A stretch of DNA of 64,000 bases from an uncultured Candidatus Saccharibacteria bacterium (GTDB taxonomy: Bacteria; Patescibacteriota; Minisyncoccia; Phycocordibacterales; UBA6065), in assembly GCA_964495425.1 (NCBI GenBank), contig CAZBVG010000001.1:84054-148053 (forward strand), in the 5' to 3' direction. Numbering within the stretch: position 1 is the stretch's first letter; each line of letters starts with the position of its first letter. Shown piece by piece: positions 1 through 64,000 of this stretch. Below the pieces are notes generated by a model. That model was not told the DNA's origin and did no database searches. It worked only from the letters and a program-made list of their open reading frames with translations. The position numbers and the translations under genes are program-made.

Positions 1-52
1 TCGCGATAACGACGAGGAGTTCGATGAGTGTGAAACCCTTTGTCTTATTCAT
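1..52 (-). CDS. Type IV pilin or pseudopilin, N-terminal fragment; the gene runs off the left edge of the window
   Basis: The reverse complement of bases 1-52 reads ATG AAT AAG ACA AAG GGT TTC ACA CTC ATC GAA CTC CTC GTC GTT ATC GCG, which is MNKTKGFTLIELLVVIA. This is the classic prepilin leader plus the G|FTLIE cleavage and methylation motif. Confidence 0.6.
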   Translation of the reverse strand, partial: MNKTKGFTLIELLVVIA

Positions 53-242
53 AGAATTGACGAGTAATTGATAATTAATAATACCGATTCCCGCTCCGCT
101 CAAAGGCTCGAATCCAAGAGATCATATACAAGCGCTTGGGCGGGCCGGGAAACGACCGAAACTATATAAAATCGGCTTCTATATTATACAGAACGGAATT
201 TTTCATGGCTAATTTGAATATGTGGACAAGTACAACATAACA

Positions 243-276
243 AAAACCGCCAAGCGCAAGGCCTGGTGGTTTTACA
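243..276 (-). terminator. Rho-independent terminator downstream of pilC
   Basis: On the minus transcript the sequence is ACCACCAGGC-CUUGC-GCUUGGCGGU followed by UUUUUGUU. That is a 10-bp stem with one mismatch and a U-tract. Confidence 0.5.
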
Positions 277-303
277 CTCGCATACTGCTAAAATCCCCTG
301 TAA

Positions 304-1512
304 TTACGAGATATTTGTTGAGATGTTATAGATCGGAATAAGTACCGAAGCAAGGAGGAAACCGACACCAAGACCGAGAAGCACAATCATTGCAGGCTCA
401 ATAAGATCAACAAGCGTATCAACGGCATTCACCACTTCTCTACTATAGAAAATAGAGAGGGTTTTCAAAATCTTTCCCAATTCACCCGACTCCTCACCCA
501 CCTTAATCATTTGTACCATGATGCCTGGAATCACTTTTTTACCTGAAAGTGCCTCAGATACTGACTTACCTCCCTTCACATCTTCAATTGCCTCATCGAG
601 TACTTTTTTATATACCGCATTACCCACAACATCAGACGTAAGTTCAAGCGATCGAATCATCGGGATACCAGAAATAAGAAGTGTGTTCATGTTGTCAGAA
701 ATTCGAGAAAGGTAAAGTTTCTGATAGAGATGCTTGATAAACGGCGCGGTAATTTTCATATCGTCAAACGCTAGCTTACCTGAATCTGTTTTCGAAAATC
801 TATACGACAAGAAGCCTACAATAATCGTGACGATCAAAAGTATTACACCGTATGAAGTAAAGAATTGAGATATACCGATAACAAACTTTGTATACAACGG
901 AATTTGCTGACCTGATTCGATAAGAATACTGCTGATTTTAGGAATCACAATCGTAAGCATCAATATCATTACCACGACGAACGTAAAAATAACGAACGCT
1001 GGATAAATGAGAGCGTTTTTTGCTTTTGAATTCACTTCATATGCCCTATCGAGATGTTCCGCAAGGAAAAGGAACACCTCATCAAGTTTTCCAGACTCTT
1101 CACCTGAACGAACCATATTTACATAGAAACTTGAGAAGATTTTTGGATGCTTAGCGATCGCTTTTGAGATTGAACTACCTGCTTGAAGTTCATCAGCAAT
1201 TTGCGTGAGAGCTTTTCGCAGTGTTGGGTTCTCTGTTTCGCTTGCTAGGAGTCGAAATACACGGAGCGCAGATACCTGTGCCTCAAACAATGTCGCAAGC
1301 TGTCGTGAAAGTACCACGACATCCTTATTTGATACGCGTGAGAAAAGTGCGAGATCTCGCTTAAAAATAGATTTCTCCTCTGCTGGTGCAATCTCTCGAA
1401 TAATGAGGCCTCGTCTCTGTAAGGATGCTATCGCCACCTCAAGAGATATGGCATCAATTGATCCCTTCGATTCAACCTGACTTTGATCTATTGCACTGTA
1501 ATTAAATAACAT
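304..1512 (-). CDS. pilC: Type IV pilus assembly platform protein PilC (GspF family)
   Basis: 402 aa with two GspF-type repeats and three TM segments. It sits in an operon with pilT and pilB. Confidence 0.85.
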   Translation of the reverse strand: MLFNYSAIDQSQVESKGSIDAISLEVAIASLQRRGLIIREIAPAEEKSIFKRDLALFSRVSNKDVVVLSRQLATLFEAQVSALRVFRLLASETENPTLRKALTQIADELQAGSSISKAIAKHPKIFSSFYVNMVRSGEESGKLDEVFLFLAEHLDRAYEVNSKAKNALIYPAFVIFTFVVVMILMLTIVIPKISSILIESGQQIPLYTKFVIGISQFFTSYGVILLIVTIIVGFLSYRFSKTDSGKLAFDDMKITAPFIKHLYQKLYLSRISDNMNTLLISGIPMIRSLELTSDVVGNAVYKKVLDEAIEDVKGGKSVSEALSGKKVIPGIMVQMIKVGEESGELGKILKTLSIFYSREVVNAVDTLVDLIEPAMIVLLGLGVGFLLASVLIPIYNISTNIS

Positions 1513-1522
1513 GATGATTCAA

Positions 1523-2590
1523 TTAAAGGAGTCTTTCGAGCACCTTCGGATTTGGCGAATAAAGATACGCATTATCAGGGGTAATCTCGCCTCGACGCAC
1601 AAGATCTGCGAGCGATCGATTCATATCAATCATACCCTGCTCAAGACCTGTTTCAATAACCGTATTGAGCTCGTGAACTCGCTTTTCACGAATGAGGTTT
1701 GAAACTGCGGTGTTCGAAATAAGAAGTTCGTATGCTGGAACGAGTCCTCCCGCAACACGAGGAATAAGTCTTTGGGAGAAAATACCCGTGAGTGTTGCTG
1801 CAAGCTGAATTCGAATTTGATCCTGCTGTCCCGCTGGGAAGGAGTCAATAATTCGGTTAATGGTTTGAGCAGCATTATTTGTATGGAGTGTTGAAAGCAC
1901 CAAATGACCTGTTTCCGCTGCAGTCACAGCAGTTGCCATGGTATCAATTCCTCGCATTTCTCCGATCAAAATCACATCGACGTCCTGACGGAACACTGAA
2001 CGCAATGCTGTTGAAAAATCAATGGTATCGAGTCGAACCTCTCGCTGATCGATCACAGATTTTTTCTGTTCATAGAGATATTCAATGGGATCTTCGATTG
2101 TAATAATATGCTCTGCTCTCTTTTCGTTAATTGACTCAATCATTGCAGCGAGAGTCGTTGTTTTACCGTGACCCACAGGACCCACAACAAGGAAGAATCC
2201 CTGCTGCTTTTCAGCAAAACTTTCGAGAATCGGTGGCAAATTAAGTTCCTCAAATGAACGGATCTTCTTTGGAATGAGTCGGAATGCGAAAGAAACACAA
2301 CCTCGCTGGAAATAACCATTACCTCGGAAACGAGATTTATCTTTGTAGTTGTATGAAAAGTCTATTTCCTTATTACGCAAAAAGAGATCACGATCATCAG
2401 CATTGAGGACGACTGTCATAAATCCCGCGGTATCATCCTTGGTCAAAAGCTTTCGATTCATGAGAGGCACGAGAAATCCGGATACACGTATTGTTGGATA
2501 ACGGCCTTCACACAAGTGTAGGTCAGAAGCCGACTCCTTCATCATCGTTTCTATGAGATCCTCAAATTCTTTTTTGTAATCAAGTGCCAT
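1523..2590 (-). CDS. pilT: Twitching-motility ATPase PilT
   Basis: 355 aa. Walker A GPVGHGKTTT, GspE-family Asp and His boxes, and PilT-sized. Confidence 0.85.
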   Translation of the reverse strand: MALDYKKEFEDLIETMMKESASDLHLCEGRYPTIRVSGFLVPLMNRKLLTKDDTAGFMTVVLNADDRDLFLRNKEIDFSYNYKDKSRFRGNGYFQRGCVSFAFRLIPKKIRSFEELNLPPILESFAEKQQGFFLVVGPVGHGKTTTLAAMIESINEKRAEHIITIEDPIEYLYEQKKSVIDQREVRLDTIDFSTALRSVFRQDVDVILIGEMRGIDTMATAVTAAETGHLVLSTLHTNNAAQTINRIIDSFPAGQQDQIRIQLAATLTGIFSQRLIPRVAGGLVPAYELLISNTAVSNLIREKRVHELNTVIETGLEQGMIDMNRSLADLVRRGEITPDNAYLYSPNPKVLERLL

Positions 2591-2611
2591 GGTTTTTAAA
2601 ATTATGATGTA

Positions 2612-3025
2612 CTATTTTTTCTTTCCCCCTCCCTTTTTCGAAGAATATATTTTCTCAACTTGGTTTAATACTTCTGACGGAATCGTCTCCGCTTTGATAA
2701 TGTACCCGTCTACCTTCAATTCTTTTGCTTTTTCTATATCTGCCGACTGACTTTGGTTCGTGAGCATAATAACCACCGCATCAGAAGCAAGATTTTCATC
2801 ACGGATCGTCTTTAGAAGTTCTAGGCCGTCCATGTGTGGCATGACAATATCGAGAAGAAGAACGTCAGGCTTTGCTCCGTTATGGAGCTTATCGAGAGCC
2901 GCAGGTGAACCCACCGCAGTGTCGACATCATAACCATTATTGGCAAATTTCAAGGAATACATCCCAAGAAGGAACTTATCATCATCGACAATGAGCACTT
3001 TTACGTTTTTCTTTTCCTTTTCCAT
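2612..3025 (-). CDS. Single-domain response regulator (CheY/PilH-like receiver)
   Basis: 137 aa. VLIVDDD...DIVMPHMDGLELL receiver motifs; no output domain. Confidence 0.75.
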   Translation of the reverse strand: MEKEKKNVKVLIVDDDKFLLGMYSLKFANNGYDVDTAVGSPAALDKLHNGAKPDVLLLDIVMPHMDGLELLKTIRDENLASDAVVIMLTNQSQSADIEKAKELKVDGYIIKAETIPSEVLNQVEKIYSSKKGGGKKK

Positions 3026-3061
3026 GACACAATACGACTTCTTTAGTATATCACGCCTCTT

Positions 3062-4768
3062 TTAGAGCTTATTCACCTCACTCCATGGTATTTCACCATT
3101 GAAAGCTTTGAGCATTGCGTCTTCCTTCATCGTGAGCATTCCTTTCGCTCGAGCTATTTTATATATCGTTTCTTCAGTCGCATTTGTTAAGATTGCTCGT
3201 TCAAATTCACGATCCATTTCGATAACTTCGGCAACAGCCACTCGCCCGCGCACACCTGTTGGGCACGCAGCTGATGGTTCTGCCTCAACAACACTTTTTG
3301 GAATCTTGATATCTTTTTTAAATTCAGGAGCCAAGTCAGAAAACTGCTTGGTGATCATTGTGTCGATTGAACCCTCAATAGTTATCCTTCTACCTCCCTC
3401 ACATATCTTTGAAACGAGTCGTTGTGCTAACGATAACGCGAGTGTTGGTGCAATAAGGTACGGATCAACACCCATGTCTATGAGACGAGGAATAACACCG
3501 ATAGCGGTGTTGGTATGGATAGTTGAAAGCACCAAGTGACCCGTGAGCGCCGCCTGAATCGCGAGCTGAGCCGTTTCTTTATCTCGAATTTCTCCCACCA
3601 TGATGATGTCTGGGTCCTGACGAAGTGTTGTTCGAAGTCCCGATGCAAATGTGTACCCGATTTCTGGTCGAACCTGCGACTGGCTCACGCCTTCCATGTT
3701 GTATTCAACAGGATCTTCAAGTGAAAGCACGTTCTTGGACTCATCATTAATCTCTTTAAGCATTGAGTAGAGCGTTGTCGACTTACCTGATCCAGTCGGA
3801 CCAGATACAAGAATGAGACCATACGGACGCGCCATCGCACGCCTGAGTGCCGCGAGATTGGCTTTTGAGAAACCAATATCCTCAAGCGTTCGTACACCCC
3901 TTTCCTGATCCAAAATTCGCATCACCACCTTTTCTCCGTAATATGCCGGGAATGTAGAAACACGGAAATCGATCTTTCGACTCTCAATTCGAGCTGAAAA
4001 GCGTCCGTCTTGCGGTTTTCGCTTTTCGTCGAGTTTCATGTTTGAAAGTATCTTGATACGTGCAACTACAGCATCGTGCACTTTGATTGGCAAAATGAGA
4101 GATGTGTGAAGATCGCCATCAACTCGGAAACGTACACGAACTTTGTCTACCATTCGTTCAACATGGATGTCAGACGCATCTCCTTCTACTGCATATCGCA
4201 AAATAGTTGCCACAATTTTGGTAACTGGTGCATCTTCAATAATTGTTGTTTCTCCTTCTTTTGTGACCTGGCTTTCATCGAGCTCACTTTCCACATCATC
4301 AATATCAGTTTCGAGCTCATCGAGCGCCTTTGTTACTTCTCCAGAGAGTCCTCGATAAAGCGAAAGTGCCGCCTTGAAATCCTCCTCGGTAATGAGAAAG
4401 AGTTTAAAAGGCATATTTACCTTTGATGCAATAAAGTTGAGAGCGTCACGAGCCTCAATATCATCAGGATCAACCATTCCTACCTCAAGAGCATTATCTG
4501 CAACCGCAATCGGCACAAATTTATAATGCATCGCAGATTCTTCAGGAATGTATTTGAGTGTTTCGAACGGAATATCTACATCTTTGAGTGATCGCGCTGG
4601 AACACCGAGATACTCGCCTTTTGCTTCTAGAATATCCGAGTCCTTGAGACCTTTTTTAGACAAAACAGCTTCAAGAGATTCCCCGGTTAGACGCACTTCT
4701 TCAGAAACGGCGGCAGCGTCTTTTTTGTCGAGCAGATTTTTCTGTACGAGGATGTCTAATACGCTCAT
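3062..4768 (-). CDS. pilB: Type IV pilus assembly ATPase PilB (GspE family)
   Basis: 568 aa. Walker A GPTGSGKSTT, a C-terminal tetracysteine-like region, and an N-terminal GSPII-like domain. Confidence 0.85.
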   Translation of the reverse strand: MSVLDILVQKNLLDKKDAAAVSEEVRLTGESLEAVLSKKGLKDSDILEAKGEYLGVPARSLKDVDIPFETLKYIPEESAMHYKFVPIAVADNALEVGMVDPDDIEARDALNFIASKVNMPFKLFLITEEDFKAALSLYRGLSGEVTKALDELETDIDDVESELDESQVTKEGETTIIEDAPVTKIVATILRYAVEGDASDIHVERMVDKVRVRFRVDGDLHTSLILPIKVHDAVVARIKILSNMKLDEKRKPQDGRFSARIESRKIDFRVSTFPAYYGEKVVMRILDQERGVRTLEDIGFSKANLAALRRAMARPYGLILVSGPTGSGKSTTLYSMLKEINDESKNVLSLEDPVEYNMEGVSQSQVRPEIGYTFASGLRTTLRQDPDIIMVGEIRDKETAQLAIQAALTGHLVLSTIHTNTAIGVIPRLIDMGVDPYLIAPTLALSLAQRLVSKICEGGRRITIEGSIDTMITKQFSDLAPEFKKDIKIPKSVVEAEPSAACPTGVRGRVAVAEVIEMDREFERAILTNATEETIYKIARAKGMLTMKEDAMLKAFNGEIPWSEVNKL

Positions 4769-4808
4769 ATGGTGGCGCTTTCGCGCGAGTTAAACGTGTA
4801 TACCGACT

Positions 4809-5138
4809 TTACTGAGTCGAAGACTCACTTGTACCGATCGGCGCAAATGGATTAGATCGTCCAGCCGGCTGCGGTGCAAGTGTTCTTCCAAAATCAACGA
4901 GTGTTGTCCAAGCAGCATTTCTAAAAAGAGAATCATTGAGCTTGAGACGCTTCAAAGAATTAAGAGCTGTAATGAAATTACCTTCAATTGTGGCTGCTGA
5001 AGGGTTATTTGTGACACCGGTAAGAAGCGATTCATCAACAAGTGGCTGTCGATTCATGTAAAAGTAAGCACCGAGTACAATAACAACAAATGCTACTGCG
5101 CCTATCACCAAATTTTTTACATTTTCATTATCGATCAT
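4809..5138 (-). CDS. Small membrane-anchored protein within the pilus operon (PilP-like position)
   Basis: 109 aa with a single N-terminal TM helix. It lies between the pilO-like gene and pilB. No recognisable motif. Confidence 0.35.
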   Translation of the reverse strand: MIDNENVKNLVIGAVAFVVIVLGAYFYMNRQPLVDESLLTGVTNNPSAATIEGNFITALNSLKRLKLNDSLFRNAAWTTLVDFGRTLAPQPAGRSNPFAPIGTSESSTQ

Positions 5139-5151
5139 ATGATTTGGATGA

Positions 5152-5685
5152 TTATTTGAGCCAATATGTCTTTATTGTCACGTTGTAATCATACAACGGG
5201 TTTCCATCGACGGAAGTAAAGCTGATTGAAGACACATCGATGAGTCGGAGGCTTCGTTCGAGATCGCGCATAAACGCAAGGAATGTTGTATAAGAAGCAG
5301 ATGTAGAGAACGTCAGTGTAAGAGTTCCGTACACGCTATTATCTCGCCCTATAGTCTCCTTCTTTTCTGCCGCATCTGTCTTGAAATTTCGGATGCGCAT
5401 ATTATACGTCTTTGCCATTTCATCGATATCAATGATCAATCGAATATTATCAATGTTATCTGGCAAAAGCTTAGCAAGACCATCGAGATCCGCATCCGGC
5501 ATTGCATCGAGCTTCTCTAGAAGCTTATCCCTCTCCTGTTGTAGGCTCTTTGAGTTAGTGAGAGCTTCTTCGTAATTTGCCTTCTCGGCATTCAATTGCT
5601 TTATCTCAGAATATGTTGGATCAACATAGCCAAAGAAGAGGCCGATAGATGCGAGTATTACTGCGAGTGAAATGATAGTGCTCAT
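5152..5685 (-). CDS. PilO-like pilus assembly protein
   Basis: 177 aa. N-terminal TM followed by coiled coil. The gene overlaps the pilN-like gene by 4 nt, indicating translational coupling. Confidence 0.55.
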   Translation of the reverse strand: MSTIISLAVILASIGLFFGYVDPTYSEIKQLNAEKANYEEALTNSKSLQQERDKLLEKLDAMPDADLDGLAKLLPDNIDNIRLIIDIDEMAKTYNMRIRNFKTDAAEKKETIGRDNSVYGTLTLTFSTSASYTTFLAFMRDLERSLRLIDVSSISFTSVDGNPLYDYNVTIKTYWLK

Positions 5686-6314
5686 TGTGCTGGTTGTTCT
5701 AATGCTGGCTCAGTTGCTGATGGCGCTTCAGTCCCTGAAACAATTGAAGAATACGACACAAGACTTGGATTCACCGTTGTGGTGACATTAAATGAAATAG
5801 TGCCAGCAGGTTCAAGTGTCATATCGCTTAATACAGTATCCGTAAGGCTTGTTTGTTCGCTCAAAAGATCAGCCTGAAGTGCAACTGACGCGTAGTTTTG
5901 CGCCTGCCCCTTCATTTGTACCTGAATTTTGTCACTCGCGAGATATGTGAAGGTAAAATCCTTAAATCGAACAGATCGAAGTGTTACAGACGAAAGAAAA
6001 TCGAAAAGTGGTGTAACTGCAACGTGATTTTCAAGGAGACTATTACCTGCGGTGAGTCGAGAATCGAGTCGAACGAGATCTTTGATAACTTCAGGCTCAA
6101 AAGCGCCTTTCGCGTCATCAAGCTCCTCTTTACTTGCCTCAATCTGTTTCAAGACGAGCTGTTTGTAGAAAAACATACCTCCGGTTAACACGAGTCCGAC
6201 TATAAAAAATATAGTGGCGATAAGTGAAAAGAGACTTATCGGGGTCGCAACTTTACCTGTTGCGGCGATAACTGGTTTCTTTGGTATGAATGATGTTTGA
6301 AATCGAGGATCCAT
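5682..6314 (-). CDS. PilN-like pilus assembly protein
   Basis: 210 aa with an N-terminal TM helix and a periplasmic domain. It follows pilM in the same orientation. Confidence 0.55.
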   Translation of the reverse strand: MDPRFQTSFIPKKPVIAATGKVATPISLFSLIATIFFIVGLVLTGGMFFYKQLVLKQIEASKEELDDAKGAFEPEVIKDLVRLDSRLTAGNSLLENHVAVTPLFDFLSSVTLRSVRFKDFTFTYLASDKIQVQMKGQAQNYASVALQADLLSEQTSLTDTVLSDMTLEPAGTISFNVTTTVNPSLVSYSSIVSGTEAPSATEPALEQPAQ

Positions 6315-6387
6315 GGTGCTCTAATACCGCTTCATTATACTGTACTTTTAATAATTGCTATCCACAGCATTCAAACAAATCAGAAAA

Positions 6388-7509
6388 TTATTCAGATTCC
6401 TGGAGTTTTCGGAGGGCAATACCGATTGCAACGGCAAACTCAGGACCTGCTGTTTTGAGTACTGGTTCGAGGAATGCTGGTGCCTCTGTCTTTGAAAAAG
6501 GATCTCCGAGTACCACCTCAGTCTGGAATCTCTGACGTGCAATATCAAGAAAACCCTTAAGCAATGACCCTCCTCCAGTCAAAATTACCTTCGAAATGCT
6601 TTTATTGTATTTACGTTCAAAACTCGCAATAACACGATTAGTCTCGGTGAAAATATAATCAAGGTTAAGCGCGATTACGTCGTCTATGTTCTTATTATCT
6701 GGTTCCTTAGAAATTCCTATAGTTCGCTTGATATGCTCCGCATCACCTACGCTCAGTCCAAGTGCTCGCGAAAGGCCAAGAGTTATTTCCTGGGATCCAC
6801 GATTTATAGTATGAGATGCTCGCAAATTCCCCTGTTCTATAACATACAGCTTCGTTGAACCTGCGCCCATATCAAAAATCATGACCGTTTCGAGATTTTG
6901 ATCTATAACAGATCGCATAGAGCTGAAAATCTCAATTTCATAGAACGAAGACTCGAGTCCAGCCGTTTGTGAAATCTGATTAAGATGGCTGAGAACATCG
7001 TTATGGATAACCACAAGCAAAACATCAATAGTTTTTTCCTTCGGAGCCTCTCCAGGAAGTGGAGCTTTTTCAAACTCTGAAAATGCATTCTCCTGGCGTG
7101 GCACGATTGACCAATCAAGAGCCACCTCAGTGATCGGCACAGGGATATATTTACGCGCCTCCATTGGAATCATGGTCGCAAGCTGCCTCTGATCAACATC
7201 AGGCATCTTTATAAACGATAGAAGGCTTGAAGATGAGGCGATTGAGATACCAGACGCCTTGGTGGTGACATTCGCCTCTTTGAGGAGGTCTTTGAGTGCT
7301 TCCGCAATCTTTTCCATCGGAAGATTGGTTGCGCGGCCAATTTCTATTCCGGAATAGGGACCCAAAGCGAGCTCACCATATGTCTCAAGCACAGCTCGAC
7401 CCCCTTTTTTTCGAAGCTGAACTACTTTTATTGAAGACGAGCCTATGTCGATACCGACGACGCTTTGGCCTTTTTTAGCAAACAGATTGTTGAGGAAATT
7501 AAGAGGCAT
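6388..7509 (-). CDS. pilM: Type IV pilus assembly ATPase-like protein PilM (actin/FtsA fold)
   Basis: 373 aa. The N-terminal VVGIDIGSSSIKVV phosphate-1 motif and the actin-like ATPase layout. Confidence 0.8.
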   Translation of the reverse strand: MPLNFLNNLFAKKGQSVVGIDIGSSSIKVVQLRKKGGRAVLETYGELALGPYSGIEIGRATNLPMEKIAEALKDLLKEANVTTKASGISIASSSSLLSFIKMPDVDQRQLATMIPMEARKYIPVPITEVALDWSIVPRQENAFSEFEKAPLPGEAPKEKTIDVLLVVIHNDVLSHLNQISQTAGLESSFYEIEIFSSMRSVIDQNLETVMIFDMGAGSTKLYVIEQGNLRASHTINRGSQEITLGLSRALGLSVGDAEHIKRTIGISKEPDNKNIDDVIALNLDYIFTETNRVIASFERKYNKSISKVILTGGGSLLKGFLDIARQRFQTEVVLGDPFSKTEAPAFLEPVLKTAGPEFAVAIGIALRKLQESE

Positions 7510-7582
7510 ACCTCAGAAGTATACCACGGTCCCACCGCTTCCTCTATACCTTTATTTTTCTTTTATCTCCTTTTAATACGTT

Positions 7583-8257
7583 ATGCATATGCACAACAAT
7601 CTTGGAGTACCTCCATTTTTGAAAATCTGGAATCTTTTTATTGATACCATTGCCCCGCAAGATCCATTCATTAAAAAAATCGAGAATATGACAGCAGAAG
7701 AGTTTATTCGCGAAGCCCATAGGCTTCATACAAGCACTGCTGATGATTTTGTTGCATTTTTTGCATACAAAGATCCTTTAGTTAAAGCAGCCATACTTGA
7801 GGTTAAATCGTATGGAAATAGGAAAATTGCTCGTTTGCTAGGCGAAGTAATACACGAATTGCTTGTTACTGAACTTGAAGATATGGAAATTTTTTACAAT
7901 TTTCGGTCACCACTACTCTTACCTATCCCCATGACTCGAACATCTCTTCGCAAACGCGGCTGGAATCAGTGCCAATTATGTGTCTCTGCACTTATTGCTT
8001 GTTCAGGCAATACATTTGATACGGCACAAAATGCACTTACTAAAATGAGAAAAACTGACGATCAAGTAGGAAAAGGTCGAAAAGAGCGCTTCGAGAATTT
8101 ACGTCACTCGTGTGTTGCTGATCCTGCTTTAGTGCGTGACCGAAATGTGATAATCCTAGATGACATCGTTACCACCGGAGCAACCTTAGCTGAAGCAAAA
8201 CGTGCTTTGCTAGAAGCCGGTGCACGAAAAGTATTCTCTGTTGCGATTGCCCACTAA
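7583..8257 (+). CDS. ComF-family protein (phosphoribosyltransferase domain)
   Basis: 224 aa. LRKRGWNQ and VIILDDIVTTGATL PRTase motifs typical of ComFC. The usual N-terminal double zinc finger is absent; only a single CQLC is present. Confidence 0.65.
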   Translation: MHMHNNLGVPPFLKIWNLFIDTIAPQDPFIKKIENMTAEEFIREAHRLHTSTADDFVAFFAYKDPLVKAAILEVKSYGNRKIARLLGEVIHELLVTELEDMEIFYNFRSPLLLPIPMTRTSLRKRGWNQCQLCVSALIACSGNTFDTAQNALTKMRKTDDQVGKGRKERFENLRHSCVADPALVRDRNVIILDDIVTTGATLAEAKRALLEAGARKVFSVAIAH

Positions 8258-9151
8258 TTACTTAATCCTACAGACCTGTTTAATTGAGGCGATATCATCA
8301 GCACTCGGCGTAAGACCTGTGGCCTTATTGAGGTAATATAAAATCGATTGAGGATTTTCATTATGATCAGCACCCAAAGCATGCCCGAATTCATGAGCGA
8401 TGATTCTGGTTAATTCATCCTTTGTATAAAACTCATAAATGTTAATTTTTTCTTTGCCGCCAGAAGAAATGTACTCTCCCTGTTCAAATTCTTGATCTGC
8501 AGTTTCATTGAGCTTATCAATATTAGAATTCACTTCTTTGACGAGATAATTGTATTTTGAAACAAGCGCATTTACTTGATCCGCCAAACTGTTTACTTCT
8601 TGCCGCTTACTCTCAACTGCAGTTTGCATATCACGAAGAACCTGTTTCTGTTGCTCAAGTTTATTGTATTCATTTTTTGGAGCACCTCCTCGACTGTTCC
8701 AATATTGAACATGAGAAGTATATTCGGCTTGAAGCCTTTTATACTCCTCAACGAGTGCCTCATAGGAGTCGCTTGCCGCCTCGTAGCGTGCCTTAAGACT
8801 CTCAAACTGGGCCTTCACAGTTTTTGCTGAACTTTCTGTTTCATCTACCTTTGACTCAAGCGTCTTGTTACGAATCGCTATGGCCTGTCGCTCGTCATAC
8901 ACAAGATTAAGTGGCATGCCCTTTGATTCCTTGTACACAAACAAATCTTTGCCCACTGCTTCTTCCCATATTTTTTCAGCCGCCTTTGCTGCCGAAGCAA
9001 ATTCGGACTCAGTAACGCCAAATCGTTTGTCGTACACACCTATTGTGTACGATTTTGGCGCGTAGCAAGGACCAACGGCAAGCACAAACGCTGAGAACGA
9101 AAAAGTTCCAATGATAATCGCCCAGAGAATAATTTTTAAGAGGGTTTTCAT
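8258..9151 (-). CDS. Membrane-anchored zinc metalloprotease (metzincin, matrixin-like)
   Basis: 297 aa. N-terminal TM helix, a long coiled-coil stalk, and a C-terminal HEFGHALGADH motif (HExxHxxGxxH). Confidence 0.7.
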   Translation of the reverse strand: MKTLLKIILWAIIIGTFSFSAFVLAVGPCYAPKSYTIGVYDKRFGVTESEFASAAKAAEKIWEEAVGKDLFVYKESKGMPLNLVYDERQAIAIRNKTLESKVDETESSAKTVKAQFESLKARYEAASDSYEALVEEYKRLQAEYTSHVQYWNSRGGAPKNEYNKLEQQKQVLRDMQTAVESKRQEVNSLADQVNALVSKYNYLVKEVNSNIDKLNETADQEFEQGEYISSGGKEKINIYEFYTKDELTRIIAHEFGHALGADHNENPQSILYYLNKATGLTPSADDIASIKQVCRIK

Positions 9152-9193
9152 GTACTTAGATTATATTGACATCGTTGATTAATTCAAATATGT

Positions 9194-9634
9194 TTGGGCA
9201 AGATTATGAACCCACCAGACCCTCACTCTGGCTATCACTCCGATCAAGCAGGAGTCATGTCAGATTACAAACATTCAGGTGTTTTCAGAAAACCGGAGGA
9301 TGCAGGAACACTTCATCTCTTCTTTAGTCCAAACAGAGTACCCGCCGGACTCATCGATTGTGAAATTGAAGTCTGTCTTGCGCTCGCACCGCTCGTCGAA
9401 ACCTGGCGAGAAAAGTGCCTCAAACGCAGACAGAAACACTACGATGAGACACTCCATCAGGAACTCTTTGACATACTTGAGAAACATGGATACACCCGGT
9501 TTCAGGCAACGGGCATATTAGCTGCCACCGAAAGACCAGGATTACCCATTGAGCTCTCTCTTTCTCCTATGACACGTGAGTCATTTCAACTCGGCGTGCA
9601 AAAGCTCATCGAAGTTCTTCAAAAATCACCATAA
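9194..9634 (+). CDS. Hypothetical protein
   Basis: 146-aa ORF with no recognisable motifs. Several alternative in-frame starts exist. The region is relatively GC-rich. Confidence 0.35.
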   Translation: MGKIMNPPDPHSGYHSDQAGVMSDYKHSGVFRKPEDAGTLHLFFSPNRVPAGLIDCEIEVCLALAPLVETWREKCLKRRQKHYDETLHQELFDILEKHGYTRFQATGILAATERPGLPIELSLSPMTRESFQLGVQKLIEVLQKSP

Positions 9635-9656
9635 CATCAGCGCAAGCTGGTGTTTT

Positions 9657-10271
9657 TTAATGATTATGCTGCTTCACTTTGTGTACATGCCTGTCTTCAG
9701 GTTTTGAACCTTGCTCAAGAAGTAGCACCTCTGAGTTTCCAAAATGAAATCCAAGGAGCACGTCTTGCCATGCGAGTCCGTAGAATGAAGCATAGATCAT
9801 TTTGCCTATATCACCGTGCGTAACGAGTAATACCCGCTTTGCGGAACAATTCATACTAAGCCACCGGAGGATCTTTTCAGCTCGAGTATAGAGAATCGGA
9901 AATGTCTCGGCGCCCTGGGGAGAAAGAAAGTATGTAATTGTTGAAGTGCGGACAATATCCGGAGCACAGAGTTTCTCTATGTCTTGTATGTTTTTGCCAG
10001 ACATGGTGCCAAAATCTCGTTCAATTAATAGATCAAGTTTCTCCGGCTTGGACAAACCTATCAGATCAGTTATCTCCTCCGCAGTTTTGTACGCTCTTTG
10101 CAATGGTGACGCAAACACCTTTTCTATACCTAAATCAAGATCCTTCACTTTCTGCGCAAGTACTTTTGCCTGCTCAATGCCAATGGAAGTAAGAGGCGTA
10201 TCACGGTGACCATTCAAAATTCCGTTTGCATTGTCCTCATCTTGACCATGTCGTACGAGGTAGATTTTCAT
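9657..10271 (-). CDS. Histidine phosphatase family protein (phosphoglycerate mutase-like)
   Basis: 204 aa. An N-terminal LVRHGQ catalytic RHG motif and a later HGD. Confidence 0.7.
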   Translation of the reverse strand: MKIYLVRHGQDEDNANGILNGHRDTPLTSIGIEQAKVLAQKVKDLDLGIEKVFASPLQRAYKTAEEITDLIGLSKPEKLDLLIERDFGTMSGKNIQDIEKLCAPDIVRTSTITYFLSPQGAETFPILYTRAEKILRWLSMNCSAKRVLLVTHGDIGKMIYASFYGLAWQDVLLGFHFGNSEVLLLEQGSKPEDRHVHKVKQHNH

Positions 10272-10273
10272 TG

Positions 10274-10364
10274 GGCGGAGACGGAGGGATTCGAACCCTC
10301 GGAGCCTTTTAAGGGGCTCACCTCTTTAGCAAAGAGGCACGTTAGACCACTCTGACACGTCTCC
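10274..10364 (-). tRNA. tRNA-Ser (anticodon GCT), type II with a long variable arm
   Basis: The reverse complement is GGAGACGTGTCAGAGTGGTCTAACGTGCCTCTTTGCTAAAGAGGTGAGCCCCTTAAAAGGCTCCGAGGGTTCGAATCCCTCCGTCTCCGCC. It has a 7-bp acceptor stem, the anticodon loop TTGCTAA, a long extra arm, and a GGTTCGAAT T-loop. The D-stem pairing is weak and CCA is not encoded. Confidence 0.75.
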
Positions 10365-10456
10365 GTTGTGAAAAGACAATATCATATAAGCACCTTTTTT
10401 TCTATCGATTTTGACAGCTCTCAATTAAATGATAAGTTGTCGAGAGCTCTTTATAT

Positions 10457-10927
10457 ATGACACACGACCCACTCCTTACCTGGTACAACCCAATTGGTGA
10501 TTCTGCGTACGTTGAAAACAAGGTGCCCGGTGAACTGCGCATCAGGACTCGTCGGGAATATGGAAGCGGCTTTAAAGTTACAGGCTTTCTCCGAATCCGA
10601 CGAAATGCACAGAATCCTGGTGAGTTTCTTGTGCACTCAACTGTTTTCGGCCCTGGTTCTGCTAACATCGAAAAAACTCTCACCGCCAGTGAACTCAGAA
10701 TGATGTTCAATTGTAAACGAGAGAACGATGCAAACAACGATGTTGCATACGCGCTCCGTTTCCATGCGACGTATGCACGACAAGGTCTATTCATTCGGCA
10801 CAAGGGCAAGATTAGTTTCCCCTGTCCTGGAACTGGTCTCGATGGCGATCCCAACTTCTGCTTTCATCTCATTCCTGAAATGATCCAGATGGTTGAAAGC
10901 CTCATCGAAAACGGTACAGTTTCCTGA
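10457..10927 (+). CDS. Hypothetical protein
   Basis: 156-aa ORF. The antisense ORF 10402..10854 overlaps it; the plus frame was chosen on composition. Confidence 0.3.
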   Translation: MTHDPLLTWYNPIGDSAYVENKVPGELRIRTRREYGSGFKVTGFLRIRRNAQNPGEFLVHSTVFGPGSANIEKTLTASELRMMFNCKRENDANNDVAYALRFHATYARQGLFIRHKGKISFPCPGTGLDGDPNFCFHLIPEMIQMVESLIENGTVS

Positions 10928-10959
10928 CTCACATCGCGACATATTGTCGCGATTTTTTA

Positions 10960-12714
10960 TTAACTTTTTCTCTTGTGATGAAGAAGCATTTCAACAGCGT
11001 GCTCCATGGAACCAGCCTCTTTCACTTCCCCGCCGTTTACAAAGAATATGTCATCAGCATTTTCAATAGTGTTAAGTCGGTGAGCAATCACAACCCGAGT
11101 GGTTTCCTTTGGAAGCTTCTTAAGAATATCTTCAAGTATTGCTTCGGTCACCGTATCAATATTTGCAGTTGCCTCGTCGAGGATGAGTAGTTTAGGCTTA
11201 CGCAAAACCGCTCGCATAAATGCAATAATTTGCTTTTGACCGAGTGAGAGCGAGCTTCCCGAGGACACTTTTGTCTCAAGCCCCTTATCAAATCTTTGAA
11301 GAAGAGAATCAAGTCCAGATGACTTCAAGAGTTTTGTAAGATCATCGGTTGAATAGCCAGCTAACTCTTCATTGCCATACGCAAGATTATCTTTAACGGT
11401 TCCTGTAAATAAGAAAGGATCTTGAAGAATAAAGCCGATATGTTTTGCGCGTTCTTGCGGTTCAAACGAACGTATATCTTTTCCTTCTAGATACACCGTG
11501 CCTGAAGTTGGATCATATAAACGTGCGATAAGTGATGCTGTCGTAGTCTTTCCTCCACCCGTTGGTCCAACAAGTGCGTAAGTTTTTCCCTTTTCAAACA
11601 CAAAATTTACATTCCGGAAAACCTCGCTACCGTCAGGATAACCAAAGGACACATCCTTAAACTGAATAAGCCCCCTGCCATCCGTTTTGCCATGTGGAAT
11701 CACCTTGAGATTTGATTCGAGATGAAGCACTCGGCCAATACGATCCCATGCCGCCATTGCTGTCTGAAGCATTGCCCACAATCTTGCCATCTCTCTGAGC
11801 GGGTCATAAAAACGAGTAACGTAGAGCACAAAGGAAACTAGAAGTCCGAGTGCAAATTGACCCGAAGCAACAAGGCCAATACCGACAGCGATAACTGCCA
11901 GCTGTGCAAGATTTCCCGCAAATTCAAACACCGGCGTAAAGAGCTCATTGGCAATACCTGCGCCGAATGCTTCTTTGAAATTACGCTCATTAGCTTCCGC
12001 AAACTTTGTTCGGAAATAATCTCGACGATTAAACGCCAAAATAACTTTAAAATTCGTCATCGACTCCTGAATTTCACCGGAAAGTTGACCTGAAGCGGCA
12101 AGGCTCGCTGCATTTCGTTTACCTACCCACTTTGACACAAGTTGCACGAACACGAAGATGCCGATTCCCGGAATAAGTGACGCGAGCGCTAACTTAAAAT
12201 TAATAAAAAGAATAAAAATTCCTGCGCCAATTACGATAAAGATATTCCCTGCAAAGCGCATAAGACCTTGCGAGAAAAACTGATTGAGCTTTTCTGTATC
12301 GTTGTTTATTCGTGAGATGAGATCACCAGATTTATTCTGGTTGAAAAAAGCAAGCGGTAATTCCTGCAGTTTTACGAACACATCATTTCTCAATTTCCAG
12401 AGCGTCCTCTGAGCGACACCTCCCATCACGCGCATCTGAATATAATTAGAAATGAATGCTAATACATAAATTCCAAGGAGAATCGCAGAGTATACAAGTA
12501 CGCCACGATAATCCCCTTTCGACACATACGTATCAATCGTATATCCAACCACCAACGGACCTAAAAGGGTTAACCCAGCATTTAAAAGTACCGAGATAAA
12601 CGATACGACTAGTTTCCCTTTTTCTTCAGCTAAAAGCGGCAACATTTTTCGAAACGCCTTGGCCATAGAAACCTTCGCATCTTCCTTAATTATTTTTGAA
12701 AGTGAATAATCCAT
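10960..12714 (-). CDS. ABC exporter, fused permease/ATPase, subunit 2 of a probable heterodimer
   Basis: Six-TM domain followed by an NBD with Walker A GPTGGGKTT and an ABC signature. The ATG at MDYSLSK immediately follows the stop of the upstream ABC gene. The longer listed ORF start at 12825 overlaps that gene. Confidence 0.8.
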   Translation of the reverse strand: MDYSLSKIIKEDAKVSMAKAFRKMLPLLAEEKGKLVVSFISVLLNAGLTLLGPLVVGYTIDTYVSKGDYRGVLVYSAILLGIYVLAFISNYIQMRVMGGVAQRTLWKLRNDVFVKLQELPLAFFNQNKSGDLISRINNDTEKLNQFFSQGLMRFAGNIFIVIGAGIFILFINFKLALASLIPGIGIFVFVQLVSKWVGKRNAASLAASGQLSGEIQESMTNFKVILAFNRRDYFRTKFAEANERNFKEAFGAGIANELFTPVFEFAGNLAQLAVIAVGIGLVASGQFALGLLVSFVLYVTRFYDPLREMARLWAMLQTAMAAWDRIGRVLHLESNLKVIPHGKTDGRGLIQFKDVSFGYPDGSEVFRNVNFVFEKGKTYALVGPTGGGKTTTASLIARLYDPTSGTVYLEGKDIRSFEPQERAKHIGFILQDPFLFTGTVKDNLAYGNEELAGYSTDDLTKLLKSSGLDSLLQRFDKGLETKVSSGSSLSLGQKQIIAFMRAVLRKPKLLILDEATANIDTVTEAILEDILKKLPKETTRVVIAHRLNTIENADDIFFVNGGEVKEAGSMEHAVEMLLHHKRKS

Positions 12715-12718
12715 AGAT

Positions 12719-14479
12719 TTAGTGGTTATGAGATTGCTCATAAGTATGAGTACTCTTCTGAGATTCCATAATCTGAGCATACTCAGGCGATGTTGCAGAA
12801 AGCTCCTTGTGAGTTCCGGAGGCAATTACCTCTCCTTCCATCAAGAGGATAATCTTATCGAAACTTTCGACCGAATGAATTTTTTGAGTAACTGAAATAA
12901 CGGTAAGGTGCGGATAATTTTTCTCGATGTTCTTCAATATCTTTGTTTCAGTGTTTTGATCAACTCGCGCGGTAAAATCATCCAATAAAAGTACTTTAGG
13001 ATTAATCGAAAGAGCTCGAGCAAGCATAATACGCTGCTTTTGGCCTCCTGAAAGTGAAGTTCCTCGTTCACTTGCCATCGTATCAAGACCTTGCGGCAAG
13101 GACGCTACGAAATCAGAAAGCTCAGCTGTTTCGATTGCCTTTTGTACATCCGCTTCATGTGCCTGTTTGTTGAATGCAATATTCTCGCGAATAGTCGTCT
13201 GAAACATCACGCTGTCTTGAAATACAATCGCAACCTGCGAATGGATTGAGTGCTTTGAATACGAAGTTATTGGCTTTCCATCAAAATAGACTTCTCCGGA
13301 ATCAGGCCGAATAAGACCAATGAGCGTGTGGAGCAATTGTGTCTTACCTGCGGCAGTAGGACCGATAATAGCAGTCTTGGTGCCGGCACGAATCGCAAAC
13401 GACACATCATCAAGCGCCTTCTTCTCTCCATATGAGACGGTGACATTTTTTACTTCCACATCTCCCTTCACCTGCGCTTCGATACCTTCATCTTTTTCAT
13501 CTTCAAGTTTAGTAACTTCCGAGATTCGACCGTATGATTCTTGAGCTCGAGACATAATACTTGAAACGAAACCGAGCATTATGATCGGGAAAATAAGAAT
13601 ATATACGTAACTATTGAATGCGGCGAACTCACCGAGAGTCATAGAACCACCGATAACGAATTTGCCTCCAAGCGCCAAAATAACGAGTATGGCGAGATTA
13701 GCAATAATTCCAACCGATGGAATCATCAATGAAAAATATTTAAGAATTTTGAGACCATTATCTCTTGCAGCACTGTTCTCGGCATGGAATTTCGACACCT
13801 CAGATGTTTCAGAATGAAGTACCCGCACAAGACTCGCTCCGATGATTGACTCACTGATAGTCGCATTTAATCTATCAATGATTTCCTGGGTCAATTTAAA
13901 TAATGGACCGATTTTCTTGAATACCACAAAAAACAAAACACCTATAAGCGGCAAGAGCGCGAGTACGGCCAATGCCAATTTCCAATGTATTGATATAAGC
14001 AGAATTGCGGAACCAACAATAAGAATAAGTGAAGAAATGATCGTCACAATACCCATTGATATAAATTGCTTAATCGCATCTATATCCGAGGTAAGGTTGG
14101 TGAGGAGTTTTGCCGGTGTCTCCTTCTCAAGCTTTGCAAAACTCAATCGTGAAATTTTATCTGTAAGTGATGTGCGAATATCTCGAGCAGATTTTTCAGA
14201 AAGGTATGTCTGAACCACTCCCTGTAAATAGGTACATACAAGTACGAGCACTGAAACAAGTACAAACTGCATTGAAAGCGAATTCAAATCAAACGTTCCT
14301 GCAGAATAACTATCTATGCCCTTTGAGATAAGTTTAGGAATGAAAAGACTTATTGCGTTTCCTGCAATAGTAACTACTGCCAAAAGTAAAACAAAGCCTT
14401 TGTACGGGCCTAGAAGAGCAAAAACGTTTGCTTTCGGCGTCGCCTTTTGAGCATTAGTATGTTCTTTCCTTTTATTCAT
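12719..14479 (-). CDS. ABC exporter, fused permease/ATPase, subunit 1
   Basis: 586 aa. TM domain, Walker A GPTAAGKTQ, signature LSGGQKQR, and Walker B LLLDD. Confidence 0.8.
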   Translation of the reverse strand: MNKRKEHTNAQKATPKANVFALLGPYKGFVLLLAVVTIAGNAISLFIPKLISKGIDSYSAGTFDLNSLSMQFVLVSVLVLVCTYLQGVVQTYLSEKSARDIRTSLTDKISRLSFAKLEKETPAKLLTNLTSDIDAIKQFISMGIVTIISSLILIVGSAILLISIHWKLALAVLALLPLIGVLFFVVFKKIGPLFKLTQEIIDRLNATISESIIGASLVRVLHSETSEVSKFHAENSAARDNGLKILKYFSLMIPSVGIIANLAILVILALGGKFVIGGSMTLGEFAAFNSYVYILIFPIIMLGFVSSIMSRAQESYGRISEVTKLEDEKDEGIEAQVKGDVEVKNVTVSYGEKKALDDVSFAIRAGTKTAIIGPTAAGKTQLLHTLIGLIRPDSGEVYFDGKPITSYSKHSIHSQVAIVFQDSVMFQTTIRENIAFNKQAHEADVQKAIETAELSDFVASLPQGLDTMASERGTSLSGGQKQRIMLARALSINPKVLLLDDFTARVDQNTETKILKNIEKNYPHLTVISVTQKIHSVESFDKIILLMEGEVIASGTHKELSATSPEYAQIMESQKSTHTYEQSHNH

Positions 14480-14504
14480 AGACTCTTAAGGATATAGTAC
14501 GAAC

Positions 14505-15311
14505 ATGAATATGAAAAGGTTTAAAACTCTCATATATACGTATTATCGGGCATCTGGTCGACACGACCTACCGTGGAGAAAGACGCGTGATCCATACAAA
14601 ATCCTTGTCTCTGAAAGCATGCTTCAGCAAACACAGGTCCCCCGAGTTTTAAAAAAATATAATAAATTTCTTACAAGCTTTCCAACTGCAAAAGCTTTGG
14701 CACAAGCACCTACCGCGCAGGTACTTACCGCGTGGCAAGGATTAGGGTACAATCGCCGCGCGCTTAATCTAAAACGTGCCTGTGAAATAGTAGTGAACAC
14801 ATATGACGGAATATTTCCCAAAACGGCAGAGGAACTTGAGGCGCTCCCCGGAATCGGCCAATCAACGCGAGGTGCCATTATGGCTTTCGCCTATAACATA
14901 CCAACTGTATTTATAGAAACAAATATCCGCTCAATCTTTATTCATCATTTTTTTGATGGCGTAGAAAAAATTCATGATAAAGAAATTCTGCCGCTTATCG
15001 AAAAAACTCTCGACCGCGCACACCCTCGCGATTGGTATTACGCACTCATGGATTATGGTGTTCACTTAAAGCAAACGCTTCCCAATCCATCACGAAATAG
15101 CATCCATCATGTAAAACAGTCTGCTTTCAAAGGTTCAAATCGCGAAATGCGCTCTAAAATTCTTGCGTATATTCTGAAAGAAAATCGAACCGAAAATGAA
15201 ATCATACAGCACATTGGCATGCCTGATCGTGCGATCAAAAAAAATATTCAAGCACTCACCTCTGAAGGGTTTATCGTGCGTAAAAACGGCACCTATTCTA
15301 TTGCCCACTAA
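14505..15311 (+). CDS. HhH-GPD base-excision DNA glycosylase (MutY/Nth-like, no Fe-S cysteine cluster)
   Basis: 268 aa. Helix-hairpin-helix LPGIGQSTRGAI and an HhH-GPD core. No C-terminal 4-Cys cluster. Confidence 0.6.
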   Translation: MNMKRFKTLIYTYYRASGRHDLPWRKTRDPYKILVSESMLQQTQVPRVLKKYNKFLTSFPTAKALAQAPTAQVLTAWQGLGYNRRALNLKRACEIVVNTYDGIFPKTAEELEALPGIGQSTRGAIMAFAYNIPTVFIETNIRSIFIHHFFDGVEKIHDKEILPLIEKTLDRAHPRDWYYALMDYGVHLKQTLPNPSRNSIHHVKQSAFKGSNREMRSKILAYILKENRTENEIIQHIGMPDRAIKKNIQALTSEGFIVRKNGTYSIAH

Positions 15312-15342
15312 GAAACTTGTACCCTTCTAAGAGCGTACTAAG

Positions 15343-15624
15343 TTGTATATCCCTAAATTCACACATATGAAAAACGCACTTATTATTATAGTTATTATTC
15401 TGGTTGTAGGAGGTATTGTTTATGCATTTACTCGACCGACGACTCCGGACATACATGACGACAATCAGGTAGTTTGTACCATGGACGCAAAAATGTGCCC
15501 CGATGGTTCATATGTTGGACGAACTGGTCCTAATTGTGAATTCGCAGCATGCCCTACCGGCGGAACTACGACCAACGGCACCTCAACACTCAACGGTACA
15601 ACGAGTATACAAATGAATCTCTAA
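15343..15624 (+). CDS. Small Cys-containing secreted or membrane protein
   Basis: 93 aa with an N-terminal hydrophobic helix (likely start at MKNALIII), four Cys and a Thr/Gly/Asn-rich tail. Confidence 0.4.
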   Translation: MYIPKFTHMKNALIIIVIILVVGGIVYAFTRPTTPDIHDDNQVVCTMDAKMCPDGSYVGRTGPNCEFAACPTGGTTTNGTSTLNGTTSIQMNL

Positions 15625-15690
15625 TTGATCGACTCAGAAGGTAGGAAATAAAAAATGCCCAGAAGTACTTCTGGGCATTCGCGTATGCGA

Positions 15691-16671
15691 CTAAAGCTTT
15701 TTTGACTCTTGCACTCTCACCACGTGACGGTGAGAAATCGCTTTGTCCCTCGTCGTCGCAAACTGAACCACGAGCCGGATTGTGCCTCCCTTGGTTACGA
15801 ATCGAGCGCGGTAATTGTTTACCACATTCTCTTTCTTCGCATCCAAGATCATGGCCCCTTCCGGAAACTCGCAGAGGGTTGATACTTCCTCATTGGGAAG
15901 TTTACCCTTCTTGCGGAGATGATGTTCAAGGATGAAGAGCGCATGCTCCAAACACCCTTGTGTTGCGGTCTGCCGCTTCCGAACATTTTCTCCCGGCACT
16001 GCGACAAGCGACTTGTCGGGCTCCGAACTGTCCGCAGTCCAGAACCCATAACTCGTCTCGACAGGTGCATCGATTTGCGACAACACCCCTTCGACACTTG
16101 TCTTTGGGAGACTTTTGACGACGTCCTCGACCACCACCCCTTGCTCACGAAGAGCAGAGAGAACAGTGAGCGGTGACATGCCATTGCCAGGACCAAGCAC
16201 ATCGTCACCTAACACGATGACGAAGTAGTTGAGTCCTTTTTTGTGGGCCTGCATCGCCTGTTCGATGATATTCGTTCGAAACACCTGGTAATCGGCGTTT
16301 TTCACAAGCTTCTCACCGAAACAGACTCGATACATCCGCTCCTGACGTTTGAGACTTTTCTCAACGTATGAGCGGATCCTCGGATCTGGCAACAGACGGG
16401 GTTCCTCAGGCGTCACTGGCGACGCATCAGAAAGACCTCCTGCCAGACCTCCGACCTTGAGATCACGGATCCCGAACACTGACGCGACCTGATCGAGCTG
16501 ATTGTGTTCAACCATCGCCCGAAATGAGTCGATAAAGGCAAGAAGTCTCGCCTTGCTTCCAGCATCCTCTTTGGCTGGCATTCTGGGTGCTACGCTTTCC
16601 ATAATTTCTATGTGCTGTGGGTTGGGGTTACGTTTCAAATTCCTATTCGTAACTATACATATTTTTTTCAT
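15691..16671 (-). CDS. Hypothetical protein (GC-rich ORFan)
   Basis: A 326-aa ORF in a roughly 1-kb stretch with about 55-60% GC, against about 37-45% in neighbouring genes. No motif recognised. The start may be the internal MESVAP. Confidence 0.5.
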   Translation of the reverse strand: MKKICIVTNRNLKRNPNPQHIEIMESVAPRMPAKEDAGSKARLLAFIDSFRAMVEHNQLDQVASVFGIRDLKVGGLAGGLSDASPVTPEEPRLLPDPRIRSYVEKSLKRQERMYRVCFGEKLVKNADYQVFRTNIIEQAMQAHKKGLNYFVIVLGDDVLGPGNGMSPLTVLSALREQGVVVEDVVKSLPKTSVEGVLSQIDAPVETSYGFWTADSSEPDKSLVAVPGENVRKRQTATQGCLEHALFILEHHLRKKGKLPNEEVSTLCEFPEGAMILDAKKENVVNNYRARFVTKGGTIRLVVQFATTRDKAISHRHVVRVQESKKL

Positions 16672-16715
16672 AAAGTCAAGTATATTCTTGCCTCAGGTGT
16701 CTATACAATAAACGC

Positions 16716-18881
16716 GTGAATTTAAGCCATCTTTTGGAGGAACATATTCGTATTCTCGGGCCTCAAAAAAGCGCCCTTTCTAAACTTGGAATAAAAACTA
16801 TCGAGGATCTCCTCTATCACTTTCCCGTACGGTATGGCGACACTGTTGAATCAAAATCAATCGCAAGCCTCCATAAAGGTGACGAAGCTGTTATTTTTGG
16901 AACGGTAAGCAAACTCAAAACAGGTAAAGGTTTCAGAACAAAAGTAGCCATGGCAGATGGTGTGATTACGGATGAATCAGGAACCATAAAAGCAATTTGG
17001 TTCAATCAGCCATACCTCGCAAAAATGATTCCTGAAGGAGCATTTGTCCGCGTTGAAGGAAAAGTATCCGAACGAAAGAAAAATGGTGAACTTTACTTTT
17101 CAAACCCAAAAATAGAAAAAGTTGATCACCTGCCTACCGCTGTCGGTGATTCGCTCTTTGGAGAATCAGGTGCAATTCATACTCTCTATCCTGTGTATCC
17201 TGAATCACGCGGTATTAGTTCAAATTGGATTTATCACGCGATTCAAAGAATCTTCAAAAGTGGCATTCTTGATACACTGCACGATCCGTTGCCTGAAGAC
17301 ATTCTCGCTAAATACAACCTTCCGTCCCTAATCTCGGCGCTCATCTGGATTCACGCCCCACAAAAGGAATCTGATGCTATCGCCGCTCGAAAGCGCTTTG
17401 CATTCGAAGAAATATTCTTTATTCAACTTGAGCGACAAAAGGAAAAGAAAGAATGGAAAAAGAATCCTGCGTTTGTCATTGAACCAAAACCAGAGGTCAT
17501 CGAAAAATTTGTATCTCGATTTAATTTTCCTTTTACAAACGCTCAGACACGAGCGATTAGTGATGTGCTCAAAGATTTTAAACAAGGTCATGCTATGGCA
17601 CGACTTCTTGAAGGAGATGTGGGATCAGGAAAAACTGCCGTTGCTGCAACCACTACCTATGCGGCTATCATGACTCGTCCCCGCGGTCAGGACTATGGAT
17701 CATTACAGGTTGCCTACATGGCGCCAACAGAAATTTTGGCGACCCAGCATTTTGAATCATTTATTCAGTATTTTGAGCATACAGGCGTCTCTATTGGCCT
17801 AATTACAGGCTCAGGTTGCAGAAAATTTCCATCAAAAGTAAATCCAAAGGGATGGACCGATATTTCACGTACACAGCTTTTAAAGTGGGTAGCAAACGGC
17901 GAAATCCCTATTCTGATCGGCACACATGCCCTTATTCAAAAATCAGTTCAATTTAAAAATCTCGCGTACGCCATTGTTGATGAACAACATCGATTCGGCA
18001 CAGCACAGAGACAGAAACTTGTTCGCAAAGACAGAATTCACCCTCACCTGCTCTCCATGACCGCAACACCTATTCCCCGCACCCTTGCACTCACCATATA
18101 CGGAGACTTGGATATAACACTTCTCGACGAAATGCCTCATGGGCGAAAACCGATTATCACCGAAGTCGTCCTGCCCACCAAGCGCGATGAAATGTATGAG
18201 AAAGTTCGGGCACAACTTGCAGCCGGTCGCCAGGCATACATTATCTGTCCGCGAATCGACGAACCTGATCCCACCAAAGAATTTGCCATTATTGCAAAGT
18301 CAGTAAAAGAGGAAGCAAAAAGACTCAAAGAATATGTATTCAAAGAATACGAGATCGGTGTTCTCCATTCAAAAATGAAAGACGCGGAAAAAGAAAACGT
18401 GATGAATGAGTTTAAGGCGGGCAACATTCATATTCTCGTCGCTACATCCGTAGTTGAAGTGGGTGTAAACGTTCCGAATGCAACCGTCATATTAATTGAA
18501 GGAGCCGAGCGATTTGGGCTTTCACAGCTTCATCAGCTTCGCGGCCGCGTCGTACGATCAAATCATCAAGCATACTGCTATCTCTATGCAGAAAGTCAGG
18601 GTGATAAAACAATCGAACGACTACGGGCGCTCACAACTGCAAAGAATGGTTTTGAACTTGCAGAGTTTGATCTCAAATTTCGTGGTACTGGCGAACTCTA
18701 CGGCAAAAAGCAGTGGGGTGTCTCTGATGTGGCAATGGAAGCAATCAAAAATATAAAAATGGTTGAGGCGGCACGAACCGAAGCATTGAGACTCGTCCAA
18801 GAAGATGATACGTTCACGCGCTACCCTCTCCTACAAACCGAACTCAAACGACGCGAGAACGCGCGAATACATTTTGAATAG
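16716..18881 (+). CDS. recG: ATP-dependent DNA helicase RecG
   Basis: 721 aa. An N-terminal wedge/OB region, helicase motifs GDVGSGKT and DEQHRFG, and the conserved C-terminal RecG region. Confidence 0.85.
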   Translation: MNLSHLLEEHIRILGPQKSALSKLGIKTIEDLLYHFPVRYGDTVESKSIASLHKGDEAVIFGTVSKLKTGKGFRTKVAMADGVITDESGTIKAIWFNQPYLAKMIPEGAFVRVEGKVSERKKNGELYFSNPKIEKVDHLPTAVGDSLFGESGAIHTLYPVYPESRGISSNWIYHAIQRIFKSGILDTLHDPLPEDILAKYNLPSLISALIWIHAPQKESDAIAARKRFAFEEIFFIQLERQKEKKEWKKNPAFVIEPKPEVIEKFVSRFNFPFTNAQTRAISDVLKDFKQGHAMARLLEGDVGSGKTAVAATTTYAAIMTRPRGQDYGSLQVAYMAPTEILATQHFESFIQYFEHTGVSIGLITGSGCRKFPSKVNPKGWTDISRTQLLKWVANGEIPILIGTHALIQKSVQFKNLAYAIVDEQHRFGTAQRQKLVRKDRIHPHLLSMTATPIPRTLALTIYGDLDITLLDEMPHGRKPIITEVVLPTKRDEMYEKVRAQLAAGRQAYIICPRIDEPDPTKEFAIIAKSVKEEAKRLKEYVFKEYEIGVLHSKMKDAEKENVMNEFKAGNIHILVATSVVEVGVNVPNATVILIEGAERFGLSQLHQLRGRVVRSNHQAYCYLYAESQGDKTIERLRALTTAKNGFELAEFDLKFRGTGELYGKKQWGVSDVAMEAIKNIKMVEAARTEALRLVQEDDTFTRYPLLQTELKRRENARIHFE

Positions 18882-18955
18882 TGCGCCTACTTGGACTCGA
18901 ACCAAGGACCCTCGAGGTATAAGCTCGATGCTCTAACCAACTGAGCTATAGGCGC
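18882..18955 (-). tRNA. tRNA-Ile with anticodon TAT (UAU)
   Basis: The reverse complement is GCGCCTATAGCTCAGTTGGTTAGAGCATCGAGCTTATACCTCGAGGGTCCTTGGTTCGAGTCCAAGTAGGCGCA. It forms a perfect cloverleaf with anticodon stem TCGAG/CTCGA and loop CTTATAC, giving anticodon TAT. CCA is not encoded. Confidence 0.8.
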
Positions 18956-19007
18956 AAAGTATGTAGCAAAATCAATACTAAACCAGACCGACGCGATATA
19001 CAAATGT

Positions 19008-19475
19008 GTGAATATCTTTAATGCAACAACAGAGAACAGGCGTATACTAAAGACAAATCCCTCAGCCCAAACCAACGTCCTTTACGTCATGAAGAAAAGA
19101 CTCGTTCTATTCCTTCTGGCTCAAGACCAGGAGATCTACGAAGTTCAGCGTGGCCCTTATCGCGGTTTTCCCTGCAAACTTCTCAATGTGGGGGAAAGTG
19201 CCGCTCAAGCCGCCTACGAAACACTCGACAGGGGTAAGTTCTACCTCCATGGTATCTTCCCTTCTCCGGTGCTCATCGCAGAAAGGTACGACGGCGCAAC
19301 TGGAGAGCAGGTTGATTTCGAGTATGATGGCCAACCGGTGACCGTCGAATATTATGTTCTCACGAACTATGTTCGATTCATCCATTCGGTTCACAACTTG
19401 AGCTTCCTGCTCCCCGACATCTTCGTTTCTTTCTTCCGTAATTCAAGTGCCGCGAAAAAATTTCACGCCGCTTGA
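19008..19475 (+). CDS. Hypothetical protein
   Basis: 155-aa ORF with no motifs and a likely start at MKKRLVLF. The antisense ORF 19107..19394 was rejected. Confidence 0.35.
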   Translation: MNIFNATTENRRILKTNPSAQTNVLYVMKKRLVLFLLAQDQEIYEVQRGPYRGFPCKLLNVGESAAQAAYETLDRGKFYLHGIFPSPVLIAERYDGATGEQVDFEYDGQPVTVEYYVLTNYVRFIHSVHNLSFLLPDIFVSFFRNSSAAKKFHAA

Positions 19476-19481
19476 AATAAC

Positions 19482-19512
19482 AAAGACCACCCATTCGGGC
19501 GGTCTTTTTATT
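19482..19512. terminator. Bidirectional intrinsic terminator between convergent genes
   Basis: AGACCACCC-ATTC-GGGCGGTCT, flanked by an A-run and a T-run. Confidence 0.55.
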
Positions 19513-21425
19513 TATGCCTGATGCTCTATATCCTTCTTTTTCTTTGGTACAACGCCGTGAGCAACGAGTAACTTTTCAAACTCATCTCTCTCGATTGTTT
19601 CCACTTCAATGAGTTTCTTTGCAATCGCATCGAGAAGTTTCTTGTGGGTAGTTATTGTCTGCTCTGCCCTCGACATTGCTGTGGTCATAATAAGTTTTAC
19701 TTCACTATCAATCTGAGCGGCAACTTCATCTGAATACTCGCCCTCCTCGACTCCTCTGCCGAACAAGACACGACCGCCGGCACTTTCAAGCGCCACAGGA
19801 CCCATCTTCTCTGACATACCATATTTAGTCACCATATCTCGAGCAAGTGCTGTTGAAACTTGGAGATCATTTGATGGACCGGTCGTCAGATCACTGAACA
19901 TCATTTTTTCTGTTACATAGCCACCAAGTGACACTGCGATATCATCAAGAAACTCTTTTCGAGACTGCAGTTTTCGATCTTCAAGTGGAAGATGAAGGAC
20001 ATATCCTGCCGCACGACCACGAGAAATAATAGAGATTTTATGTACAGGATCAGCGTAGTCGAGAACTGATGAAACTACGGCGTGGCCCGCTTCATGATAC
20101 GCAGTAATTTTCTTTTCCTCGTTTGAAAGAATATGACTCTTTCTCTCTGGACCGAGCATTACCTTCTCTATTGCTCGAATAAGGTCGTACTGAGACACCT
20201 TTGTGCGGTTTTCACGAGCAGCTAAAATCGCTCCTTCATTCATAAGTGAATACAAATCGGCACCAGAGAATCCCGGAGTTCGCTCTGCAATAACTTTCAA
20301 ATTCACGTCTTCAGCAAACGGCTTCTTGCGAGCATGAATGGTGAGAATCTCTTCTCTATCGCTTCGGTCTGGTAAATCAATTGTCACCCGTCGATCAAAT
20401 CGTCCTGGTCGCAAAAGCGCTGGATCAAGCACATCCGGTCGGTTCGTTGCAGCCATCACAATTACCTTTTCGTTTGGTTCGAAACCGTCCATTTCAACGA
20501 GTATCTGGTTCAATGTCTGTTCTCGTTCATCATTTCCTCCACCCATTCCAACACCTCGTGATCGTCCTACTGCATCGATTTCATCTACGAAAATAATCGC
20601 CGGAGCTGCAGCCTTTGCCATCTTAAAGAGATCTCGCACGCGTGAAGCACCAACACCCACAAACATTTCCACAAATTCAGAACCTGAGATTGAAAAGAAC
20701 GCTACGTTTGCTTCACCTGCTACCGCTCGTGCAAGCAAGGTCTTTCCTGTTCCTGGTGCACCCATGAGAAGCACACCTTTTGGAATGACCGCTCCCACAT
20801 CCAAGAATCGCTTCGGATTTTTGAGAAAGTCCACAATTTCCATAAGCTCCTGTTTTGCTTCTTTTGCTCCTGCAACATCCTTAAATGTTACCTTTTGTTT
20901 CTTGTCGTCAGGATGCGTAATTCGCGCCTTTGACTGACCGAATGAAAACGCCTGCATACCTGCGCCCTTTACTTGTCGTGACAAGAGCCATACCAAAAAT
21001 CCAATGAATACAACTGGAATAATAAACGGTGCGAGATTGAGAAGCCAGAATCCAAGACCAGAAGGTTCATTCACTTCAATTTTTACCGCAGAAATCTTCT
21101 CTGCAGGTACTCCATAATTTACGAGCGTCGTAGTAAGCGCATTATCAGATTCTTTCTTTGATGTTTTCTGGACGCCGTCTTGATAGGTTGCCTTGAGCGT
21201 ATCACCTTCTACTAAGATTGAAGTCACCAATCCCTTGCTTACATCATTAGAAAGCTCCGACAATGAAACAGTTACAGCGTCTTCTTTGCCGCTAGTTACA
21301 AATGAATAAAACGCAACGAGAAGCAGGAAGATGAGAATGCCAGTACCAAAACTTCCAAAGAAGCGTTTGAGATTCTGGGTCGGTGTATCCTTCTTATGTT
21401 TATGAGATTGTTTTTGGAATTGCAT
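19512..21425 (-). CDS. ftsH: ATP-dependent zinc metalloprotease FtsH
   Basis: 637 aa. An N-terminal TM pair, AAA+ Walker A GAPGTGKT, the SRH region, and the HEAGH zinc motif. Confidence 0.9.
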
Positions 21426-21472
21426 ACGTGAAATTATAGCAGTAGAAACGTGTAATGTGATAGCATGATCCT

Positions 21473-21940
21473 ATGGCTCAGAATACCGACAATAACATTC
21501 TTGCGGACAATGGGAAAGCCTTTTTTGACTACGAAATACTCGAGACCGTTTCAGCGGGAATCGAGCTTTTGGGCTTTGAAGTTAAGTCGGTGAAGGCGCG
21601 TAAGGCGACTCTGGATGGCTCATATGTAACAATACGTGGCAATGAGGCGTATTTGATGCAGATGTCTGTACCGCCCTATCAGGTTTCGAACACCCCAGAA
21701 GACTACGATCCACTACGAATCCGCCGCCTCCTCCTTACAAAAGACGAGATCAAAAAACTCGCGGATATCGAGTCAGGCAAGGGCTTGACAATTGTGCCAA
21801 TTCGGGTTTATACTAAGGCTCGCCGAATCAAGGTAGATATCGCAATTGTGCGCGGAAAGAAGAAATTTGATAAGCGCCAGTCAATTAAAAAACGCGAGAC
21901 CGATATCGAGATTCGAAGAACATTGAAATACGAAGAATAG
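21473..21940 (+). CDS. smpB: SsrA-binding protein SmpB
   Basis: 155 aa, SmpB-sized with a characteristic basic C-terminal tail. It sits immediately upstream of the tmRNA. Confidence 0.8.
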   Translation: MAQNTDNNILADNGKAFFDYEILETVSAGIELLGFEVKSVKARKATLDGSYVTIRGNEAYLMQMSVPPYQVSNTPEDYDPLRIRRLLLTKDEIKKLADIESGKGLTIVPIRVYTKARRIKVDIAIVRGKKKFDKRQSIKKRETDIEIRRTLKYEE

Positions 21941-21951
21941 ACATTTTATAC

Positions 21952-22338
21952 GGGGATGATCGGCCTAGACATACGATCCGCTTCCCTTTGTGCGCGATAA
22001 AGCTTGAGTACCTTTTAAAACTGCTCAAAAAACCAAATGCAAAATCTGTAAAGTCACCTTTCGTGGCTAACAATTTTTCATTCGCTTACGCTTTAGCCTA
22101 AGTGACATCGCCGTGCTGCACTCCTGATGCGGTACGTCACGATGATATATATTCAGGATAGAACTTGGTTAGTCAAAACTTTGTTCGAAGAGCTTCGGCT
22201 CACATGACTCGGCGAGAGTGCGTTCTGTAAGTCCTATAGTACACTCGCTTAAAGCCTTCATGGCAAAGACTTTCTACATCGCGTAGATTCAAAAGGAGCC
22301 TTGTGTGCACGGCGGTTCGATTCCGCCCATCTCCACCA
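21952..22338 (+). ncRNA. ssrA: tmRNA (ssrA), standard one-piece form
   Basis: The 5' end GGGGATGATCGGCC and the 3' tRNA-like end GGTTCGATTCCGCCCATCTCCACCA are both present. An internal tag reading frame GCT AAC AAT TTT TCA TTC GCT TAC GCT TTA GCC TAA encodes ANNFSFAYALA then stop. It directly follows smpB. Confidence 0.85.
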
Positions 22339-22366
22339 ACATTGACAAACACCATAACTTATTGTT

Positions 22367-22966
22367 ATGGTATTTTCAGTTTTAGCTCTTATGAAAATAT
22401 CTACCCCTGTTGGCTTTATCGCCGAACTACCGAGCATACTGTCAGGAAAAAGCTCGTTGAACGCCATCTTCTCAACATATAACAGTGTTGGAAATTACAA
22501 GTCGGGTCCAATGAACGTCCTGAAACCCGGACTCCAAATCGTAATCTCAAATGGCAAGCGTGACGAAGACAAGACGGCTTTTGCATCAGCCATTATGGCA
22601 AGTGCATCAGGCATCCTATCTAGAATGGAGGCAAGCAACGAAATCGAACGAATCGCCTGCACCGAAGCCGCGGTCAAAGTTCAAGAAAAATTCTCAGACT
22701 TATCTGGAAATGTATTTGCGGCCGTGTATGCGGGAGTAAATGCGCCAGAGGAATCTCTTGAATTTGTGAAGAAGATTCGGCGAGTATCTCCTACAGCTTA
22801 TGTTGTAGTGGTAACGTGTGATTGCGGAATGCAATACAAACAGACTTTATTCAAGGCAAATAGCAAAATCATCGACATCCTTGTGGTAACTCCGATCTGC
22901 GGCGGGAGAACTACCATGGGAAGCATCCTCGATGCCTTGATTGATCTTTGGCCTCAAGGTTCTTAA
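22367..22966 (+). CDS. Hypothetical protein
   Basis: 199-aa ORF, with a more likely start at the MKISTP codon, since the listed start lies only 29 nt after the tmRNA 3' end. Confidence 0.4.
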   Translation: MVFSVLALMKISTPVGFIAELPSILSGKSSLNAIFSTYNSVGNYKSGPMNVLKPGLQIVISNGKRDEDKTAFASAIMASASGILSRMEASNEIERIACTEAAVKVQEKFSDLSGNVFAAVYAGVNAPEESLEFVKKIRRVSPTAYVVVVTCDCGMQYKQTLFKANSKIIDILVVTPICGGRTTMGSILDALIDLWPQGS

Positions 22967-23166
22967 TTTTGCGTATCCAGCTCGATTACATAATCGGGCT
23001 TTTTATTTTTCTTCTGATTTCATTCCCTATCTGTGTCCCCTCTTTTCTATCGTAATCTCTAGAATCTAGAGCCTTCCAAGAACCTTTCGCCCTAAAATCG
23101 CCTCAGAACTCTCAAAAATCCAACAATGTAATTGGTTCCAGCTTTCTGCACCTATCTCCATTATCA

Positions 23167-23604
23167 TTGACAACTCTCAATAAAAATTATAATTTGACCT
23201 TCGATCCGCACCTTCAATCCAACTCGGGTTTTACAATGACTGAATTTCAAGAATTCATTACTACCCTGTCCTCACTCGGAATCAGCCACACCGTCCGTTG
23301 GCGAGCTGACCCAGCGGAATGGCAAAAGATTATTCTGGACGCAGGATACAATCTGACCGCCACTTCCTGCGTAATTGTTTCGACAATAGACACTGAATAT
23401 CTTTTTTCAATCGGAGAAGCATACTGGACAGTGAGGCCGAACAAAGGTCATGGTCCTCAGGGGGTGTTCCTGCTTTCTCGGTCTAAAAGCACACAAAAAG
23501 TCACGGAACGGTTGTCGTTCAATGCTCGTACAAAAAGGTTCAAGAAACCGTCGGGCCTGGGTGCTCTCAAAAGAAAATACCCCGGAAGCTACCCGAAACG
23601 CTAA
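23167..23604 (+). CDS. Hypothetical protein
   Basis: 145-aa ORF with a basic C-terminus, followed by a terminator. Confidence 0.4.
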   Translation: MTTLNKNYNLTFDPHLQSNSGFTMTEFQEFITTLSSLGISHTVRWRADPAEWQKIILDAGYNLTATSCVIVSTIDTEYLFSIGEAYWTVRPNKGHGPQGVFLLSRSKSTQKVTERLSFNARTKRFKKPSGLGALKRKYPGSYPKR

Positions 23605-23606
23605 TC

Positions 23607-23636
23607 AAAACCACAGGAGACATCCTGTGGTTTTTT
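23607..23636. terminator. Bidirectional intrinsic terminator
   Basis: AAAACCACAGG-AGACAT-CCTGTGGTTTTTT between convergent genes. Confidence 0.6.
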
Positions 23637-23638
23637 CT

Positions 23639-24172
23639 TTATCGAGCAGGGCTTTGAATAAAGTTGATTGTAGTTGGGAGTGCAAATGTCGCCGCATCAA
23701 GCTTTGCACTTACACATTTCCAACTCGTGTTCGCTCCAAATGCTGTGAAATCCATATTGCCCGACATTGCAGTTCCACCAGTTCCTTTGTTTACGACAGG
23801 AACCTTAAAACCAGTATTCGTGTTACCGGTCCATGTATATGAATACGATCCATCGCTAATAGTATACGTGTTTACCGTCTGGTTTACAGTCTTTACCGTG
23901 CTTTTAAAATCACCTCGAAATTTATTTCCATCAATAAAAATAGTACCAGAAGCATCTGCGTTTGAATCAGTCATACTAAACGTACATTTGTACTGCCCCC
24001 CTTTGCTTGCTAGTTCTGACGGATTCGAAATGACTGTACCTTCAGGAAGATTTGCCTGTGCCCCAGTCTGTGAACCTGTAAGTGATTTGTCTGATGTGCC
24101 TCCGTTTGATGAAGCTGCCCAGATGATGCCAATAACTACCAATACCGCTACTACTGCTGCTGTTGTTTTCAT
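23639..24172 (-). CDS. Secreted or membrane-anchored hypothetical protein
   Basis: The start is taken at MKTTAAVVAVLVVIG, a signal-anchor. The mature part is Thr/Gly/Asn-rich with two Cys. It lies downstream of the cohesin-like surface protein gene on the same strand. Confidence 0.45.
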   Translation of the reverse strand: MKTTAAVVAVLVVIGIIWAASSNGGTSDKSLTGSQTGAQANLPEGTVISNPSELASKGGQYKCTFSMTDSNADASGTIFIDGNKFRGDFKSTVKTVNQTVNTYTISDGSYSYTWTGNTNTGFKVPVVNKGTGGTAMSGNMDFTAFGANTSWKCVSAKLDAATFALPTTINFIQSPAR

Positions 24173-24221
24173 AACGTCACGAATAACTATTAAAATCCTG
24201 TAAGAAAAACTATACACTGTT

Positions 24222-25529
24222 TTAACCCTGCGCGCCCGGCAAATTCGGTGGAGGTGGCGGTGATATATGGGCATGATGCGAATCCTCCATTTCTATTACT
24301 TTAAACGTCCGCACCGCTCTATTAAGTATTCTGTGTCCAAAGAGATAATGCAAGACAAATTCAATGATCACAAAAAGGAGCAGAAGTGAGAGCGCGATAA
24401 CGATGATGTTATCCAAAAGCCATTTTGTAAGTGTTGGATTGAGATCTATATCAACCGATTCATCACGTGCATTCCCTGCCGCATCGAAAACGCGAACAAT
24501 GGCACGAATGTTGCCCGATGATTGAGTTGGTAATTGATACGGACTCTGGGTCTCCACAAAAAGTGGTGAGACATCCTCGGTGTCGCTTTTATCGAGCACC
24601 GCTACTTCGTAATGATCCACACCCGAAAGTGCATCAGTAGTGAAGAACGAAAGCATTGCTTTGTTTTCTTTGAATTGTTCAGAATACAATTCTACTTTAG
24701 GAGTAAACTCTGCCGGCGGCACCGTATCTACACGAATGAGAAAATGTGTTGTTCCACCCCACACTCCCTTTTTAGATGCTCGAATATGAAAATACGTAAG
24801 TCCTTCTTTGACATGCGGCAATGAGATAGTTGTGTCCTGAGTATCCTCTACCGTGTCCGGAACAGTAAACGGCTTGTCATCTACTTCGTAACTAAAGCTT
24901 GAAACATCAGCCGGTTTTTCCCAAGAAATTACAGGCGTATCATTTTTATAATACGTGTCTTGAAATGGATGGGTCTCTGAAAAAACCTTCACGCCTTCTG
25001 GAGCCTTCGCCACAACAGAATACACCGCCGTATCAAAATTTATCTGCACAGGTGTTCCATATCCATCATTTGCAAGAACTTCAGTTGTTTCTGCAACTGA
25101 GACGCGCGCGTCACCCAAAGCAACAGCTTTGAATGTAATTGTTGTGATAAGTCCACTCTCCGTATTTATACCTCCAGGAATAACGCCGGTTAACTTGAGC
25201 GTTCCTTCTGTATTTGAATAATTTGGTGGCTCAACCCAAATACCGATAATAGATTTACTTCCTGATGGCTGAAGGATCGCTAATTTTTTAGGATCATACT
25301 TAAGTCGAATATCGAGTGTATTTACACTTCTTCCGTGCGTATTGATATAAACCGGAATTTCAAACGTTGAACCTTCCTGAAATGACCCCGAACGAGATGA
25401 AAAGAAAATCGTCGCCTTCTGAACCAAAGAGTTGGCATTCACCCGCACGTTTTGCTGACCATGTACAACATGGGCTCCAGAAAAAGCCAAAAAAAGACCC
25501 AAAAAAGTTATAAGTAAGGCACGATGCAT
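24222..25529 (-). CDS. Surface protein with cohesin-like and Ig-like domains and a C-terminal TM anchor
   Basis: 435 aa. A signal peptide ending ...VHGQQ, a beta-sandwich cohesin-like segment, a C-terminal TM helix and a PPPPP tail. Confidence 0.45.
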   Translation of the reverse strand: MHRALLITFLGLFLAFSGAHVVHGQQNVRVNANSLVQKATIFFSSRSGSFQEGSTFEIPVYINTHGRSVNTLDIRLKYDPKKLAILQPSGSKSIIGIWVEPPNYSNTEGTLKLTGVIPGGINTESGLITTITFKAVALGDARVSVAETTEVLANDGYGTPVQINFDTAVYSVVAKAPEGVKVFSETHPFQDTYYKNDTPVISWEKPADVSSFSYEVDDKPFTVPDTVEDTQDTTISLPHVKEGLTYFHIRASKKGVWGGTTHFLIRVDTVPPAEFTPKVELYSEQFKENKAMLSFFTTDALSGVDHYEVAVLDKSDTEDVSPLFVETQSPYQLPTQSSGNIRAIVRVFDAAGNARDESVDIDLNPTLTKWLLDNIIVIALSLLLLFVIIEFVLHYLFGHRILNRAVRTFKVIEMEDSHHAHISPPPPPNLPGAQG

Positions 25530-25577
25530 CGCTCCCTAAATTATAGCATCTTGCCTCAAGCCTGCTAGAATATATCC

Positions 25578-26174
25578 ATGATTCAACCATACGCAGCTCG
25601 TACACATGAAAAAATGAAGGAGGTCCTTATGGACCCAAACGGTATTGGCCCAGATATCCACTACTATATGGTCAGAGGTGGTACCGCAAAGACCAACGTA
25701 ACCGTGTGGGAGGCCGGCACTGTTTCAGGTGAATATATAAAGACCTATGGCCACTACCATGTGGGTAGACTCGATGAAACCTACACCGTTTTACAAGGTG
25801 AAGGCATTATCATCATGCAGGTACGTAAGACTGATAGCTCTGGAAAGCCGCTTGATGGTGAAATCGAATCATTCAAAGCTATCAAAGTAAAAGCTGGCGA
25901 CTCAGTATTCATTCCAAGCGGCGCAGGACACCTCGCTATAAATACTGGAAAGACCTGGTTTGTAACTTCCGATGATAGTCCAGTCAATTTTGAGGAGAAA
26001 GATGCGGTGAGTCTGCCTGGTCACGCTGACTATGAACCATTCCGAAAACTCCACGGCGCCGCTTATTACGTTGTAGAGAAAAACGGATCTATTGAATTCG
26101 TAAAGAATCCAAACTACACATCAGTACCTAAAGTAGAGTTCAAAAAACCGAGCCTACTTTCCTTTTGGCGTTAG
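25578..26174 (+). CDS. Cupin-type glucose-6-phosphate isomerase (archaeal-type cPGI family)
   Basis: 198 aa. The signature TYGHYH...ETY (T-x-G-H-x-H...E-x-Y) and IPSGAGHLAIN (PPxxxHxxxN-like) match the cupin PGI metal-binding motifs. Confidence 0.6.
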   Translation: MIQPYAARTHEKMKEVLMDPNGIGPDIHYYMVRGGTAKTNVTVWEAGTVSGEYIKTYGHYHVGRLDETYTVLQGEGIIIMQVRKTDSSGKPLDGEIESFKAIKVKAGDSVFIPSGAGHLAINTGKTWFVTSDDSPVNFEEKDAVSLPGHADYEPFRKLHGAAYYVVEKNGSIEFVKNPNYTSVPKVEFKKPSLLSFWR

Positions 26175-29100
26175 CATCACGCGTATTTCATGAACTTTTC
26201 CATCCTTTGAGAGAGGAATTTTCTTGTCTGGCATAACTACACCGTTTTCAGAAATCTCTGAAACTTCACACAAAACACCGGCAGGTTTTTCGTAGGTAAT
26301 TTTATAGATAGTACCTCCGCGATTATATGTAAGCGTAGCGGTCTTCCAATCTGTTGGGAACGACGGTGTGATTATCAGTGCATCATCTTCAACTCGAACA
26401 CCAAACAAATACTCAAGTATCGTTCGATACATTACGCCCGCAGAACCGGTGTACCATGTCCATCCTCCTCTACCTTTATATGATGGCTCGGCATACACAT
26501 CAGATGCCACAACATATGGTTCAACACGATATTCTTTAGCCTTTTCCGCTGAGTCAGTTCGCTTGAATGGATTGATGAGATCAAGCACCTTCATCGCATT
26601 ATCTGAATTACCAGTTTTAAAGAATGCCTGAACAGCCCATAGTGCAGCATGGTTGTATTGCGAACCGTTTTCTCGAACTCCTGGCGGATAATCCTTCACG
26701 TATCCTGGATCAAATGGCGCGTTGCGTAGCGCAGGCGTAAGCAACTTCATGTTTGAACCGTCAAAAAGTTCTGCAAACGTAGAGTCCATCGCCTTTTCAA
26801 CTCGTTCCTTTGGCGCAAGGCCTGAAAGGACCGCCCACGACTGTGCAATTGAGTCGATCTTGAATTCATTTTGCTTTCGAGAACCGAGCACTGTGCCCGA
26901 ATCAAGAAACACTCGTCTATACCAACGGCCATCCCATGCGTGTTTTTCAATAGCCTTCGCAAGCGCTTGCGAATATGACGCGTAGTACTCCGCCTTATCA
27001 ATATCACCTCGCTTTCGAGCGACAGCAGAGAATCGCTGCGTGAGCGAACCAAGGAACCATCCCACCCACACGCTTTCTCCTCTACCCAGTACACCCGCAC
27101 GGCTCAAACCATCATTCCAATCGCTTTGTCCGATAAGTGGCAATTCATGTTCACCGAGCACCGAGCTCTTTGCGAGCGCTCGCACACAATGCTCATACAA
27201 TGTTCCCTTTTCTTCAGACACTTTTGGTGTTCCCGCCCATTCTCTTTGATAAGCAAAATTAAGTGTTGGACCCTCAAGGAAAGGAATCTCTACTCCGAGA
27301 ATAGACTCGTCGCCCGTGATCGCAATATATTCAAGTGTTACATACACAAGCCACAACTGATGATCAGAAAGTACTGAACGTGCACCGAAACTATTATGAT
27401 CATGCCACCAATTGAGCGCATCACCTTCCTTAAACTGATGTGCCGCAGCCTTCAAAATAAACTCACGAACATCCTGCGGCTTTGACCAAATAAAGGCCGA
27501 CATGTCCTGCAACTGATCACGTAAACCAAATGCGCCCGAAGGTTGATAAAAACCTGTCTTGCCCCAGATACGTGATGAAAGTGCCTGATACAATAATTGT
27601 GAATTAAAGAGAGCGTTGAGACTCTTGTCCGGAGAATCGATAGTGACCTGTGAAGTAGCTTGCTTCCAGAAATCCGAAACAAATTTCTTGGTGTCTTTGA
27701 GATTAAATGTCTTTCTTAGCGACTCAACGAGCATCTCTGCCTCAACTTTACTTTGAGCTTCACCGAGGAAAAATACAATCTGCTTTTCTTCTCCTGGCTC
27801 CACAGTAAACTTGGTCTGAAGAACAGCACAGTTTGTCGTTCCTGACATAATTTCATTCGACAAACCTTCTCGCTTGAGAGCTGCAGGATGCTCGAATGAT
27901 CCATGACGACCAAGGAACTCCGCCTTGTCAGTTGTTATCGTGAAATCACCTGAAGAGACATCGGCGAATGCGGTTGAGTTCGGGAGCTGATTTCTAAACG
28001 ATTGCTTGAACATAAGCGCGCCCGTCTTTTCATTTCGCTCGTAGGTAATGAAATCACGCGCATGATCGCGGAACATGTTCATTGCCGGCTCAAGATAAAT
28101 AGTTTCTGAAAGCGTACGAGCTTTTGCTCCGTTGTTTTTCATCCGAAGCGTGAGAACTTTTACAGATTCCTTAAGCGGCACCGTGATTTCTAGCGAACAA
28201 GAAAGCGGTCCGCGCGCATGCTCGAATATCGTATAGCCCTTTCCGTGGCGAACGGTGTAAGGATATTTCGTGCGAATAGGCATCGGTGTCGGATTCCATA
28301 CCTCCCCCGTTGCTTCGTCACGCACATATACAATTTCAGAACTCTTGAATACGAGCGGATCGTTATTCCATGATGTGATTCGATTATCGTAACTATCTTT
28401 ACTCCACGTAAACATTGAACCGGATTCCGTTACAACGGTTCCGAAATGAGGAGAGGTAATGATGTTAGACCATGGCGCAAACGGAAGATTGTGTGAGCTC
28501 ACATTCATTACATACTCTGACTTTTCTACATCATAACCGCCCCATGCATTCTTGAATTCAAGATTTCCTGGGAGTGGATTACTCTTAGCGATATGATGAA
28601 CGGCTCGCGCTGTTGGCACATGTTTTGCAGGATATTGAGGAGCCTTTGCAAGTTTTGAAAACGCTTTGATCTGTTGCTTGAAGGTTCCGTCCTTACTATC
28701 TAATGTCACACGTGCGACATGGAGCAATACTTTTTTATCAATTTCTTCTGTAAGATCTGATTTCACGTGGTGCACGGTGCTGCCTGCAACATCACTCTTC
28801 ACACCCTTACTTTGTCGCAAAAGGAAATCAATTTCATCATCGAGCACTTTAATGTAGCTTGCCGGCTCTTGGTTTAGAATGACGAGATCAATTTCAAGAC
28901 CTTTATGCTTCCAATACGCATGGCACAAAAGCGCATGCTTGATAGTCTGGATGTCTTCAATATCCTTAATTTTAACCACAACGACAGGATAATCACCTGA
29001 AATTCCGAGCTTCCATAGTGAATGAATATATGGAAGGGGTGACTGCGGCAATTCTGTTGTTTCGAATCTTCTTCCTCCGAGAGCCCGAGATGCTAAATCC

Positions 29101-39038: not shown

Positions 39039-39227
39039 ATGAAAACTAATAAGTCATTCGCAAAGCGACTCAAAGTAACGAGAAACGGCAAGGTTCTCGT
39101 GCGCCGACCTGGTCAAAACCACTTTAATGCTAAGGAATCTGGTCGATCACAGATCAAAAAGGGTTCTACTATGGAATTCCATATGACCAACAAAGAGAAG
39201 TCTCGCTTCCTTTCTGGACTTAACTAA
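39039..39227 (+). CDS. rpmI: 50S ribosomal protein L35
   Basis: A 62-aa basic protein, MKTNKSFAKRLKVTRNGKV. Confidence 0.85.
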   Translation: MKTNKSFAKRLKVTRNGKVLVRRPGQNHFNAKESGRSQIKKGSTMEFHMTNKEKSRFLSGLN

Positions 39228-39245
39228 CTTTTAATCTAAACCACC

Positions 39246-39590
39246 ATGGCACGAGTAAAAAAAGGCGTAAATGCACTCAAAACACGACGAAATGTCCTCA
39301 AGCAAGTAAAGGGCTATCGTTTCCGACGTTCAACTAACGAACGAGCTGCGTACGAAGCTATCTCACACGCAGGAGCATATGCTTTCGTTCACCGCCGAGA
39401 CAAGAAGGGCGACAAGCGAAGCGAGTTTATCATCAAGATCAACGCCGCTCTCGATGCAAAGGGGCTTTCATACTCAAAGTTCATGGGCTCAATGAAGAAA
39501 AAGAATATTCTCGTTGATCGAAAGATCCTCGCAGATATCGCTCACAACAACCCAGAGACATTTGATCGAATCGTAGCTCAGGTTAAGTAA
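39246..39590 (+). CDS. rplT: 50S ribosomal protein L20
   Basis: 114 aa, MARVKKGVNALKTRR... Confidence 0.9.
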   Translation: MARVKKGVNALKTRRNVLKQVKGYRFRRSTNERAAYEAISHAGAYAFVHRRDKKGDKRSEFIIKINAALDAKGLSYSKFMGSMKKKNILVDRKILADIAHNNPETFDRIVAQVK

Positions 39591-39624
39591 GAAAAACCAC
39601 CGCACTCGCGGTGGTTTTAATTTT
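39591..39624. terminator. Bidirectional intrinsic terminator after rplT
   Basis: AACCACCGC-ACTC-GCGGTGGTT followed by TTAATTTT. Confidence 0.6.
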
Positions 39625-40609
39625 CGTATACCCCTTTCAATATCGTACTTAGGAACTGATCTTTATATTGTGCCATATAGTTAATTGTTCCTTTTTCCAA
39701 GAAATGATCCACCTTGTGATTCCCTATCACATAATGCTCGGTCTCAACCCATGTACTATGAATTATCATCTGATAAAAAATATTAAACCCAGCAATGAGC
39801 GCATTCTTACTTATCGGGTTTAGTGAATTATAGGTACGAAGATAGAGAATTGCTTTGCGTATATTATCTTCAGTAAAAATACCATTGAGAAAAATGAACT
39901 CTGTCGATCTCCACAACTCATGAGCCCGTGGCGCCATTTTTACTTCACCAAAATCAAACACATATTTGATTTTTCCCTTGTCATCAAAAAACAAATTTTG
40001 TTCATGGAAATCGCCATGCACTAATATATGTGGATCTATGTCAAATTCTGCAATCGCCACTTTATCTCTCAAAATAAGCTTCTTCTTTAGTTCAAGCACT
40101 TTCTGAGCAGATATATCGAAGGATGTTTTATGGTGAATCTGGGATATTATATTGAGAAGCTCGTCTATCTTTTTTAATGAATCCTCATCATTCCAGAACT
40201 TAATTTCTGCAGGAATTATCTTTGGATTATCCATTGCTATCCTATGCATCTTAGCCAACAATTTAGCGATCTCAATATTTATTTCATCAGAGACAAATTG
40301 TCGGTTATGATGCACCCCTTCCACAAAGGGAAAAAGAGCATACACCTTTGCTCCAATACTAAAGAGCGTATCCTGACTCACAGTCTTAATCGGTAAAATA
40401 ACCGGAATCCCATGATCAGCAAAAAAACTTTTAACCATATGTATATCCCGATTCCTCTCAATACCTTTTCTGTAGCCTTTCAAAAAATAGACTTTATCTA
40501 AAGTTATTACCTTAAAATTATCACTCAAAAAACCAGCCTGAATACGTTCAATAGAAATAATTGCTTCAATATTAAACTGAATTTTTAGTGAGTTTTTGAT
40601 TTCATCCAT
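39617..40609 (-). CDS. Aminoglycoside phosphotransferase / protein kinase-like family protein
   Basis: 330 aa. The catalytic loop HGDFHEQN (HxDxxxxN) and a downstream DFG-like DFGE. Confidence 0.65.
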   Translation of the reverse strand: MDEIKNSLKIQFNIEAIISIERIQAGFLSDNFKVITLDKVYFLKGYRKGIERNRDIHMVKSFFADHGIPVILPIKTVSQDTLFSIGAKVYALFPFVEGVHHNRQFVSDEINIEIAKLLAKMHRIAMDNPKIIPAEIKFWNDEDSLKKIDELLNIISQIHHKTSFDISAQKVLELKKKLILRDKVAIAEFDIDPHILVHGDFHEQNLFFDDKGKIKYVFDFGEVKMAPRAHELWRSTEFIFLNGIFTEDNIRKAILYLRTYNSLNPISKNALIAGFNIFYQMIIHSTWVETEHYVIGNHKVDHFLEKGTINYMAQYKDQFLSTILKGVYEN

Positions 40610-40611
40610 AC

Positions 40612-41973
40612 CTATAGCTTATATTCCTTCCCTTTCTCCATCACAAGTGCATTCGTACCAACTTCGCTTCGAATGCGCTGAGCAAGATACGCCGCTGATT
40701 TATTTTCTCCCATGGCAATAAAAATCTGCTTGAGCTTCTTTGCATGTGACACGAAATCAACTAGCCCGTTAGAATCCTTATGAGATGAATAACCTGAAAT
40801 TTTTTCTATGTGCGCAGCAACTTTAACTGGCGCACCGTTTACTGTTACTTTTGACGCCCGCTCTTCTATATGACGACCGAGGCTGCCAGGCACCTGATAC
40901 CCAACAAGCAAAATAGTTGCATTCGGGTCCGCTAGATAGAACGCTTCATGACTAAGCACTCGCCCACCCACAGACATGCCAGATCCCGCGATAATGATCT
41001 TTGCACCTGGAATTGAATGAATGCCATTAGATTCATCTGGATTCTTTATAATGCGCAGGCCAGGAAAATCAAAAATATCATCTCCTCCCGCGATCTGACT
41101 CTTTATCTTTTCATTAAAATCTTCTGAATGGCGGCGATACACTTCTGTCACCCGAATAGCGAGCGGTGAATCCAAAAACACCGGCACGCTTTTTATGGCT
41201 TTCGACTCAACAAGTTCGTTTATTTCATACAAGATCACCTGTGTCCTTTCCAAAGAAAAAGCAGGGATAACGACAGTTCCATTTCGATTGATGGCTTCGT
41301 TCAAAATCCACTTCAATCTCTCGTCGCGAATATTTTTCGGCTCGTGATTACGATCGCCATACACCGATTCCATAATCATGTAATCAGCATCAGTGACGAA
41401 TTCTGTATTTTGTAAAAGTGGTGTTGGTGAATTACCTAAATCACCAGTAAATGCAATCTTTTTCTGCACATCCTTGAGCGTCATCTCAATTATTGAAGAA
41501 CCGAGCACATGACCAGCGTCCTTTAGGTAAATTGAAATGTGTTTGGTGAGATCCGTGCGGGTATGGTACGGGATTGTCTTCCAGAGATTAAGAGCCTGCA
41601 CTACATCCGTCTTTTCATAGAGAGGTTCATGTCCAGATTCACGTGCTTCGCGGGTAATAAGACTATACGCATCATCAAGCATGAGCGCCGCCAATTCCTT
41701 TGTTTCAATGGTTGAATAAATTACTCCATTAAATCCCTCTTTTACTAGTTTTGGTATGCGCCCAATATGATCCATATGGGCATGTGTTACAAGAAGAAAC
41801 AAAATCTCTTTTGGATCATACGGAAACGAATCACGGTTTTCTTGCATAGCAAAATTCGATCCCTGTACAAGTCCACAATCAACCAACAGCTTTCCCTCAG
41901 GTGTAGTCAAAAGAAAATTCGCCCCTGTCGCACTGTCCACCCCTCCGCATCCTCGTAATGTGTAAGGACTCAT
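40612..41973 (-). CDS. MBL-fold beta-CASP ribonuclease (RNase J / CPSF-like)
   Basis: 453 aa. HAHMDH (HxHxDH) and beta-CASP motifs. Confidence 0.65.
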   Translation of the reverse strand: MSPYTLRGCGGVDSATGANFLLTTPEGKLLVDCGLVQGSNFAMQENRDSFPYDPKEILFLLVTHAHMDHIGRIPKLVKEGFNGVIYSTIETKELAALMLDDAYSLITREARESGHEPLYEKTDVVQALNLWKTIPYHTRTDLTKHISIYLKDAGHVLGSSIIEMTLKDVQKKIAFTGDLGNSPTPLLQNTEFVTDADYMIMESVYGDRNHEPKNIRDERLKWILNEAINRNGTVVIPAFSLERTQVILYEINELVESKAIKSVPVFLDSPLAIRVTEVYRRHSEDFNEKIKSQIAGGDDIFDFPGLRIIKNPDESNGIHSIPGAKIIIAGSGMSVGGRVLSHEAFYLADPNATILLVGYQVPGSLGRHIEERASKVTVNGAPVKVAAHIEKISGYSSHKDSNGLVDFVSHAKKLKQIFIAMGENKSAAYLAQRIRSEVGTNALVMEKGKEYKL

Positions 41974-42368
41974 CTGAGTTTATTCTTTATATCTTTCTTA
42001 TATACAAGAATACCAAATATTGCACCAAGTGTATCCATCACCAAATCTAGTTTTGTATCAAACCAATATCCAACATCAGAAAAACTGGTGAATTTAAAAA
42101 ATATTTCATGCCATTCCCACACAACTCCAACAACGAGTACTGCAACCAACAGACTTATTACCGAAACATATTTTTTCAACCTGTAAGCATACTGTGTAGA
42201 AACTACCCAAAGTATAAAAAGCAGCGTCCACAAACCACCAAGAAAATGCATTACAATGTCATACCAATCAATAGACCAATACAAACCCTCGAGCGAGGCA
42301 ATCCAATGTAGTCCAACAACGAGAAGCATTACAAGTATTGAGGGTTTAAAGTATTTGTTCCAAAACAT
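41970..42368 (-). CDS. Small integral membrane protein
   Basis: 132 aa with four predicted TM helices and no motifs. Confidence 0.4.
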   Translation of the reverse strand: MFWNKYFKPSILVMLLVVGLHWIASLEGLYWSIDWYDIVMHFLGGLWTLLFILWVVSTQYAYRLKKYVSVISLLVAVLVVGVVWEWHEIFFKFTSFSDVGYWFDTKLDLVMDTLGAIFGILVYKKDIKNKLR

Positions 42369-42853
42369 GGCCTCAAGTATAGCATTCTTTATATTCCTAA
42401 ACGCAAAATCCGATCACGTTTGTGATCGGATTCTCCGGGGGTCATTCAAAATTTTGTCCCTAGTGTAAACTAGGTGGGTGATCTCAGTGGATGGCCAAGG
42501 CCAACAACTATATGATCTCCCTAAAAAAATGTTATAGAGTTAAAATTTCGAATAACCCTACAACTATTATAGACCTCTCCTTCTGAGCCGCAATCCCCTT
42601 TCATAAATGCGAAACGAAAAAATGCAACGGTAAATGAATACGATCTGATTCCAAAAAAGTTCTTTTACTCTACATGTGTTTCTTGATATTTGACGAGACC
42701 TTGCTGCCTGCTAGTATTATCCATGTTGCTCTTTCTAAACCTCTACAGCTGCGGTTCTTGAGAGAGCTTTCAATACACACAAGCCACACATGAAAAAGTG
42801 CCCGCCGATCCGTACCGTCGCGACGGCATCATAATCGAGATCCATTAGTTGCA

Positions 42854-42886
42854 GCCGCAAACCCCGTTGGGGTTTGCGGCTTTCTT
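42854..42886 (+). terminator. Strong intrinsic terminator-like hairpin in a long non-coding gap
   Basis: GCCGCAAACCCC-GTT-GGGGTTTGCGGC followed by TTTCTT. Confidence 0.5.
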
Positions 42887-43029
42887 GTACACTCCACAAA
42901 GTGTCAGTTTTTATCGAAAATTCCCTCGAGGAAACATTGACAAGTCGATATTCGTATGTAGTATCAGAGACAGAAGATCCTCGTAATCCGCGTAGATCAA
43001 GCGTTTTCAACCCAACCACTCAGATATTC

Positions 43030-43920
43030 ATGAAAACATTCAGAATCCTCGGGCTTGTAACTGCCCTTTTCGTGCTCTCGCTCCCCGTGCACAGTGCACA
43101 GATGCTTCGAAATCTTTCCTTCAGGTCAACCATCGCCACCGGCGATAATGCTCCGACGGCAGGTTTTGTCATCAAGGCATTGCCCGGCACCCGTTTCGGA
43201 GCAAAGAAGACTCTGCTTATTCGGGCGGTGGGGCCATCGCTTGGACAGGCTCCCTTTAACGTGCAGAATGCAGCGACCAATCCGCGCTTGGAACTGTACA
43301 CCGGTTCCAAGCTGGTTGTCGCAAACGAAGGCTGGGACAGCAGTGCGCAATCCCAACTTGCTGCGCGTAACGTGGGGGCATTTCCCCTCCTCTTGAATAG
43401 CAAGGATGCTGTCATCTTTGTTGATCTGGAAGAAGGTGCTCACACGGCTCGTGTTACCGGCACGGGAAACGGCATCGTCCTCATTGAGGTCTATGACGTT
43501 TCTGGCGACACTGACAATATTGAAATTCTCAATATGTCTGCTCGAGCCTTTGTCACCGGCAACGGAGCACAGGCTGGAACAATTGGACTTGTTGTCGATG
43601 GCACTGGTCCGCGCCAGATTCTCGCACGAGTTTCTGGTCCGGAACTTTCTGCCTTCGGCATTACTAACGGCCTTCCTGATCCTGGACTCACCGTTTTCAA
43701 TGCCCAGGGCACAGTTGTTGGAAGCAATAGTGACTGGGGAAATTCCTCGGGATTAAACGCAAGTTCATTTGCTCAAGTCGGCGCATTCCCATGGCCGGCA
43801 AACAGCAAAGGAGCTGCAATTATTTTCCCCACTACCGGCACCGGGACTGTTAGTTACACGATTCGAGGTGGACAAGATAACGCCTCGGGAGTTGTCGTCA
43901 TTGAGATGTATCGACTCTGA
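43030..43920 (+). CDS. Secreted protein with an internally duplicated roughly 140-aa domain
   Basis: The start is taken at the MKTFRILGLVTALFVLSLPVHSA signal peptide. Two tandem homologous halves carry the motifs LLIRAVGPSL, VGAFPL and GIVLIEVY in the first half and VGAFPW and VVVIEMY in the second. The region is GC-rich, around 55%. Confidence 0.55.
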   Translation: MKTFRILGLVTALFVLSLPVHSAQMLRNLSFRSTIATGDNAPTAGFVIKALPGTRFGAKKTLLIRAVGPSLGQAPFNVQNAATNPRLELYTGSKLVVANEGWDSSAQSQLAARNVGAFPLLLNSKDAVIFVDLEEGAHTARVTGTGNGIVLIEVYDVSGDTDNIEILNMSARAFVTGNGAQAGTIGLVVDGTGPRQILARVSGPELSAFGITNGLPDPGLTVFNAQGTVVGSNSDWGNSSGLNASSFAQVGAFPWPANSKGAAIIFPTTGTGTVSYTIRGGQDNASGVVVIEMYRL

Positions 43921-43944
43921 TCATCAGTTCTTTCAGATAAACAC

Positions 43945-43974
43945 AAAGCCACGCTTCACTGCGTGGCTTTTTTC
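43945..43974 (+). terminator. Intrinsic terminator
   Basis: AAAGCCACGC-TTCACT-GCGTGGCTTTTTTC. Confidence 0.6.
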
Positions 43975-44056
43975 TGTGTATAAGTCTGGGGATAAGGTGT
44001 TAAGAAACGTGGGATAGAGTGTGGATGATGCGGGGAAAAATCAATATTTCAGTGGA

Positions 44057-44698
44057 TTACTCCCTGTTGCCATCCATATTTACATCATAGAGTATCTTTT
44101 CCTGGACATGCGAATAATTCATAAGCTCATCTTTCTTAAACCAAAAAGCAATTTCCTTATTCGCTTCATCAACTGATCCCGAAGCATGAATCAGATTTCT
44201 TACAGAACGATCATCATTATTACTCATTGAGTATGAATCGAGCATAAAATCACCACGAATAGTTCCAACATCGGACGAAAGTGGCTCTGTAGAACCAACT
44301 AACTTTCGAACAATCGGCACTGCGTGCGCGCCCTCCAAAACCACAGCGATAACCGGACCACTCGTCATATATCGCTTGAGTTTCCTTAATATGTCTTGAG
44401 ACACTTTCACTGGATCATCACTCACAGGATGTTTGAGCCCCTTATCTGCATATGACTTGATAGTTTTTGCGCCGGTGATTTTAAACCATTCAGGATCAAT
44501 CGTGTAATGCTTTTCAATATGCTCAGCGGTTGGTGTAAGCATTTTCATGGCCGTAATTTTAAGACCGATGCGTTCAAAACGCGACAGCATCTCTCCCACG
44601 AGCGATCTCTGTATTCCGTCAGGCTTTATGATAATCAACGTTCTCTCATCTTTTGGATGTGGCATCGAATTAAAATTAGCTTTTAAATCTTCACCCAC
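44057..44698 (-). CDS. ndk: Nucleoside diphosphate kinase (long form)
   Basis: 213 aa. ERTLIIIKPDG and NLIHASGSVDEA (NxxHxSD) motifs. Insertions make it longer than the canonical roughly 140 aa. Confidence 0.7.
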   Translation of the reverse strand: MGEDLKANFNSMPHPKDERTLIIIKPDGIQRSLVGEMLSRFERIGLKITAMKMLTPTAEHIEKHYTIDPEWFKITGAKTIKSYADKGLKHPVSDDPVKVSQDILRKLKRYMTSGPVIAVVLEGAHAVPIVRKLVGSTEPLSSDVGTIRGDFMLDSYSMSNNDDRSVRNLIHASGSVDEANKEIAFWFKKDELMNYSHVQEKILYDVNMDGNRE

Positions 44699-44722
44699 AT
44701 TGTACTCGCACGAAAAGGTTTT

Positions 44723-45496
44723 TTAAAGTTTTGTGAGCACTTCACAACCTTTTTCTGTAATCACAATCGTTACCTCGAAGTGCGCACTACGCATTCCATC
44801 TTTTGTTCGGTATGTATAGCCATCCTTATCAAGAACAATTTTTGCTGTACCTTCATTTATGATTGGTTCAAGTGCGAGCACCATTCCCGGCAATAAATCG
44901 TCGCCTTCCCCACCTTTTCCATAGTTTGGAACATACGGATCTTCATGAACCTTGTACCCTACTCCATGTCCTGCCAGTTCCTCTACAATCCCGTATCCAA
45001 GGGGTGAAATGAAGCTTTCTACCGCTTCTCCTATATGACCCGTCGTATTGCCTGGTTTTGCAGCTTTTAAGGCCATATTAAGGGCTTTTTGGGTCGATTC
45101 CATAAGCTTTTTTGCCTCAGAATCTACCTTTCCGACAGGTACCGTAATTGCCATATCTGTAATGAGACCCTTATGAACAAGACCAACATCAAGAGTAACG
45201 ATATCGCCCTCCTTGAGCACATAAGGATGTTCGTTTGGAATGCCGTGAACAACTGCATCATTCACAGATACACAGATTGATGCGGGAAACGGTCTCTTTG
45301 CACCATACGGTTTGTAATCAAGAAAAGCAGATGTATCACCACCCTCAGCAATGAGATATGCGGCATAGTCATCGAGTTCTTTTGTTGAAACACCCGGGGC
45401 AACTTTCTTTGCTACCTCATGCAAGATAAAAGCATGGCGTTTTCCGCCTTCTCGTAGTATCTCTATTTCTTCTGCTGACTTAAGTCTAATAGCCAT
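44723..45496 (-). CDS. map: Type I methionine aminopeptidase
   Basis: 257 aa with pita-bread fold metal ligands. It follows adk as in the spc operon tail. Confidence 0.85.
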   Translation of the reverse strand: MAIRLKSAEEIEILREGGKRHAFILHEVAKKVAPGVSTKELDDYAAYLIAEGGDTSAFLDYKPYGAKRPFPASICVSVNDAVVHGIPNEHPYVLKEGDIVTLDVGLVHKGLITDMAITVPVGKVDSEAKKLMESTQKALNMALKAAKPGNTTGHIGEAVESFISPLGYGIVEELAGHGVGYKVHEDPYVPNYGKGGEGDDLLPGMVLALEPIINEGTAKIVLDKDGYTYRTKDGMRSAHFEVTIVITEKGCEVLTKL

Positions 45497-45543
45497 GGCT
45501 ATAGACTACCTTTTTGAGAGAATTTTGCCAGTTTTGAGTAAAT

Positions 45544-46140
45544 CTAAATCCCAAGTGCCTTGAGAATGTCTTTATGTACATTTTCAATTGTCTGATGGCC
45601 ATTTATGTGCAAATACGTACAATGTTTGCTCTTTTTAAAGTAATTGACTGAGGGCATCACATCACTATCGAACCATTTAAGTCGCTCAATGATTTTTTCG
45701 TGCTTGTCATCATGTCTTCCACGCTTTATAAGACGAGTTGTCACTTCTTCATGGGGAACATCGAGCAACACAACCGCGACCTTTTCCCTACCATAGAACT
45801 GAAGAGCCTGATCAAGAATCGGTGCTTCATCGGCACGGCGCGCAACACCATCAAATATCATGTGTTCCTTTCCGGTTTTAACCCCATCTATCAAAATAGA
45901 TGACCATGCCCAGATTGGAATTGATGCTGGCATAAGTCCCCCTTTACTCATTACCTCTTTAGTCATAAGAGCAGTATGGGATGTACTATCCTTTGTGAAA
46001 GCACGAAGCTTATCGCCCGTTTCTACATATACAACTTTATTCTGAGGATCATGTGCATTTAAATATTTAATGAGAAGGTCTGCCTGAGTTCCCTTACCCG
46101 ATCCTGACTTCCCGAAAAATATACATGTGGTTTGTTTCAT
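45544..46140 (-). CDS. adk: Adenylate kinase
   Basis: 198 aa. The P-loop GKSGSGKGTQ and the LID/NMP layout. Confidence 0.75.
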   Translation of the reverse strand: MKQTTCIFFGKSGSGKGTQADLLIKYLNAHDPQNKVVYVETGDKLRAFTKDSTSHTALMTKEVMSKGGLMPASIPIWAWSSILIDGVKTGKEHMIFDGVARRADEAPILDQALQFYGREKVAVVLLDVPHEEVTTRLIKRGRHDDKHEKIIERLKWFDSDVMPSVNYFKKSKHCTYLHINGHQTIENVHKDILKALGI

Positions 46141-46183
46141 GAACTGATTTTAGCGCAAAAGTATAGAAAATAAAAAACCAGGT

Positions 46184-46564
46184 CTACGACCTGGTTTGTT
46201 GTGAAGTGGGTGTCTCCATTATCACCCGCTCTACTTTACGCCATGGATTAGCGGCATCACGAAATCGATCAATAATTCGATCAATTACCTTGTTATCCGC
46301 TGCATCCCTTTCTCTATAGCCGGCCGCTCGCAGGAGCGCTGTTGGATTAGACGTCCTGTGCGTATCAAAAAGAAACACTTCAAATTCTCGCGTCTTCCCT
46401 TCTACTTCGATGCGAATATATACTTTTGTACGAGCGTGATCAATTTTCTTTTGATCCCGATCTGAGAGAGTATATGTTACCGGCTCTGCGGACAATGCGG
46501 ACAGAGCCAGTACAGTGCCCAAGATGCTGAAAGTAAGGGCGACCAGAAGTGTGCATTTTTTCAT
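46184..46564 (-). CDS. Small secreted hypothetical protein inserted between secY and adk
   Basis: The start is taken at the MKKCTLLVALTFSILGTVLALSALSA signal peptide, giving a mature part of about 100 aa with no motifs. Confidence 0.4.
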   Translation of the reverse strand: MKKCTLLVALTFSILGTVLALSALSAEPVTYTLSDRDQKKIDHARTKVYIRIEVEGKTREFEVFLFDTHRTSNPTALLRAAGYRERDAADNKVIDRIIDRFRDAANPWRKVERVIMETPTSQQTRS

Positions 46565-46878
46565 GATGTGGGAGCTTTCGGGGTATTTTGAGATTAACAG
46601 GCGGCTTACTGCCACCCAAGATAAAAGCATCAATGAGGTCGGAATAGTTGCGCCTTTTGCAAAACTGCAAAAGTGCAATATTCATATCGAAAACCTTTTT
46701 GTTAGTTGGTCTACGAGCTTTACCTAACGCCTGGCGAAACGCTCCAACCCGATCAGCAAGTTGAGCGGTGCAACACCGTTCCCTTTGTAGAAGTATCGAA
46801 ATGAGTTGAGATCGTGTGAGTCTCATGGTTGTAAGGGTCGAGTCTGAAGTTAATTCTCCATGGTTGTCACTCAAAGTC

Positions 46879-46914
46879 AAAGGCCCGGATCGCGTACGCG
46901 ATCCGGGCCTTTTC
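46879..46914. terminator. Bidirectional GC-rich hairpin terminator downstream of secY
   Basis: GGCCCGGATCGCG-TAC-GCGATCCGGGCC with flanking T-runs. Confidence 0.6.
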
Positions 46915-46922
46915 CCTAGAGA

Positions 46923-48194
46923 TTAGTACTCTCGCATTGAAACCTGAGCATCAAGCTTCTTTACAATATCGAGCACCACAGAAACTGCAATGAGAAGTCC
47001 TGTTCCACCAACCGCAAGAGTTGTGAGACCAGACGCCGATCGCAAAATAAGTGGCAATACCGCAATGATACCGAGAAAGAGTGCGCCTACAAGAGTGATT
47101 CGAGTTACGATCTTCGAGAGATGTTCCGCCGTTGACTGACCAGGTCGAACACCAGGAATAAACGCTCCTGACTTCTGAAGATTCTCAGAAATCATCATTG
47201 GATCAAACGTAACTGCTGTGTAGAAGTACGTGAAGACAAATACAAGGAGGAAATATCCAATATTGTAAAGCAAATGATTGTTCAATATTGAAGTACCAAC
47301 CTGAGAAATATGAAGAAGTGTTGCGTTCGTAGAAGTCGAGAGGAAATTAAAGATCATCTGCGGAAAAAGAAGGATTGAAAGCGCAAAGATGATTGGAATA
47401 ACGCCTGCCTGATTAAGACGAAGTGGAAGATATGTTGAAACACCACCATATACCTTCATACCTCGAACTTGCTTGGCATACGTAACTGGAATTGGTCTTT
47501 CTGCCTCGGTGATAACAACAACGGCATAAATAACCACAAGAGCAAGAGCAACGATACCAATATAGATTGGAAGCTGGCTTGGATCATATGCAGCGATTGC
47601 ACCCGAAAGCGCTTGCGGCATGCTTGCAACGATACCCGCAAAAATAATAAGTGATGTTCCGTTACCCAAACCGAATTCAGTAATAAGTTCACCAATCCAC
47701 ATAAGGAGAAGTGAGCCGCCGGTAATTACGAGTACATTGAGAAGAAGTCCAAAGGTATCAAGTTCTGGCAAGATTCCCTGTCGCTGGAAAATAACGATAA
47801 AGCTGAATGCCTGAATGAGGGCAAGCGGGAGTGCGAGTCGTCGTGAGTACTGCGCAAACTTTACTCGTCCCGCCTCACCTTCTTCCTGGTACATCGCCTT
47901 AAGCTTTGGCGACATAATCGTCAAAAGCTGCATGATGATAGATGCAGTAATATATGGACCAACACCAAGCATCACAATTGAGAGCTTTGAAAGTCCACCT
48001 CCAGAAAAAAGGTTAAGGAGACCGAAAAACTGATTGTCGCTGAAAAGCCTTGCTAGCTGTACGGTATCAATACCTGGAATTGGAATAACAGTAAGAAGTC
48101 TGAACGCAATGAGCGCAAGAACAACAAACAAGATGCGTTTGCGAAGGCTCTTATCTCGGAATATGTGAGAGAGTTTGCTTATGAATGCGTTCAT
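46923..48194 (-). CDS. secY: Preprotein translocase subunit SecY
   Basis: 423 aa with 10 TM helices, in the conserved SecY position after rplO. Confidence 0.9.
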   Translation of the reverse strand: MNAFISKLSHIFRDKSLRKRILFVVLALIAFRLLTVIPIPGIDTVQLARLFSDNQFFGLLNLFSGGGLSKLSIVMLGVGPYITASIIMQLLTIMSPKLKAMYQEEGEAGRVKFAQYSRRLALPLALIQAFSFIVIFQRQGILPELDTFGLLLNVLVITGGSLLLMWIGELITEFGLGNGTSLIIFAGIVASMPQALSGAIAAYDPSQLPIYIGIVALALVVIYAVVVITEAERPIPVTYAKQVRGMKVYGGVSTYLPLRLNQAGVIPIIFALSILLFPQMIFNFLSTSTNATLLHISQVGTSILNNHLLYNIGYFLLVFVFTYFYTAVTFDPMMISENLQKSGAFIPGVRPGQSTAEHLSKIVTRITLVGALFLGIIAVLPLILRSASGLTTLAVGGTGLLIAVSVVLDIVKKLDAQVSMREY

Positions 48195-48214
48195 GGTGTT
48201 TTAAATTGTAACGT

Positions 48215-48649
48215 TTAAGCGTGCACTGTACCACCTGCCTTTTCAATTGCTTCCTTTGCGCTAGCTGAGATTTCACAACCAGAAACAGTGAGTTTCTTGG
48301 TAATCTCGCCGCCTGAGAGAATCTTGATTCGTGGGAAATTTCCTTCGGTTCGTTCAACAACACCCTTTGCTACAAGAGTTGCAGGCTCTACTCGCTCGCC
48401 CGCCTTGAATGCCTTCTCAATTGATGAGAGGGCAACCGGAACTGCTTTTGGAGCAAATGACTTGAATGCGTAACCGCGAAGCTTTGGCATTCGCTTAATG
48501 AAATCTCGAATTTCTGGGCGCTTCTTTCGTCCAGCTCGAGCATTTTGACCCTTGGTACCTCGACCAGAAGTCTTGCCACGCTTTCCACCGCGACCAATTG
48601 ATCGTCGCTTGTAGTTAGGGCTCTTTCGTTTGAGTTCGTTAATCTTCAT
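48215..48649 (-). CDS. rplO: 50S ribosomal protein L15
   Basis: 144 aa, Gly/Arg-rich N-terminus. Confidence 0.85.
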   Translation of the reverse strand: MKINELKRKSPNYKRRSIGRGGKRGKTSGRGTKGQNARAGRKKRPEIRDFIKRMPKLRGYAFKSFAPKAVPVALSSIEKAFKAGERVEPATLVAKGVVERTEGNFPRIKILSGGEITKKLTVSGCEISASAKEAIEKAGGTVHA

Positions 48650-48660
48650 AAATATGGATG

Positions 48661-49269
48661 TTACTTCTTGGTTGATACAGGTCGAGTGAGAGTGAGATTC
48701 TCGAGAGCTGCGATAGTTGCTCGTGCAATGTTGAGCTTGTTCTTTGATGGAGAAACAATCTTTGCTGCAACATTTTTAAGACCAGCGAGTTCAAGTACGG
48801 TTCGGGTTGCAGAACCAGCAACAAGACCTCGATCCTTTACAGGGCGGATAGAAACTCGAGCTGATGAATATTTAGCAAACACTTCGTGAGGGATAGACAT
48901 ATCCTTGGTCGTATTGATTTTGACCATATGCTTCTTTGCATTTCGGGTTGCCTTGTCGATAGCGAGTGCTGTATCAGCGGCTTTTCCAAGACCAACACCT
49001 ACCATTCCCTTTCGATTACCTGCAACGAGTGCTACAGAGAAAGCGAATCGTCGTCCACCTGAAACCACTCGGGCTACTCGTCGAATATTAAGCATCACTG
49101 AATCATATTCAGGCTTTGTTCGTGGAGCTCGGGTATCTGGCTTTCGTGGGCCACGTCCTCGTGCGCCGCCTCGAGGAGCTCGTTCACCTCGTGCTTCAGA
49201 AGGTGCTGCTGCAACAGGAGCTACCGCAGCCACTTCAACATTATTTACTTCGTTTACGTCTGGATTCAT
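48661..49269 (-). CDS. rpsE: 30S ribosomal protein S5 with a low-complexity N-terminal extension
   Basis: 202 aa. The S5 dsRBD and C-domain are preceded by about 55 aa of Ala/Pro/Arg-rich sequence. Confidence 0.85.
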   Translation of the reverse strand: MNPDVNEVNNVEVAAVAPVAAAPSEARGERAPRGGARGRGPRKPDTRAPRTKPEYDSVMLNIRRVARVVSGGRRFAFSVALVAGNRKGMVGVGLGKAADTALAIDKATRNAKKHMVKINTTKDMSIPHEVFAKYSSARVSIRPVKDRGLVAGSATRTVLELAGLKNVAAKIVSPSKNKLNIARATIAALENLTLTRPVSTKK

Positions 49270-49277
49270 ATGATTAA

Positions 49278-49637
49278 TTAGAATTTAAGTCCGCCTTCGC
49301 GTGCACCGTCTGCCAAAGACTTCACTCGACCCTTGAAACCGAAACCACCTCGATCAAACACAACTGACTTGATCTTGAGTGCAAGTGCTTTTTCAGCAAT
49401 CGCCTTTCCTACAGCAAATGCAGCGTCGCCCTTCTTTACACCTTTCTTAGCTGCCTTTTTGCCTCCGTGAGAAGAAGCTGAGGCAAGCGTCTTTGATGTC
49501 GTGTCATCGATAAGCTGAGCGTACATGAATCGATTTGATCGGAAGATCGCAAGTCGAGGTGTAGCCGAAGTGCCTGATACGCGAGTTCGTATCTTTGTAT
49601 GTCGTCTTATTCTCTTTTCTTTCTTGATGTTTTTCAT
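49278..49637 (-). CDS. rplR: 50S ribosomal protein L18
   Basis: 119 aa. Confidence 0.85.
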   Translation of the reverse strand: MKNIKKEKRIRRHTKIRTRVSGTSATPRLAIFRSNRFMYAQLIDDTTSKTLASASSHGGKKAAKKGVKKGDAAFAVGKAIAEKALALKIKSVVFDRGGFGFKGRVKSLADGAREGGLKF

Positions 49638-49658
49638 ATGTGAAAATTGAGATTAAGA

Positions 49659-50186
49659 TTACGCTGCTTTCTTACCCTGCTTGCGTCTGATAACTTCACC
49701 ATCATATCGGATACCCTTACCCTTATATGGCTCTGGCTTCTTGAGGGCTCGAACCTTTGATGCGAAACCACCAACTTTCTCGTTAGAGACACCAGAAACG
49801 GTGATAATGTTCTTTTCTGCGGTTACCTTGAGATCCTTTGGAATTTCAATTGAAATTGGGTGTGAAAAACCAAGAGAAAGATCAAGTTTTGCACCCTTAA
49901 CATCTGACTTAAAGCCGATGCCTTCTACAATAAGTTTCTTCTGAAAACCGGTGGTTACACCCTTAATCATATTCTTGATATGAGAAGCGTATGTTCCCCA
50001 GAGCATGTAGTCTTCTGGTCGCTTGAGATTTACAAGGACTGTTCCGTTTTCAACTTTGATTTCAACACCTGACTTGAAATCTCGAACCATTTCACCCAAT
50101 GGTCCTTTAACAGTAAGAGTTGTTCCGTTCATTGCGACGGTGGTCTTCTCTGGAATTATGATTGGCTTTTTTGCTACTCGTGACAT
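49659..50186 (-). CDS. rplF: 50S ribosomal protein L6
   Basis: The start is taken at MSRVAKKPIIIPE. The longer listed ORF start overlaps rpsH. Confidence 0.85.
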   Translation of the reverse strand: MSRVAKKPIIIPEKTTVAMNGTTLTVKGPLGEMVRDFKSGVEIKVENGTVLVNLKRPEDYMLWGTYASHIKNMIKGVTTGFQKKLIVEGIGFKSDVKGAKLDLSLGFSHPISIEIPKDLKVTAEKNIITVSGVSNEKVGGFASKVRALKKPEPYKGKGIRYDGEVIRRKQGKKAA

Positions 50187-50208
50187 TGTAGTGTTGTTAT
50201 TAAAAGTA

Positions 50209-50598
50209 TTACCAGATCTGGAAGAGAATTTCACCGCCGACCTTTTCTTTTCGAACTTCATCATCCGAAAGGATACCCTTTGGAGTAGAGACGAATGTTG
50301 AACCGTAGCCCTGCTTTACCTGATGAATTTCAGAATAGCCTTTGTAGAGTCGCTTTGAAGGCTTTGAAAGTCGCTTCACATCGGTGATGCGAGGATTCTT
50401 ACCGTTGTAGATAATGCCAATCTCGAGAGTCTTCTGAACCGCCTTACCCTTCTTAACAGGAGGCTTAACATATCCCTTTCGAGCGAGAGCTTCTGCTACT
50501 TTCTCAATAAAGTTTGAGTGCGCGATTGTAACCGCATCCTTGCCTGCGCGAGATGCGTTCTTGAGTTGAATGATGAGATGTGAGATTGAGTCTTGCAT
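50209..50598 (-). CDS. rpsH: 30S ribosomal protein S8
   Basis: 129 aa. Confidence 0.85.
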   Translation of the reverse strand: MQDSISHLIIQLKNASRAGKDAVTIAHSNFIEKVAEALARKGYVKPPVKKGKAVQKTLEIGIIYNGKNPRITDVKRLSKPSKRLYKGYSEIHQVKQGYGSTFVSTPKGILSDDEVRKEKVGGEILFQIW

Positions 50599-50669
50599 AT
50601 TCGTTAGCGTCTAGGTTTGGGTCGTAACTTATGTGATCATCCCTTACCTACTGCCTAATTAATAAATGT

Positions 50670-50855
50670 TTACCAAGAAGACTTTTTAATACCTGGAATG
50701 AGACCGTCATTCGCAAGTTCCCGGAAGCAGATTCGGCACATACCGAAGTCTCGCATAAAACCATTCTTTCGTCCGCAACGGAAACAACGTCGAACAATTC
50801 TCGATGAGAACTTCGGTTTCTTGTTTGCTCGTGCAACTACTGATGTTTTAGCCAT
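50670..50855 (-). CDS. rpsZ: 30S ribosomal protein S14, type Z (zinc-binding, 61 aa)
   Basis: [46 protein letters not shown], with CxxC...CxxC. Confidence 0.85.
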
Positions 50856-50949
50856 ATTCTGCTGAGGTAAAATAAAAAGCCCTTGAAAAAGCTTGTCCAG
50901 GCATACTAGCAAACAGTTTTAAGGGTGTCAAATACCTTCATGCTGATAT

Positions 50950-50976
50950 AAAAAGCCCCGTTGAAACGGGGCTACT
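50950..50976 (-). terminator. Intrinsic terminator immediately after the inserted ORF
   Basis: On the minus transcript the sequence is GCCCCGUUUCAACGGGGC followed by UUUUUAU. Confidence 0.55.
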
Positions 50977-50977
50977 C

Positions 50978-51406
50978 TTACTCTTTTTGAGTGCTTTTCT
51001 TACTTGGAGCAGGATAGGTTGGCTCGTGGCGGGCAACGAACTCTTCACCCTCACGGAATGGCATGAGCCAGCAAAAACCCGAAAGATACCGGTCATGAAT
51101 GAGAATACACTCAGGATCATCATCTCCCATGCACTCAATGGAATTTTCATTTCCATAGCGTGCCTGCAAATAATGCAAAAGCGTTTTCATACTTAGATTC
51201 TGATCCAGAACGACCGTCCACCCTACTGTGACACCCACAGGTTCATTATTTCGGAAGTAATATCCAAAAAACCGAGGCGGTATAAATGTGCCAGAACATC
51301 GAAGCAGCTTGAGCTGCTCATTTACATATCCCACAAAACCACACCGGTATGGAAAATCGAACCGTAGAGGAAAACATTCAAAGGGAATGATATGTGTGTT
51401 TTTCAT
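50978..51406 (-). CDS. Hypothetical protein inserted between rplE and rpsZ
   Basis: A 142-aa ORF in the same orientation as the operon. GC-rich, around 57%. Cys-, Phe- and Tyr-rich with no motif. Terminators flank it on both sides. Confidence 0.45.
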   Translation of the reverse strand: MKNTHIIPFECFPLRFDFPYRCGFVGYVNEQLKLLRCSGTFIPPRFFGYYFRNNEPVGVTVGWTVVLDQNLSMKTLLHYLQARYGNENSIECMGDDDPECILIHDRYLSGFCWLMPFREGEEFVARHEPTYPAPSKKSTQKE

Positions 51407-51460
51407 GTAAAAGTAATCTCGTCCTATAATGCCAAGAATCGCGAACGTGTCAATTACAAG

Positions 51461-51490
51461 AAAAAACCACCTTGTCGGTGGTTTTTTCTT
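51461..51490 (-). terminator. Intrinsic terminator after rplE
   Basis: On the minus transcript the sequence is AACCACCGACAAGGUGGUU followed by UUUUUCUU. Confidence 0.55.
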
Positions 51491-51495
51491 GTAAT

Positions 51496-52050
51496 TTACT
51501 TCGCTGCTCCGTCTTTCTTGATTGGGAATCCGAGAATTTCGAGGAATTTCTTGGTCTGTTCCTTTTCTTTGAGGTTAGTAACAACTGTTACACCGAGACC
51601 GAATACATCCTTGAGTTCTTCTTCAGATGTTTCTGGGAAGATTGAGTGTTCCTTGATACCGATTGAGTATCCACCCATTCCGTCAGCTGAGGTTGAAGGA
51701 AGCCCACGGAAGTCCTTTGTTCGAGGAAGTGCAATGTGCACGAGCTTCTCGAGGAAGTGCCACATCTTTTCTCCTCGGAGAGTTACCTGGTAACCCATTG
51801 GATCTCCTTCTCGTGACTTGAAAGAAGCAATAGACTTTTTTGCACCTCGGAGAACTGGCTTCTGACCAGTGATTTTCATAATTCGATCGCCGGCGAGTTC
51901 AACCTTCTTCTTGTCCTTGAATGAACCAACACCTACAGATACAACAACCTTAAGTACCTTTGGTGCCTGCATTGCATTTTCAAGCTTGAACGACTTCTTC
52001 ATCGTTTCAAATGCGTGTGCCTGCTTTTCTTTGAGAGTATGAGTTTTCAT
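51496..52050 (-). CDS. rplE: 50S ribosomal protein L5
   Basis: 184 aa. Confidence 0.9.
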   Translation of the reverse strand: MKTHTLKEKQAHAFETMKKSFKLENAMQAPKVLKVVVSVGVGSFKDKKKVELAGDRIMKITGQKPVLRGAKKSIASFKSREGDPMGYQVTLRGEKMWHFLEKLVHIALPRTKDFRGLPSTSADGMGGYSIGIKEHSIFPETSEEELKDVFGLGVTVVTNLKEKEQTKKFLEILGFPIKKDGAAK

Positions 52051-52069
52051 AAAAGTATTCTAGGAAAGA

Positions 52070-52285
52070 TTATTTCTTCGCGACGTTAGATGCGTGAAGC
52101 GGCATTTCCTTATCGACAACCTGGCCCTTGCTTCCCTGCTTTGTAGGGCGCATATGTCGCTTCATCTTGTTAACACCAGAAACAACAACTTTATTTTCCT
52201 TAGGAAAAGCGTGAATAACTTCACCAGTTGCTCCCTTGTCTTTGCCTGCGAGTACCACTACCTTGTCTCCTTTTTTGATATGCAT
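52070..52285 (-). CDS. rplX: 50S ribosomal protein L24 (short form)
   Basis: 71 aa with the KOW motif [14 protein letters not shown]. Confidence 0.8.
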
Positions 52286-52306
52286 AGAAGTATTTGTTAG
52301 TGGTTA

Positions 52307-52678
52307 TTAAACGATTTCTGCCGCTCGAGAAGCGATAGTCTGGAAACCTTTCTCAGCGATTTCTCGTGGAATAGGACCGAATACTCGACCAGCAAGAGGC
52401 TCCTTCTTACCCTTTTCAAGGATAACGACTGCATTTTCATCAAATCGGATGTATGAGCCATCCTTTCGCTTGGTTGCATTCACAGATCGAACAACTACTG
52501 CGTGGAGCACATCCTTCTTCTTAACAGACTTTCGTGGTTCTGCTTTCTGAACTGAAAGCACAACAATATCTCCTACCATTGCGTAGCGCTTTGCTGCTGA
52601 TCCGAGCACTTTGAAAATTCGTCCGATCTTTGCACCGGAGTTGTCAGCGATTATTACTATTGAGCGTGGTTGTAGCAT
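52307..52678 (-). CDS. rplN: 50S ribosomal protein L14
   Basis: 123 aa. Confidence 0.9.
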   Translation of the reverse strand: MLQPRSIVIIADNSGAKIGRIFKVLGSAAKRYAMVGDIVVLSVQKAEPRKSVKKKDVLHAVVVRSVNATKRKDGSYIRFDENAVVILEKGKKEPLAGRVFGPIPREIAEKGFQTIASRAAEIV

Positions 52679-52696
52679 GGTAGTTGTTGTTAAAAA

Positions 52697-52981
52697 TTAG
52701 AGAACCTTGAAATGCTTGTCCTTAGAGATAGGAGCACATTCAACGATCTCGACCTTATCACCTTCCTTCTTGGTGTTACCTGCATCGTGAGCCTTGTACT
52801 TCTTTGAGATCTTGAGGAATCGCTCGTACTTTGAGTGCTTTACGAATCGGTCAACCTTAACAACGATGGTGTCTTTCATCTTTGTTGAAGTTACGATACC
52901 AGAAAGTACCTTTGGTCGAGTATTTGAAGCCTCAGCCTTTACTTCCTTCTTCGTTTCGGTTTTTTTGCTAAATAGAGACAT
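52697..52981 (-). CDS. rpsQ: 30S ribosomal protein S17
   Basis: 94 aa. Confidence 0.85.
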   Translation of the reverse strand: MSLFSKKTETKKEVKAEASNTRPKVLSGIVTSTKMKDTIVVKVDRFVKHSKYERFLKISKKYKAHDAGNTKKEGDKVEIVECAPISKDKHFKVL

Positions 52982-52992
52982 GGTTTTGTAGA

Positions 52993-53418
52993 TTAGAGGA
53001 GTTCTCGAGAAATTACAACTGATTTAACAGGAAGCTTCGTTCCGCCCTTTCGGAGAGCTTCTCGAGCCATCTTCTCGTCAACACCGTCAACTTCGAAGAG
53101 AACACGACCTGGTTTTACTGGTGCGCAGTACCCCTGGAGGTCTCCCTTACCCTTTCCGAGCTTTACTTCGGCAGGCTTCTGGGTGTATGGCATATCTGGG
53201 AAGATTCGAATCCAAATCTTTCCGTTCTTACCTACTTCTCGAGAGATAACCTTTCGAGCTGATTCGATCTGCTCAGAGCGAATTCGCTCAGCTGAAATAG
53301 CCTTAAGACCAAATGATCCGAATGAGAGGGTTGTGCCGCGAGTTTCGAATCCAACCTTCTTTGGATTCTTTCGCATGACGTGCCACTTACGATATTTAAC
53401 TTTTTTAGGGACTAGCAT
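52993..53418 (-). CDS. rplP: 50S ribosomal protein L16
   Basis: 141 aa. Only 11 nt separate it from rpsQ, and no rpmC lies between. Confidence 0.9.
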   Translation of the reverse strand: MLVPKKVKYRKWHVMRKNPKKVGFETRGTTLSFGSFGLKAISAERIRSEQIESARKVISREVGKNGKIWIRIFPDMPYTQKPAEVKLGKGKGDLQGYCAPVKPGRVLFEVDGVDEKMAREALRKGGTKLPVKSVVISRELL

Positions 53419-53429
53419 GGCAGTTTAAA

Positions 53430-54101
53430 TTATTTCTTATCTTTATTGAAAACTTCGCCCTTGTAGATCCAGACCTTGATACCGATATCACCGTAGGTCA
53501 TGTGAGCCTTTTCTCGAGCAAAGTCGATGTCAGCGCGGAATGTCTGAAGAGGAACCTGACCCTTCTTCATATCTTCTACACGTGCCATTTCTGCGCCACC
53601 AAGTCGACCACCAAGGAAGATTCGAACTCCCTTAACTTCTCGGTTAGCCATTACTTTCTCAACCATCTGCTTCATAACTCGGCGGAATGGAAGTCGCTTT
53701 TCAAGACCTTCTGCGATCATGTACGCAACGATAGCTGCATTTGATTCTGGAGATCGGATTTCTTCGATATCAATTTTAAGGTCCTGGCCCTTAGCAAGCT
53801 TTGAACCATTCTTCTGCATGAAAGCGAGGATATCTGCCTTGAGCTTTGTTGCTCCCTCACCCTGTCGGCCAATGATAACGCCTGGTCGTGAAGTCTTGAT
53901 GATAACTCGAATAGCCTTCTCGTTTCGTTCGATATCTACGGTAGCAACATACATGCCTCGGAACTTCTTTGAGAGGTATTCTCGCAAGAGAACATCTGAC
54001 TTGAGATATTCCTGATACTTTCCTTTTGCTGCAAACCAGCGAGATTTCCAGTCTCTGATGATTCCAAGTCTATGAGCGTATGGGTGAACAACTTTTGACA
54101 T
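53430..54101 (-). CDS. rpsC: 30S ribosomal protein S3
   Basis: 223 aa, KH domain. Confidence 0.9.
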   Translation of the reverse strand: MSKVVHPYAHRLGIIRDWKSRWFAAKGKYQEYLKSDVLLREYLSKKFRGMYVATVDIERNEKAIRVIIKTSRPGVIIGRQGEGATKLKADILAFMQKNGSKLAKGQDLKIDIEEIRSPESNAAIVAYMIAEGLEKRLPFRRVMKQMVEKVMANREVKGVRIFLGGRLGGAEMARVEDMKKGQVPLQTFRADIDFAREKAHMTYGDIGIKVWIYKGEVFNKDKK

Positions 54102-54105
54102 ATGT

Positions 54106-54492
54106 TTACTTGGTTTCTTTATTAGCTTTTGCCTTTGGAGCTGCGATGACCTTTGACTTCTTTGGTGCCTTCACATCCAAAACAAGCTTTACATGGCTCG
54201 TTTTCTTGTGAATTGGAAAACCTGTTCCTCGAGCACCTGGCATGAATCGCTTCATGGTAAGGCCCTGGTTTACGGTGCACTCCTTTACATAGAGACCTTC
54301 TGTTGAGACACCCTTATTCTTTGCGTTAGCAATTGCAGAGTTAAGGAGCTTCACCATTGGATCAGAAGCTCGCTTGGTTGTAACCATAAGCGTATTGAGG
54401 GCAGCAGGTACGCTCTTTCCCTTGATCAAATCTGCGACAAGGCGGACTTTTCGAGGTGACTGACGATAGTTTGTGAGGGATGCTGTAACCAT
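54106..54492 (-). CDS. rplV: 50S ribosomal protein L22
   Basis: 128 aa. Confidence 0.85.
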   Translation of the reverse strand: MVTASLTNYRQSPRKVRLVADLIKGKSVPAALNTLMVTTKRASDPMVKLLNSAIANAKNKGVSTEGLYVKECTVNQGLTMKRFMPGARGTGFPIHKKTSHVKLVLDVKAPKKSKVIAAPKAKANKETK

Positions 54493-54497
54493 ATATT

Positions 54498-54845
54498 TTA
54501 TTTATCCTTCTTTTCAGCAGCAGCGCCCTTTGCAGCCTGAGCAGCAGCAATTTCACCTTCCTTCTTCTTCTGTTCGAGTTCCTTCTGCATCTTACCGCCG
54601 TGCTTGGTGAACTTGCGGGTCAAAGAAAATTCGCCGAGTCTGTGTCCCACCATATCCTCTGACACAAGTACCTCGACGAAGTCTTTACCGTTATGAACGC
54701 CAAACTTAAAGCCGACCATTTCAGGTGAAATGTGGCATGCTCGGAGCCAGGTCTTAATAACCCCAGTTGTCTGAGGTTTCTTTCCTTCGATCTTCTTGAG
54801 AAGTCGTGGATCTACGTTTGGTCCTTTTGAAAGGGATCGGGTCAT
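54498..54845 (-). CDS. rpsS: 30S ribosomal protein S19 with an Ala/Lys-rich C-terminal tail
   Basis: 115 aa. Confidence 0.85.
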
Positions 54846-55038
54846 GGAATTTTAGTTTCTGGCAATGAATTACAGCTCGGGCGTCTGGGCTATAGTTGCT
54901 AGAACAACTGTAGTGAAGCAAAAATCTAGGTTTTACCCTAGATTCCTGGTCTAGTGCCCATTCCGAAGCTAGTGTGAGTATCCTAACAGAACGAGTTTTA
55001 AAGTCAAATATATTCCGAAAAATCCTTACAATTCTTTG

Positions 55039-55911
55039 CTAATCGCATGAATATCGCGAAGCATCTAAATAGTGAACCGCAGCTGCTGCATGCACAGTTC
55101 CTAGACCGGGCCCAGTCTCATAAATGTTATCGCATAATCCCCCATCTCTTTGCATGAGACCATCATTTGCCTCGAGTTTTGTATACAAAATATATGACTG
55201 AGAACCGATAAGTGGATCGTTAGGCGCCTCGTACACATACATATGGAATGTACCTGGCGTGCTGCCAGTATTTAATGGATCAAGAGGAACTGATGGCAGA
55301 AAACCCTCATTAACTAAATTTCCGGTGCCATCAACTGGACAGTACGGAGACATTGATGGATCAGTATTCATCTTTAAGAAATATTGCGGTACGACTGACC
55401 AAGCAAAATTATTTAGATTAGGGGTATTACCGTTATATGACCACAATGCGTAGCACGGATAATGCCCGTGCGCATCATAGAAAAATTCCATAGCGGTTTT
55501 AATGGTATTCAAATCTCGTAAACGCGCAGAATCACGAGATTTCTGTCGAGCTGAATTAAACGACGTCATCACTATCGTTGCCAAAATGCCAATAATCGCG
55601 ATGACAACCAAGAGCTCAAGGATAGTAAATCCCCTTTTGAATGTTTTACTATGAAACTTATCGAGTTTTCGCGTGACCGCCAATAGGAGTACAACGATTA
55701 TATAAGTCCCTACCACCTCAAGAGGAATGACATAACGTGAATCAAAAACAAAAGGCAAAACGACCGCGAGAATGAACACATACACCGTCCATGCCATGAC
55801 ATATACCTCCCCAAACCGCGCGTGCGCGTGGTGCTGCTTAAAGCGCAAAGATTCCTTTTCTACACAATAAATGATGAGTACAGAACAATATATGGTGGCA
55901 ATAATGCTCAT
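55039..55911 (-). CDS. Type IV pilin / pseudopilin-like protein inserted between rplB and rpsS (5' end uncertain)
   Basis: It contains KRG|FTILELLVVIAIIGILATIV, the prepilin peptidase cleavage and N-methylation motif, followed by a roughly 200-aa globular domain with C-terminal Cys pairs. The open frame continues upstream through three or four TM helices and into rplB. The start was placed at the first in-frame ATG downstream of rplB. A TTG start at 55683 would give a short leader. Confidence 0.55.
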   Translation of the reverse strand: MSIIATIYCSVLIIYCVEKESLRFKQHHAHARFGEVYVMAWTVYVFILAVVLPFVFDSRYVIPLEVVGTYIIVVLLLAVTRKLDKFHSKTFKRGFTILELLVVIAIIGILATIVMTSFNSARQKSRDSARLRDLNTIKTAMEFFYDAHGHYPCYALWSYNGNTPNLNNFAWSVVPQYFLKMNTDPSMSPYCPVDGTGNLVNEGFLPSVPLDPLNTGSTPGTFHMYVYEAPNDPLIGSQSYILYTKLEANDGLMQRDGGLCDNIYETGPGLGTVHAAAAVHYLDASRYSCD

Positions 55912-56125
55912 TACCCCCGTCTGAACGAGGAGTCCTTTTGTGTACACATCGTATGCAACAAGCACGAAAAAAACGGCGGCCCAAAAATTGGCGAAAAGTC
56001 GCCAAAAACGAATAGTACAGATCTTCTCAAAAAATTTTGAACGATGCCTCACACATGAATTGTAACATGTGCTTGGTATGTATAGACAAACAAAAACGGC
56101 CCTTGTTGGGCCGCTTTTGCGAGTA

Positions 56126-56980
56126 TTACTGAACGTTGTTTCGATCCTTTCCAACCTTTCGGCGAGAAACGATGAATACGTTTGAGTACTTCTTTGGAGT
56201 TCGAGTCTTCTGTCCCTTACCTGCTGGCTTACCCCATCGAGTCTTAAGTCTTCGGAGACCTCGTCCCTGTCGTCCTTCTCCACCACCGTATGGATGGTCT
56301 ACTGGGTTCTGAGCAGTACCTCGAACGGTTGGTCGAATACCAAGCCATCGTGATCGTCCTGCTTTACCAGAGTTAACGAGCCAATGCTCATCGTTAGAAA
56401 CGGTACCTACAGTTGCGTAGCACTCTTCATGAACTCGTCGCACTTCAGAAGAAGGCATCTTGATCATAGTGTAGCTCTGGTCGTTACCGATAACCTGAGC
56501 GAAGATTCCAGCTGCTCGAGCTGCTTTTGCGCCAGAATTTGGCTTGAGCTCAATATTGTACACAAAGGTACCTACAGGGATCTTCTTGAGTGGAAGTGCG
56601 TTACCTGGCAAAAGTGGTGCCTGTGCGCCCGCCACGATCGTTGTACCTGGTTTTACGCCCTTTGGAAGGAGAACATATCGTCGTTCACCATCTCGATATG
56701 CTACAAGTCCAATGAAACCTGATCGGTTTGGATCGTATTCAACTGATTTAACAGTTGCTGGAATATCTCGCTTGTCATACGCGAATGACACATCTCGGTA
56801 GAGTCGCTTGTGTCCACCTCCCTTGTGTCGAACCGTAACTCGTCCGAATGAGTTTCGTCCTACATCTCGCTTTCGTCCGAATGTAAGTGACTTTTCAGGA
56901 TCCTTCTTCGTGATGTACTGCTTGAAGTCGATGGTCTGCATCTGACGACGTCCTGGGCTTGTTGGTCTATATGTTTTCAT
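56126..56980 (-). CDS. rplB: 50S ribosomal protein L2
   Basis: 284 aa. Confidence 0.9.
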   Translation of the reverse strand: MKTYRPTSPGRRQMQTIDFKQYITKKDPEKSLTFGRKRDVGRNSFGRVTVRHKGGGHKRLYRDVSFAYDKRDIPATVKSVEYDPNRSGFIGLVAYRDGERRYVLLPKGVKPGTTIVAGAQAPLLPGNALPLKKIPVGTFVYNIELKPNSGAKAARAAGIFAQVIGNDQSYTMIKMPSSEVRRVHEECYATVGTVSNDEHWLVNSGKAGRSRWLGIRPTVRGTAQNPVDHPYGGGEGRQGRGLRRLKTRWGKPAGKGQKTRTPKKYSNVFIVSRRKVGKDRNNVQ

Positions 56981-56998
56981 ATATGTGGATTAATAAAA

Positions 56999-57460
56999 TT
57001 AAATGAATTCAATGGTCTCGCCCTTCTTGATATAGACGTACGCCTTCTTGCCAGAAACAGTTCGACCTGACTTACCGCGAGCAAACATTGTCTTTGACTT
57101 TACTGGAGCTACAGACACTCGTACTGGAGTAACCTTATACGCTGCCTTGATCGCGTCAGAGATCTGTCGAGTGTTTGCGTCAACTCGAACATCAAACGTA
57201 TATACTCCATTCTGTGAGAGAAGTCCTGCCTTTTCAGTAACTCGTGGCTTTATAACCGCTGAGTTCTTTGGAAACACAACACCTGCTGCTGCAGCTGCGC
57301 GTTTCTCATTCTTTGACTCAGCCTTCTTTTCCTTAACAACCTTTTCAGTCTTCACCTTCTTTGGCTCAACAACCTTGGTTGCCTTAACAGGCTTTGCGAG
57401 CTTTGTTTCACCCGCTGTTGTGCTACCAGCCTTTTTTCTCTGTGTGTTAAATAGCGACAT
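56999..57460 (-). CDS. rplW: 50S ribosomal protein L23 with a Lys-rich N-terminal extension
   Basis: The L23 core is at the C-terminus, preceded by about 60 aa of Lys/Ala/Val-rich low-complexity sequence. The start was taken at MSLFNTQ to avoid overlap with rplD. Confidence 0.75.
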   Translation of the reverse strand: MSLFNTQRKKAGSTTAGETKLAKPVKATKVVEPKKVKTEKVVKEKKAESKNEKRAAAAAGVVFPKNSAVIKPRVTEKAGLLSQNGVYTFDVRVDANTRQISDAIKAAYKVTPVRVSVAPVKSKTMFARGKSGRTVSGKKAYVYIKKGETIEFI

Positions 57461-57461
57461 G

Positions 57462-58199
57462 TTAGTTGAGTTTATTTTCAATAAGTTTGATTGATTCGAC
57501 CGGATTCTCGATAACAACGTAGGTATACTTCAAAAGATCCAAAAGGTTTATGTTTCGAACCTCATCAACCATAACCGAACCAACGTTTCGGAAGCTCTTC
57601 TCAGTATTCACATCTTTCTTTGAAAGACCGATGAATGCTGAATTCTTTCGCTTTGTTGCAAGCTTTTCAAAACCCTTTGCCTTTGAGAGACCTTCGAGTG
57701 CTGCAACTGCCTCAGCTGTCTTTGGAGCATTGAATGAAAGTGAATCAACAAAGAGCACTTCGCCATCCTTGTACTTCTTTGAGAGAAGTGTGAGGAATGC
57801 CTTAGCCTTCATTGTCTTGTTAACCTTTCGGTCGTAGTTCTTATCATTTCGAGGACCATGAGCAATACCTCCACCTACCCAGATCGGTGATCGAGTAGAT
57901 CCGTGTCGAGCACGACCTGTACCCTTCTGTCTCCATGGCTTCTTACCACCTCCAGATACCTCACCTCGAGTCTTGGTGTGAGCAATGTTCTGTCGAGCTG
58001 TCGACATCATTGAGTGCATAACCTGATGAACGAGGTCAGCATTCCAAGAAAGACCAAAAGCCTTTTCTGAAAGCTGCACTGTTCCCGCTGATGCGCCTTT
58101 GATATTAAAGATTGGTGCTTCCATAGATGCGTTCTCCTTTGCCACCTTTGGTGCCTTTACTGTCTTTGTTACTGCCTTTTTTGTTGTTGTAGTTTTCAT
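57462..58199 (-). CDS. rplD: 50S ribosomal protein L4
   Basis: 245 aa. Confidence 0.85.
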   Translation of the reverse strand: MKTTTTKKAVTKTVKAPKVAKENASMEAPIFNIKGASAGTVQLSEKAFGLSWNADLVHQVMHSMMSTARQNIAHTKTRGEVSGGGKKPWRQKGTGRARHGSTRSPIWVGGGIAHGPRNDKNYDRKVNKTMKAKAFLTLLSKKYKDGEVLFVDSLSFNAPKTAEAVAALEGLSKAKGFEKLATKRKNSAFIGLSKKDVNTEKSFRNVGSVMVDEVRNINLLDLLKYTYVVIENPVESIKLIENKLN

Positions 58200-58210
58200 G
58201 GTGGTTATGA

Positions 58211-58834
58211 TTACGCAACGATAGATACAAGCACACCCTTTCGACCAGGAAGAGATCCGTGCACTACGATTTCATTAGACTCAGGCTTTACCTGAAGAAC
58301 CTTGAGGTTCTTAACGGTGACCATGTCGCCACCCATTCGTCCTGGCATTCGCTTGCCCTTGTTAACACGACCTGAACCGACGCGGCCTCGGCCGTTAATA
58401 GAACCAACTTCTCGCTCAGAGTGTTTCTGACCGTGAGTTCGTGAACCTCCCTTGAAGTGATGTCGCTTAACAGCACCCTGGAAGCCCTTACCCTTTGATT
58501 CTGATCGAACAGTTACATTGTCGCCTGCAGCAAAAGTTGAGAGATCAATTTTATCTCCTACCTTAAACTTTGACGCTTCCTCTGTTCGGAATTCGCCCAT
58601 ATGTCGGAAAGATCCATTCGCATTCTTGAGATGACCTTTAACCGCCTTTGAAAGTCGGAATTCTTTTTGTTCACCGAAACCAACCTGAAGACCAGCATAA
58701 CCGTCCTTCTCTACCGTCTTTACCTGGGTAACCGTGACAGGACCTGCTGAAAGAACCGTTGCAGGATATGCACGGCCGTTTTCATCAAAAATCTGTGTCA
58801 TGGCTACTTTCGTGCCAAGTATGAATTTCTTCAT
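58211..58834 (-). CDS. rplC: 50S ribosomal protein L3
   Basis: The start is taken at MKKFILGTKVAMTQIFDENG. The longer listed ORF start is an upstream extension. Confidence 0.85.
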   Translation of the reverse strand: MKKFILGTKVAMTQIFDENGRAYPATVLSAGPVTVTQVKTVEKDGYAGLQVGFGEQKEFRLSKAVKGHLKNANGSFRHMGEFRTEEASKFKVGDKIDLSTFAAGDNVTVRSESKGKGFQGAVKRHHFKGGSRTHGQKHSEREVGSINGRGRVGSGRVNKGKRMPGRMGGDMVTVKNLKVLQVKPESNEIVVHGSLPGRKGVLVSIVA

Positions 58835-58988
58835 AGCAGTTGTATTACTAAATCGTTTAGCGCGAGCGCGGAACTTGAGGCTCCGTAGGCTCTCTAAAAC
58901 CTTATAATTAAAAAGAAGCTCCTGCTTCTCTCGTGGCGAACATAGTACCTTAAAGGTCGGAATATTGCAAATATGGTGTAGATGCAAT

Positions 58989-59016
58989 AAAAAAGGCGCG
59001 CGTATCCTCGCGCGCC
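58989..59016 (-). terminator. Intrinsic terminator after the inserted ORF and upstream of rplC
   Basis: On the minus transcript the sequence is GGCGCGCGAGGAUACGCGCGCC followed by UUUUUUAUU. Confidence 0.55.
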
Positions 59017-59023
59017 CGTCTAT

Positions 59024-59395
59024 TTACACGAATATTGAATCCGGATTTCGATCCAGAACGAAGGAAAAGAGATCGACGATAGCCGGGGCTTTATCATTGA
59101 GCGGAATGAACTTAATCTCGTAATATTCAATCGGATCCTCTTCCTTGAGGTCATGATTGATCCTAAAAGCCAGCTCTACGACTGGTACCCGCTGAATAAA
59201 TTTAGCCCTGATTCGCTCAATCGCCTCCTTGTCATCCCGTGCTGTAAGCACAATAGGATGTGGACGCTTCGAAATCGTGATGATATTTCGCACCTTCTCC
59301 CCATTATCACCATTCTCATGAGCTGGAGGATGAAGCACCTGATGCTCTGCCTCTATCGTAAGATATGGTTCCCACACTATTGCTACATAGGTCAT
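59024..59395 (-). CDS. Hypothetical protein inserted between rpsJ and rplC
   Basis: A 123-aa ORF in operon orientation with no motif and flanking terminators. Confidence 0.45.
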   Translation of the reverse strand: MTYVAIVWEPYLTIEAEHQVLHPPAHENGDNGEKVRNIITISKRPHPIVLTARDDKEAIERIRAKFIQRVPVVELAFRINHDLKEEDPIEYYEIKFIPLNDKAPAIVDLFSFVLDRNPDSIFV

Positions 59396-59449
59396 AAGTG
59401 GACTCTCCTTTCTCTACCATACTCTTTCTATTCAAAAAAGAAAAGTGTG

Positions 59450-59489
59450 CAAAACAAAACACCGCGCTAGATGCGCGGTGTTTTGTTTG
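59450..59489. terminator. Bidirectional intrinsic terminator after rpsJ
   Basis: AACACCGCGC-TAGAT-GCGCGGTGTT between A- and T-runs. Confidence 0.55.
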
Positions 59490-59870
59490 TTAAATCATCT
59501 TAACGTCGATGTTTACTCCTGAAGGGAGAGACATATTCGTAAGAGCTTCGATTATTTTTGCATTAGGATTCAAGATATCGATGAGTCGCTTGTGCACTCG
59601 CATCTCAAACTGCTCTCGCGCATTTTTATAGACGAATGACGAGCGGTTTACCGTATATTTCTTGATTTCCGTAGGAAGAGGTACTGGACCAAGAACCTGG
59701 ACGTCATAGCGGAGAGCTGTATCGATGATCTGCTTTACCGATGCGTCGAGGATTTTGTTCTCGTACGCTCGAACGCGGATTCGAAGTCGAGGTGATGCGT
59801 CAGCTTTGACTGCTGCCTTTTTAGGAGCTGCCTTTGCCTTGCCCACTGTCTTTTTAATTGCTTCTGCCAT
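59490..59870 (-). CDS. rpsJ: 30S ribosomal protein S10 with a basic N-terminal extension
   Basis: 126 aa. Confidence 0.85.
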   Translation of the reverse strand: MAEAIKKTVGKAKAAPKKAAVKADASPRLRIRVRAYENKILDASVKQIIDTALRYDVQVLGPVPLPTEIKKYTVNRSSFVYKNAREQFEMRVHKRLIDILNPNAKIIEALTNMSLPSGVNIDVKMI

Positions 59871-59911
59871 AGTTAGGTCCTAGTCTAGTTAATTCTGCTT
59901 AAATTGCAAGT

Positions 59912-61105
59912 TTACTTAACGATTTTCGTTACAACACCTGCACCGACAGTCTTGCCACCTTCTCGGATAGCGAAGCGCTGCTTATCTTCCAAAGCGATTG
60001 GAGCATGGAGCTTTACCTTGAAGGTAACAGTGTCTCCAGGCATAACCATTTCAACACCAGGGTTGAGAGTTACTTCACCTGTAACGTCCGTTGTTCGAAC
60101 GTAGAACTGAGGCTTGTAACCATTGAAGAATGGAGTATGTCGACCTCCTTCTTCCTTCTTGAGGATGAGCACTTCTGCTTCGAACTCAGTATGAGGAGTT
60201 GTTGATCCTGGCTTTGCGAGAACCTGTCCTCGGTGAACAGCATCCTTTGCAGTACCTCGGAGGAGAATACCAGCGTTGTCTCCTGCCATACCTGACTGGA
60301 GCTGCTTGTTAAACATTTCGATACCAGTAACGGTAGTCGTTGTGGTGTCTTTGATACCAACAATTTCAACGGTATCTCCAACCTTTACCTGACCTCGTTC
60401 AATACGACCGGTAACCACAGTTCCTCGACCTTCGATTGAGAAGATGTCTTCGATAGGCATAAGGAATGGCTTGTCGGTAGCTCGTTCCGGCATAGGAATA
60501 TAGGTGTCGAGGGTATTCATGAGATCCTTGATCTTCATTGCCCACTCGTCTGTATTGTTAGCCGCCTCAAGAGCCTTGAGAGCTGATCCTCGGATAACTG
60601 GAGTAGCTGCACCGTCGTAACCGTACTTCGTGAGAAGGTCTCGAACTTCACCTTCAACGAGGTCGATCAAGTCTTTGTCTTCTACAGCGTCGCACTTGTT
60701 AAGGAAAACTACGATTCGTGGCACACCAACCTGCTTTGCAAGAAGGATGTGTTCTCGAGTCTGTGGCATCGGACCGTCAATTGCTGACACTACGAGTATA
60801 GCACCGTCCATTTGAGCGGCACCGGTGATCATGTTCTTAATGTAGTCAGCGTGACCTGGGGCGTCGATGTGAGCGTAGTGTCGAGAGTTTGACTCGTACT
60901 CTACGTGAGCGAGAGAAATAGTAACAACTTTAGATGCATCTCGAACAGTACCACCCTTAGCGATATCTGCGTATGCCTTTCCAACTGCCAAACCATCACG
61001 AGCTTGTGTCGCGAGGATCGCGGTCGTCAAAGTCGTCTTGCCGTGGTCAACGTGGCCAATAGTACCTACGTTAACGTGCGGCTTTGTTCGTGCGAATTCT
61101 GCCAT
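59912..61105 (-). CDS. tuf: Elongation factor Tu
   Basis: 397 aa. [14 protein letters not shown]-like and NKCD motifs. Confidence 0.95.
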
Positions 61106-61338
61106 AACGTTTTTGGTAAGTTCACTCGGATCTACGCGCGAGATGGTTGCAGATCCCAGTTACTTACAAATTAATGTTCTAAGTTTGATAATCTTTCTTC
61201 AAAAATCTTACTTCTTACGGTTTGATCAATTGAAAAAAGCGCGCAAATTGCGTGAATCACATAATAGCAGACGGAAAGGCAAAGTCAATCAGCGGCGAAA
61301 TGGCACCACACATAAGAAAAAGCCGCCTTTACAGACGG

Positions 61339-61818
61339 CTACATTGAGACCACATAGACTTCCACGAGCACTATCCCACTTTGAGCAAGATCAGGATTCT
61401 TGAGACTCGGCTCAATCGATATGGTATATCCCCCTTTCGCAAAGCCCATCAAAACGGCGGCATCAAAACCTCCTTCGGCGAGTGCAAATGCACCCACCTT
61501 CGATTCAATCTGGCGCATCTCCTTCACTGAAACACTTTCAGGACCTTGCTGCCAATCATCGTTACGATAGATTTCAGTTAAGCCCTTTCGAATGATGAAA
61601 GCGGGATCAGGCAAACAAGCTCGAGTTGTAAATTGCTGTAAACTCGGACCAACAACACGGATAAGAAGAAGGCACCTGTCGACACCAACCGTGAATCCTG
61701 AAACGGCGAGCTGACCTTCTCCTACAGAAAGAATGGTAGACACATTCTGGACTCCACTCCTCTCTGCCGCGGTACACACCAAACAAAAACATATAAGGGT
61801 ACACAGAAAGTGACTCAT
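61339..61818 (-). CDS. Secreted protein, single-domain paralog of the 43030..43920 family
   Basis: The start is taken at the MSHFLCTLICFCLVCTAAERSG signal peptide. The shared motifs LLIRVVGPSL, VGAFAL and GIVLVEVY match those of the duplicated protein at 43030..43920. Confidence 0.5.
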   Translation of the reverse strand: MSHFLCTLICFCLVCTAAERSGVQNVSTILSVGEGQLAVSGFTVGVDRCLLLIRVVGPSLQQFTTRACLPDPAFIIRKGLTEIYRNDDWQQGPESVSVKEMRQIESKVGAFALAEGGFDAAVLMGFAKGGYTISIEPSLKNPDLAQSGIVLVEVYVVSM

Positions 61819-61933
61819 AGAATGAACGACTTGCCTAGTAATACTCCTGTTTGAGGTAAACTTCAACTCCGTTGTACACAAAGCAAAAGGCGGTGCATAG
61901 GATGCAACCGCCTTGTTTGATCTTCACTCGATA

Positions 61934-62044
61934 TTAGTTATCGAAGTGAAAACCACCTTCATCCTCGTGGCCACTGGGGGCCCGGATGATAGCCACCACT
62001 TCACTCAGTAGCAACACGGCTACTAAGACAATGAACAGGTTCAT
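61934..62044 (-). CDS. 36-aa membrane peptide (copy 1 of tandem pair)
   Basis: The reverse complement reads MNLFIVLVAVLLLSEVVAIIRAPSGHEDEGGFHFDN. It lies below the ORF-track size cutoff and is followed by a hairpin terminator. Confidence 0.4.
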   Translation of the reverse strand: MNLFIVLVAVLLLSEVVAIIRAPSGHEDEGGFHFDN

Positions 62045-62139
62045 AATTACATATTATCATAATTTAATATAAAAGTCAAGCATATACCCCGCTCTTAGGG
62101 TAGCAAAAGGACGCTGTAAACAGCGTCCTTTGAAATTCC

Positions 62140-62250
62140 TCAGTGGAACTTGTGATAACCGGAGTCATCCTCGTACCCCTCCTCGGAAGTAAGGAGAGCG
62201 TATGTCAGTGTAGCTGCGCAAAAGAGTATGACCCATACTAGAATATTCAT
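62140..62250 (-). CDS. 36-aa membrane peptide (copy 2 of tandem pair)
   Basis: The reverse complement reads MNILVWVILFCAATLTYALLTSEEGYEDDSGYHKFH. Its length and architecture are the same as copy 1, and it is followed by a hairpin terminator. Confidence 0.4.
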   Translation of the reverse strand: MNILVWVILFCAATLTYALLTSEEGYEDDSGYHKFH

Positions 62251-62354
62251 AATTCAAGAGATGGAACAAGCTGTACTTAGTATACACTTTTCTCTCTTTT
62301 TGTCTCCTTACTTATACACAAAACCACCCGCTTTCGCGGATGGTTTGTGTGTAT

Positions 62355-64000
62355 CTATTTTCGTGCTTCTACAATTGCCTTCTCCACGTTTGGAGGAACC
62401 ACTTCATAGTGATCGAACTCCATTGTTGAGTTACCCTGACCTGATGTCATAGATCGGAGTGCAGTTGTGTATCCGAACATTTCAGCAAGAGGTACCTTTG
62501 CAGTAATAACCTGAGCCTGACCTCGCATTGAAGTTCCTTCGATCATACCTCGCTTAGACATGATTGAACCAGTGATATCGCCCATGAACTTTTCAGGAGC
62601 AACCACCTCAACCTTCATGATAGGTTCGAGAATAACAGCCTTTGCTCGTTTACAACCGTCCTGGAATGCCATAGATGCAGCGATCTTGTACGCGATTTCA
62701 GATGAGTCCACATCGTGATATGAACCGAAGGTAAGTTCACATGAGATATTTACCATCTTGTATCCCGCGACAATACCTCGATCCATTGCTTCTCGAACTC
62801 CCTTCTCTACAGCAGGGATGAATTCGTTTGGAATCACACCTCCCTTAATTGAGTTGATGAATTCAAAGTCATCATATCGAGATACGTTCTTTGGAATCTT
62901 TTCACCTTCAACAAGCGGTGGAAGAGGCTTCAAGGTGATCTTTACGTGACCGTACTGACCTTTACCTCCAGACTGCTTGATGTACTTGTGTTCAGCTTCC
63001 GCTGTTCCGAGGATAGTTTCTCGATACGCTACCTGAGGCTTACCGACGTTAGCATTTACGCCGAATTCTCGCTTCATTCGATCCACCATGATTTCGAGGT
63101 GAAGTTCACCCATACCCGCGATCAAAGTCTCTCCTGTTTCAGGATTTGAGGTGATCTTGAATGTAGGGTCCTCATTGGCAAGCTTTCGAAGTGCTGTACC
63201 CATCTTTTCCTGGTCCGCCTTTGTAGCAGGTTCAATTCGAAGCGAGATCACAGGCTCAACGAACTTGATTGCTTCGAGAATAATAGGATTGTTTTCATCA
63301 CACAATGTGTGAGAAGTGAGAGCATCCTTAAGACCTACCGCCGCAGCAATTTCACCTGAAAACACTTTCTGTACTTCCTCTCGCTTATTTGCCTGAAGTC
63401 GCACGATTCGAGAAAGTCGCTCTTTCTTTCCGGTTGTAGAGTTGTAAATATAAGAACCTGCTTCAAGAGTACCTGAATACACTCGGAAGAATGTGAGCTG
63501 TCCTACGAATGGGTCGTTCTGGAGTTTGAATGCAAGTGCACAGAAAGGTTCCTTGTCATCTGCGTGTCGGAGAATGTCTGCGCCTGTGTTTGGATCAATA
63601 CCTTTAACAGCAGGAATATCGAGTGGAGATGGAAGATAATCTACCACCGCATCGAGTACGAGCTGCACACCCTTGTTCTTGAGAGCTGTACCAGTAAGCA
63701 CTGGAAAGATCTTGCAAGCAAGAGTCGCCTTTCGGAGCATCTTCTTGATAGTTGGTACATCGAATTCCTTTCCTTCGAGGTACTCTGTCATCATTGTGTC
63801 ATCAGTCTCAGCTACCTTTTCGATAAGTTCTGCTCGATACTTCTTTGCCTCTTCAAGCATATCTGCAGGAATCTCGTTTTCGATAACATTAATACCCATT
63901 TCCCCATCCTGGGTATAGAACTTCATCTTAATGAGGTCGATAACGCCCTTGAAGTTTTCTTCAGATCCAACAGGAATCTGAATTCGCACAGCATTTTTGT
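62355..64000 (-). CDS. fusA: Elongation factor G (partial; the 5' end lies beyond the window)
   Basis: The 544 visible aa are collinear with EF-G domains II-V and end ...VVPPNVEKAIVEARK. The frame remains open to the window edge. Confidence 0.9.
   Translation of the reverse strand, partial: KNAVRIQIPVGSEENFKGVIDLIKMKFYTQDGEMGINVIENEIPADMLEEAKKYRAELIEKVAETDDTMMTEYLEGKEFDVPTIKKMLRKATLACKIFPVLTGTALKNKGVQLVLDAVVDYLPSPLDIPAVKGIDPNTGADILRHADDKEPFCALAFKLQNDPFVGQLTFFRVYSGTLEAGSYIYNSTTGKKERLSRIVRLQANKREEVQKVFSGEIAAAVGLKDALTSHTLCDENNPIILEAIKFVEPVISLRIEPATKADQEKMGTALRKLANEDPTFKITSNPETGETLIAGMGELHLEIMVDRMKREFGVNANVGKPQVAYRETILGTAEAEHKYIKQSGGKGQYGHVKITLKPLPPLVEGEKIPKNVSRYDDFEFINSIKGGVIPNEFIPAVEKGVREAMDRGIVAGYKMVNISCELTFGSYHDVDSSEIAYKIAASMAFQDGCKRAKAVILEPIMKVEVVAPEKFMGDITGSIMSKRGMIEGTSMRGQAQVITAKVPLAEMFGYTTALRSMTSGQGNSTMEFDHYEVVPPNVEKAIVEARK

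Follow-up and report, generated by a model that had tools for sequence, protein, structure and literature searches.

Probable re-partition of the str-S10-spc superoperon in a Paceibacteria lineage, with variable genes at the new unit borders

The str operon rpsL-rpsG-fusA-tuf-rpsJ ends with rpsJ in cyanobacteria, plastids and archaea. In CPR bacteria, insertions in rRNA genes were reportedly described by Brown et al. in Nature in 2015, and Oliveira, Touchon, Cury and Rocha are said to have described in Nat Commun, in 2017, hotspots of horizontal gene transfer on the chromosome, with core genes on either side; we know of no description of such hotspots inside the ribosomal-protein superoperon. 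Comparable cases concern Gammaproteobacteria and Bacilli, where a few unrelated genes invade the r-protein operon cluster (PMC8046335). These insertions are recurrent in particular lineages, which was read as relaxed selection on concatenation; most of the events detailed there fall between one canonical operon and the next (rpoBC|str, str|S10), one is inside rpoBC itself, and transposable elements are also reported from operon interiors (PMC8046335). An earlier note on the locus studied here had considered its organization as not described. Invasion of the cluster was in fact known, but we found nothing in the literature about CPR bacteria or about the present sites inside operons.

The window, the whole stretch of 64,000 nucleotides analysed here, belongs to a Paceibacteria (Parcubacteria, CPR) genome and carries the str-S10-spc genes listed in Table 1. 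As the earlier note had pointed out, five junctions are oversized: fusA|tuf (1249 bp), rpsJ|rplC (655 bp), rplB|rpsS (1280 bp), rplE|rpsN (640 bp) and secY|adk (782 bp), against 1-71 bp at all remaining junctions of the window. They are indeed tight elsewhere, with outgroup medians of 136, 57, -7, 8 and 21 bp in the same order (84-112 loci, including other CPR phyla), so that the pattern is far from chance. The rpsJ|rplC gap, previously placed at 58988-59489, really spans 58835-59489, the long TTG-started rplC ORF being over-extended. The canonical borders stay tight, with 41 bp at tuf|rpsJ and 18 bp at rpsQ|rplN (S10|spc). L29 is missing from the rpsS-rplE unit, a loss seen in exactly this sub-clade, and L30 from the rpsN-secY unit; the cluster ends at adk-map-ndk and the alpha operon does not follow.

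Table 1. Features of the window, in window coordinates (T, terminator; dG in kcal/mol)
Feature	Position	Strand	Remarks
fusA, 3' 544 codons	62355-63989	(-)	translation, Pfam EF-G domains; cut by window end
T1, directly 3' of fusA	62316..62350	(-)	dG -23.1, U-run
pep36b	62140..62250	(-)	ORF call; putative 36-aa ORF, one TM helix, acidic tail
T2, 3' of pep36b	~62100-62131	(-)	dG -17.4
pep36a promoter-like site	62051-62079	(-)	
pep36a	61934..62044	(-)	second putative 36-aa TM peptide
T3, 3' of pep36a	~61878-61913	(-)	dG -17.5
sec180/159	61339..61818	(-)	small secreted protein, signal-peptide-like N-terminus from M22
T4, 3' of sec180	61321-61340	(-)	
tuf promoter	61261-61288	(-)	TTGACT-16-TATTAT with TG; 10/12 promoter match
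tuf promoter and ~150-nt leader	61106..61288	(-)	kept in L001 (including its empty site) and L083
Predicted tuf-rpsJ unit	59490..61105	(-)	no terminator within
tuf	59912-61105	(-)	
rpsJ	59490-59870	(-)	
T5, 3' of rpsJ	59452..59488	(-)	dG -26.1; aligns with L083 empty site
ORF123	59024..59395	(-)	acidic cytoplasmic 123-aa protein
T6, 3' of ORF123	58994-59017	(-)	dG -18.6
rplC promoter-like site	58942-58971	(-)	TTTGCA-18-TACTAT, read from sequence
rplC promoter-like site and leader	58835..58971	(-)	
Predicted rplC-rplD-rplW-rplB unit	56126..58834	(-)	
rplC	58211-58834	(-)	homology begins at ATG 58834
rplD, rplW	between rplC and rplB	(-)	
rplB	56126-56980	(-)	
T7, 3' of rplB	56090..56120	(-)	13-bp stem, dG -22.5; kept at L001 empty site
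4-TM protein fused in frame to type IV pilin	55039..56052	(-)	
rpsS promoter	54980-55007	(-)	TTGACT-16-TAGGAT with TG
rpsS promoter and structured ~130-nt leader	54846..55007	(-)	kept in L001, L083, L172
Predicted rpsS-rplV-rpsC-rplP-rpsQ-rplN-rplX-rplE unit	51496..54845	(-)	
rpsS	54498-54845	(-)	then onward to rplE
rplE	51496-52050	(-)	
T8, 3' of rplE	51454..51494	(-)	dG -26.2
ORF142 cassette	50954..51453	(-)	
ORF142 promoter	51426-51453	(-)	TTGACA-16-CATTAT
ORF142	50978-51406	(-)	cytoplasmic product
T9, 3' of ORF142	50954-50973	(-)	
rpsN promoter	50903-50931	(-)	TTGACA-17-TAGTAT with TG
rpsN promoter and short leader	50856..50931	(-)	hairpin plus U-run; kept at L001 empty site
Predicted rpsN-rpsH-rplF-rplR-rpsE-rplO-secY unit	46923..50855	(-)	
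rpsN	50670-50855	(-)	then onward to secY
secY	46923-48194	(-)	
Hairpin T10, 3' of secY	46879..46912	(-)	dG -34.1, weak U-run
secY|adk cargo	46175..46826	(-)	
HTH-like ORF	46440-46826	(-)	frame of orf146; overlaps sec126
sec126	46184-46564	(-)	signal peptide
T11, 3' of sec126	46175-46197	(-)	
Predicted adk-map-ndk unit	44057..46140	(-)	
adk	45544-46140	(-)	then map
ndk	44057-44698	(-)	

Our clade set comprises 26 related loci (RpsC at least 60% identical), mostly MAG contigs and many of them incomplete; kinship was judged by r-protein identity, and gain versus loss per node by parsimony only. A gap of 400 bp or more is seen at rplB|rpsS in 11/16 clade versus 0/112 outgroup loci, at rplE|rpsN in 9/19 versus 0/84, at rpsJ|rplC in 7/12 versus 2/82, at fusA|tuf in 5/7 versus 4/24 and at secY|adk in 4/13 versus 2/35; adk|map gives 3/10 versus 0/27, and other clade junctions yield none or one. 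MAG contigs are error-prone and conserved ribosomal genes could mis-join, so that faulty assembly or binning might fuse ribosomal fragments to unrelated DNA. Such chimeras are hardly credible here: homologous cargo occupies the same junction in independent datasets, each junction is a clean terminator-gene-terminator-promoter series, and the rpsJ-ORF123-rplC layout is identical on six contigs from several samples and assemblers. The inserted arrangement is thus not an assembly artefact.

We consider it probable that a lineage-specific re-partition has divided the str-S10-spc superoperon into independent units, and that the spacers running from a terminator to the following promoter tolerate the gain and loss of genes. 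The earlier note had offered lineage-specific remodelling of r-protein regulation as one explanation, and it is the one that fits. A Paceibacteria (Parcubacteria, CPR) lineage would have re-cut the ancestral superoperon into predicted units ending at fusA, then tuf-rpsJ, rplC-rplB, rpsS-rplE, rpsN-secY and adk-map-ndk. New sigma-70-type promoters would have arisen before tuf, rpsS, rpsN and probably rplC, every one of them with a short 5' hairpin and a U-rich leader behind it, and intrinsic terminators would have emerged 3' of fusA, rpsJ, rplB, rplE and secY. If these elements function in vivo as predicted, an insert lying past a terminator and ahead of the following promoter would no longer be polar on essential ribosomal genes, since the downstream blocks have their own promoters. 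This relief from polarity would make the spacers permissive, as neutral 'cargo bays' open to gene gain, replacement and loss, with cargo presumably entering by ordinary illegitimate or homologous recombination.

The distribution of control motifs is clade-specific. A strict sigma-70 motif (TTGAC[ATC]-N16-18-TAnn[AT]T within 200 nt upstream of the gene) precedes rpsS in 21/23 clade loci versus 0/111 outgroup loci and rpsN in 16/19 versus 0/84, and is essentially never found upstream of other genes; motif scanning gave a weak signal for rplC (3/13 clade loci) and no promoter for adk (0/13). Terminator-like elements, counted as a hairpin plus U-run within 70 nt past the stop, lie 3' of rplB in 7/16 clade versus 0/104 outgroup loci and 3' of rplE in 11/22 versus 0/89. 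In the clade they also follow rpsJ (7/12), fusA (3/7) and secY (6/16), and none was found 3' of tuf or the remaining r-protein genes. Eleven strong hairpin-plus-U elements (dG -13 to -34 kcal/mol) are present in the window, after fusA, pep36b, pep36a, sec180, rpsJ, ORF123, rplB, rplE, ORF142, secY and sec126. The earlier note had a terminator after each insert and usually also before it; upstream the count is complete (5/5), but downstream it is four of five, nothing terminator-like standing after the pilin stop (dG only -1.7). At the level of sequence, the proposed division into several units stands, with predicted terminators after the five genes preceding the inserts and promoters of consensus type ahead of tuf, rpsS and rpsN. 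The rpsS leader has a consensus fold with compensatory pairs, and a 40-nt block of the rplC leader (58863-58902) is highly conserved, both in L001 (95% over the 40 nt) and in L083.

The closest relatives differ in what the junctions contain, so that the inserts are variable, as the earlier note had suspected, rather than identical in all close relatives. In L001 (84% r-protein identity) only rpsJ|rplC is filled, and L083 has cargo at fusA|tuf alone. The sister species L172 (92%) carries at rplB|rpsS three unrelated ORFs, entirely different from those of the window; DNA homology between the two is confined to three blocks (58894-56115, 55011-51462 and 50935-46924, 82-87% identity) that stop exactly at terminator and promoter, the intervening cargo being unalignable. 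The empty sites of L001 and L083 keep promoter and leader before tuf, rpsS and rpsN, and a terminator after rplB and secY; the L001 element matching T10 is a canonical terminator, and T1 is missing there, the tuf promoter adjoining the fusA stop. The control elements were consequently not carried in by the cargo. The picture of terminator-insulated landing sites has the events the wrong way round: empty sites, and the clade as a whole, already possess the promoter, together with the terminator in the case of rplB|rpsS, and the promoter is therefore older than the cargo. One could still imagine that earlier cargo had brought the promoters and terminators along and that 'empty' sites are scars of cassette loss, in agreement with rplB and rplE terminators being present in no more than about half of the clade loci and with empty sites of 59-193 bp, still longer than outgroup junctions. 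Yet the promoters of rpsS and rpsN can be aligned clade-wide whatever the cargo, with conserved -35, extended -10 and 5' hairpin, even in L007 and L087, which have a gap of no more than 56-59 bp and an rpsS promoter overlapping the rplB 3' end. This makes the scar explanation quite improbable.

Under the re-partition model, the spacers of the window would be occupied by self-contained mini-genes, each equipped with a promoter, a terminator or both. They are the genes for two putative membrane peptides of 36 aa, for a small secreted protein with the domain described below and for the 4-TM::type IV pilin fusion, besides ORF123, ORF142, and an HTH-like ORF with sec126. The two putative peptides are weak paralogs (24% identity, E 0.006), and no homolog of pep36b was found. 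Sec180/159 carries one copy of an unannotated ~130-aa domain with 223 word-seeded matches; among the 120 listed, it is mostly at or near the C-terminus, and many large secreted proteins have two adjacent copies. Paralogs lie in the window at 43177-43911 on the + strand. In L001 a homolog of ORF123 occupies rpsJ|rplC as well (30% identity, E 3e-10); ORF123 is not present in L083 and, beyond L001, has no homolog among 1.8 billion representatives. ORF142, formerly described as a GC-rich ORFan, is neither GC-rich (0.438 versus 0.446 for the region) nor a strict ORFan, with ~21 further proteins matching at E<=0.001. The 'type IV pilin-like gene' is indeed a pilin (N_methyl motif at 55567-55638, Pfam E 7e-7, cleavage site KRG|FTILE), but not a single plain one: its N-terminal 140 aa, the 4-TM part, are homologous to a stand-alone 141-aa gene (L012:143-568, 35%, 1e-21). 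Its pilin part has 718 homologs, of which most among the matches listed measure ~185-230 aa, and genes for type IV pilus machinery are present in the window. Homologs of sec126 (39%), all those aligned with signal-peptide-like N-termini, stand directly upstream of adk in L164-L166, where the orf146 frame is also conserved (30%, E 3e-11); this cargo is not present in L001 or L083. The cargo is of nested ages, L001 having ORF123 in common with the window, L163 and L167 having ORF142, and L164-L166 sec126. At the same junctions, shared cargo (ORF123, ORF142, sec126) is 30-46% identical, versus 84-92% for the flanking r-proteins.

The anatomy of the locus, the clade-specific promoter and terminator motifs and the presence or absence of cargo among relatives are directly established, and mobility signatures are absent. 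The last point bears on the site-specific mechanism considered in the earlier note, in which mobile cassettes (integron-like, transposon-borne or moved by a tyrosine or serine recombinase) would target ribosomal-operon junctions. Such cassettes would account for the reuse of the same five junctions in different genomes, for the compact, co-oriented and hairpin-ended inserts of the window, and for the genes of mobile-element type in some relatives (toxin-antitoxin genes, the reverse transcriptase RVT_1, ORF6N and a TraG-like ATPase). Altogether, cargo in relatives comprises PemK, ParE, SocA_Panacea, RVT_1, ORF6N, DUF559 and a TraG-like ATPase, besides ECF sigma factor, histidine kinase, PIF1, CYTH, MOSC, pilin and ORFans. 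However, neither target-site duplications or direct repeats at cassette borders nor a repeat family shared between cassettes was found, integrase and transposase are absent among the ORFs of the 20-kb region, and the hairpins, GC stems trailed by U-runs, are of an ordinary kind and unrelated in sequence. Cargo is heterogeneous and lies on both strands in relatives (48 co-oriented, 20 opposite), insert GC is host-like at 0.42-0.47, and shared cargo has been vertically inherited and diverges in place. This explanation is already disfavoured and we regard it as very improbable.

Another view is that cargo is placed for function, either for growth-coupled high expression on r-protein transcription or as ribosome-associated proteins compensating for lost L29 and L30. 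The pilin ORF, without its own terminator, leads straight into the rpsS promoter, and its transcription may read through into the rpsS unit; L010 also has a pilin at rplB|rpsS, and the 4-TM homolog of L012 is upstream of rpsS. The cytoplasmic ORF123 and ORF142 keep their junction across species, and the L29 loss coincides with this sub-clade. Against this, a strong terminator upstream of each insert opposes read-through expression, and most cargo has its own promoter. Ribosomal proteins are expected to be basic, whereas the cargo, with pI values of 5.3 and 6.1, is acidic or neutral. It also evolves much faster than its flanks and is present or absent among near relatives, and many of its products are secreted, membrane-bound or toxin-antitoxin/defence-like. 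Functional placement thus appears unlikely, and we favor re-partition of the superoperon.

Like the gammaproteobacterial and bacillar cases (PMC8046335), the window has a small number of unrelated genes inside an ultra-conserved ribosomal cluster. It differs from them in that canonical tuf|rpsJ and rpsQ|rplN remain tight, the new borders lie inside S10 (rpsJ|rplC, rplB|rpsS) and spc (rplE|rpsN), each with a predicted clade-wide promoter, and in many species these sites have been filled anew, with cargo that changes from one species to another. Integron gene cassettes are similarly short, mostly single-gene, co-oriented, stacked at a fixed place and hairpin-ended; the locus lacks intI, attI/attC-like cores and repeats, its hairpins are U-tailed terminators and most of its cargo has its own promoter. 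As in str operons ending with rpsJ, tuf and rpsJ form one unit set apart from rplC onward, but those operons account for at most one of five breaks and have no variable cargo. As in the hotspots flanked by core genes, a few core-gene intervals concentrate gain and loss of diverse cargo, often without mobile-element genes; here, a single ribosomal cluster of 18 kb in a small CPR genome contains five of them. The insertions in CPR rRNA genes likewise indicate that these bacteria tolerate interruption of translation loci inviolate elsewhere; those are introns or intervening sequences inside rRNA genes, often with homing endonucleases, whereas in the window whole genes stand between protein-coding genes.

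The ribosomal cluster, carried by the minus strand of the window at about 44-64 kb, is opened at five junctions between neighbouring genes, fusA|tuf, rpsJ|rplC, rplB|rpsS, rplE|rpsN and secY|adk, each occupied by non-ribosomal genes (Table). All other spacers measure 1-71 bp, and canonical operon borders are tight (tuf|rpsJ 41 bp, rpsQ|rplN 18 bp) and devoid of terminator or promoter signals. The insert coordinates proposed in the earlier note hold at four junctions; at rpsJ|rplC the real gap is 58835-59489, because rplC in fact starts with the ATG at 58834. This contig and its layout recur in several independent assemblies, which excludes mis-assembly. The organism is a member of Paceibacteria (Parcubacteria): among species-representative genomes, JAIFWQ01 'Ca. 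Parcubacteria' (locus L001) is nearest, and Taylor-, Zambryskii- and Nomurabacteria-labelled genomes come next. The L30 gene is absent from the cluster, a loss typical of CPR bacteria. The rpmC gene (L29) is missing as well, leaving an 11-nt rplP|rpsQ spacer (52982-52992) similar to those of L001, L172/L163 and L167, and no L29-like ORF was found anywhere within the 64-kb window; L29 is kept at this place in L083 and all other loci of the clade. Past ndk, no alpha operon (rpsM to rplQ) follows.

Table. Features of the ribosomal cluster, its inserts and its surroundings (window positions unless a relative's locus is named)
Feature	Position	Strand	Remarks
fusA	62355-63989	-	Cut by window end; then 1249-bp gap
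fusA|tuf insert			Two 36-aa one-helix peptides and 159-aa secreted protein (sec180), own terminator each
pep36b, pep36a (36-aa peptides)	62140-62250, 61934-62044	-	Tandem; one hydrophobic helix and acidic tail each
tuf promoter (predicted)		-	TTGACT-16-TATTAT, -10 box at 61261, end of fusA|tuf insert
tuf, rpsJ		-	Then 655-bp gap
rpsJ|rplC insert	58835-59489		ORF123, then terminator
rplC promoter (predicted)		-	TTTGCA-18-TACTAT, -10 box at 58942, end of rpsJ|rplC insert
rplC leader block	58863-58902	-	40 nt
rplC, rplD, rplW, rplB		-	Then 1280-bp gap
rplB|rpsS insert ORF	55039-56052	-	337 aa, without terminator
rpsS promoter (predicted)		-	TTGACT-16-TAGGAT, -10 box at 54980, end of rplB|rpsS insert
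rpsS leader	54846-54975	-	Multi-stem fold
rpsS, rplV, rpsC, rplP, rpsQ, rplN, rplX, rplE		-	Then 640-bp gap
rplE|rpsN insert			Promoter (predicted; -10 box at 51426), ORF142, terminator
rpsN promoter (predicted)		-	TTGACA-17-TAGTAT, -10 box at 50903, end of rplE|rpsN insert
rpsN, rpsH, rplF, rplR, rpsE, rplO, secY		-	rpsN of 61-aa Zn type; then 782-bp gap
secY|adk insert			HTH-like ORF overlapping start of 126-aa secreted protein (sec126), then terminator
HTH-like ORF	46440-46880	-	Overlaps first ~40 codons of sec126 in other frame
adk, map, ndk		-	Cluster end
Promoter-proximal hairpin and U-run	61222-61258, 54905-54942, 50868-50900		Also upstream of rpsS/rpsN/tuf in clade loci L001-L018, L083-L090
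sec180-domain paralog	42874-43920	+	348 aa, two domain copies; convergent with ndk; GC 0.51 vs 0.44
Beta-CASP/RMMBL ribonuclease	40612-41973	-	Just past ribosomal cluster
infC, rplL20 (L20)	38258-39590	+	Just past ribosomal cluster
Giant ORF	26154-34922	-	2922 aa
Pilus machinery	304-7509	-	PilM, 210-aa ORF, PilO, 109-aa ORF, PilB-type ATPase, response regulator, PilT-type ATPase, PilC (T2SSF)
Reverse transcriptase, TraG/VirD4-like ATPase, toxin-antitoxin components in relatives' junctions	L006:14899-15876; L007:2209-4935; L011:3200-3526; L017:4744-5025; L088:4293-4817

Eleven hairpins with a U-tract (T1-T11, from 62350 to 46175) lie 3' of stop codons, with dG of -13 to -34 kcal/mol and a weak U-tract in T10. 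Being GC-rich stem-loops followed by a U-tract after a stop codon, they are predicted to work as intrinsic (Rho-independent) terminators. T1 (fusA), T5 (rpsJ), T7 (rplB), T8 (rplE) and T10 (secY) close the upstream ribosomal genes, with dG of -22 to -34. The bracketing of inserts by terminators, as claimed earlier, is complete on the upstream side (five of five) and extends to four of five on the downstream side, none being found after the rplB|rpsS ORF. The inserts stop just short of sigma-70-like promoters aimed at the next ribosomal block. These predicted promoters combine hexamers like -35 TTGACA and -10 TATAAT with a spacing of 16-18 nt and often an extended -10 TG, as in the sigma-70 type: the match is 10/12 with TG for tuf, ORF142 and rpsN, and 9/12 with TG for rpsS and pep36a.

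To see these junctions in relatives, we collected some 160 loci around rpsC, taken from metagenomes and species-representative genomes, and sized the junctions by tblastn of the window's proteins. An RpsC identity of at least 60% defines the clade, to which 26 loci belong; the outgroup includes several other CPR phyla. Gaps of at least 400 bp are present at rplB|rpsS in 11/16 clade loci against 0/112 in the outgroup, at rplE|rpsN in 9/19 against 0/84, at rpsJ|rplC in 7/12 against 2/82, at fusA|tuf in 5/7 against 4/24 and at secY|adk in 4/13 against 2/35. They also occur at adk|map (3/10 against 0/27), and all other clade junctions show them in 0-1 loci. In the 200 nt before the gene, a strict sigma-70 motif is present for rpsS in 21/23 clade loci and for rpsN in 16/19, but in 0/111 and 0/84 outgroup loci, respectively; before the other genes it is essentially never seen. 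Terminator-like elements follow rplB in 7/16 and rplE in 11/22 clade loci (outgroup 0/104 and 0/89), as well as rpsJ (7/12), fusA (3/7) and secY (6/16); none was found in the clade after tuf or the remaining ribosomal-protein genes. The vacant sites of L001 and L083 carry the same promoter and leader before tuf, rpsS and rpsN, and rplB and secY are followed there by the same terminators. Since promoters and terminators mark even empty sites, the motifs are clade-wide and canonical borders stay tight, the superoperon appears, from sequence comparison, to have been re-cut in the ancestor of the clade. Its cargo occupies just those sites at which an insertion would spare essential genes downstream from polar effects, which would be why these sites are used.

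What fills the junctions nearly always differs from one relative to the next. It includes toxin-antitoxin parts (PemK, ParE, SocA-Panacea), reverse transcriptase, ORF6N, DUF559, a TraG-like ATPase, ECF sigma factor, histidine kinase, PIF1 helicase, CYTH, MOSC, kinases, a pilin (L010, at rplB|rpsS once more) and numerous ORFans. The opposite strand carries about 30% of the mechanically called cargo ORFs. With differing accessory genes occupying one core-gene interval in related genomes, the five junctions are gene-flux (HGT) hotspots.

The closest relatives give a finer view. By ribosomal-protein identity, the window groups with L172/L163 (92%), then L167 (88%), L001 (84%) and L083 (73%), the rest being at about 60%; an exact look-up of RpsN and RpsJ sequences, meant to add sister genomes, matched nothing beyond L001 and the species of the window itself. 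In L001 only rpsJ|rplC is filled, with an ORF123 homolog (30% identity) and an ORF6N gene, the other four sites being of 61-193 bp; in L083 only fusA|tuf is filled, where an unrelated secreted protein of 326 aa and a membrane peptide of 64 aa are encoded. The sister species L172 carries three unrelated ORFs and no pilin at rplB|rpsS, and at rplE|rpsN an ORF142 homolog, also present there in L167, with two or three additional ORFs. A sec126 homolog lies directly upstream of adk in L164-L166. Where cargo is shared, its proteins are 30-46% identical while flanking ribosomal proteins are 84-92% identical. Thus these inserts differ among relatives, are inherited in part and evolve quickly, the reverse of the identical insertions in all close relatives that would have refuted the earlier note. 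At the DNA level, the window and L172 are homologous in exactly three blocks (58894-56115, 55011-51462 and 50935-46924), breaking off at each upstream terminator and restarting at the downstream promoter. Sliding-window DNA identity to L172 was scanned for recombination tracts beside the junctions; it is flat (0.71-0.94) and follows gene conservation.

Among non-ribosomal ORFs of the 44-64 kb region, Pfam recognizes only N_methyl and NDK, and among insert ORFs that of rplB|rpsS alone (N_methyl). Charge, evolutionary rate and patchy presence led us to reject the idea that the cargo consists of new ribosomal proteins. The putative peptides pep36a and pep36b have as their support a weak mutual similarity and the promoter-like site and terminator around each; no homologs were found, and their layout is similar to that of type I toxin genes. 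The 159-aa secreted protein is a single copy of a domain of about 130 aa without Pfam annotation, which, among the matches listed, is mostly C-terminal or nearly so in large secreted proteins, many with two adjacent copies. A homolog of its 348-aa paralog past ndk is found at the corresponding position in both L164 and L165. ORF123 has one detectable relative, that of L001, and sec126 has four, all with signal-peptide-like N-termini. In a HMMER search of representatives, ORF142 and sec126 each gave a small family, and ORF123 had no match. A word-seeded search with the joined ORFans, sec180 excepted, gave no match at E<=1 in a database lacking even the queries' own sequences. The two-frame arrangement of the HTH-like ORF and sec126 is kept, with its sequence, in L164-L166 (30% identity, E 3e-11).

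The rplB|rpsS ORF has a pilin signal, KRG|FTILELLVVIAIIGILA (N_methyl E 7e-7, above the gathering score), which by its sequence qualifies as a type IV pilin class III signal, G|F-x-x-x-E then a hydrophobic helix. Its C-terminal ~200 aa are those of an ordinary CPR type IV pilin, with 718 homologs, mostly of ~185-230 aa among the matches listed, and pilus assembly machinery is present in the same window. About 140 aa precede the cleavage site, compared with a typical basic leader of ~5-30 aa. These first ~140 aa, with four TM helices, have a stand-alone homolog, a membrane protein of 141 aa that is likewise four-helix (L012:143-568), which points to an in-frame fusion. Alternatively, the pilin, whose part of the ORF lacks its own ATG, would start at an internal in-frame TTG, giving an 18-aa leader.

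How do these genes arrive? The earlier note had raised site-specific insertion and suggested looking for short direct repeats beside the cassettes. Such a mechanism is not supported: the search of flanks was negative, integrase and transposase are lacking, and composition is host-like. Both across 44-64 kb and at borders defined by alignment, the search for direct repeats and target duplications gave chance or low-complexity matches only. At borders set by comparison with the L001 and L083 empty sites there is no shared k-mer of at least 8 nt, only the low-complexity CTTTTTT and the 6-mer TTTGCA. All ORFs of 44-64 kb are accounted for, with no transposase or integrase in the Pfam scan of the non-ribosomal ones. 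Insertion by an IS or transposon, expected to show target-site duplication, terminal inverted repeats and a transposase, is not supported. An integron array would call for an adjacent tyrosine-recombinase integrase (intI) with attI, and for an attC site, an imperfect inverted repeat with conserved cores, at the 3' end of each cassette, none of which is present: cassette ends share no repeat family, and their 3' hairpins are unrelated in sequence, each followed by a U-run. Insert GC (0.42-0.47) matches the regional 0.446, so composition gives no sign of recent horizontal transfer, and the description of ORF142 as GC-rich proved wrong.

We tentatively consider another, rather unlikely, route, in which the junctions would be recombination-driven cargo bays: naturally competent, pilus-bearing episymbionts would swap terminator-to-promoter DNA across species, using ribosomal-protein genes as homology arms. 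The neighbouring ribosomal-protein genes would suit this role as the most conserved DNA of these genomes. If such swapping takes place, fast-evolving genes for surface and secreted proteins, toxin-antitoxin systems and defence, perhaps also newly born ORFs, would be preferentially tried out at these junctions. The clade-wide module of promoter, 5' hairpin and U-run before tuf, rpsS and rpsN would in that case form a shared control element, hitherto undescribed, of a re-cut ribosomal regulon.

This hairpin of 4-8 bp with its U-run lies 3-11 nt past the -10 of the rpsS, rpsN and tuf promoters, or 36-38 nt in the rpsS leaders of the window, L001, L083 and L163. In the clade the module is found at 20/22 rpsS, 14/18 rpsN and 4/5 tuf promoters, compared with 14% of random 60-mers. 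Lying so close after promoters, some gap hairpins belong to the 5' ends of ribosomal transcripts. They could serve as 5' stabiliser or attenuator, and in the most compact relatives could also end the upstream unit. The rpsS leader displays a multi-stem fold that is conserved, through compensatory base changes, among the window, L172, L001 and L083, and is a candidate ribosomal-protein autoregulatory leader. It matches no Rfam family; the Rfam scan of 40000-64000 gave nothing above gathering, the best being L20_leader (33 bits vs 58.7, wrong strand). The 40-nt rplC leader block is 95% identical to L001 amid DNA of about 70% identity and may function as regulatory RNA or in protein binding. The rpsS, rplC and tuf leaders and the promoter-proximal hairpin are flagged as candidate regulatory elements; several fast-evolving surface or secreted proteins of uncultivated CPR bacteria also come to notice.

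The str-S10-spc string is among the most conserved bacterial gene orders. A whole clade has broken it at new places, with its own predicted promoters and terminators and gene turnover in the breaks, which would show that this order is upheld by transcriptional and translational coupling and by nothing intrinsic. The clade offers a natural experiment on how operon architecture limits gene gain, and binning or phylogenomic pipelines assuming syntenic ribosomal blocks should expect breaks in this lineage. Gene-flux hotspots flanked by core genes are general in bacteria, and cyanobacteria and archaea are known to have a tuf-rpsJ unit apart from rplC. We found no description of ribosomal operon interruption in the CPR, Patescibacteria or Parcubacteria literature. 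The earlier statement that such insertion is not a described feature appears to stand for intra-operon sites in CPR but not for invasion of the ribosomal cluster as such: insertion of a few genes ('invasion-separation'), for the most part between canonical operons, is known in Gammaproteobacteria and Bacilli (PMC8046335). In the Paceibacteria clade, by contrast, the breaks fall inside S10 and spc; these breaks, their clade-wide promoter marks and their re-use with different cargo across many species of one CPR lineage are new.

Follow-up and report, generated by a model that had tools for sequence, protein, structure and literature searches.

A type IV pilin whose leader is a whole four-helix membrane protein: a single-lineage gene fusion between rplB and rpsS in an uncultured Candidatus Saccharibacteria bacterium

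Type IV pilins are recognised by a Gly or Ala at position -1, followed by 20-25 hydrophobic residues and often a Glu at +5; the prepilin peptidase cuts after the Gly or Ala at the cytoplasmic face of the membrane, and the length of the leader varies (PMC10191384). Among the Patescibacteria/CPR, pilins of this type are exemplified by those of the Saccharibacteria (PMC11623550). The window analysed here, a 64,000-nucleotide stretch of DNA from an ultrasmall patescibacterium, carries between rplB and rpsS a gene that resembles Patescibacteria/CPR and GspG-like pilins in its core of Gly-1, Phe+1 and Glu+5, in the conserved AR-K-RD-R and YP…P-DP…Y-Y positions, in its match to a pilin profile (alignment A3) and in the presence of pilus machinery and pilD in the same genome. 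The Patescibacteria/CPR pilins have, however, a short hydrophilic leader, whereas a 141-residue four-helix membrane protein takes its place here, and the gene differs from GspG-like pilins in falling below the GspG equivalog cut-off and in lying away from the pilin and pilD cluster. Long leaders are processed in type IVb pilins and in the major pilins of Streptococcus sanguinis, leader length not being fixed (PMC10191384). The likeness of our gene to these ends there, as their leaders are hydrophilic or neutral, while the present one has 141 amino acids and four transmembrane (TM) helices, and its homologues form a protein family of their own. The leaders of type IVb and S. sanguinis pilins are also far shorter, with tens of residues. 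Modular pilins, e.g., S. sanguinis PilB, combine a pilin module and a second functional module in one polypeptide, the extra module being part of the pilin (PMC8179133). A pilin joined to a second module in one chain is found here too, but the extra module is N-terminal and membrane-embedded, and processing would cut it off. In S. sanguinis PilB the module is attached at the C-terminus and exposed on the filament. No precedent emerged from literature searches on prepilins whose leaders span the membrane or whose cleavage sites are internal. The gene is described here as a real oddity of a single lineage, a pilin in which an entire membrane protein takes the place of the leader.

The rplB-rpsS cluster lies on the minus strand, and the slot between the two genes is exactly the stretch 54846-56125, with the following features (a slash marks the cleavage site here and below):

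56126..56980, minus strand: rplB (uL2), 284 aa, bounding the slot upstream; the identical gene in locus L004 matches Pfam Ribosomal_L2_N and Ribosomal_L2_C
54498..54845, minus strand: rpsS (uS19), 115 aa, bounding the slot downstream; the identical gene matches Pfam Ribosomal_S19
55039..56052, minus strand: fusion ORF, 337 aa and a TAG stop, a four-TM protein joined to a type IV pilin
55630..56052, minus strand: four-TM moiety, codons 1-141, with helices at 14-37, 47-73, 80-103 and 111-140 and a basic tail ending in KRG
55579..55638, minus strand: class III signal peptide core KRG/FTILELLVVIAIIGILA, codons 139-158 with the GTG at 56052 as codon 1; Gly-1 is codon 141, Phe+1 codon 142 and Glu+5 codon 146
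55042..55629, minus strand: predicted mature pilin, 196 aa, codons 142-337, with a GspG-like head domain

The first-pass annotation had reported a frame open for about 200 codons upstream of a prepilin motif, through three or four TM helices and into the 3' end of rplB. One frame is indeed free of stops from 56286 to the TAG at 55039-55041 (415 codons from stop to stop in the ORF list), and the part 5' of the motif KRG/FTILELL amounts to 218 codons and spans four hydrophobic helices. The stretch overlapping rplB (56126-56286), however, is no evidence of coding, for most of the relatives examined also have this alternative frame open at the 3' end of rplB. No stop interrupts the 165 codons that lead from the rplB stop to the cleavage site, against 6 and 7 stops in the other two minus-strand frames; the composition-based chance of such a run is ~9e-5, and it was open in 1 of 20000 shuffles. 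As the DNA is metagenomic in source, with no isolate behind it, a stop or frameshift missed in sequencing or assembly might produce a false fusion, an explanation that we consider extremely unlikely: two separate assemblies contain identical fusion DNA and match the window at 100% identity, Logan SRR6747782 over a 2775-bp contig and ENA ERZ27309394 over 8855 bp, the ENA gene call gives the same 337-aa product, which is found on at least four contigs, and the join is seamless at the amino-acid level, both families aligning right up to it.

The prepilin motif between rplB and rpsS was confirmed by two models, both above their cut-offs (Pfam N_methyl PF07963, 29 bits vs. 21.2, E 7e-7; NCBIfam TIGR02532, 32.6 bits vs. 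16.3), and Gly-1, the hydrophobic stretch and Glu+5 are all in place (KRG/FTILELLVVIAIIGILATIVMTSF). The short hydrophilic or neutral leader is not, since with GTG as codon 1 the leader has 141 aa and four helices. The homologues of the pilin part are Patescibacteria pilins of 185-230 aa, and the window product keeps the invariant columns of alignment A3 in the signal core, as well as every invariant or near-invariant pilin column checked by eye. The A3 profile matched solved structures (5wda, 1.7e-17; the EpsG head domain, 2e-7). Type IV pilins have a lollipop fold, in which a long N-terminal helix packs on a beta-sheet head; an AF2 model of the pilin part showed one long helix (residues 21-72) and three short strands, at a mean pLDDT of 73.7 and with parts of the head below 50; its 21 best Foldseek matches were all pilins or pseudopilins, albeit weak ones (best E-value 0.011). 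With 44.4 bits vs. a cut-off of 88.85 for the GspG equivalog TIGR01710, the pilin part is related to GspG and not a member. Codons 142-337 are an ordinary Patescibacteria type IV pilin. In the motif-bearing relatives (119 of the 120 matches listed) the motif lies near the N-terminus as called or has a Met of its own close by, and the four-TM domain occurs in none of these 119. The nearest homologues, P0002 and P0003, have neither ribosomal genes nor a four-TM gene in their neighbourhood.

The upstream moiety belongs to a family of unannotated stand-alone four-TM proteins of about 125-145 aa that has no Pfam or NCBIfam model; on the window copy itself these libraries gave just scattered sub-threshold matches to unrelated membrane families. 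A prepilin peptidase fragment was also considered for this part and rejected, as it carries no Peptidase_A24 signal and the real pilD is elsewhere. The related loci were gathered with the narrower alignment A2, the broad alignment A1 having no conserved stretch. The family HMM recovers the window ORF with E 2.8e-35, and the copy has the four TM helices and the invariant K66, E67, R70 and G81 (alignment A1). An AF2 model gave four long helices with a mean pLDDT of 90.4. Counts of K+R along the moiety were 4 at the N-terminus, 1 in loop 1, 4 in loop 2, 1 in loop 3 and 6 in the tail. Stand-alone orthologues of 137-142 aa sit in the same slot at loci L010, L011, L013, L018, L071 and L086-L092, and they align with the window copy from residue 1 to the tail (alignment A2). 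In addition to length, helices and the four invariant residues, the window copy shares with this family (consensus …IYxAxLxIYxGxKEFxRW…HxGE…WT…) the slot and, equally far from the start codon, an extended -10 element. It differs in that it is not stand-alone and reads into the pilin with no stop of its own, is far more diverged, has F in place of W71, has lost the S130-K131 motif and starts with GTG where the orthologues have ATG. A neighbor-joining tree paired it with a long branch, P0180, which we ascribe to long-branch attraction, since the seven sequences closest to it in raw distance are slot orthologues. Codons 1-141 are the local copy of a small four-helix membrane protein whose family is a conserved occupant of the rplB-rpsS slot in this Paceibacteria clade. 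The repeated placement of this unannotated family beside translation genes is an observation in its own right.

The orthologues end in …KRKGRKG*, …KRG* or …KKG* (asterisks mark stops; alignment A2) at the very position where the window reads KRG/FTILE. Because they stop where the window continues into the pilin, the ORF at 55039-56052 on the minus strand is a genuine fusion, which joins in frame, at the prepilin cleavage site, what are two separate genes elsewhere. The first-pass annotation had posed a choice between a polytopic domain fused to a pilin and a separate small membrane protein gene with no intervening stop. Either option was only half right, as the four-TM gene is joined in frame to the pilin in this genome and is a conserved stand-alone family, with its own stop in the same slot, in relatives. 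In an exhaustive HMMER search of 1.84 billion representative proteins, 64 clusters matched the four-TM family; the fusion was in none of the other 63, whose lengths were 71-193 aa, and the window product was the sole one above 200 aa. The fusion is limited to one species-level lineage, where no sequence variants of it were found.

The start that matches the orthologues is the GTG at 56052, which gives 337 aa; one gene caller preferred ATG86 (252 aa), with a GGAGG 8 nt upstream. We rejected the latter: GGAGG there simply encodes the family-invariant Gly-Glu, and Shine-Dalgarno (SD) sequences precede just 3 of 37 genes checked, a warning for annotation in that an SD-like sequence can mislead gene callers in a genome that barely uses them. 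As ATG starts all 37 other genes checked in the genome and the proposed start of the fusion is a GTG, the full-length chain may be poorly expressed, or translation may begin at ATG48 or ATG86. At least one TM helix remains before the motif whichever ATG or GTG is used, and only a TTG at codon 124 gives a classical leader, of 18 aa (MAVTRKLDKFHSKTFKRG). The frame might accordingly yield two products, the pilin from this internal TTG and the long chain as a minor or irrelevant by-product. Such a leader would be within the range of the genome's own pilins (5-20 aa) and of relatives, the missing SD is no counter-argument because the genome hardly uses it, and other database entries with long leaders (P0055, P0114, P0115) have a Met of their own near the motif. 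Yet there is no ATG from codon 86 to the motif, TTG starts none of the 37 other genes, no promoter-like element was seen just 5' of codon 124, and ribosomes on the four-TM part meet no stop and must read on into the pilin anyway, so that we judge an internal start to be unlikely.

The machinery needed for processing and assembly is encoded in the same genome:

304..7509, minus strand: type IV pilus machinery, with pilM, pilN, pilO, a 109-aa ORF, pilB, a response regulator, pilT and pilC (Pfam)

This locus extends past the left edge of the window. Locus L100, which overlaps window positions 1-11512 at 100% identity, adds six pilins (leaders of 5-20 aa) and a 269-aa protein with A24_N_bact and Peptidase_A24 domains (pilD, at L100 12869-13678), so that the main pilin cluster lies apart from the fusion gene. 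With pilD, pilB, pilC, pilM, pilN, pilO and pilT, the genome has the prerequisites for processing and polymerisation. The basic tail of the membrane protein (…TRKLDKFHSKTFKRG) replaces the pilin's own leader peptide, the join being at the cleavage site. In the account that we favour, and consider somewhat more probable than not, the four helices would be oriented N-in/C-in, as the K+R counts and the helices of the AF2 model suggest, which would place KRG at the cytoplasmic face and allow normal insertion of the pilin helix, its head domain facing outwards. PilD would then cut after Gly141, releasing a normal mature pilin with N-terminal Phe and Glu5 and leaving a four-TM protein about as long as its stand-alone orthologues, i.e., returning the chain to the two ancestral proteins. 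If PilD does cut, the fusion would be tolerated because the chain resolves itself after translation. The accepted definition of the leader peptide as hydrophilic counts against a four-TM leader (PMC10191384). The same account gives the fusion gene a putative transcription unit of its own, with a leaderless mRNA, between the rplB terminator and the rpsS promoter.

The fusion could also be an accident of decay, in which a small deletion removed the four-TM stop and the adjacent pilin start and left one or both halves non-functional, with the pilin tethered and never assembled or the four-TM part drifting. The four-TM moiety has diverged fast: it is 33-38% identical to the orthologues, which are 52-86% identical to one another at an equal or greater RplB distance and 58-79% where their RplB proteins are 81-92% identical. 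Three of the 11 near-invariant family residues (W71, S130 and K131) are gone, and this loss, with the fast divergence, could mean relaxed constraint after fusion. The GTG start in an otherwise all-ATG gene set points the same way, as do the closest relatives, which are without the fusion, the slot in L005 being empty, and the pilin would be dispensable because six others adjoin pilD. Against decay stand the absence of stops in 165 codons despite heavy divergence (P ~9e-5), the retention of all four invariant family residues and of all pilin positions checked, and the intact four helices with their positive-inside pattern. Decay is unlikely in our view, and processing by PilD is preferred.

A further proposal of the first-pass annotation was that the pilin is obligatorily co-transcribed in the S10 operon, its supply tracking growth rate. 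The following signals around the gene, all of them sequence predictions, bear on it:

56090..56120, minus strand: terminator-like hairpin and T-run directly 3' of the rplB stop; 13 pairs, 7 of them G-C; -16.2 kcal/mol
56059..56067, minus strand: extended -10 promoter-like element TGTTACAAT, read from the sequence, ending 6 nt 5' of the GTG start
54980..55007, minus strand: promoter-like site for rpsS, TTGACT-16-TG-n-TAGGAT, conserved in alignment A4
54846..54975, minus strand: conserved rpsS 5' leader with a hairpin CUAGG-loop-CCUAG and then a U-run (alignment A4)

Co-transcription is favoured by the common strand and the tight spacing, the GTG lying just 73 nt past the rplB stop, by the lack of a terminator from the pilin stop to the rpsS promoter, and by pilin genes in the slot of four other species (L006, L008, L040, L071). 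The terminator-like hairpin after rplB, however, recurs in most close relatives, and an equivalent hairpin with a T-run was seen in 34 of 61 related loci whose gap is long or unknown vs. 4 of 24 whose gap is short. The extended -10, so near the start codon, suggests a leaderless transcript; TGnTAnnAT ends 6-7 nt before the ATG in L011, L013, L018, L086, L087 and L089 as well, and L010 agrees provided that translation starts at its second ATG, while L071 and L088 do not fit. A consensus promoter scan missed the element of the fusion gene because it has no good -35. A site of the rpsS type lies within 185 nt 5' of rpsS in 50 of 57 sequences (window included) and is kept across the clade even at gaps of just 64-130 bp. 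Synteny speaks against co-transcription too: slot content varies between species and differs even among the closest relatives. Of 70 evaluable species, 46 have the slot occupied or broken and 24 have it empty, and the other slot genes, judged by eye only, include one ORF that is deformylase-like, one that is sigma-factor-like and others, unrelated to one another across species. The freedom from internal terminators and promoters and the conserved synteny that define membership of the S10 operon are, on these predictions, not found here, and the main pilin and pilD cluster is elsewhere. We infer that the fusion gene does not form an integral part of the ribosomal protein operon. Transcriptional read-through from rplB may occur, but obligatory coupling of pilin supply to growth rate is highly unlikely.

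The rplB-rpsS junction, otherwise very conserved, is split into two predicted transcription units in this Paceibacteria clade, where it is an insertion hot spot. In its downstream part, RNAalifold on 16 sequences of the rpsS leader gave 15 pairs, 4 of them changed on both sides, and we list this leader as a conserved candidate regulatory element. An Rfam search of the leader yielded no credible match; that to the Bacillus sRNA ncr1015 (27.5 bits vs. a gathering score of 60) was treated as chance because it is sub-threshold, was not reproduced in nine relatives and belongs to a family unrelated in context.

The joining of the two proteins may also reflect a functional link, of the 'Rosetta stone' kind, in which the four-TM protein works with type IV pilins and both are made, in this lineage, as one polyprotein that the prepilin peptidase resolves at an internal site behind four membrane helices. 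We consider this quite unlikely. The four-TM protein could then be a membrane chaperone or docking partner of prepilins, or a factor linking pilin insertion to translation; if true, this would broaden the range of substrates known for PilD-type peptidases and offer a first clue to the function of an uncharacterised membrane family that accompanies ribosomal protein genes. In the favoured account, in which PilD simply resolves the fusion, the gene would be a natural example of a site that lies behind a polytopic membrane domain and is still processed by a prepilin peptidase, and the cut, if it takes place, would bear on substrate recognition by the enzyme and on the freedom with which genes can be fused to the cytoplasmic side of a pilin.

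The pilin-bearing reading frame and its neighbours are placed as follows.

56126–56980, minus strand, rplB
55039–56052, minus strand, fusion ORF of 337 codons: four-helix membrane (4-TM) protein, codons 1–141, and type IV pilin, codons 142–337
54498–54845, minus strand, rpsS

The interval between rplB and rpsS (hereafter the slot) measures 1280 bp, exactly as in the first-pass annotation, and a single frame is open from 56286 to a TAG at 55039–55041. The prepilin motif that had been reported there, with the frame open upstream of it, was confirmed: KRG|FTILELLVVIAIIGILA passes the cut-offs of Pfam N_methyl (29 bits, cut-off 21.2) and NCBIfam TIGR02532 (32.6 bits, cut-off 16.3), and the 165 codons separating the rplB stop from the cleavage site are free of stops, vs. 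6 and 7 in the other frames of the same strand. The composition-based probability of such a frame is 9e-5 and 1 of 20000 shuffles was open, therefore the observation is real and a chance effect is excluded. The part overlapping rplB is uninformative, as most of the relatives examined also have the equivalent frame open at the 3′ end of rplB. The window is matched at 100% identity by Logan contig SRR6747782 over 2.8 kb and by ENA assembly ERZ27309394 over 8.9 kb, and at least four contigs carry a gene call for the 337-aa product. We are highly confident that the fusion ORF is real; it is restricted to a single lineage.

An exhaustive HMMER search with residues 1–135 against 1.84 billion representatives retrieved 64 clusters of 4-TM proteins, 71–193 aa long with the sole exception of the window's own truncated gene call, which align across the four hydrophobic segments and share invariant K66, E67, R70 and G81; no Pfam or NCBIfam model covers this family. 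The AF2 model of the 4-TM half is confident (pLDDT 90.4; helices 14–37, 47–73, 80–103 and 111–140), and structure comparison found no similar fold in the PDB. Separate 4-TM ORFs of 137–142 aa lie between rplB and rpsS in related loci L010, L011, L013, L018, L071 and L086–L092, while in L085, L088 and L089 rpsS at least was seen just downstream of the gene. With the GTG at 56052 taken as its start, the window copy begins and ends at the same positions as five slot orthologues; these finish with …TRESKNMYKRKGRKG, …SYRRKRG or …RRKSNKKG before their stop, where the window copy, ending …TRKLDKFHSKTFKRG, runs on as FTILELL. The alignment shows an in-frame fusion of the 4-TM gene and the pilin at the prepilin cleavage site. 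Two readings had been offered for the locus, a pilin fused to a polytopic N-terminal domain or a separate small membrane protein gene preceding it, and each holds for one state: the stand-alone slot orthologues represent the ancestral state, the fusion the derived one.

The 4-TM half is only 33–38% identical to orthologues from genomes whose RplB is 84–92% identical to that of the window, vs. 52–86% among those orthologues. It keeps 4/4 invariant and 8/11 near-invariant residues, the four helices and no stop, and its divergence is read as probably altered or relaxed, not absent, selection. Alternatively, it may be an imported diverged copy; the seven sequences closest to it in raw distance are the slot orthologues. 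In other lineages, a family gene lies beside rpsB, just upstream of rpmE-prfA (L093 3471–3857, L098 1459–1926, L099 1212–1679), abutting rpmE with prmC next in L098 and L099, and separated by a 163-aa ORF in L093. This placement is a second, independent link of the family with translation genes; locus L095 carries a member among giant surface-protein genes instead.

Among 5.8 billion proteins searched, the matches to the pilin half were ordinary Patescibacteria pilins of 185–230 aa (identity up to 38–40%), all of them lacking the upstream membrane domain. In the pilin half, those invariant and near-invariant positions of a 65-sequence alignment that were checked by eye are preserved; the profile of this alignment matches solved pilins and GspG, including GspG head domains alone (5wda, 1.7e-17; 3gn9, 2e-7). 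The AF2 model of the pilin half consists of a single long helix plus a small sheet (mean pLDDT 73.7), and the best 21 Foldseek matches in the PDB are all pilins or pseudopilins, with a weak best E-value (0.011). It scores below the cut-off of the GspG equivalog model (44.4 vs. 88.85 bits), and is a GspG-related pilin, not a GspG equivalog.

The RplB relatives are all Patescibacteria of the Paceibacteria/'Taylorbacteria' kind, with a best identity of 90% among 80 species representatives and 92% in one metagenome contig. Locus L100 is 100% identical to window positions 1–11512 and extends past the left edge, and the pilus genes are distributed as follows.

304–7509, in the window, pilM, pilN, pilO, pilB, response regulator, pilT and pilC
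about 52, minus strand, start of the first L100 pilin gene (152 aa, leader MNKTKG), running off the left edge
L100 11461–15989, beyond the left edge, three pilins, pilD, three pilins and a pilin-like 173-aa protein
in L100, prepilin peptidase PilD, 269 aa, with A24_N_bact and Peptidase_A24 domains

The pilus system of this organism is therefore complete. The six L100 pilins have leaders of 5–20 residues; the pilin of the fusion ORF is the seventh, orphan pilin of the genome, and its nearest paralogue there is 38% identical.

In-frame start candidates are GTG1, GTG30, GTG36, ATG48, TTG69, ATG86, GTG90, GTG92, TTG99, GTG113 and TTG124, only the last allowing a classical 18-aa leader. The other genes checked in the window and L100 all start with ATG (37/37). 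One gene caller picked ATG86 after GGAGG (P0001, 252 aa), to which we give no weight because only 3/37 genes have a Shine-Dalgarno-like motif; GGAGG here encodes the family-invariant Gly-Glu. The start-site uncertainty does not change the overall picture much. In several genes (pilM, pil4), a TATAAT-like hexamer lies a few nt ahead of the ATG, so that leaderless or near-leaderless mRNAs may be frequent.

The K+R counts of 4 at the N-terminus, 1, 4, 1 and 6 in the tail predict that both ends of the bundle face the cytoplasm (N-in/C-in), which places the KRG tail on the side at which prepilin peptidases cleave (PMC10191384). The pilin helix would cross the membrane outward like any prepilin, and PilD would cut after Gly141, releasing a normal, mature pilin from a 4-TM protein that would then have its native length; the fusion might be tolerated because this cut would restore both proteins. 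That PilD resolves the chain is an evenly balanced proposition, and the account as a whole, our best explanation, is judged slightly more likely than not.

A hairpin and T-run follow the rplB stop (56120–56090, −16.2 kcal/mol) and recur in nearly all close relatives. Such terminator-like hairpins occur in 34/61 related loci whose gap is long or unknown vs. 4/24 whose gap is short, and go with the disrupted junction state. Read by eye, TGnTAnnAT ends 6–7 nt ahead of the start codon both in the window (TGTTACAAT, 56067–56059, an extended −10 element) and in 7/9 orthologues, L010 being counted only with its second ATG as start; this spacing would suit a leaderless transcript. Upstream of rpsS, a stretch of 165 nt is conserved irrespective of slot content, with TTGAC-N16-17-TGnTAGGAT followed by a leader, and the promoter-like site was found in 50 of 57 sequences (56 related loci and the window), including loci with gaps of 64–130 bp. 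The fusion gene is thus probably its own transcription unit and not an operon member, with read-through from rplB possible. Given the predicted terminator and promoter signals and the variable slot, the earlier proposal that co-transcription with ribosomal proteins couples pilin supply to growth rate is unsupported.

The leader of rpsS itself, about 115–135 nt long and preceded by the promoter-like site (together 54846–55010, minus strand; L005–L021, L085–L087), is conserved, as is that site, in a subclade defined by RplB identity of at least 78%. For this leader, RNAalifold predicted two enclosing helices and an invariant hairpin CUAGG-loop-CCUAG, then U5-6, which looks attenuator-like; both sides change in 4 of 15 predicted pairs. 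We regard it as a candidate ribosomal protein leader, with no credible match to an Rfam family. The Bacillus sRNA ncr1015 hit at 54914–55031, minus strand (27.5 bits, gathering score 60, E 0.049), was dismissed as chance, being absent in relatives and from an unrelated genomic context.

The rplB–rpsS junction is a hot spot: of the 80 species representatives (L005–L084), 24 have a gap of at most 320 bp, 25 have 0.4–3 kb inserted, 21 lack rpsS within 3.5 kb, and in 10 a contig end interrupts the region. Slot contents vary between close relatives, by eye comprising a deformylase-like ORF, a sigma-factor-like ORF and peptidoglycan-binding-like proteins; pilins occupy the slot in L006, L008, L040 and L071, and that of L005 is empty. 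The L008 pilin (4390–4966) looks frameshifted N-terminally, with NKNKRAFT in one frame and IELLVVISIIALL in another, and the L013 slot (6321–6855) also appears, by eye, to hold a small antitoxin/RelE-type toxin pair. Elsewhere among the ribosomal protein genes, rpsJ and rplC are separated by an extra ORF of 123 aa (59024–59395, minus strand) with an upstream AGGAG motif, rare here; it has no Pfam or NCBIfam match and was seen only in the identical contig L004. A 142-aa ORF between rplE and zinc-ribbon-type rpsN (50978–51406, minus strand), with no Pfam match, may be a third lineage-specific insert or spurious. Further away, a 2922-aa ORF with several hydrophobic segments (26154–34922, minus strand) and its neighbour, a 435-aa cohesin-domain protein (24222–25529, minus strand), could act at the cell surface of an epibiont.

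Type IVb and S. sanguinis pilins are known examples with long leaders (PMC10191384), and in modular pilins the extra module lies within the pilin (PMC8179133). Long apparent leaders in database pilins mostly have their own Met beside the motif; P0055, P0114 and P0115, the latter with a receiver domain passing in frame into the prepilin, look like over-extended gene calls or similar run-ons. Among other entries, P0027 joins two pilins in tandem, with a class III motif inside the chain, and in P0080, P0081, P0083 and P0091 the real motif is preceded by pseudo-leader units, repeated degenerate copies of 'GFTPLE'. By definition, the leader of a class III signal peptide is hydrophilic or neutral, varies in length and ends in Gly or Ala (PMC10191384), whereas the 'leader' of the fusion is polytopic and family-derived, and we found no literature report of a membrane-spanning prepilin leader. 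The new aspect is a pilin that, in one lineage, carries a polytopic 'leader' derived from a protein family.
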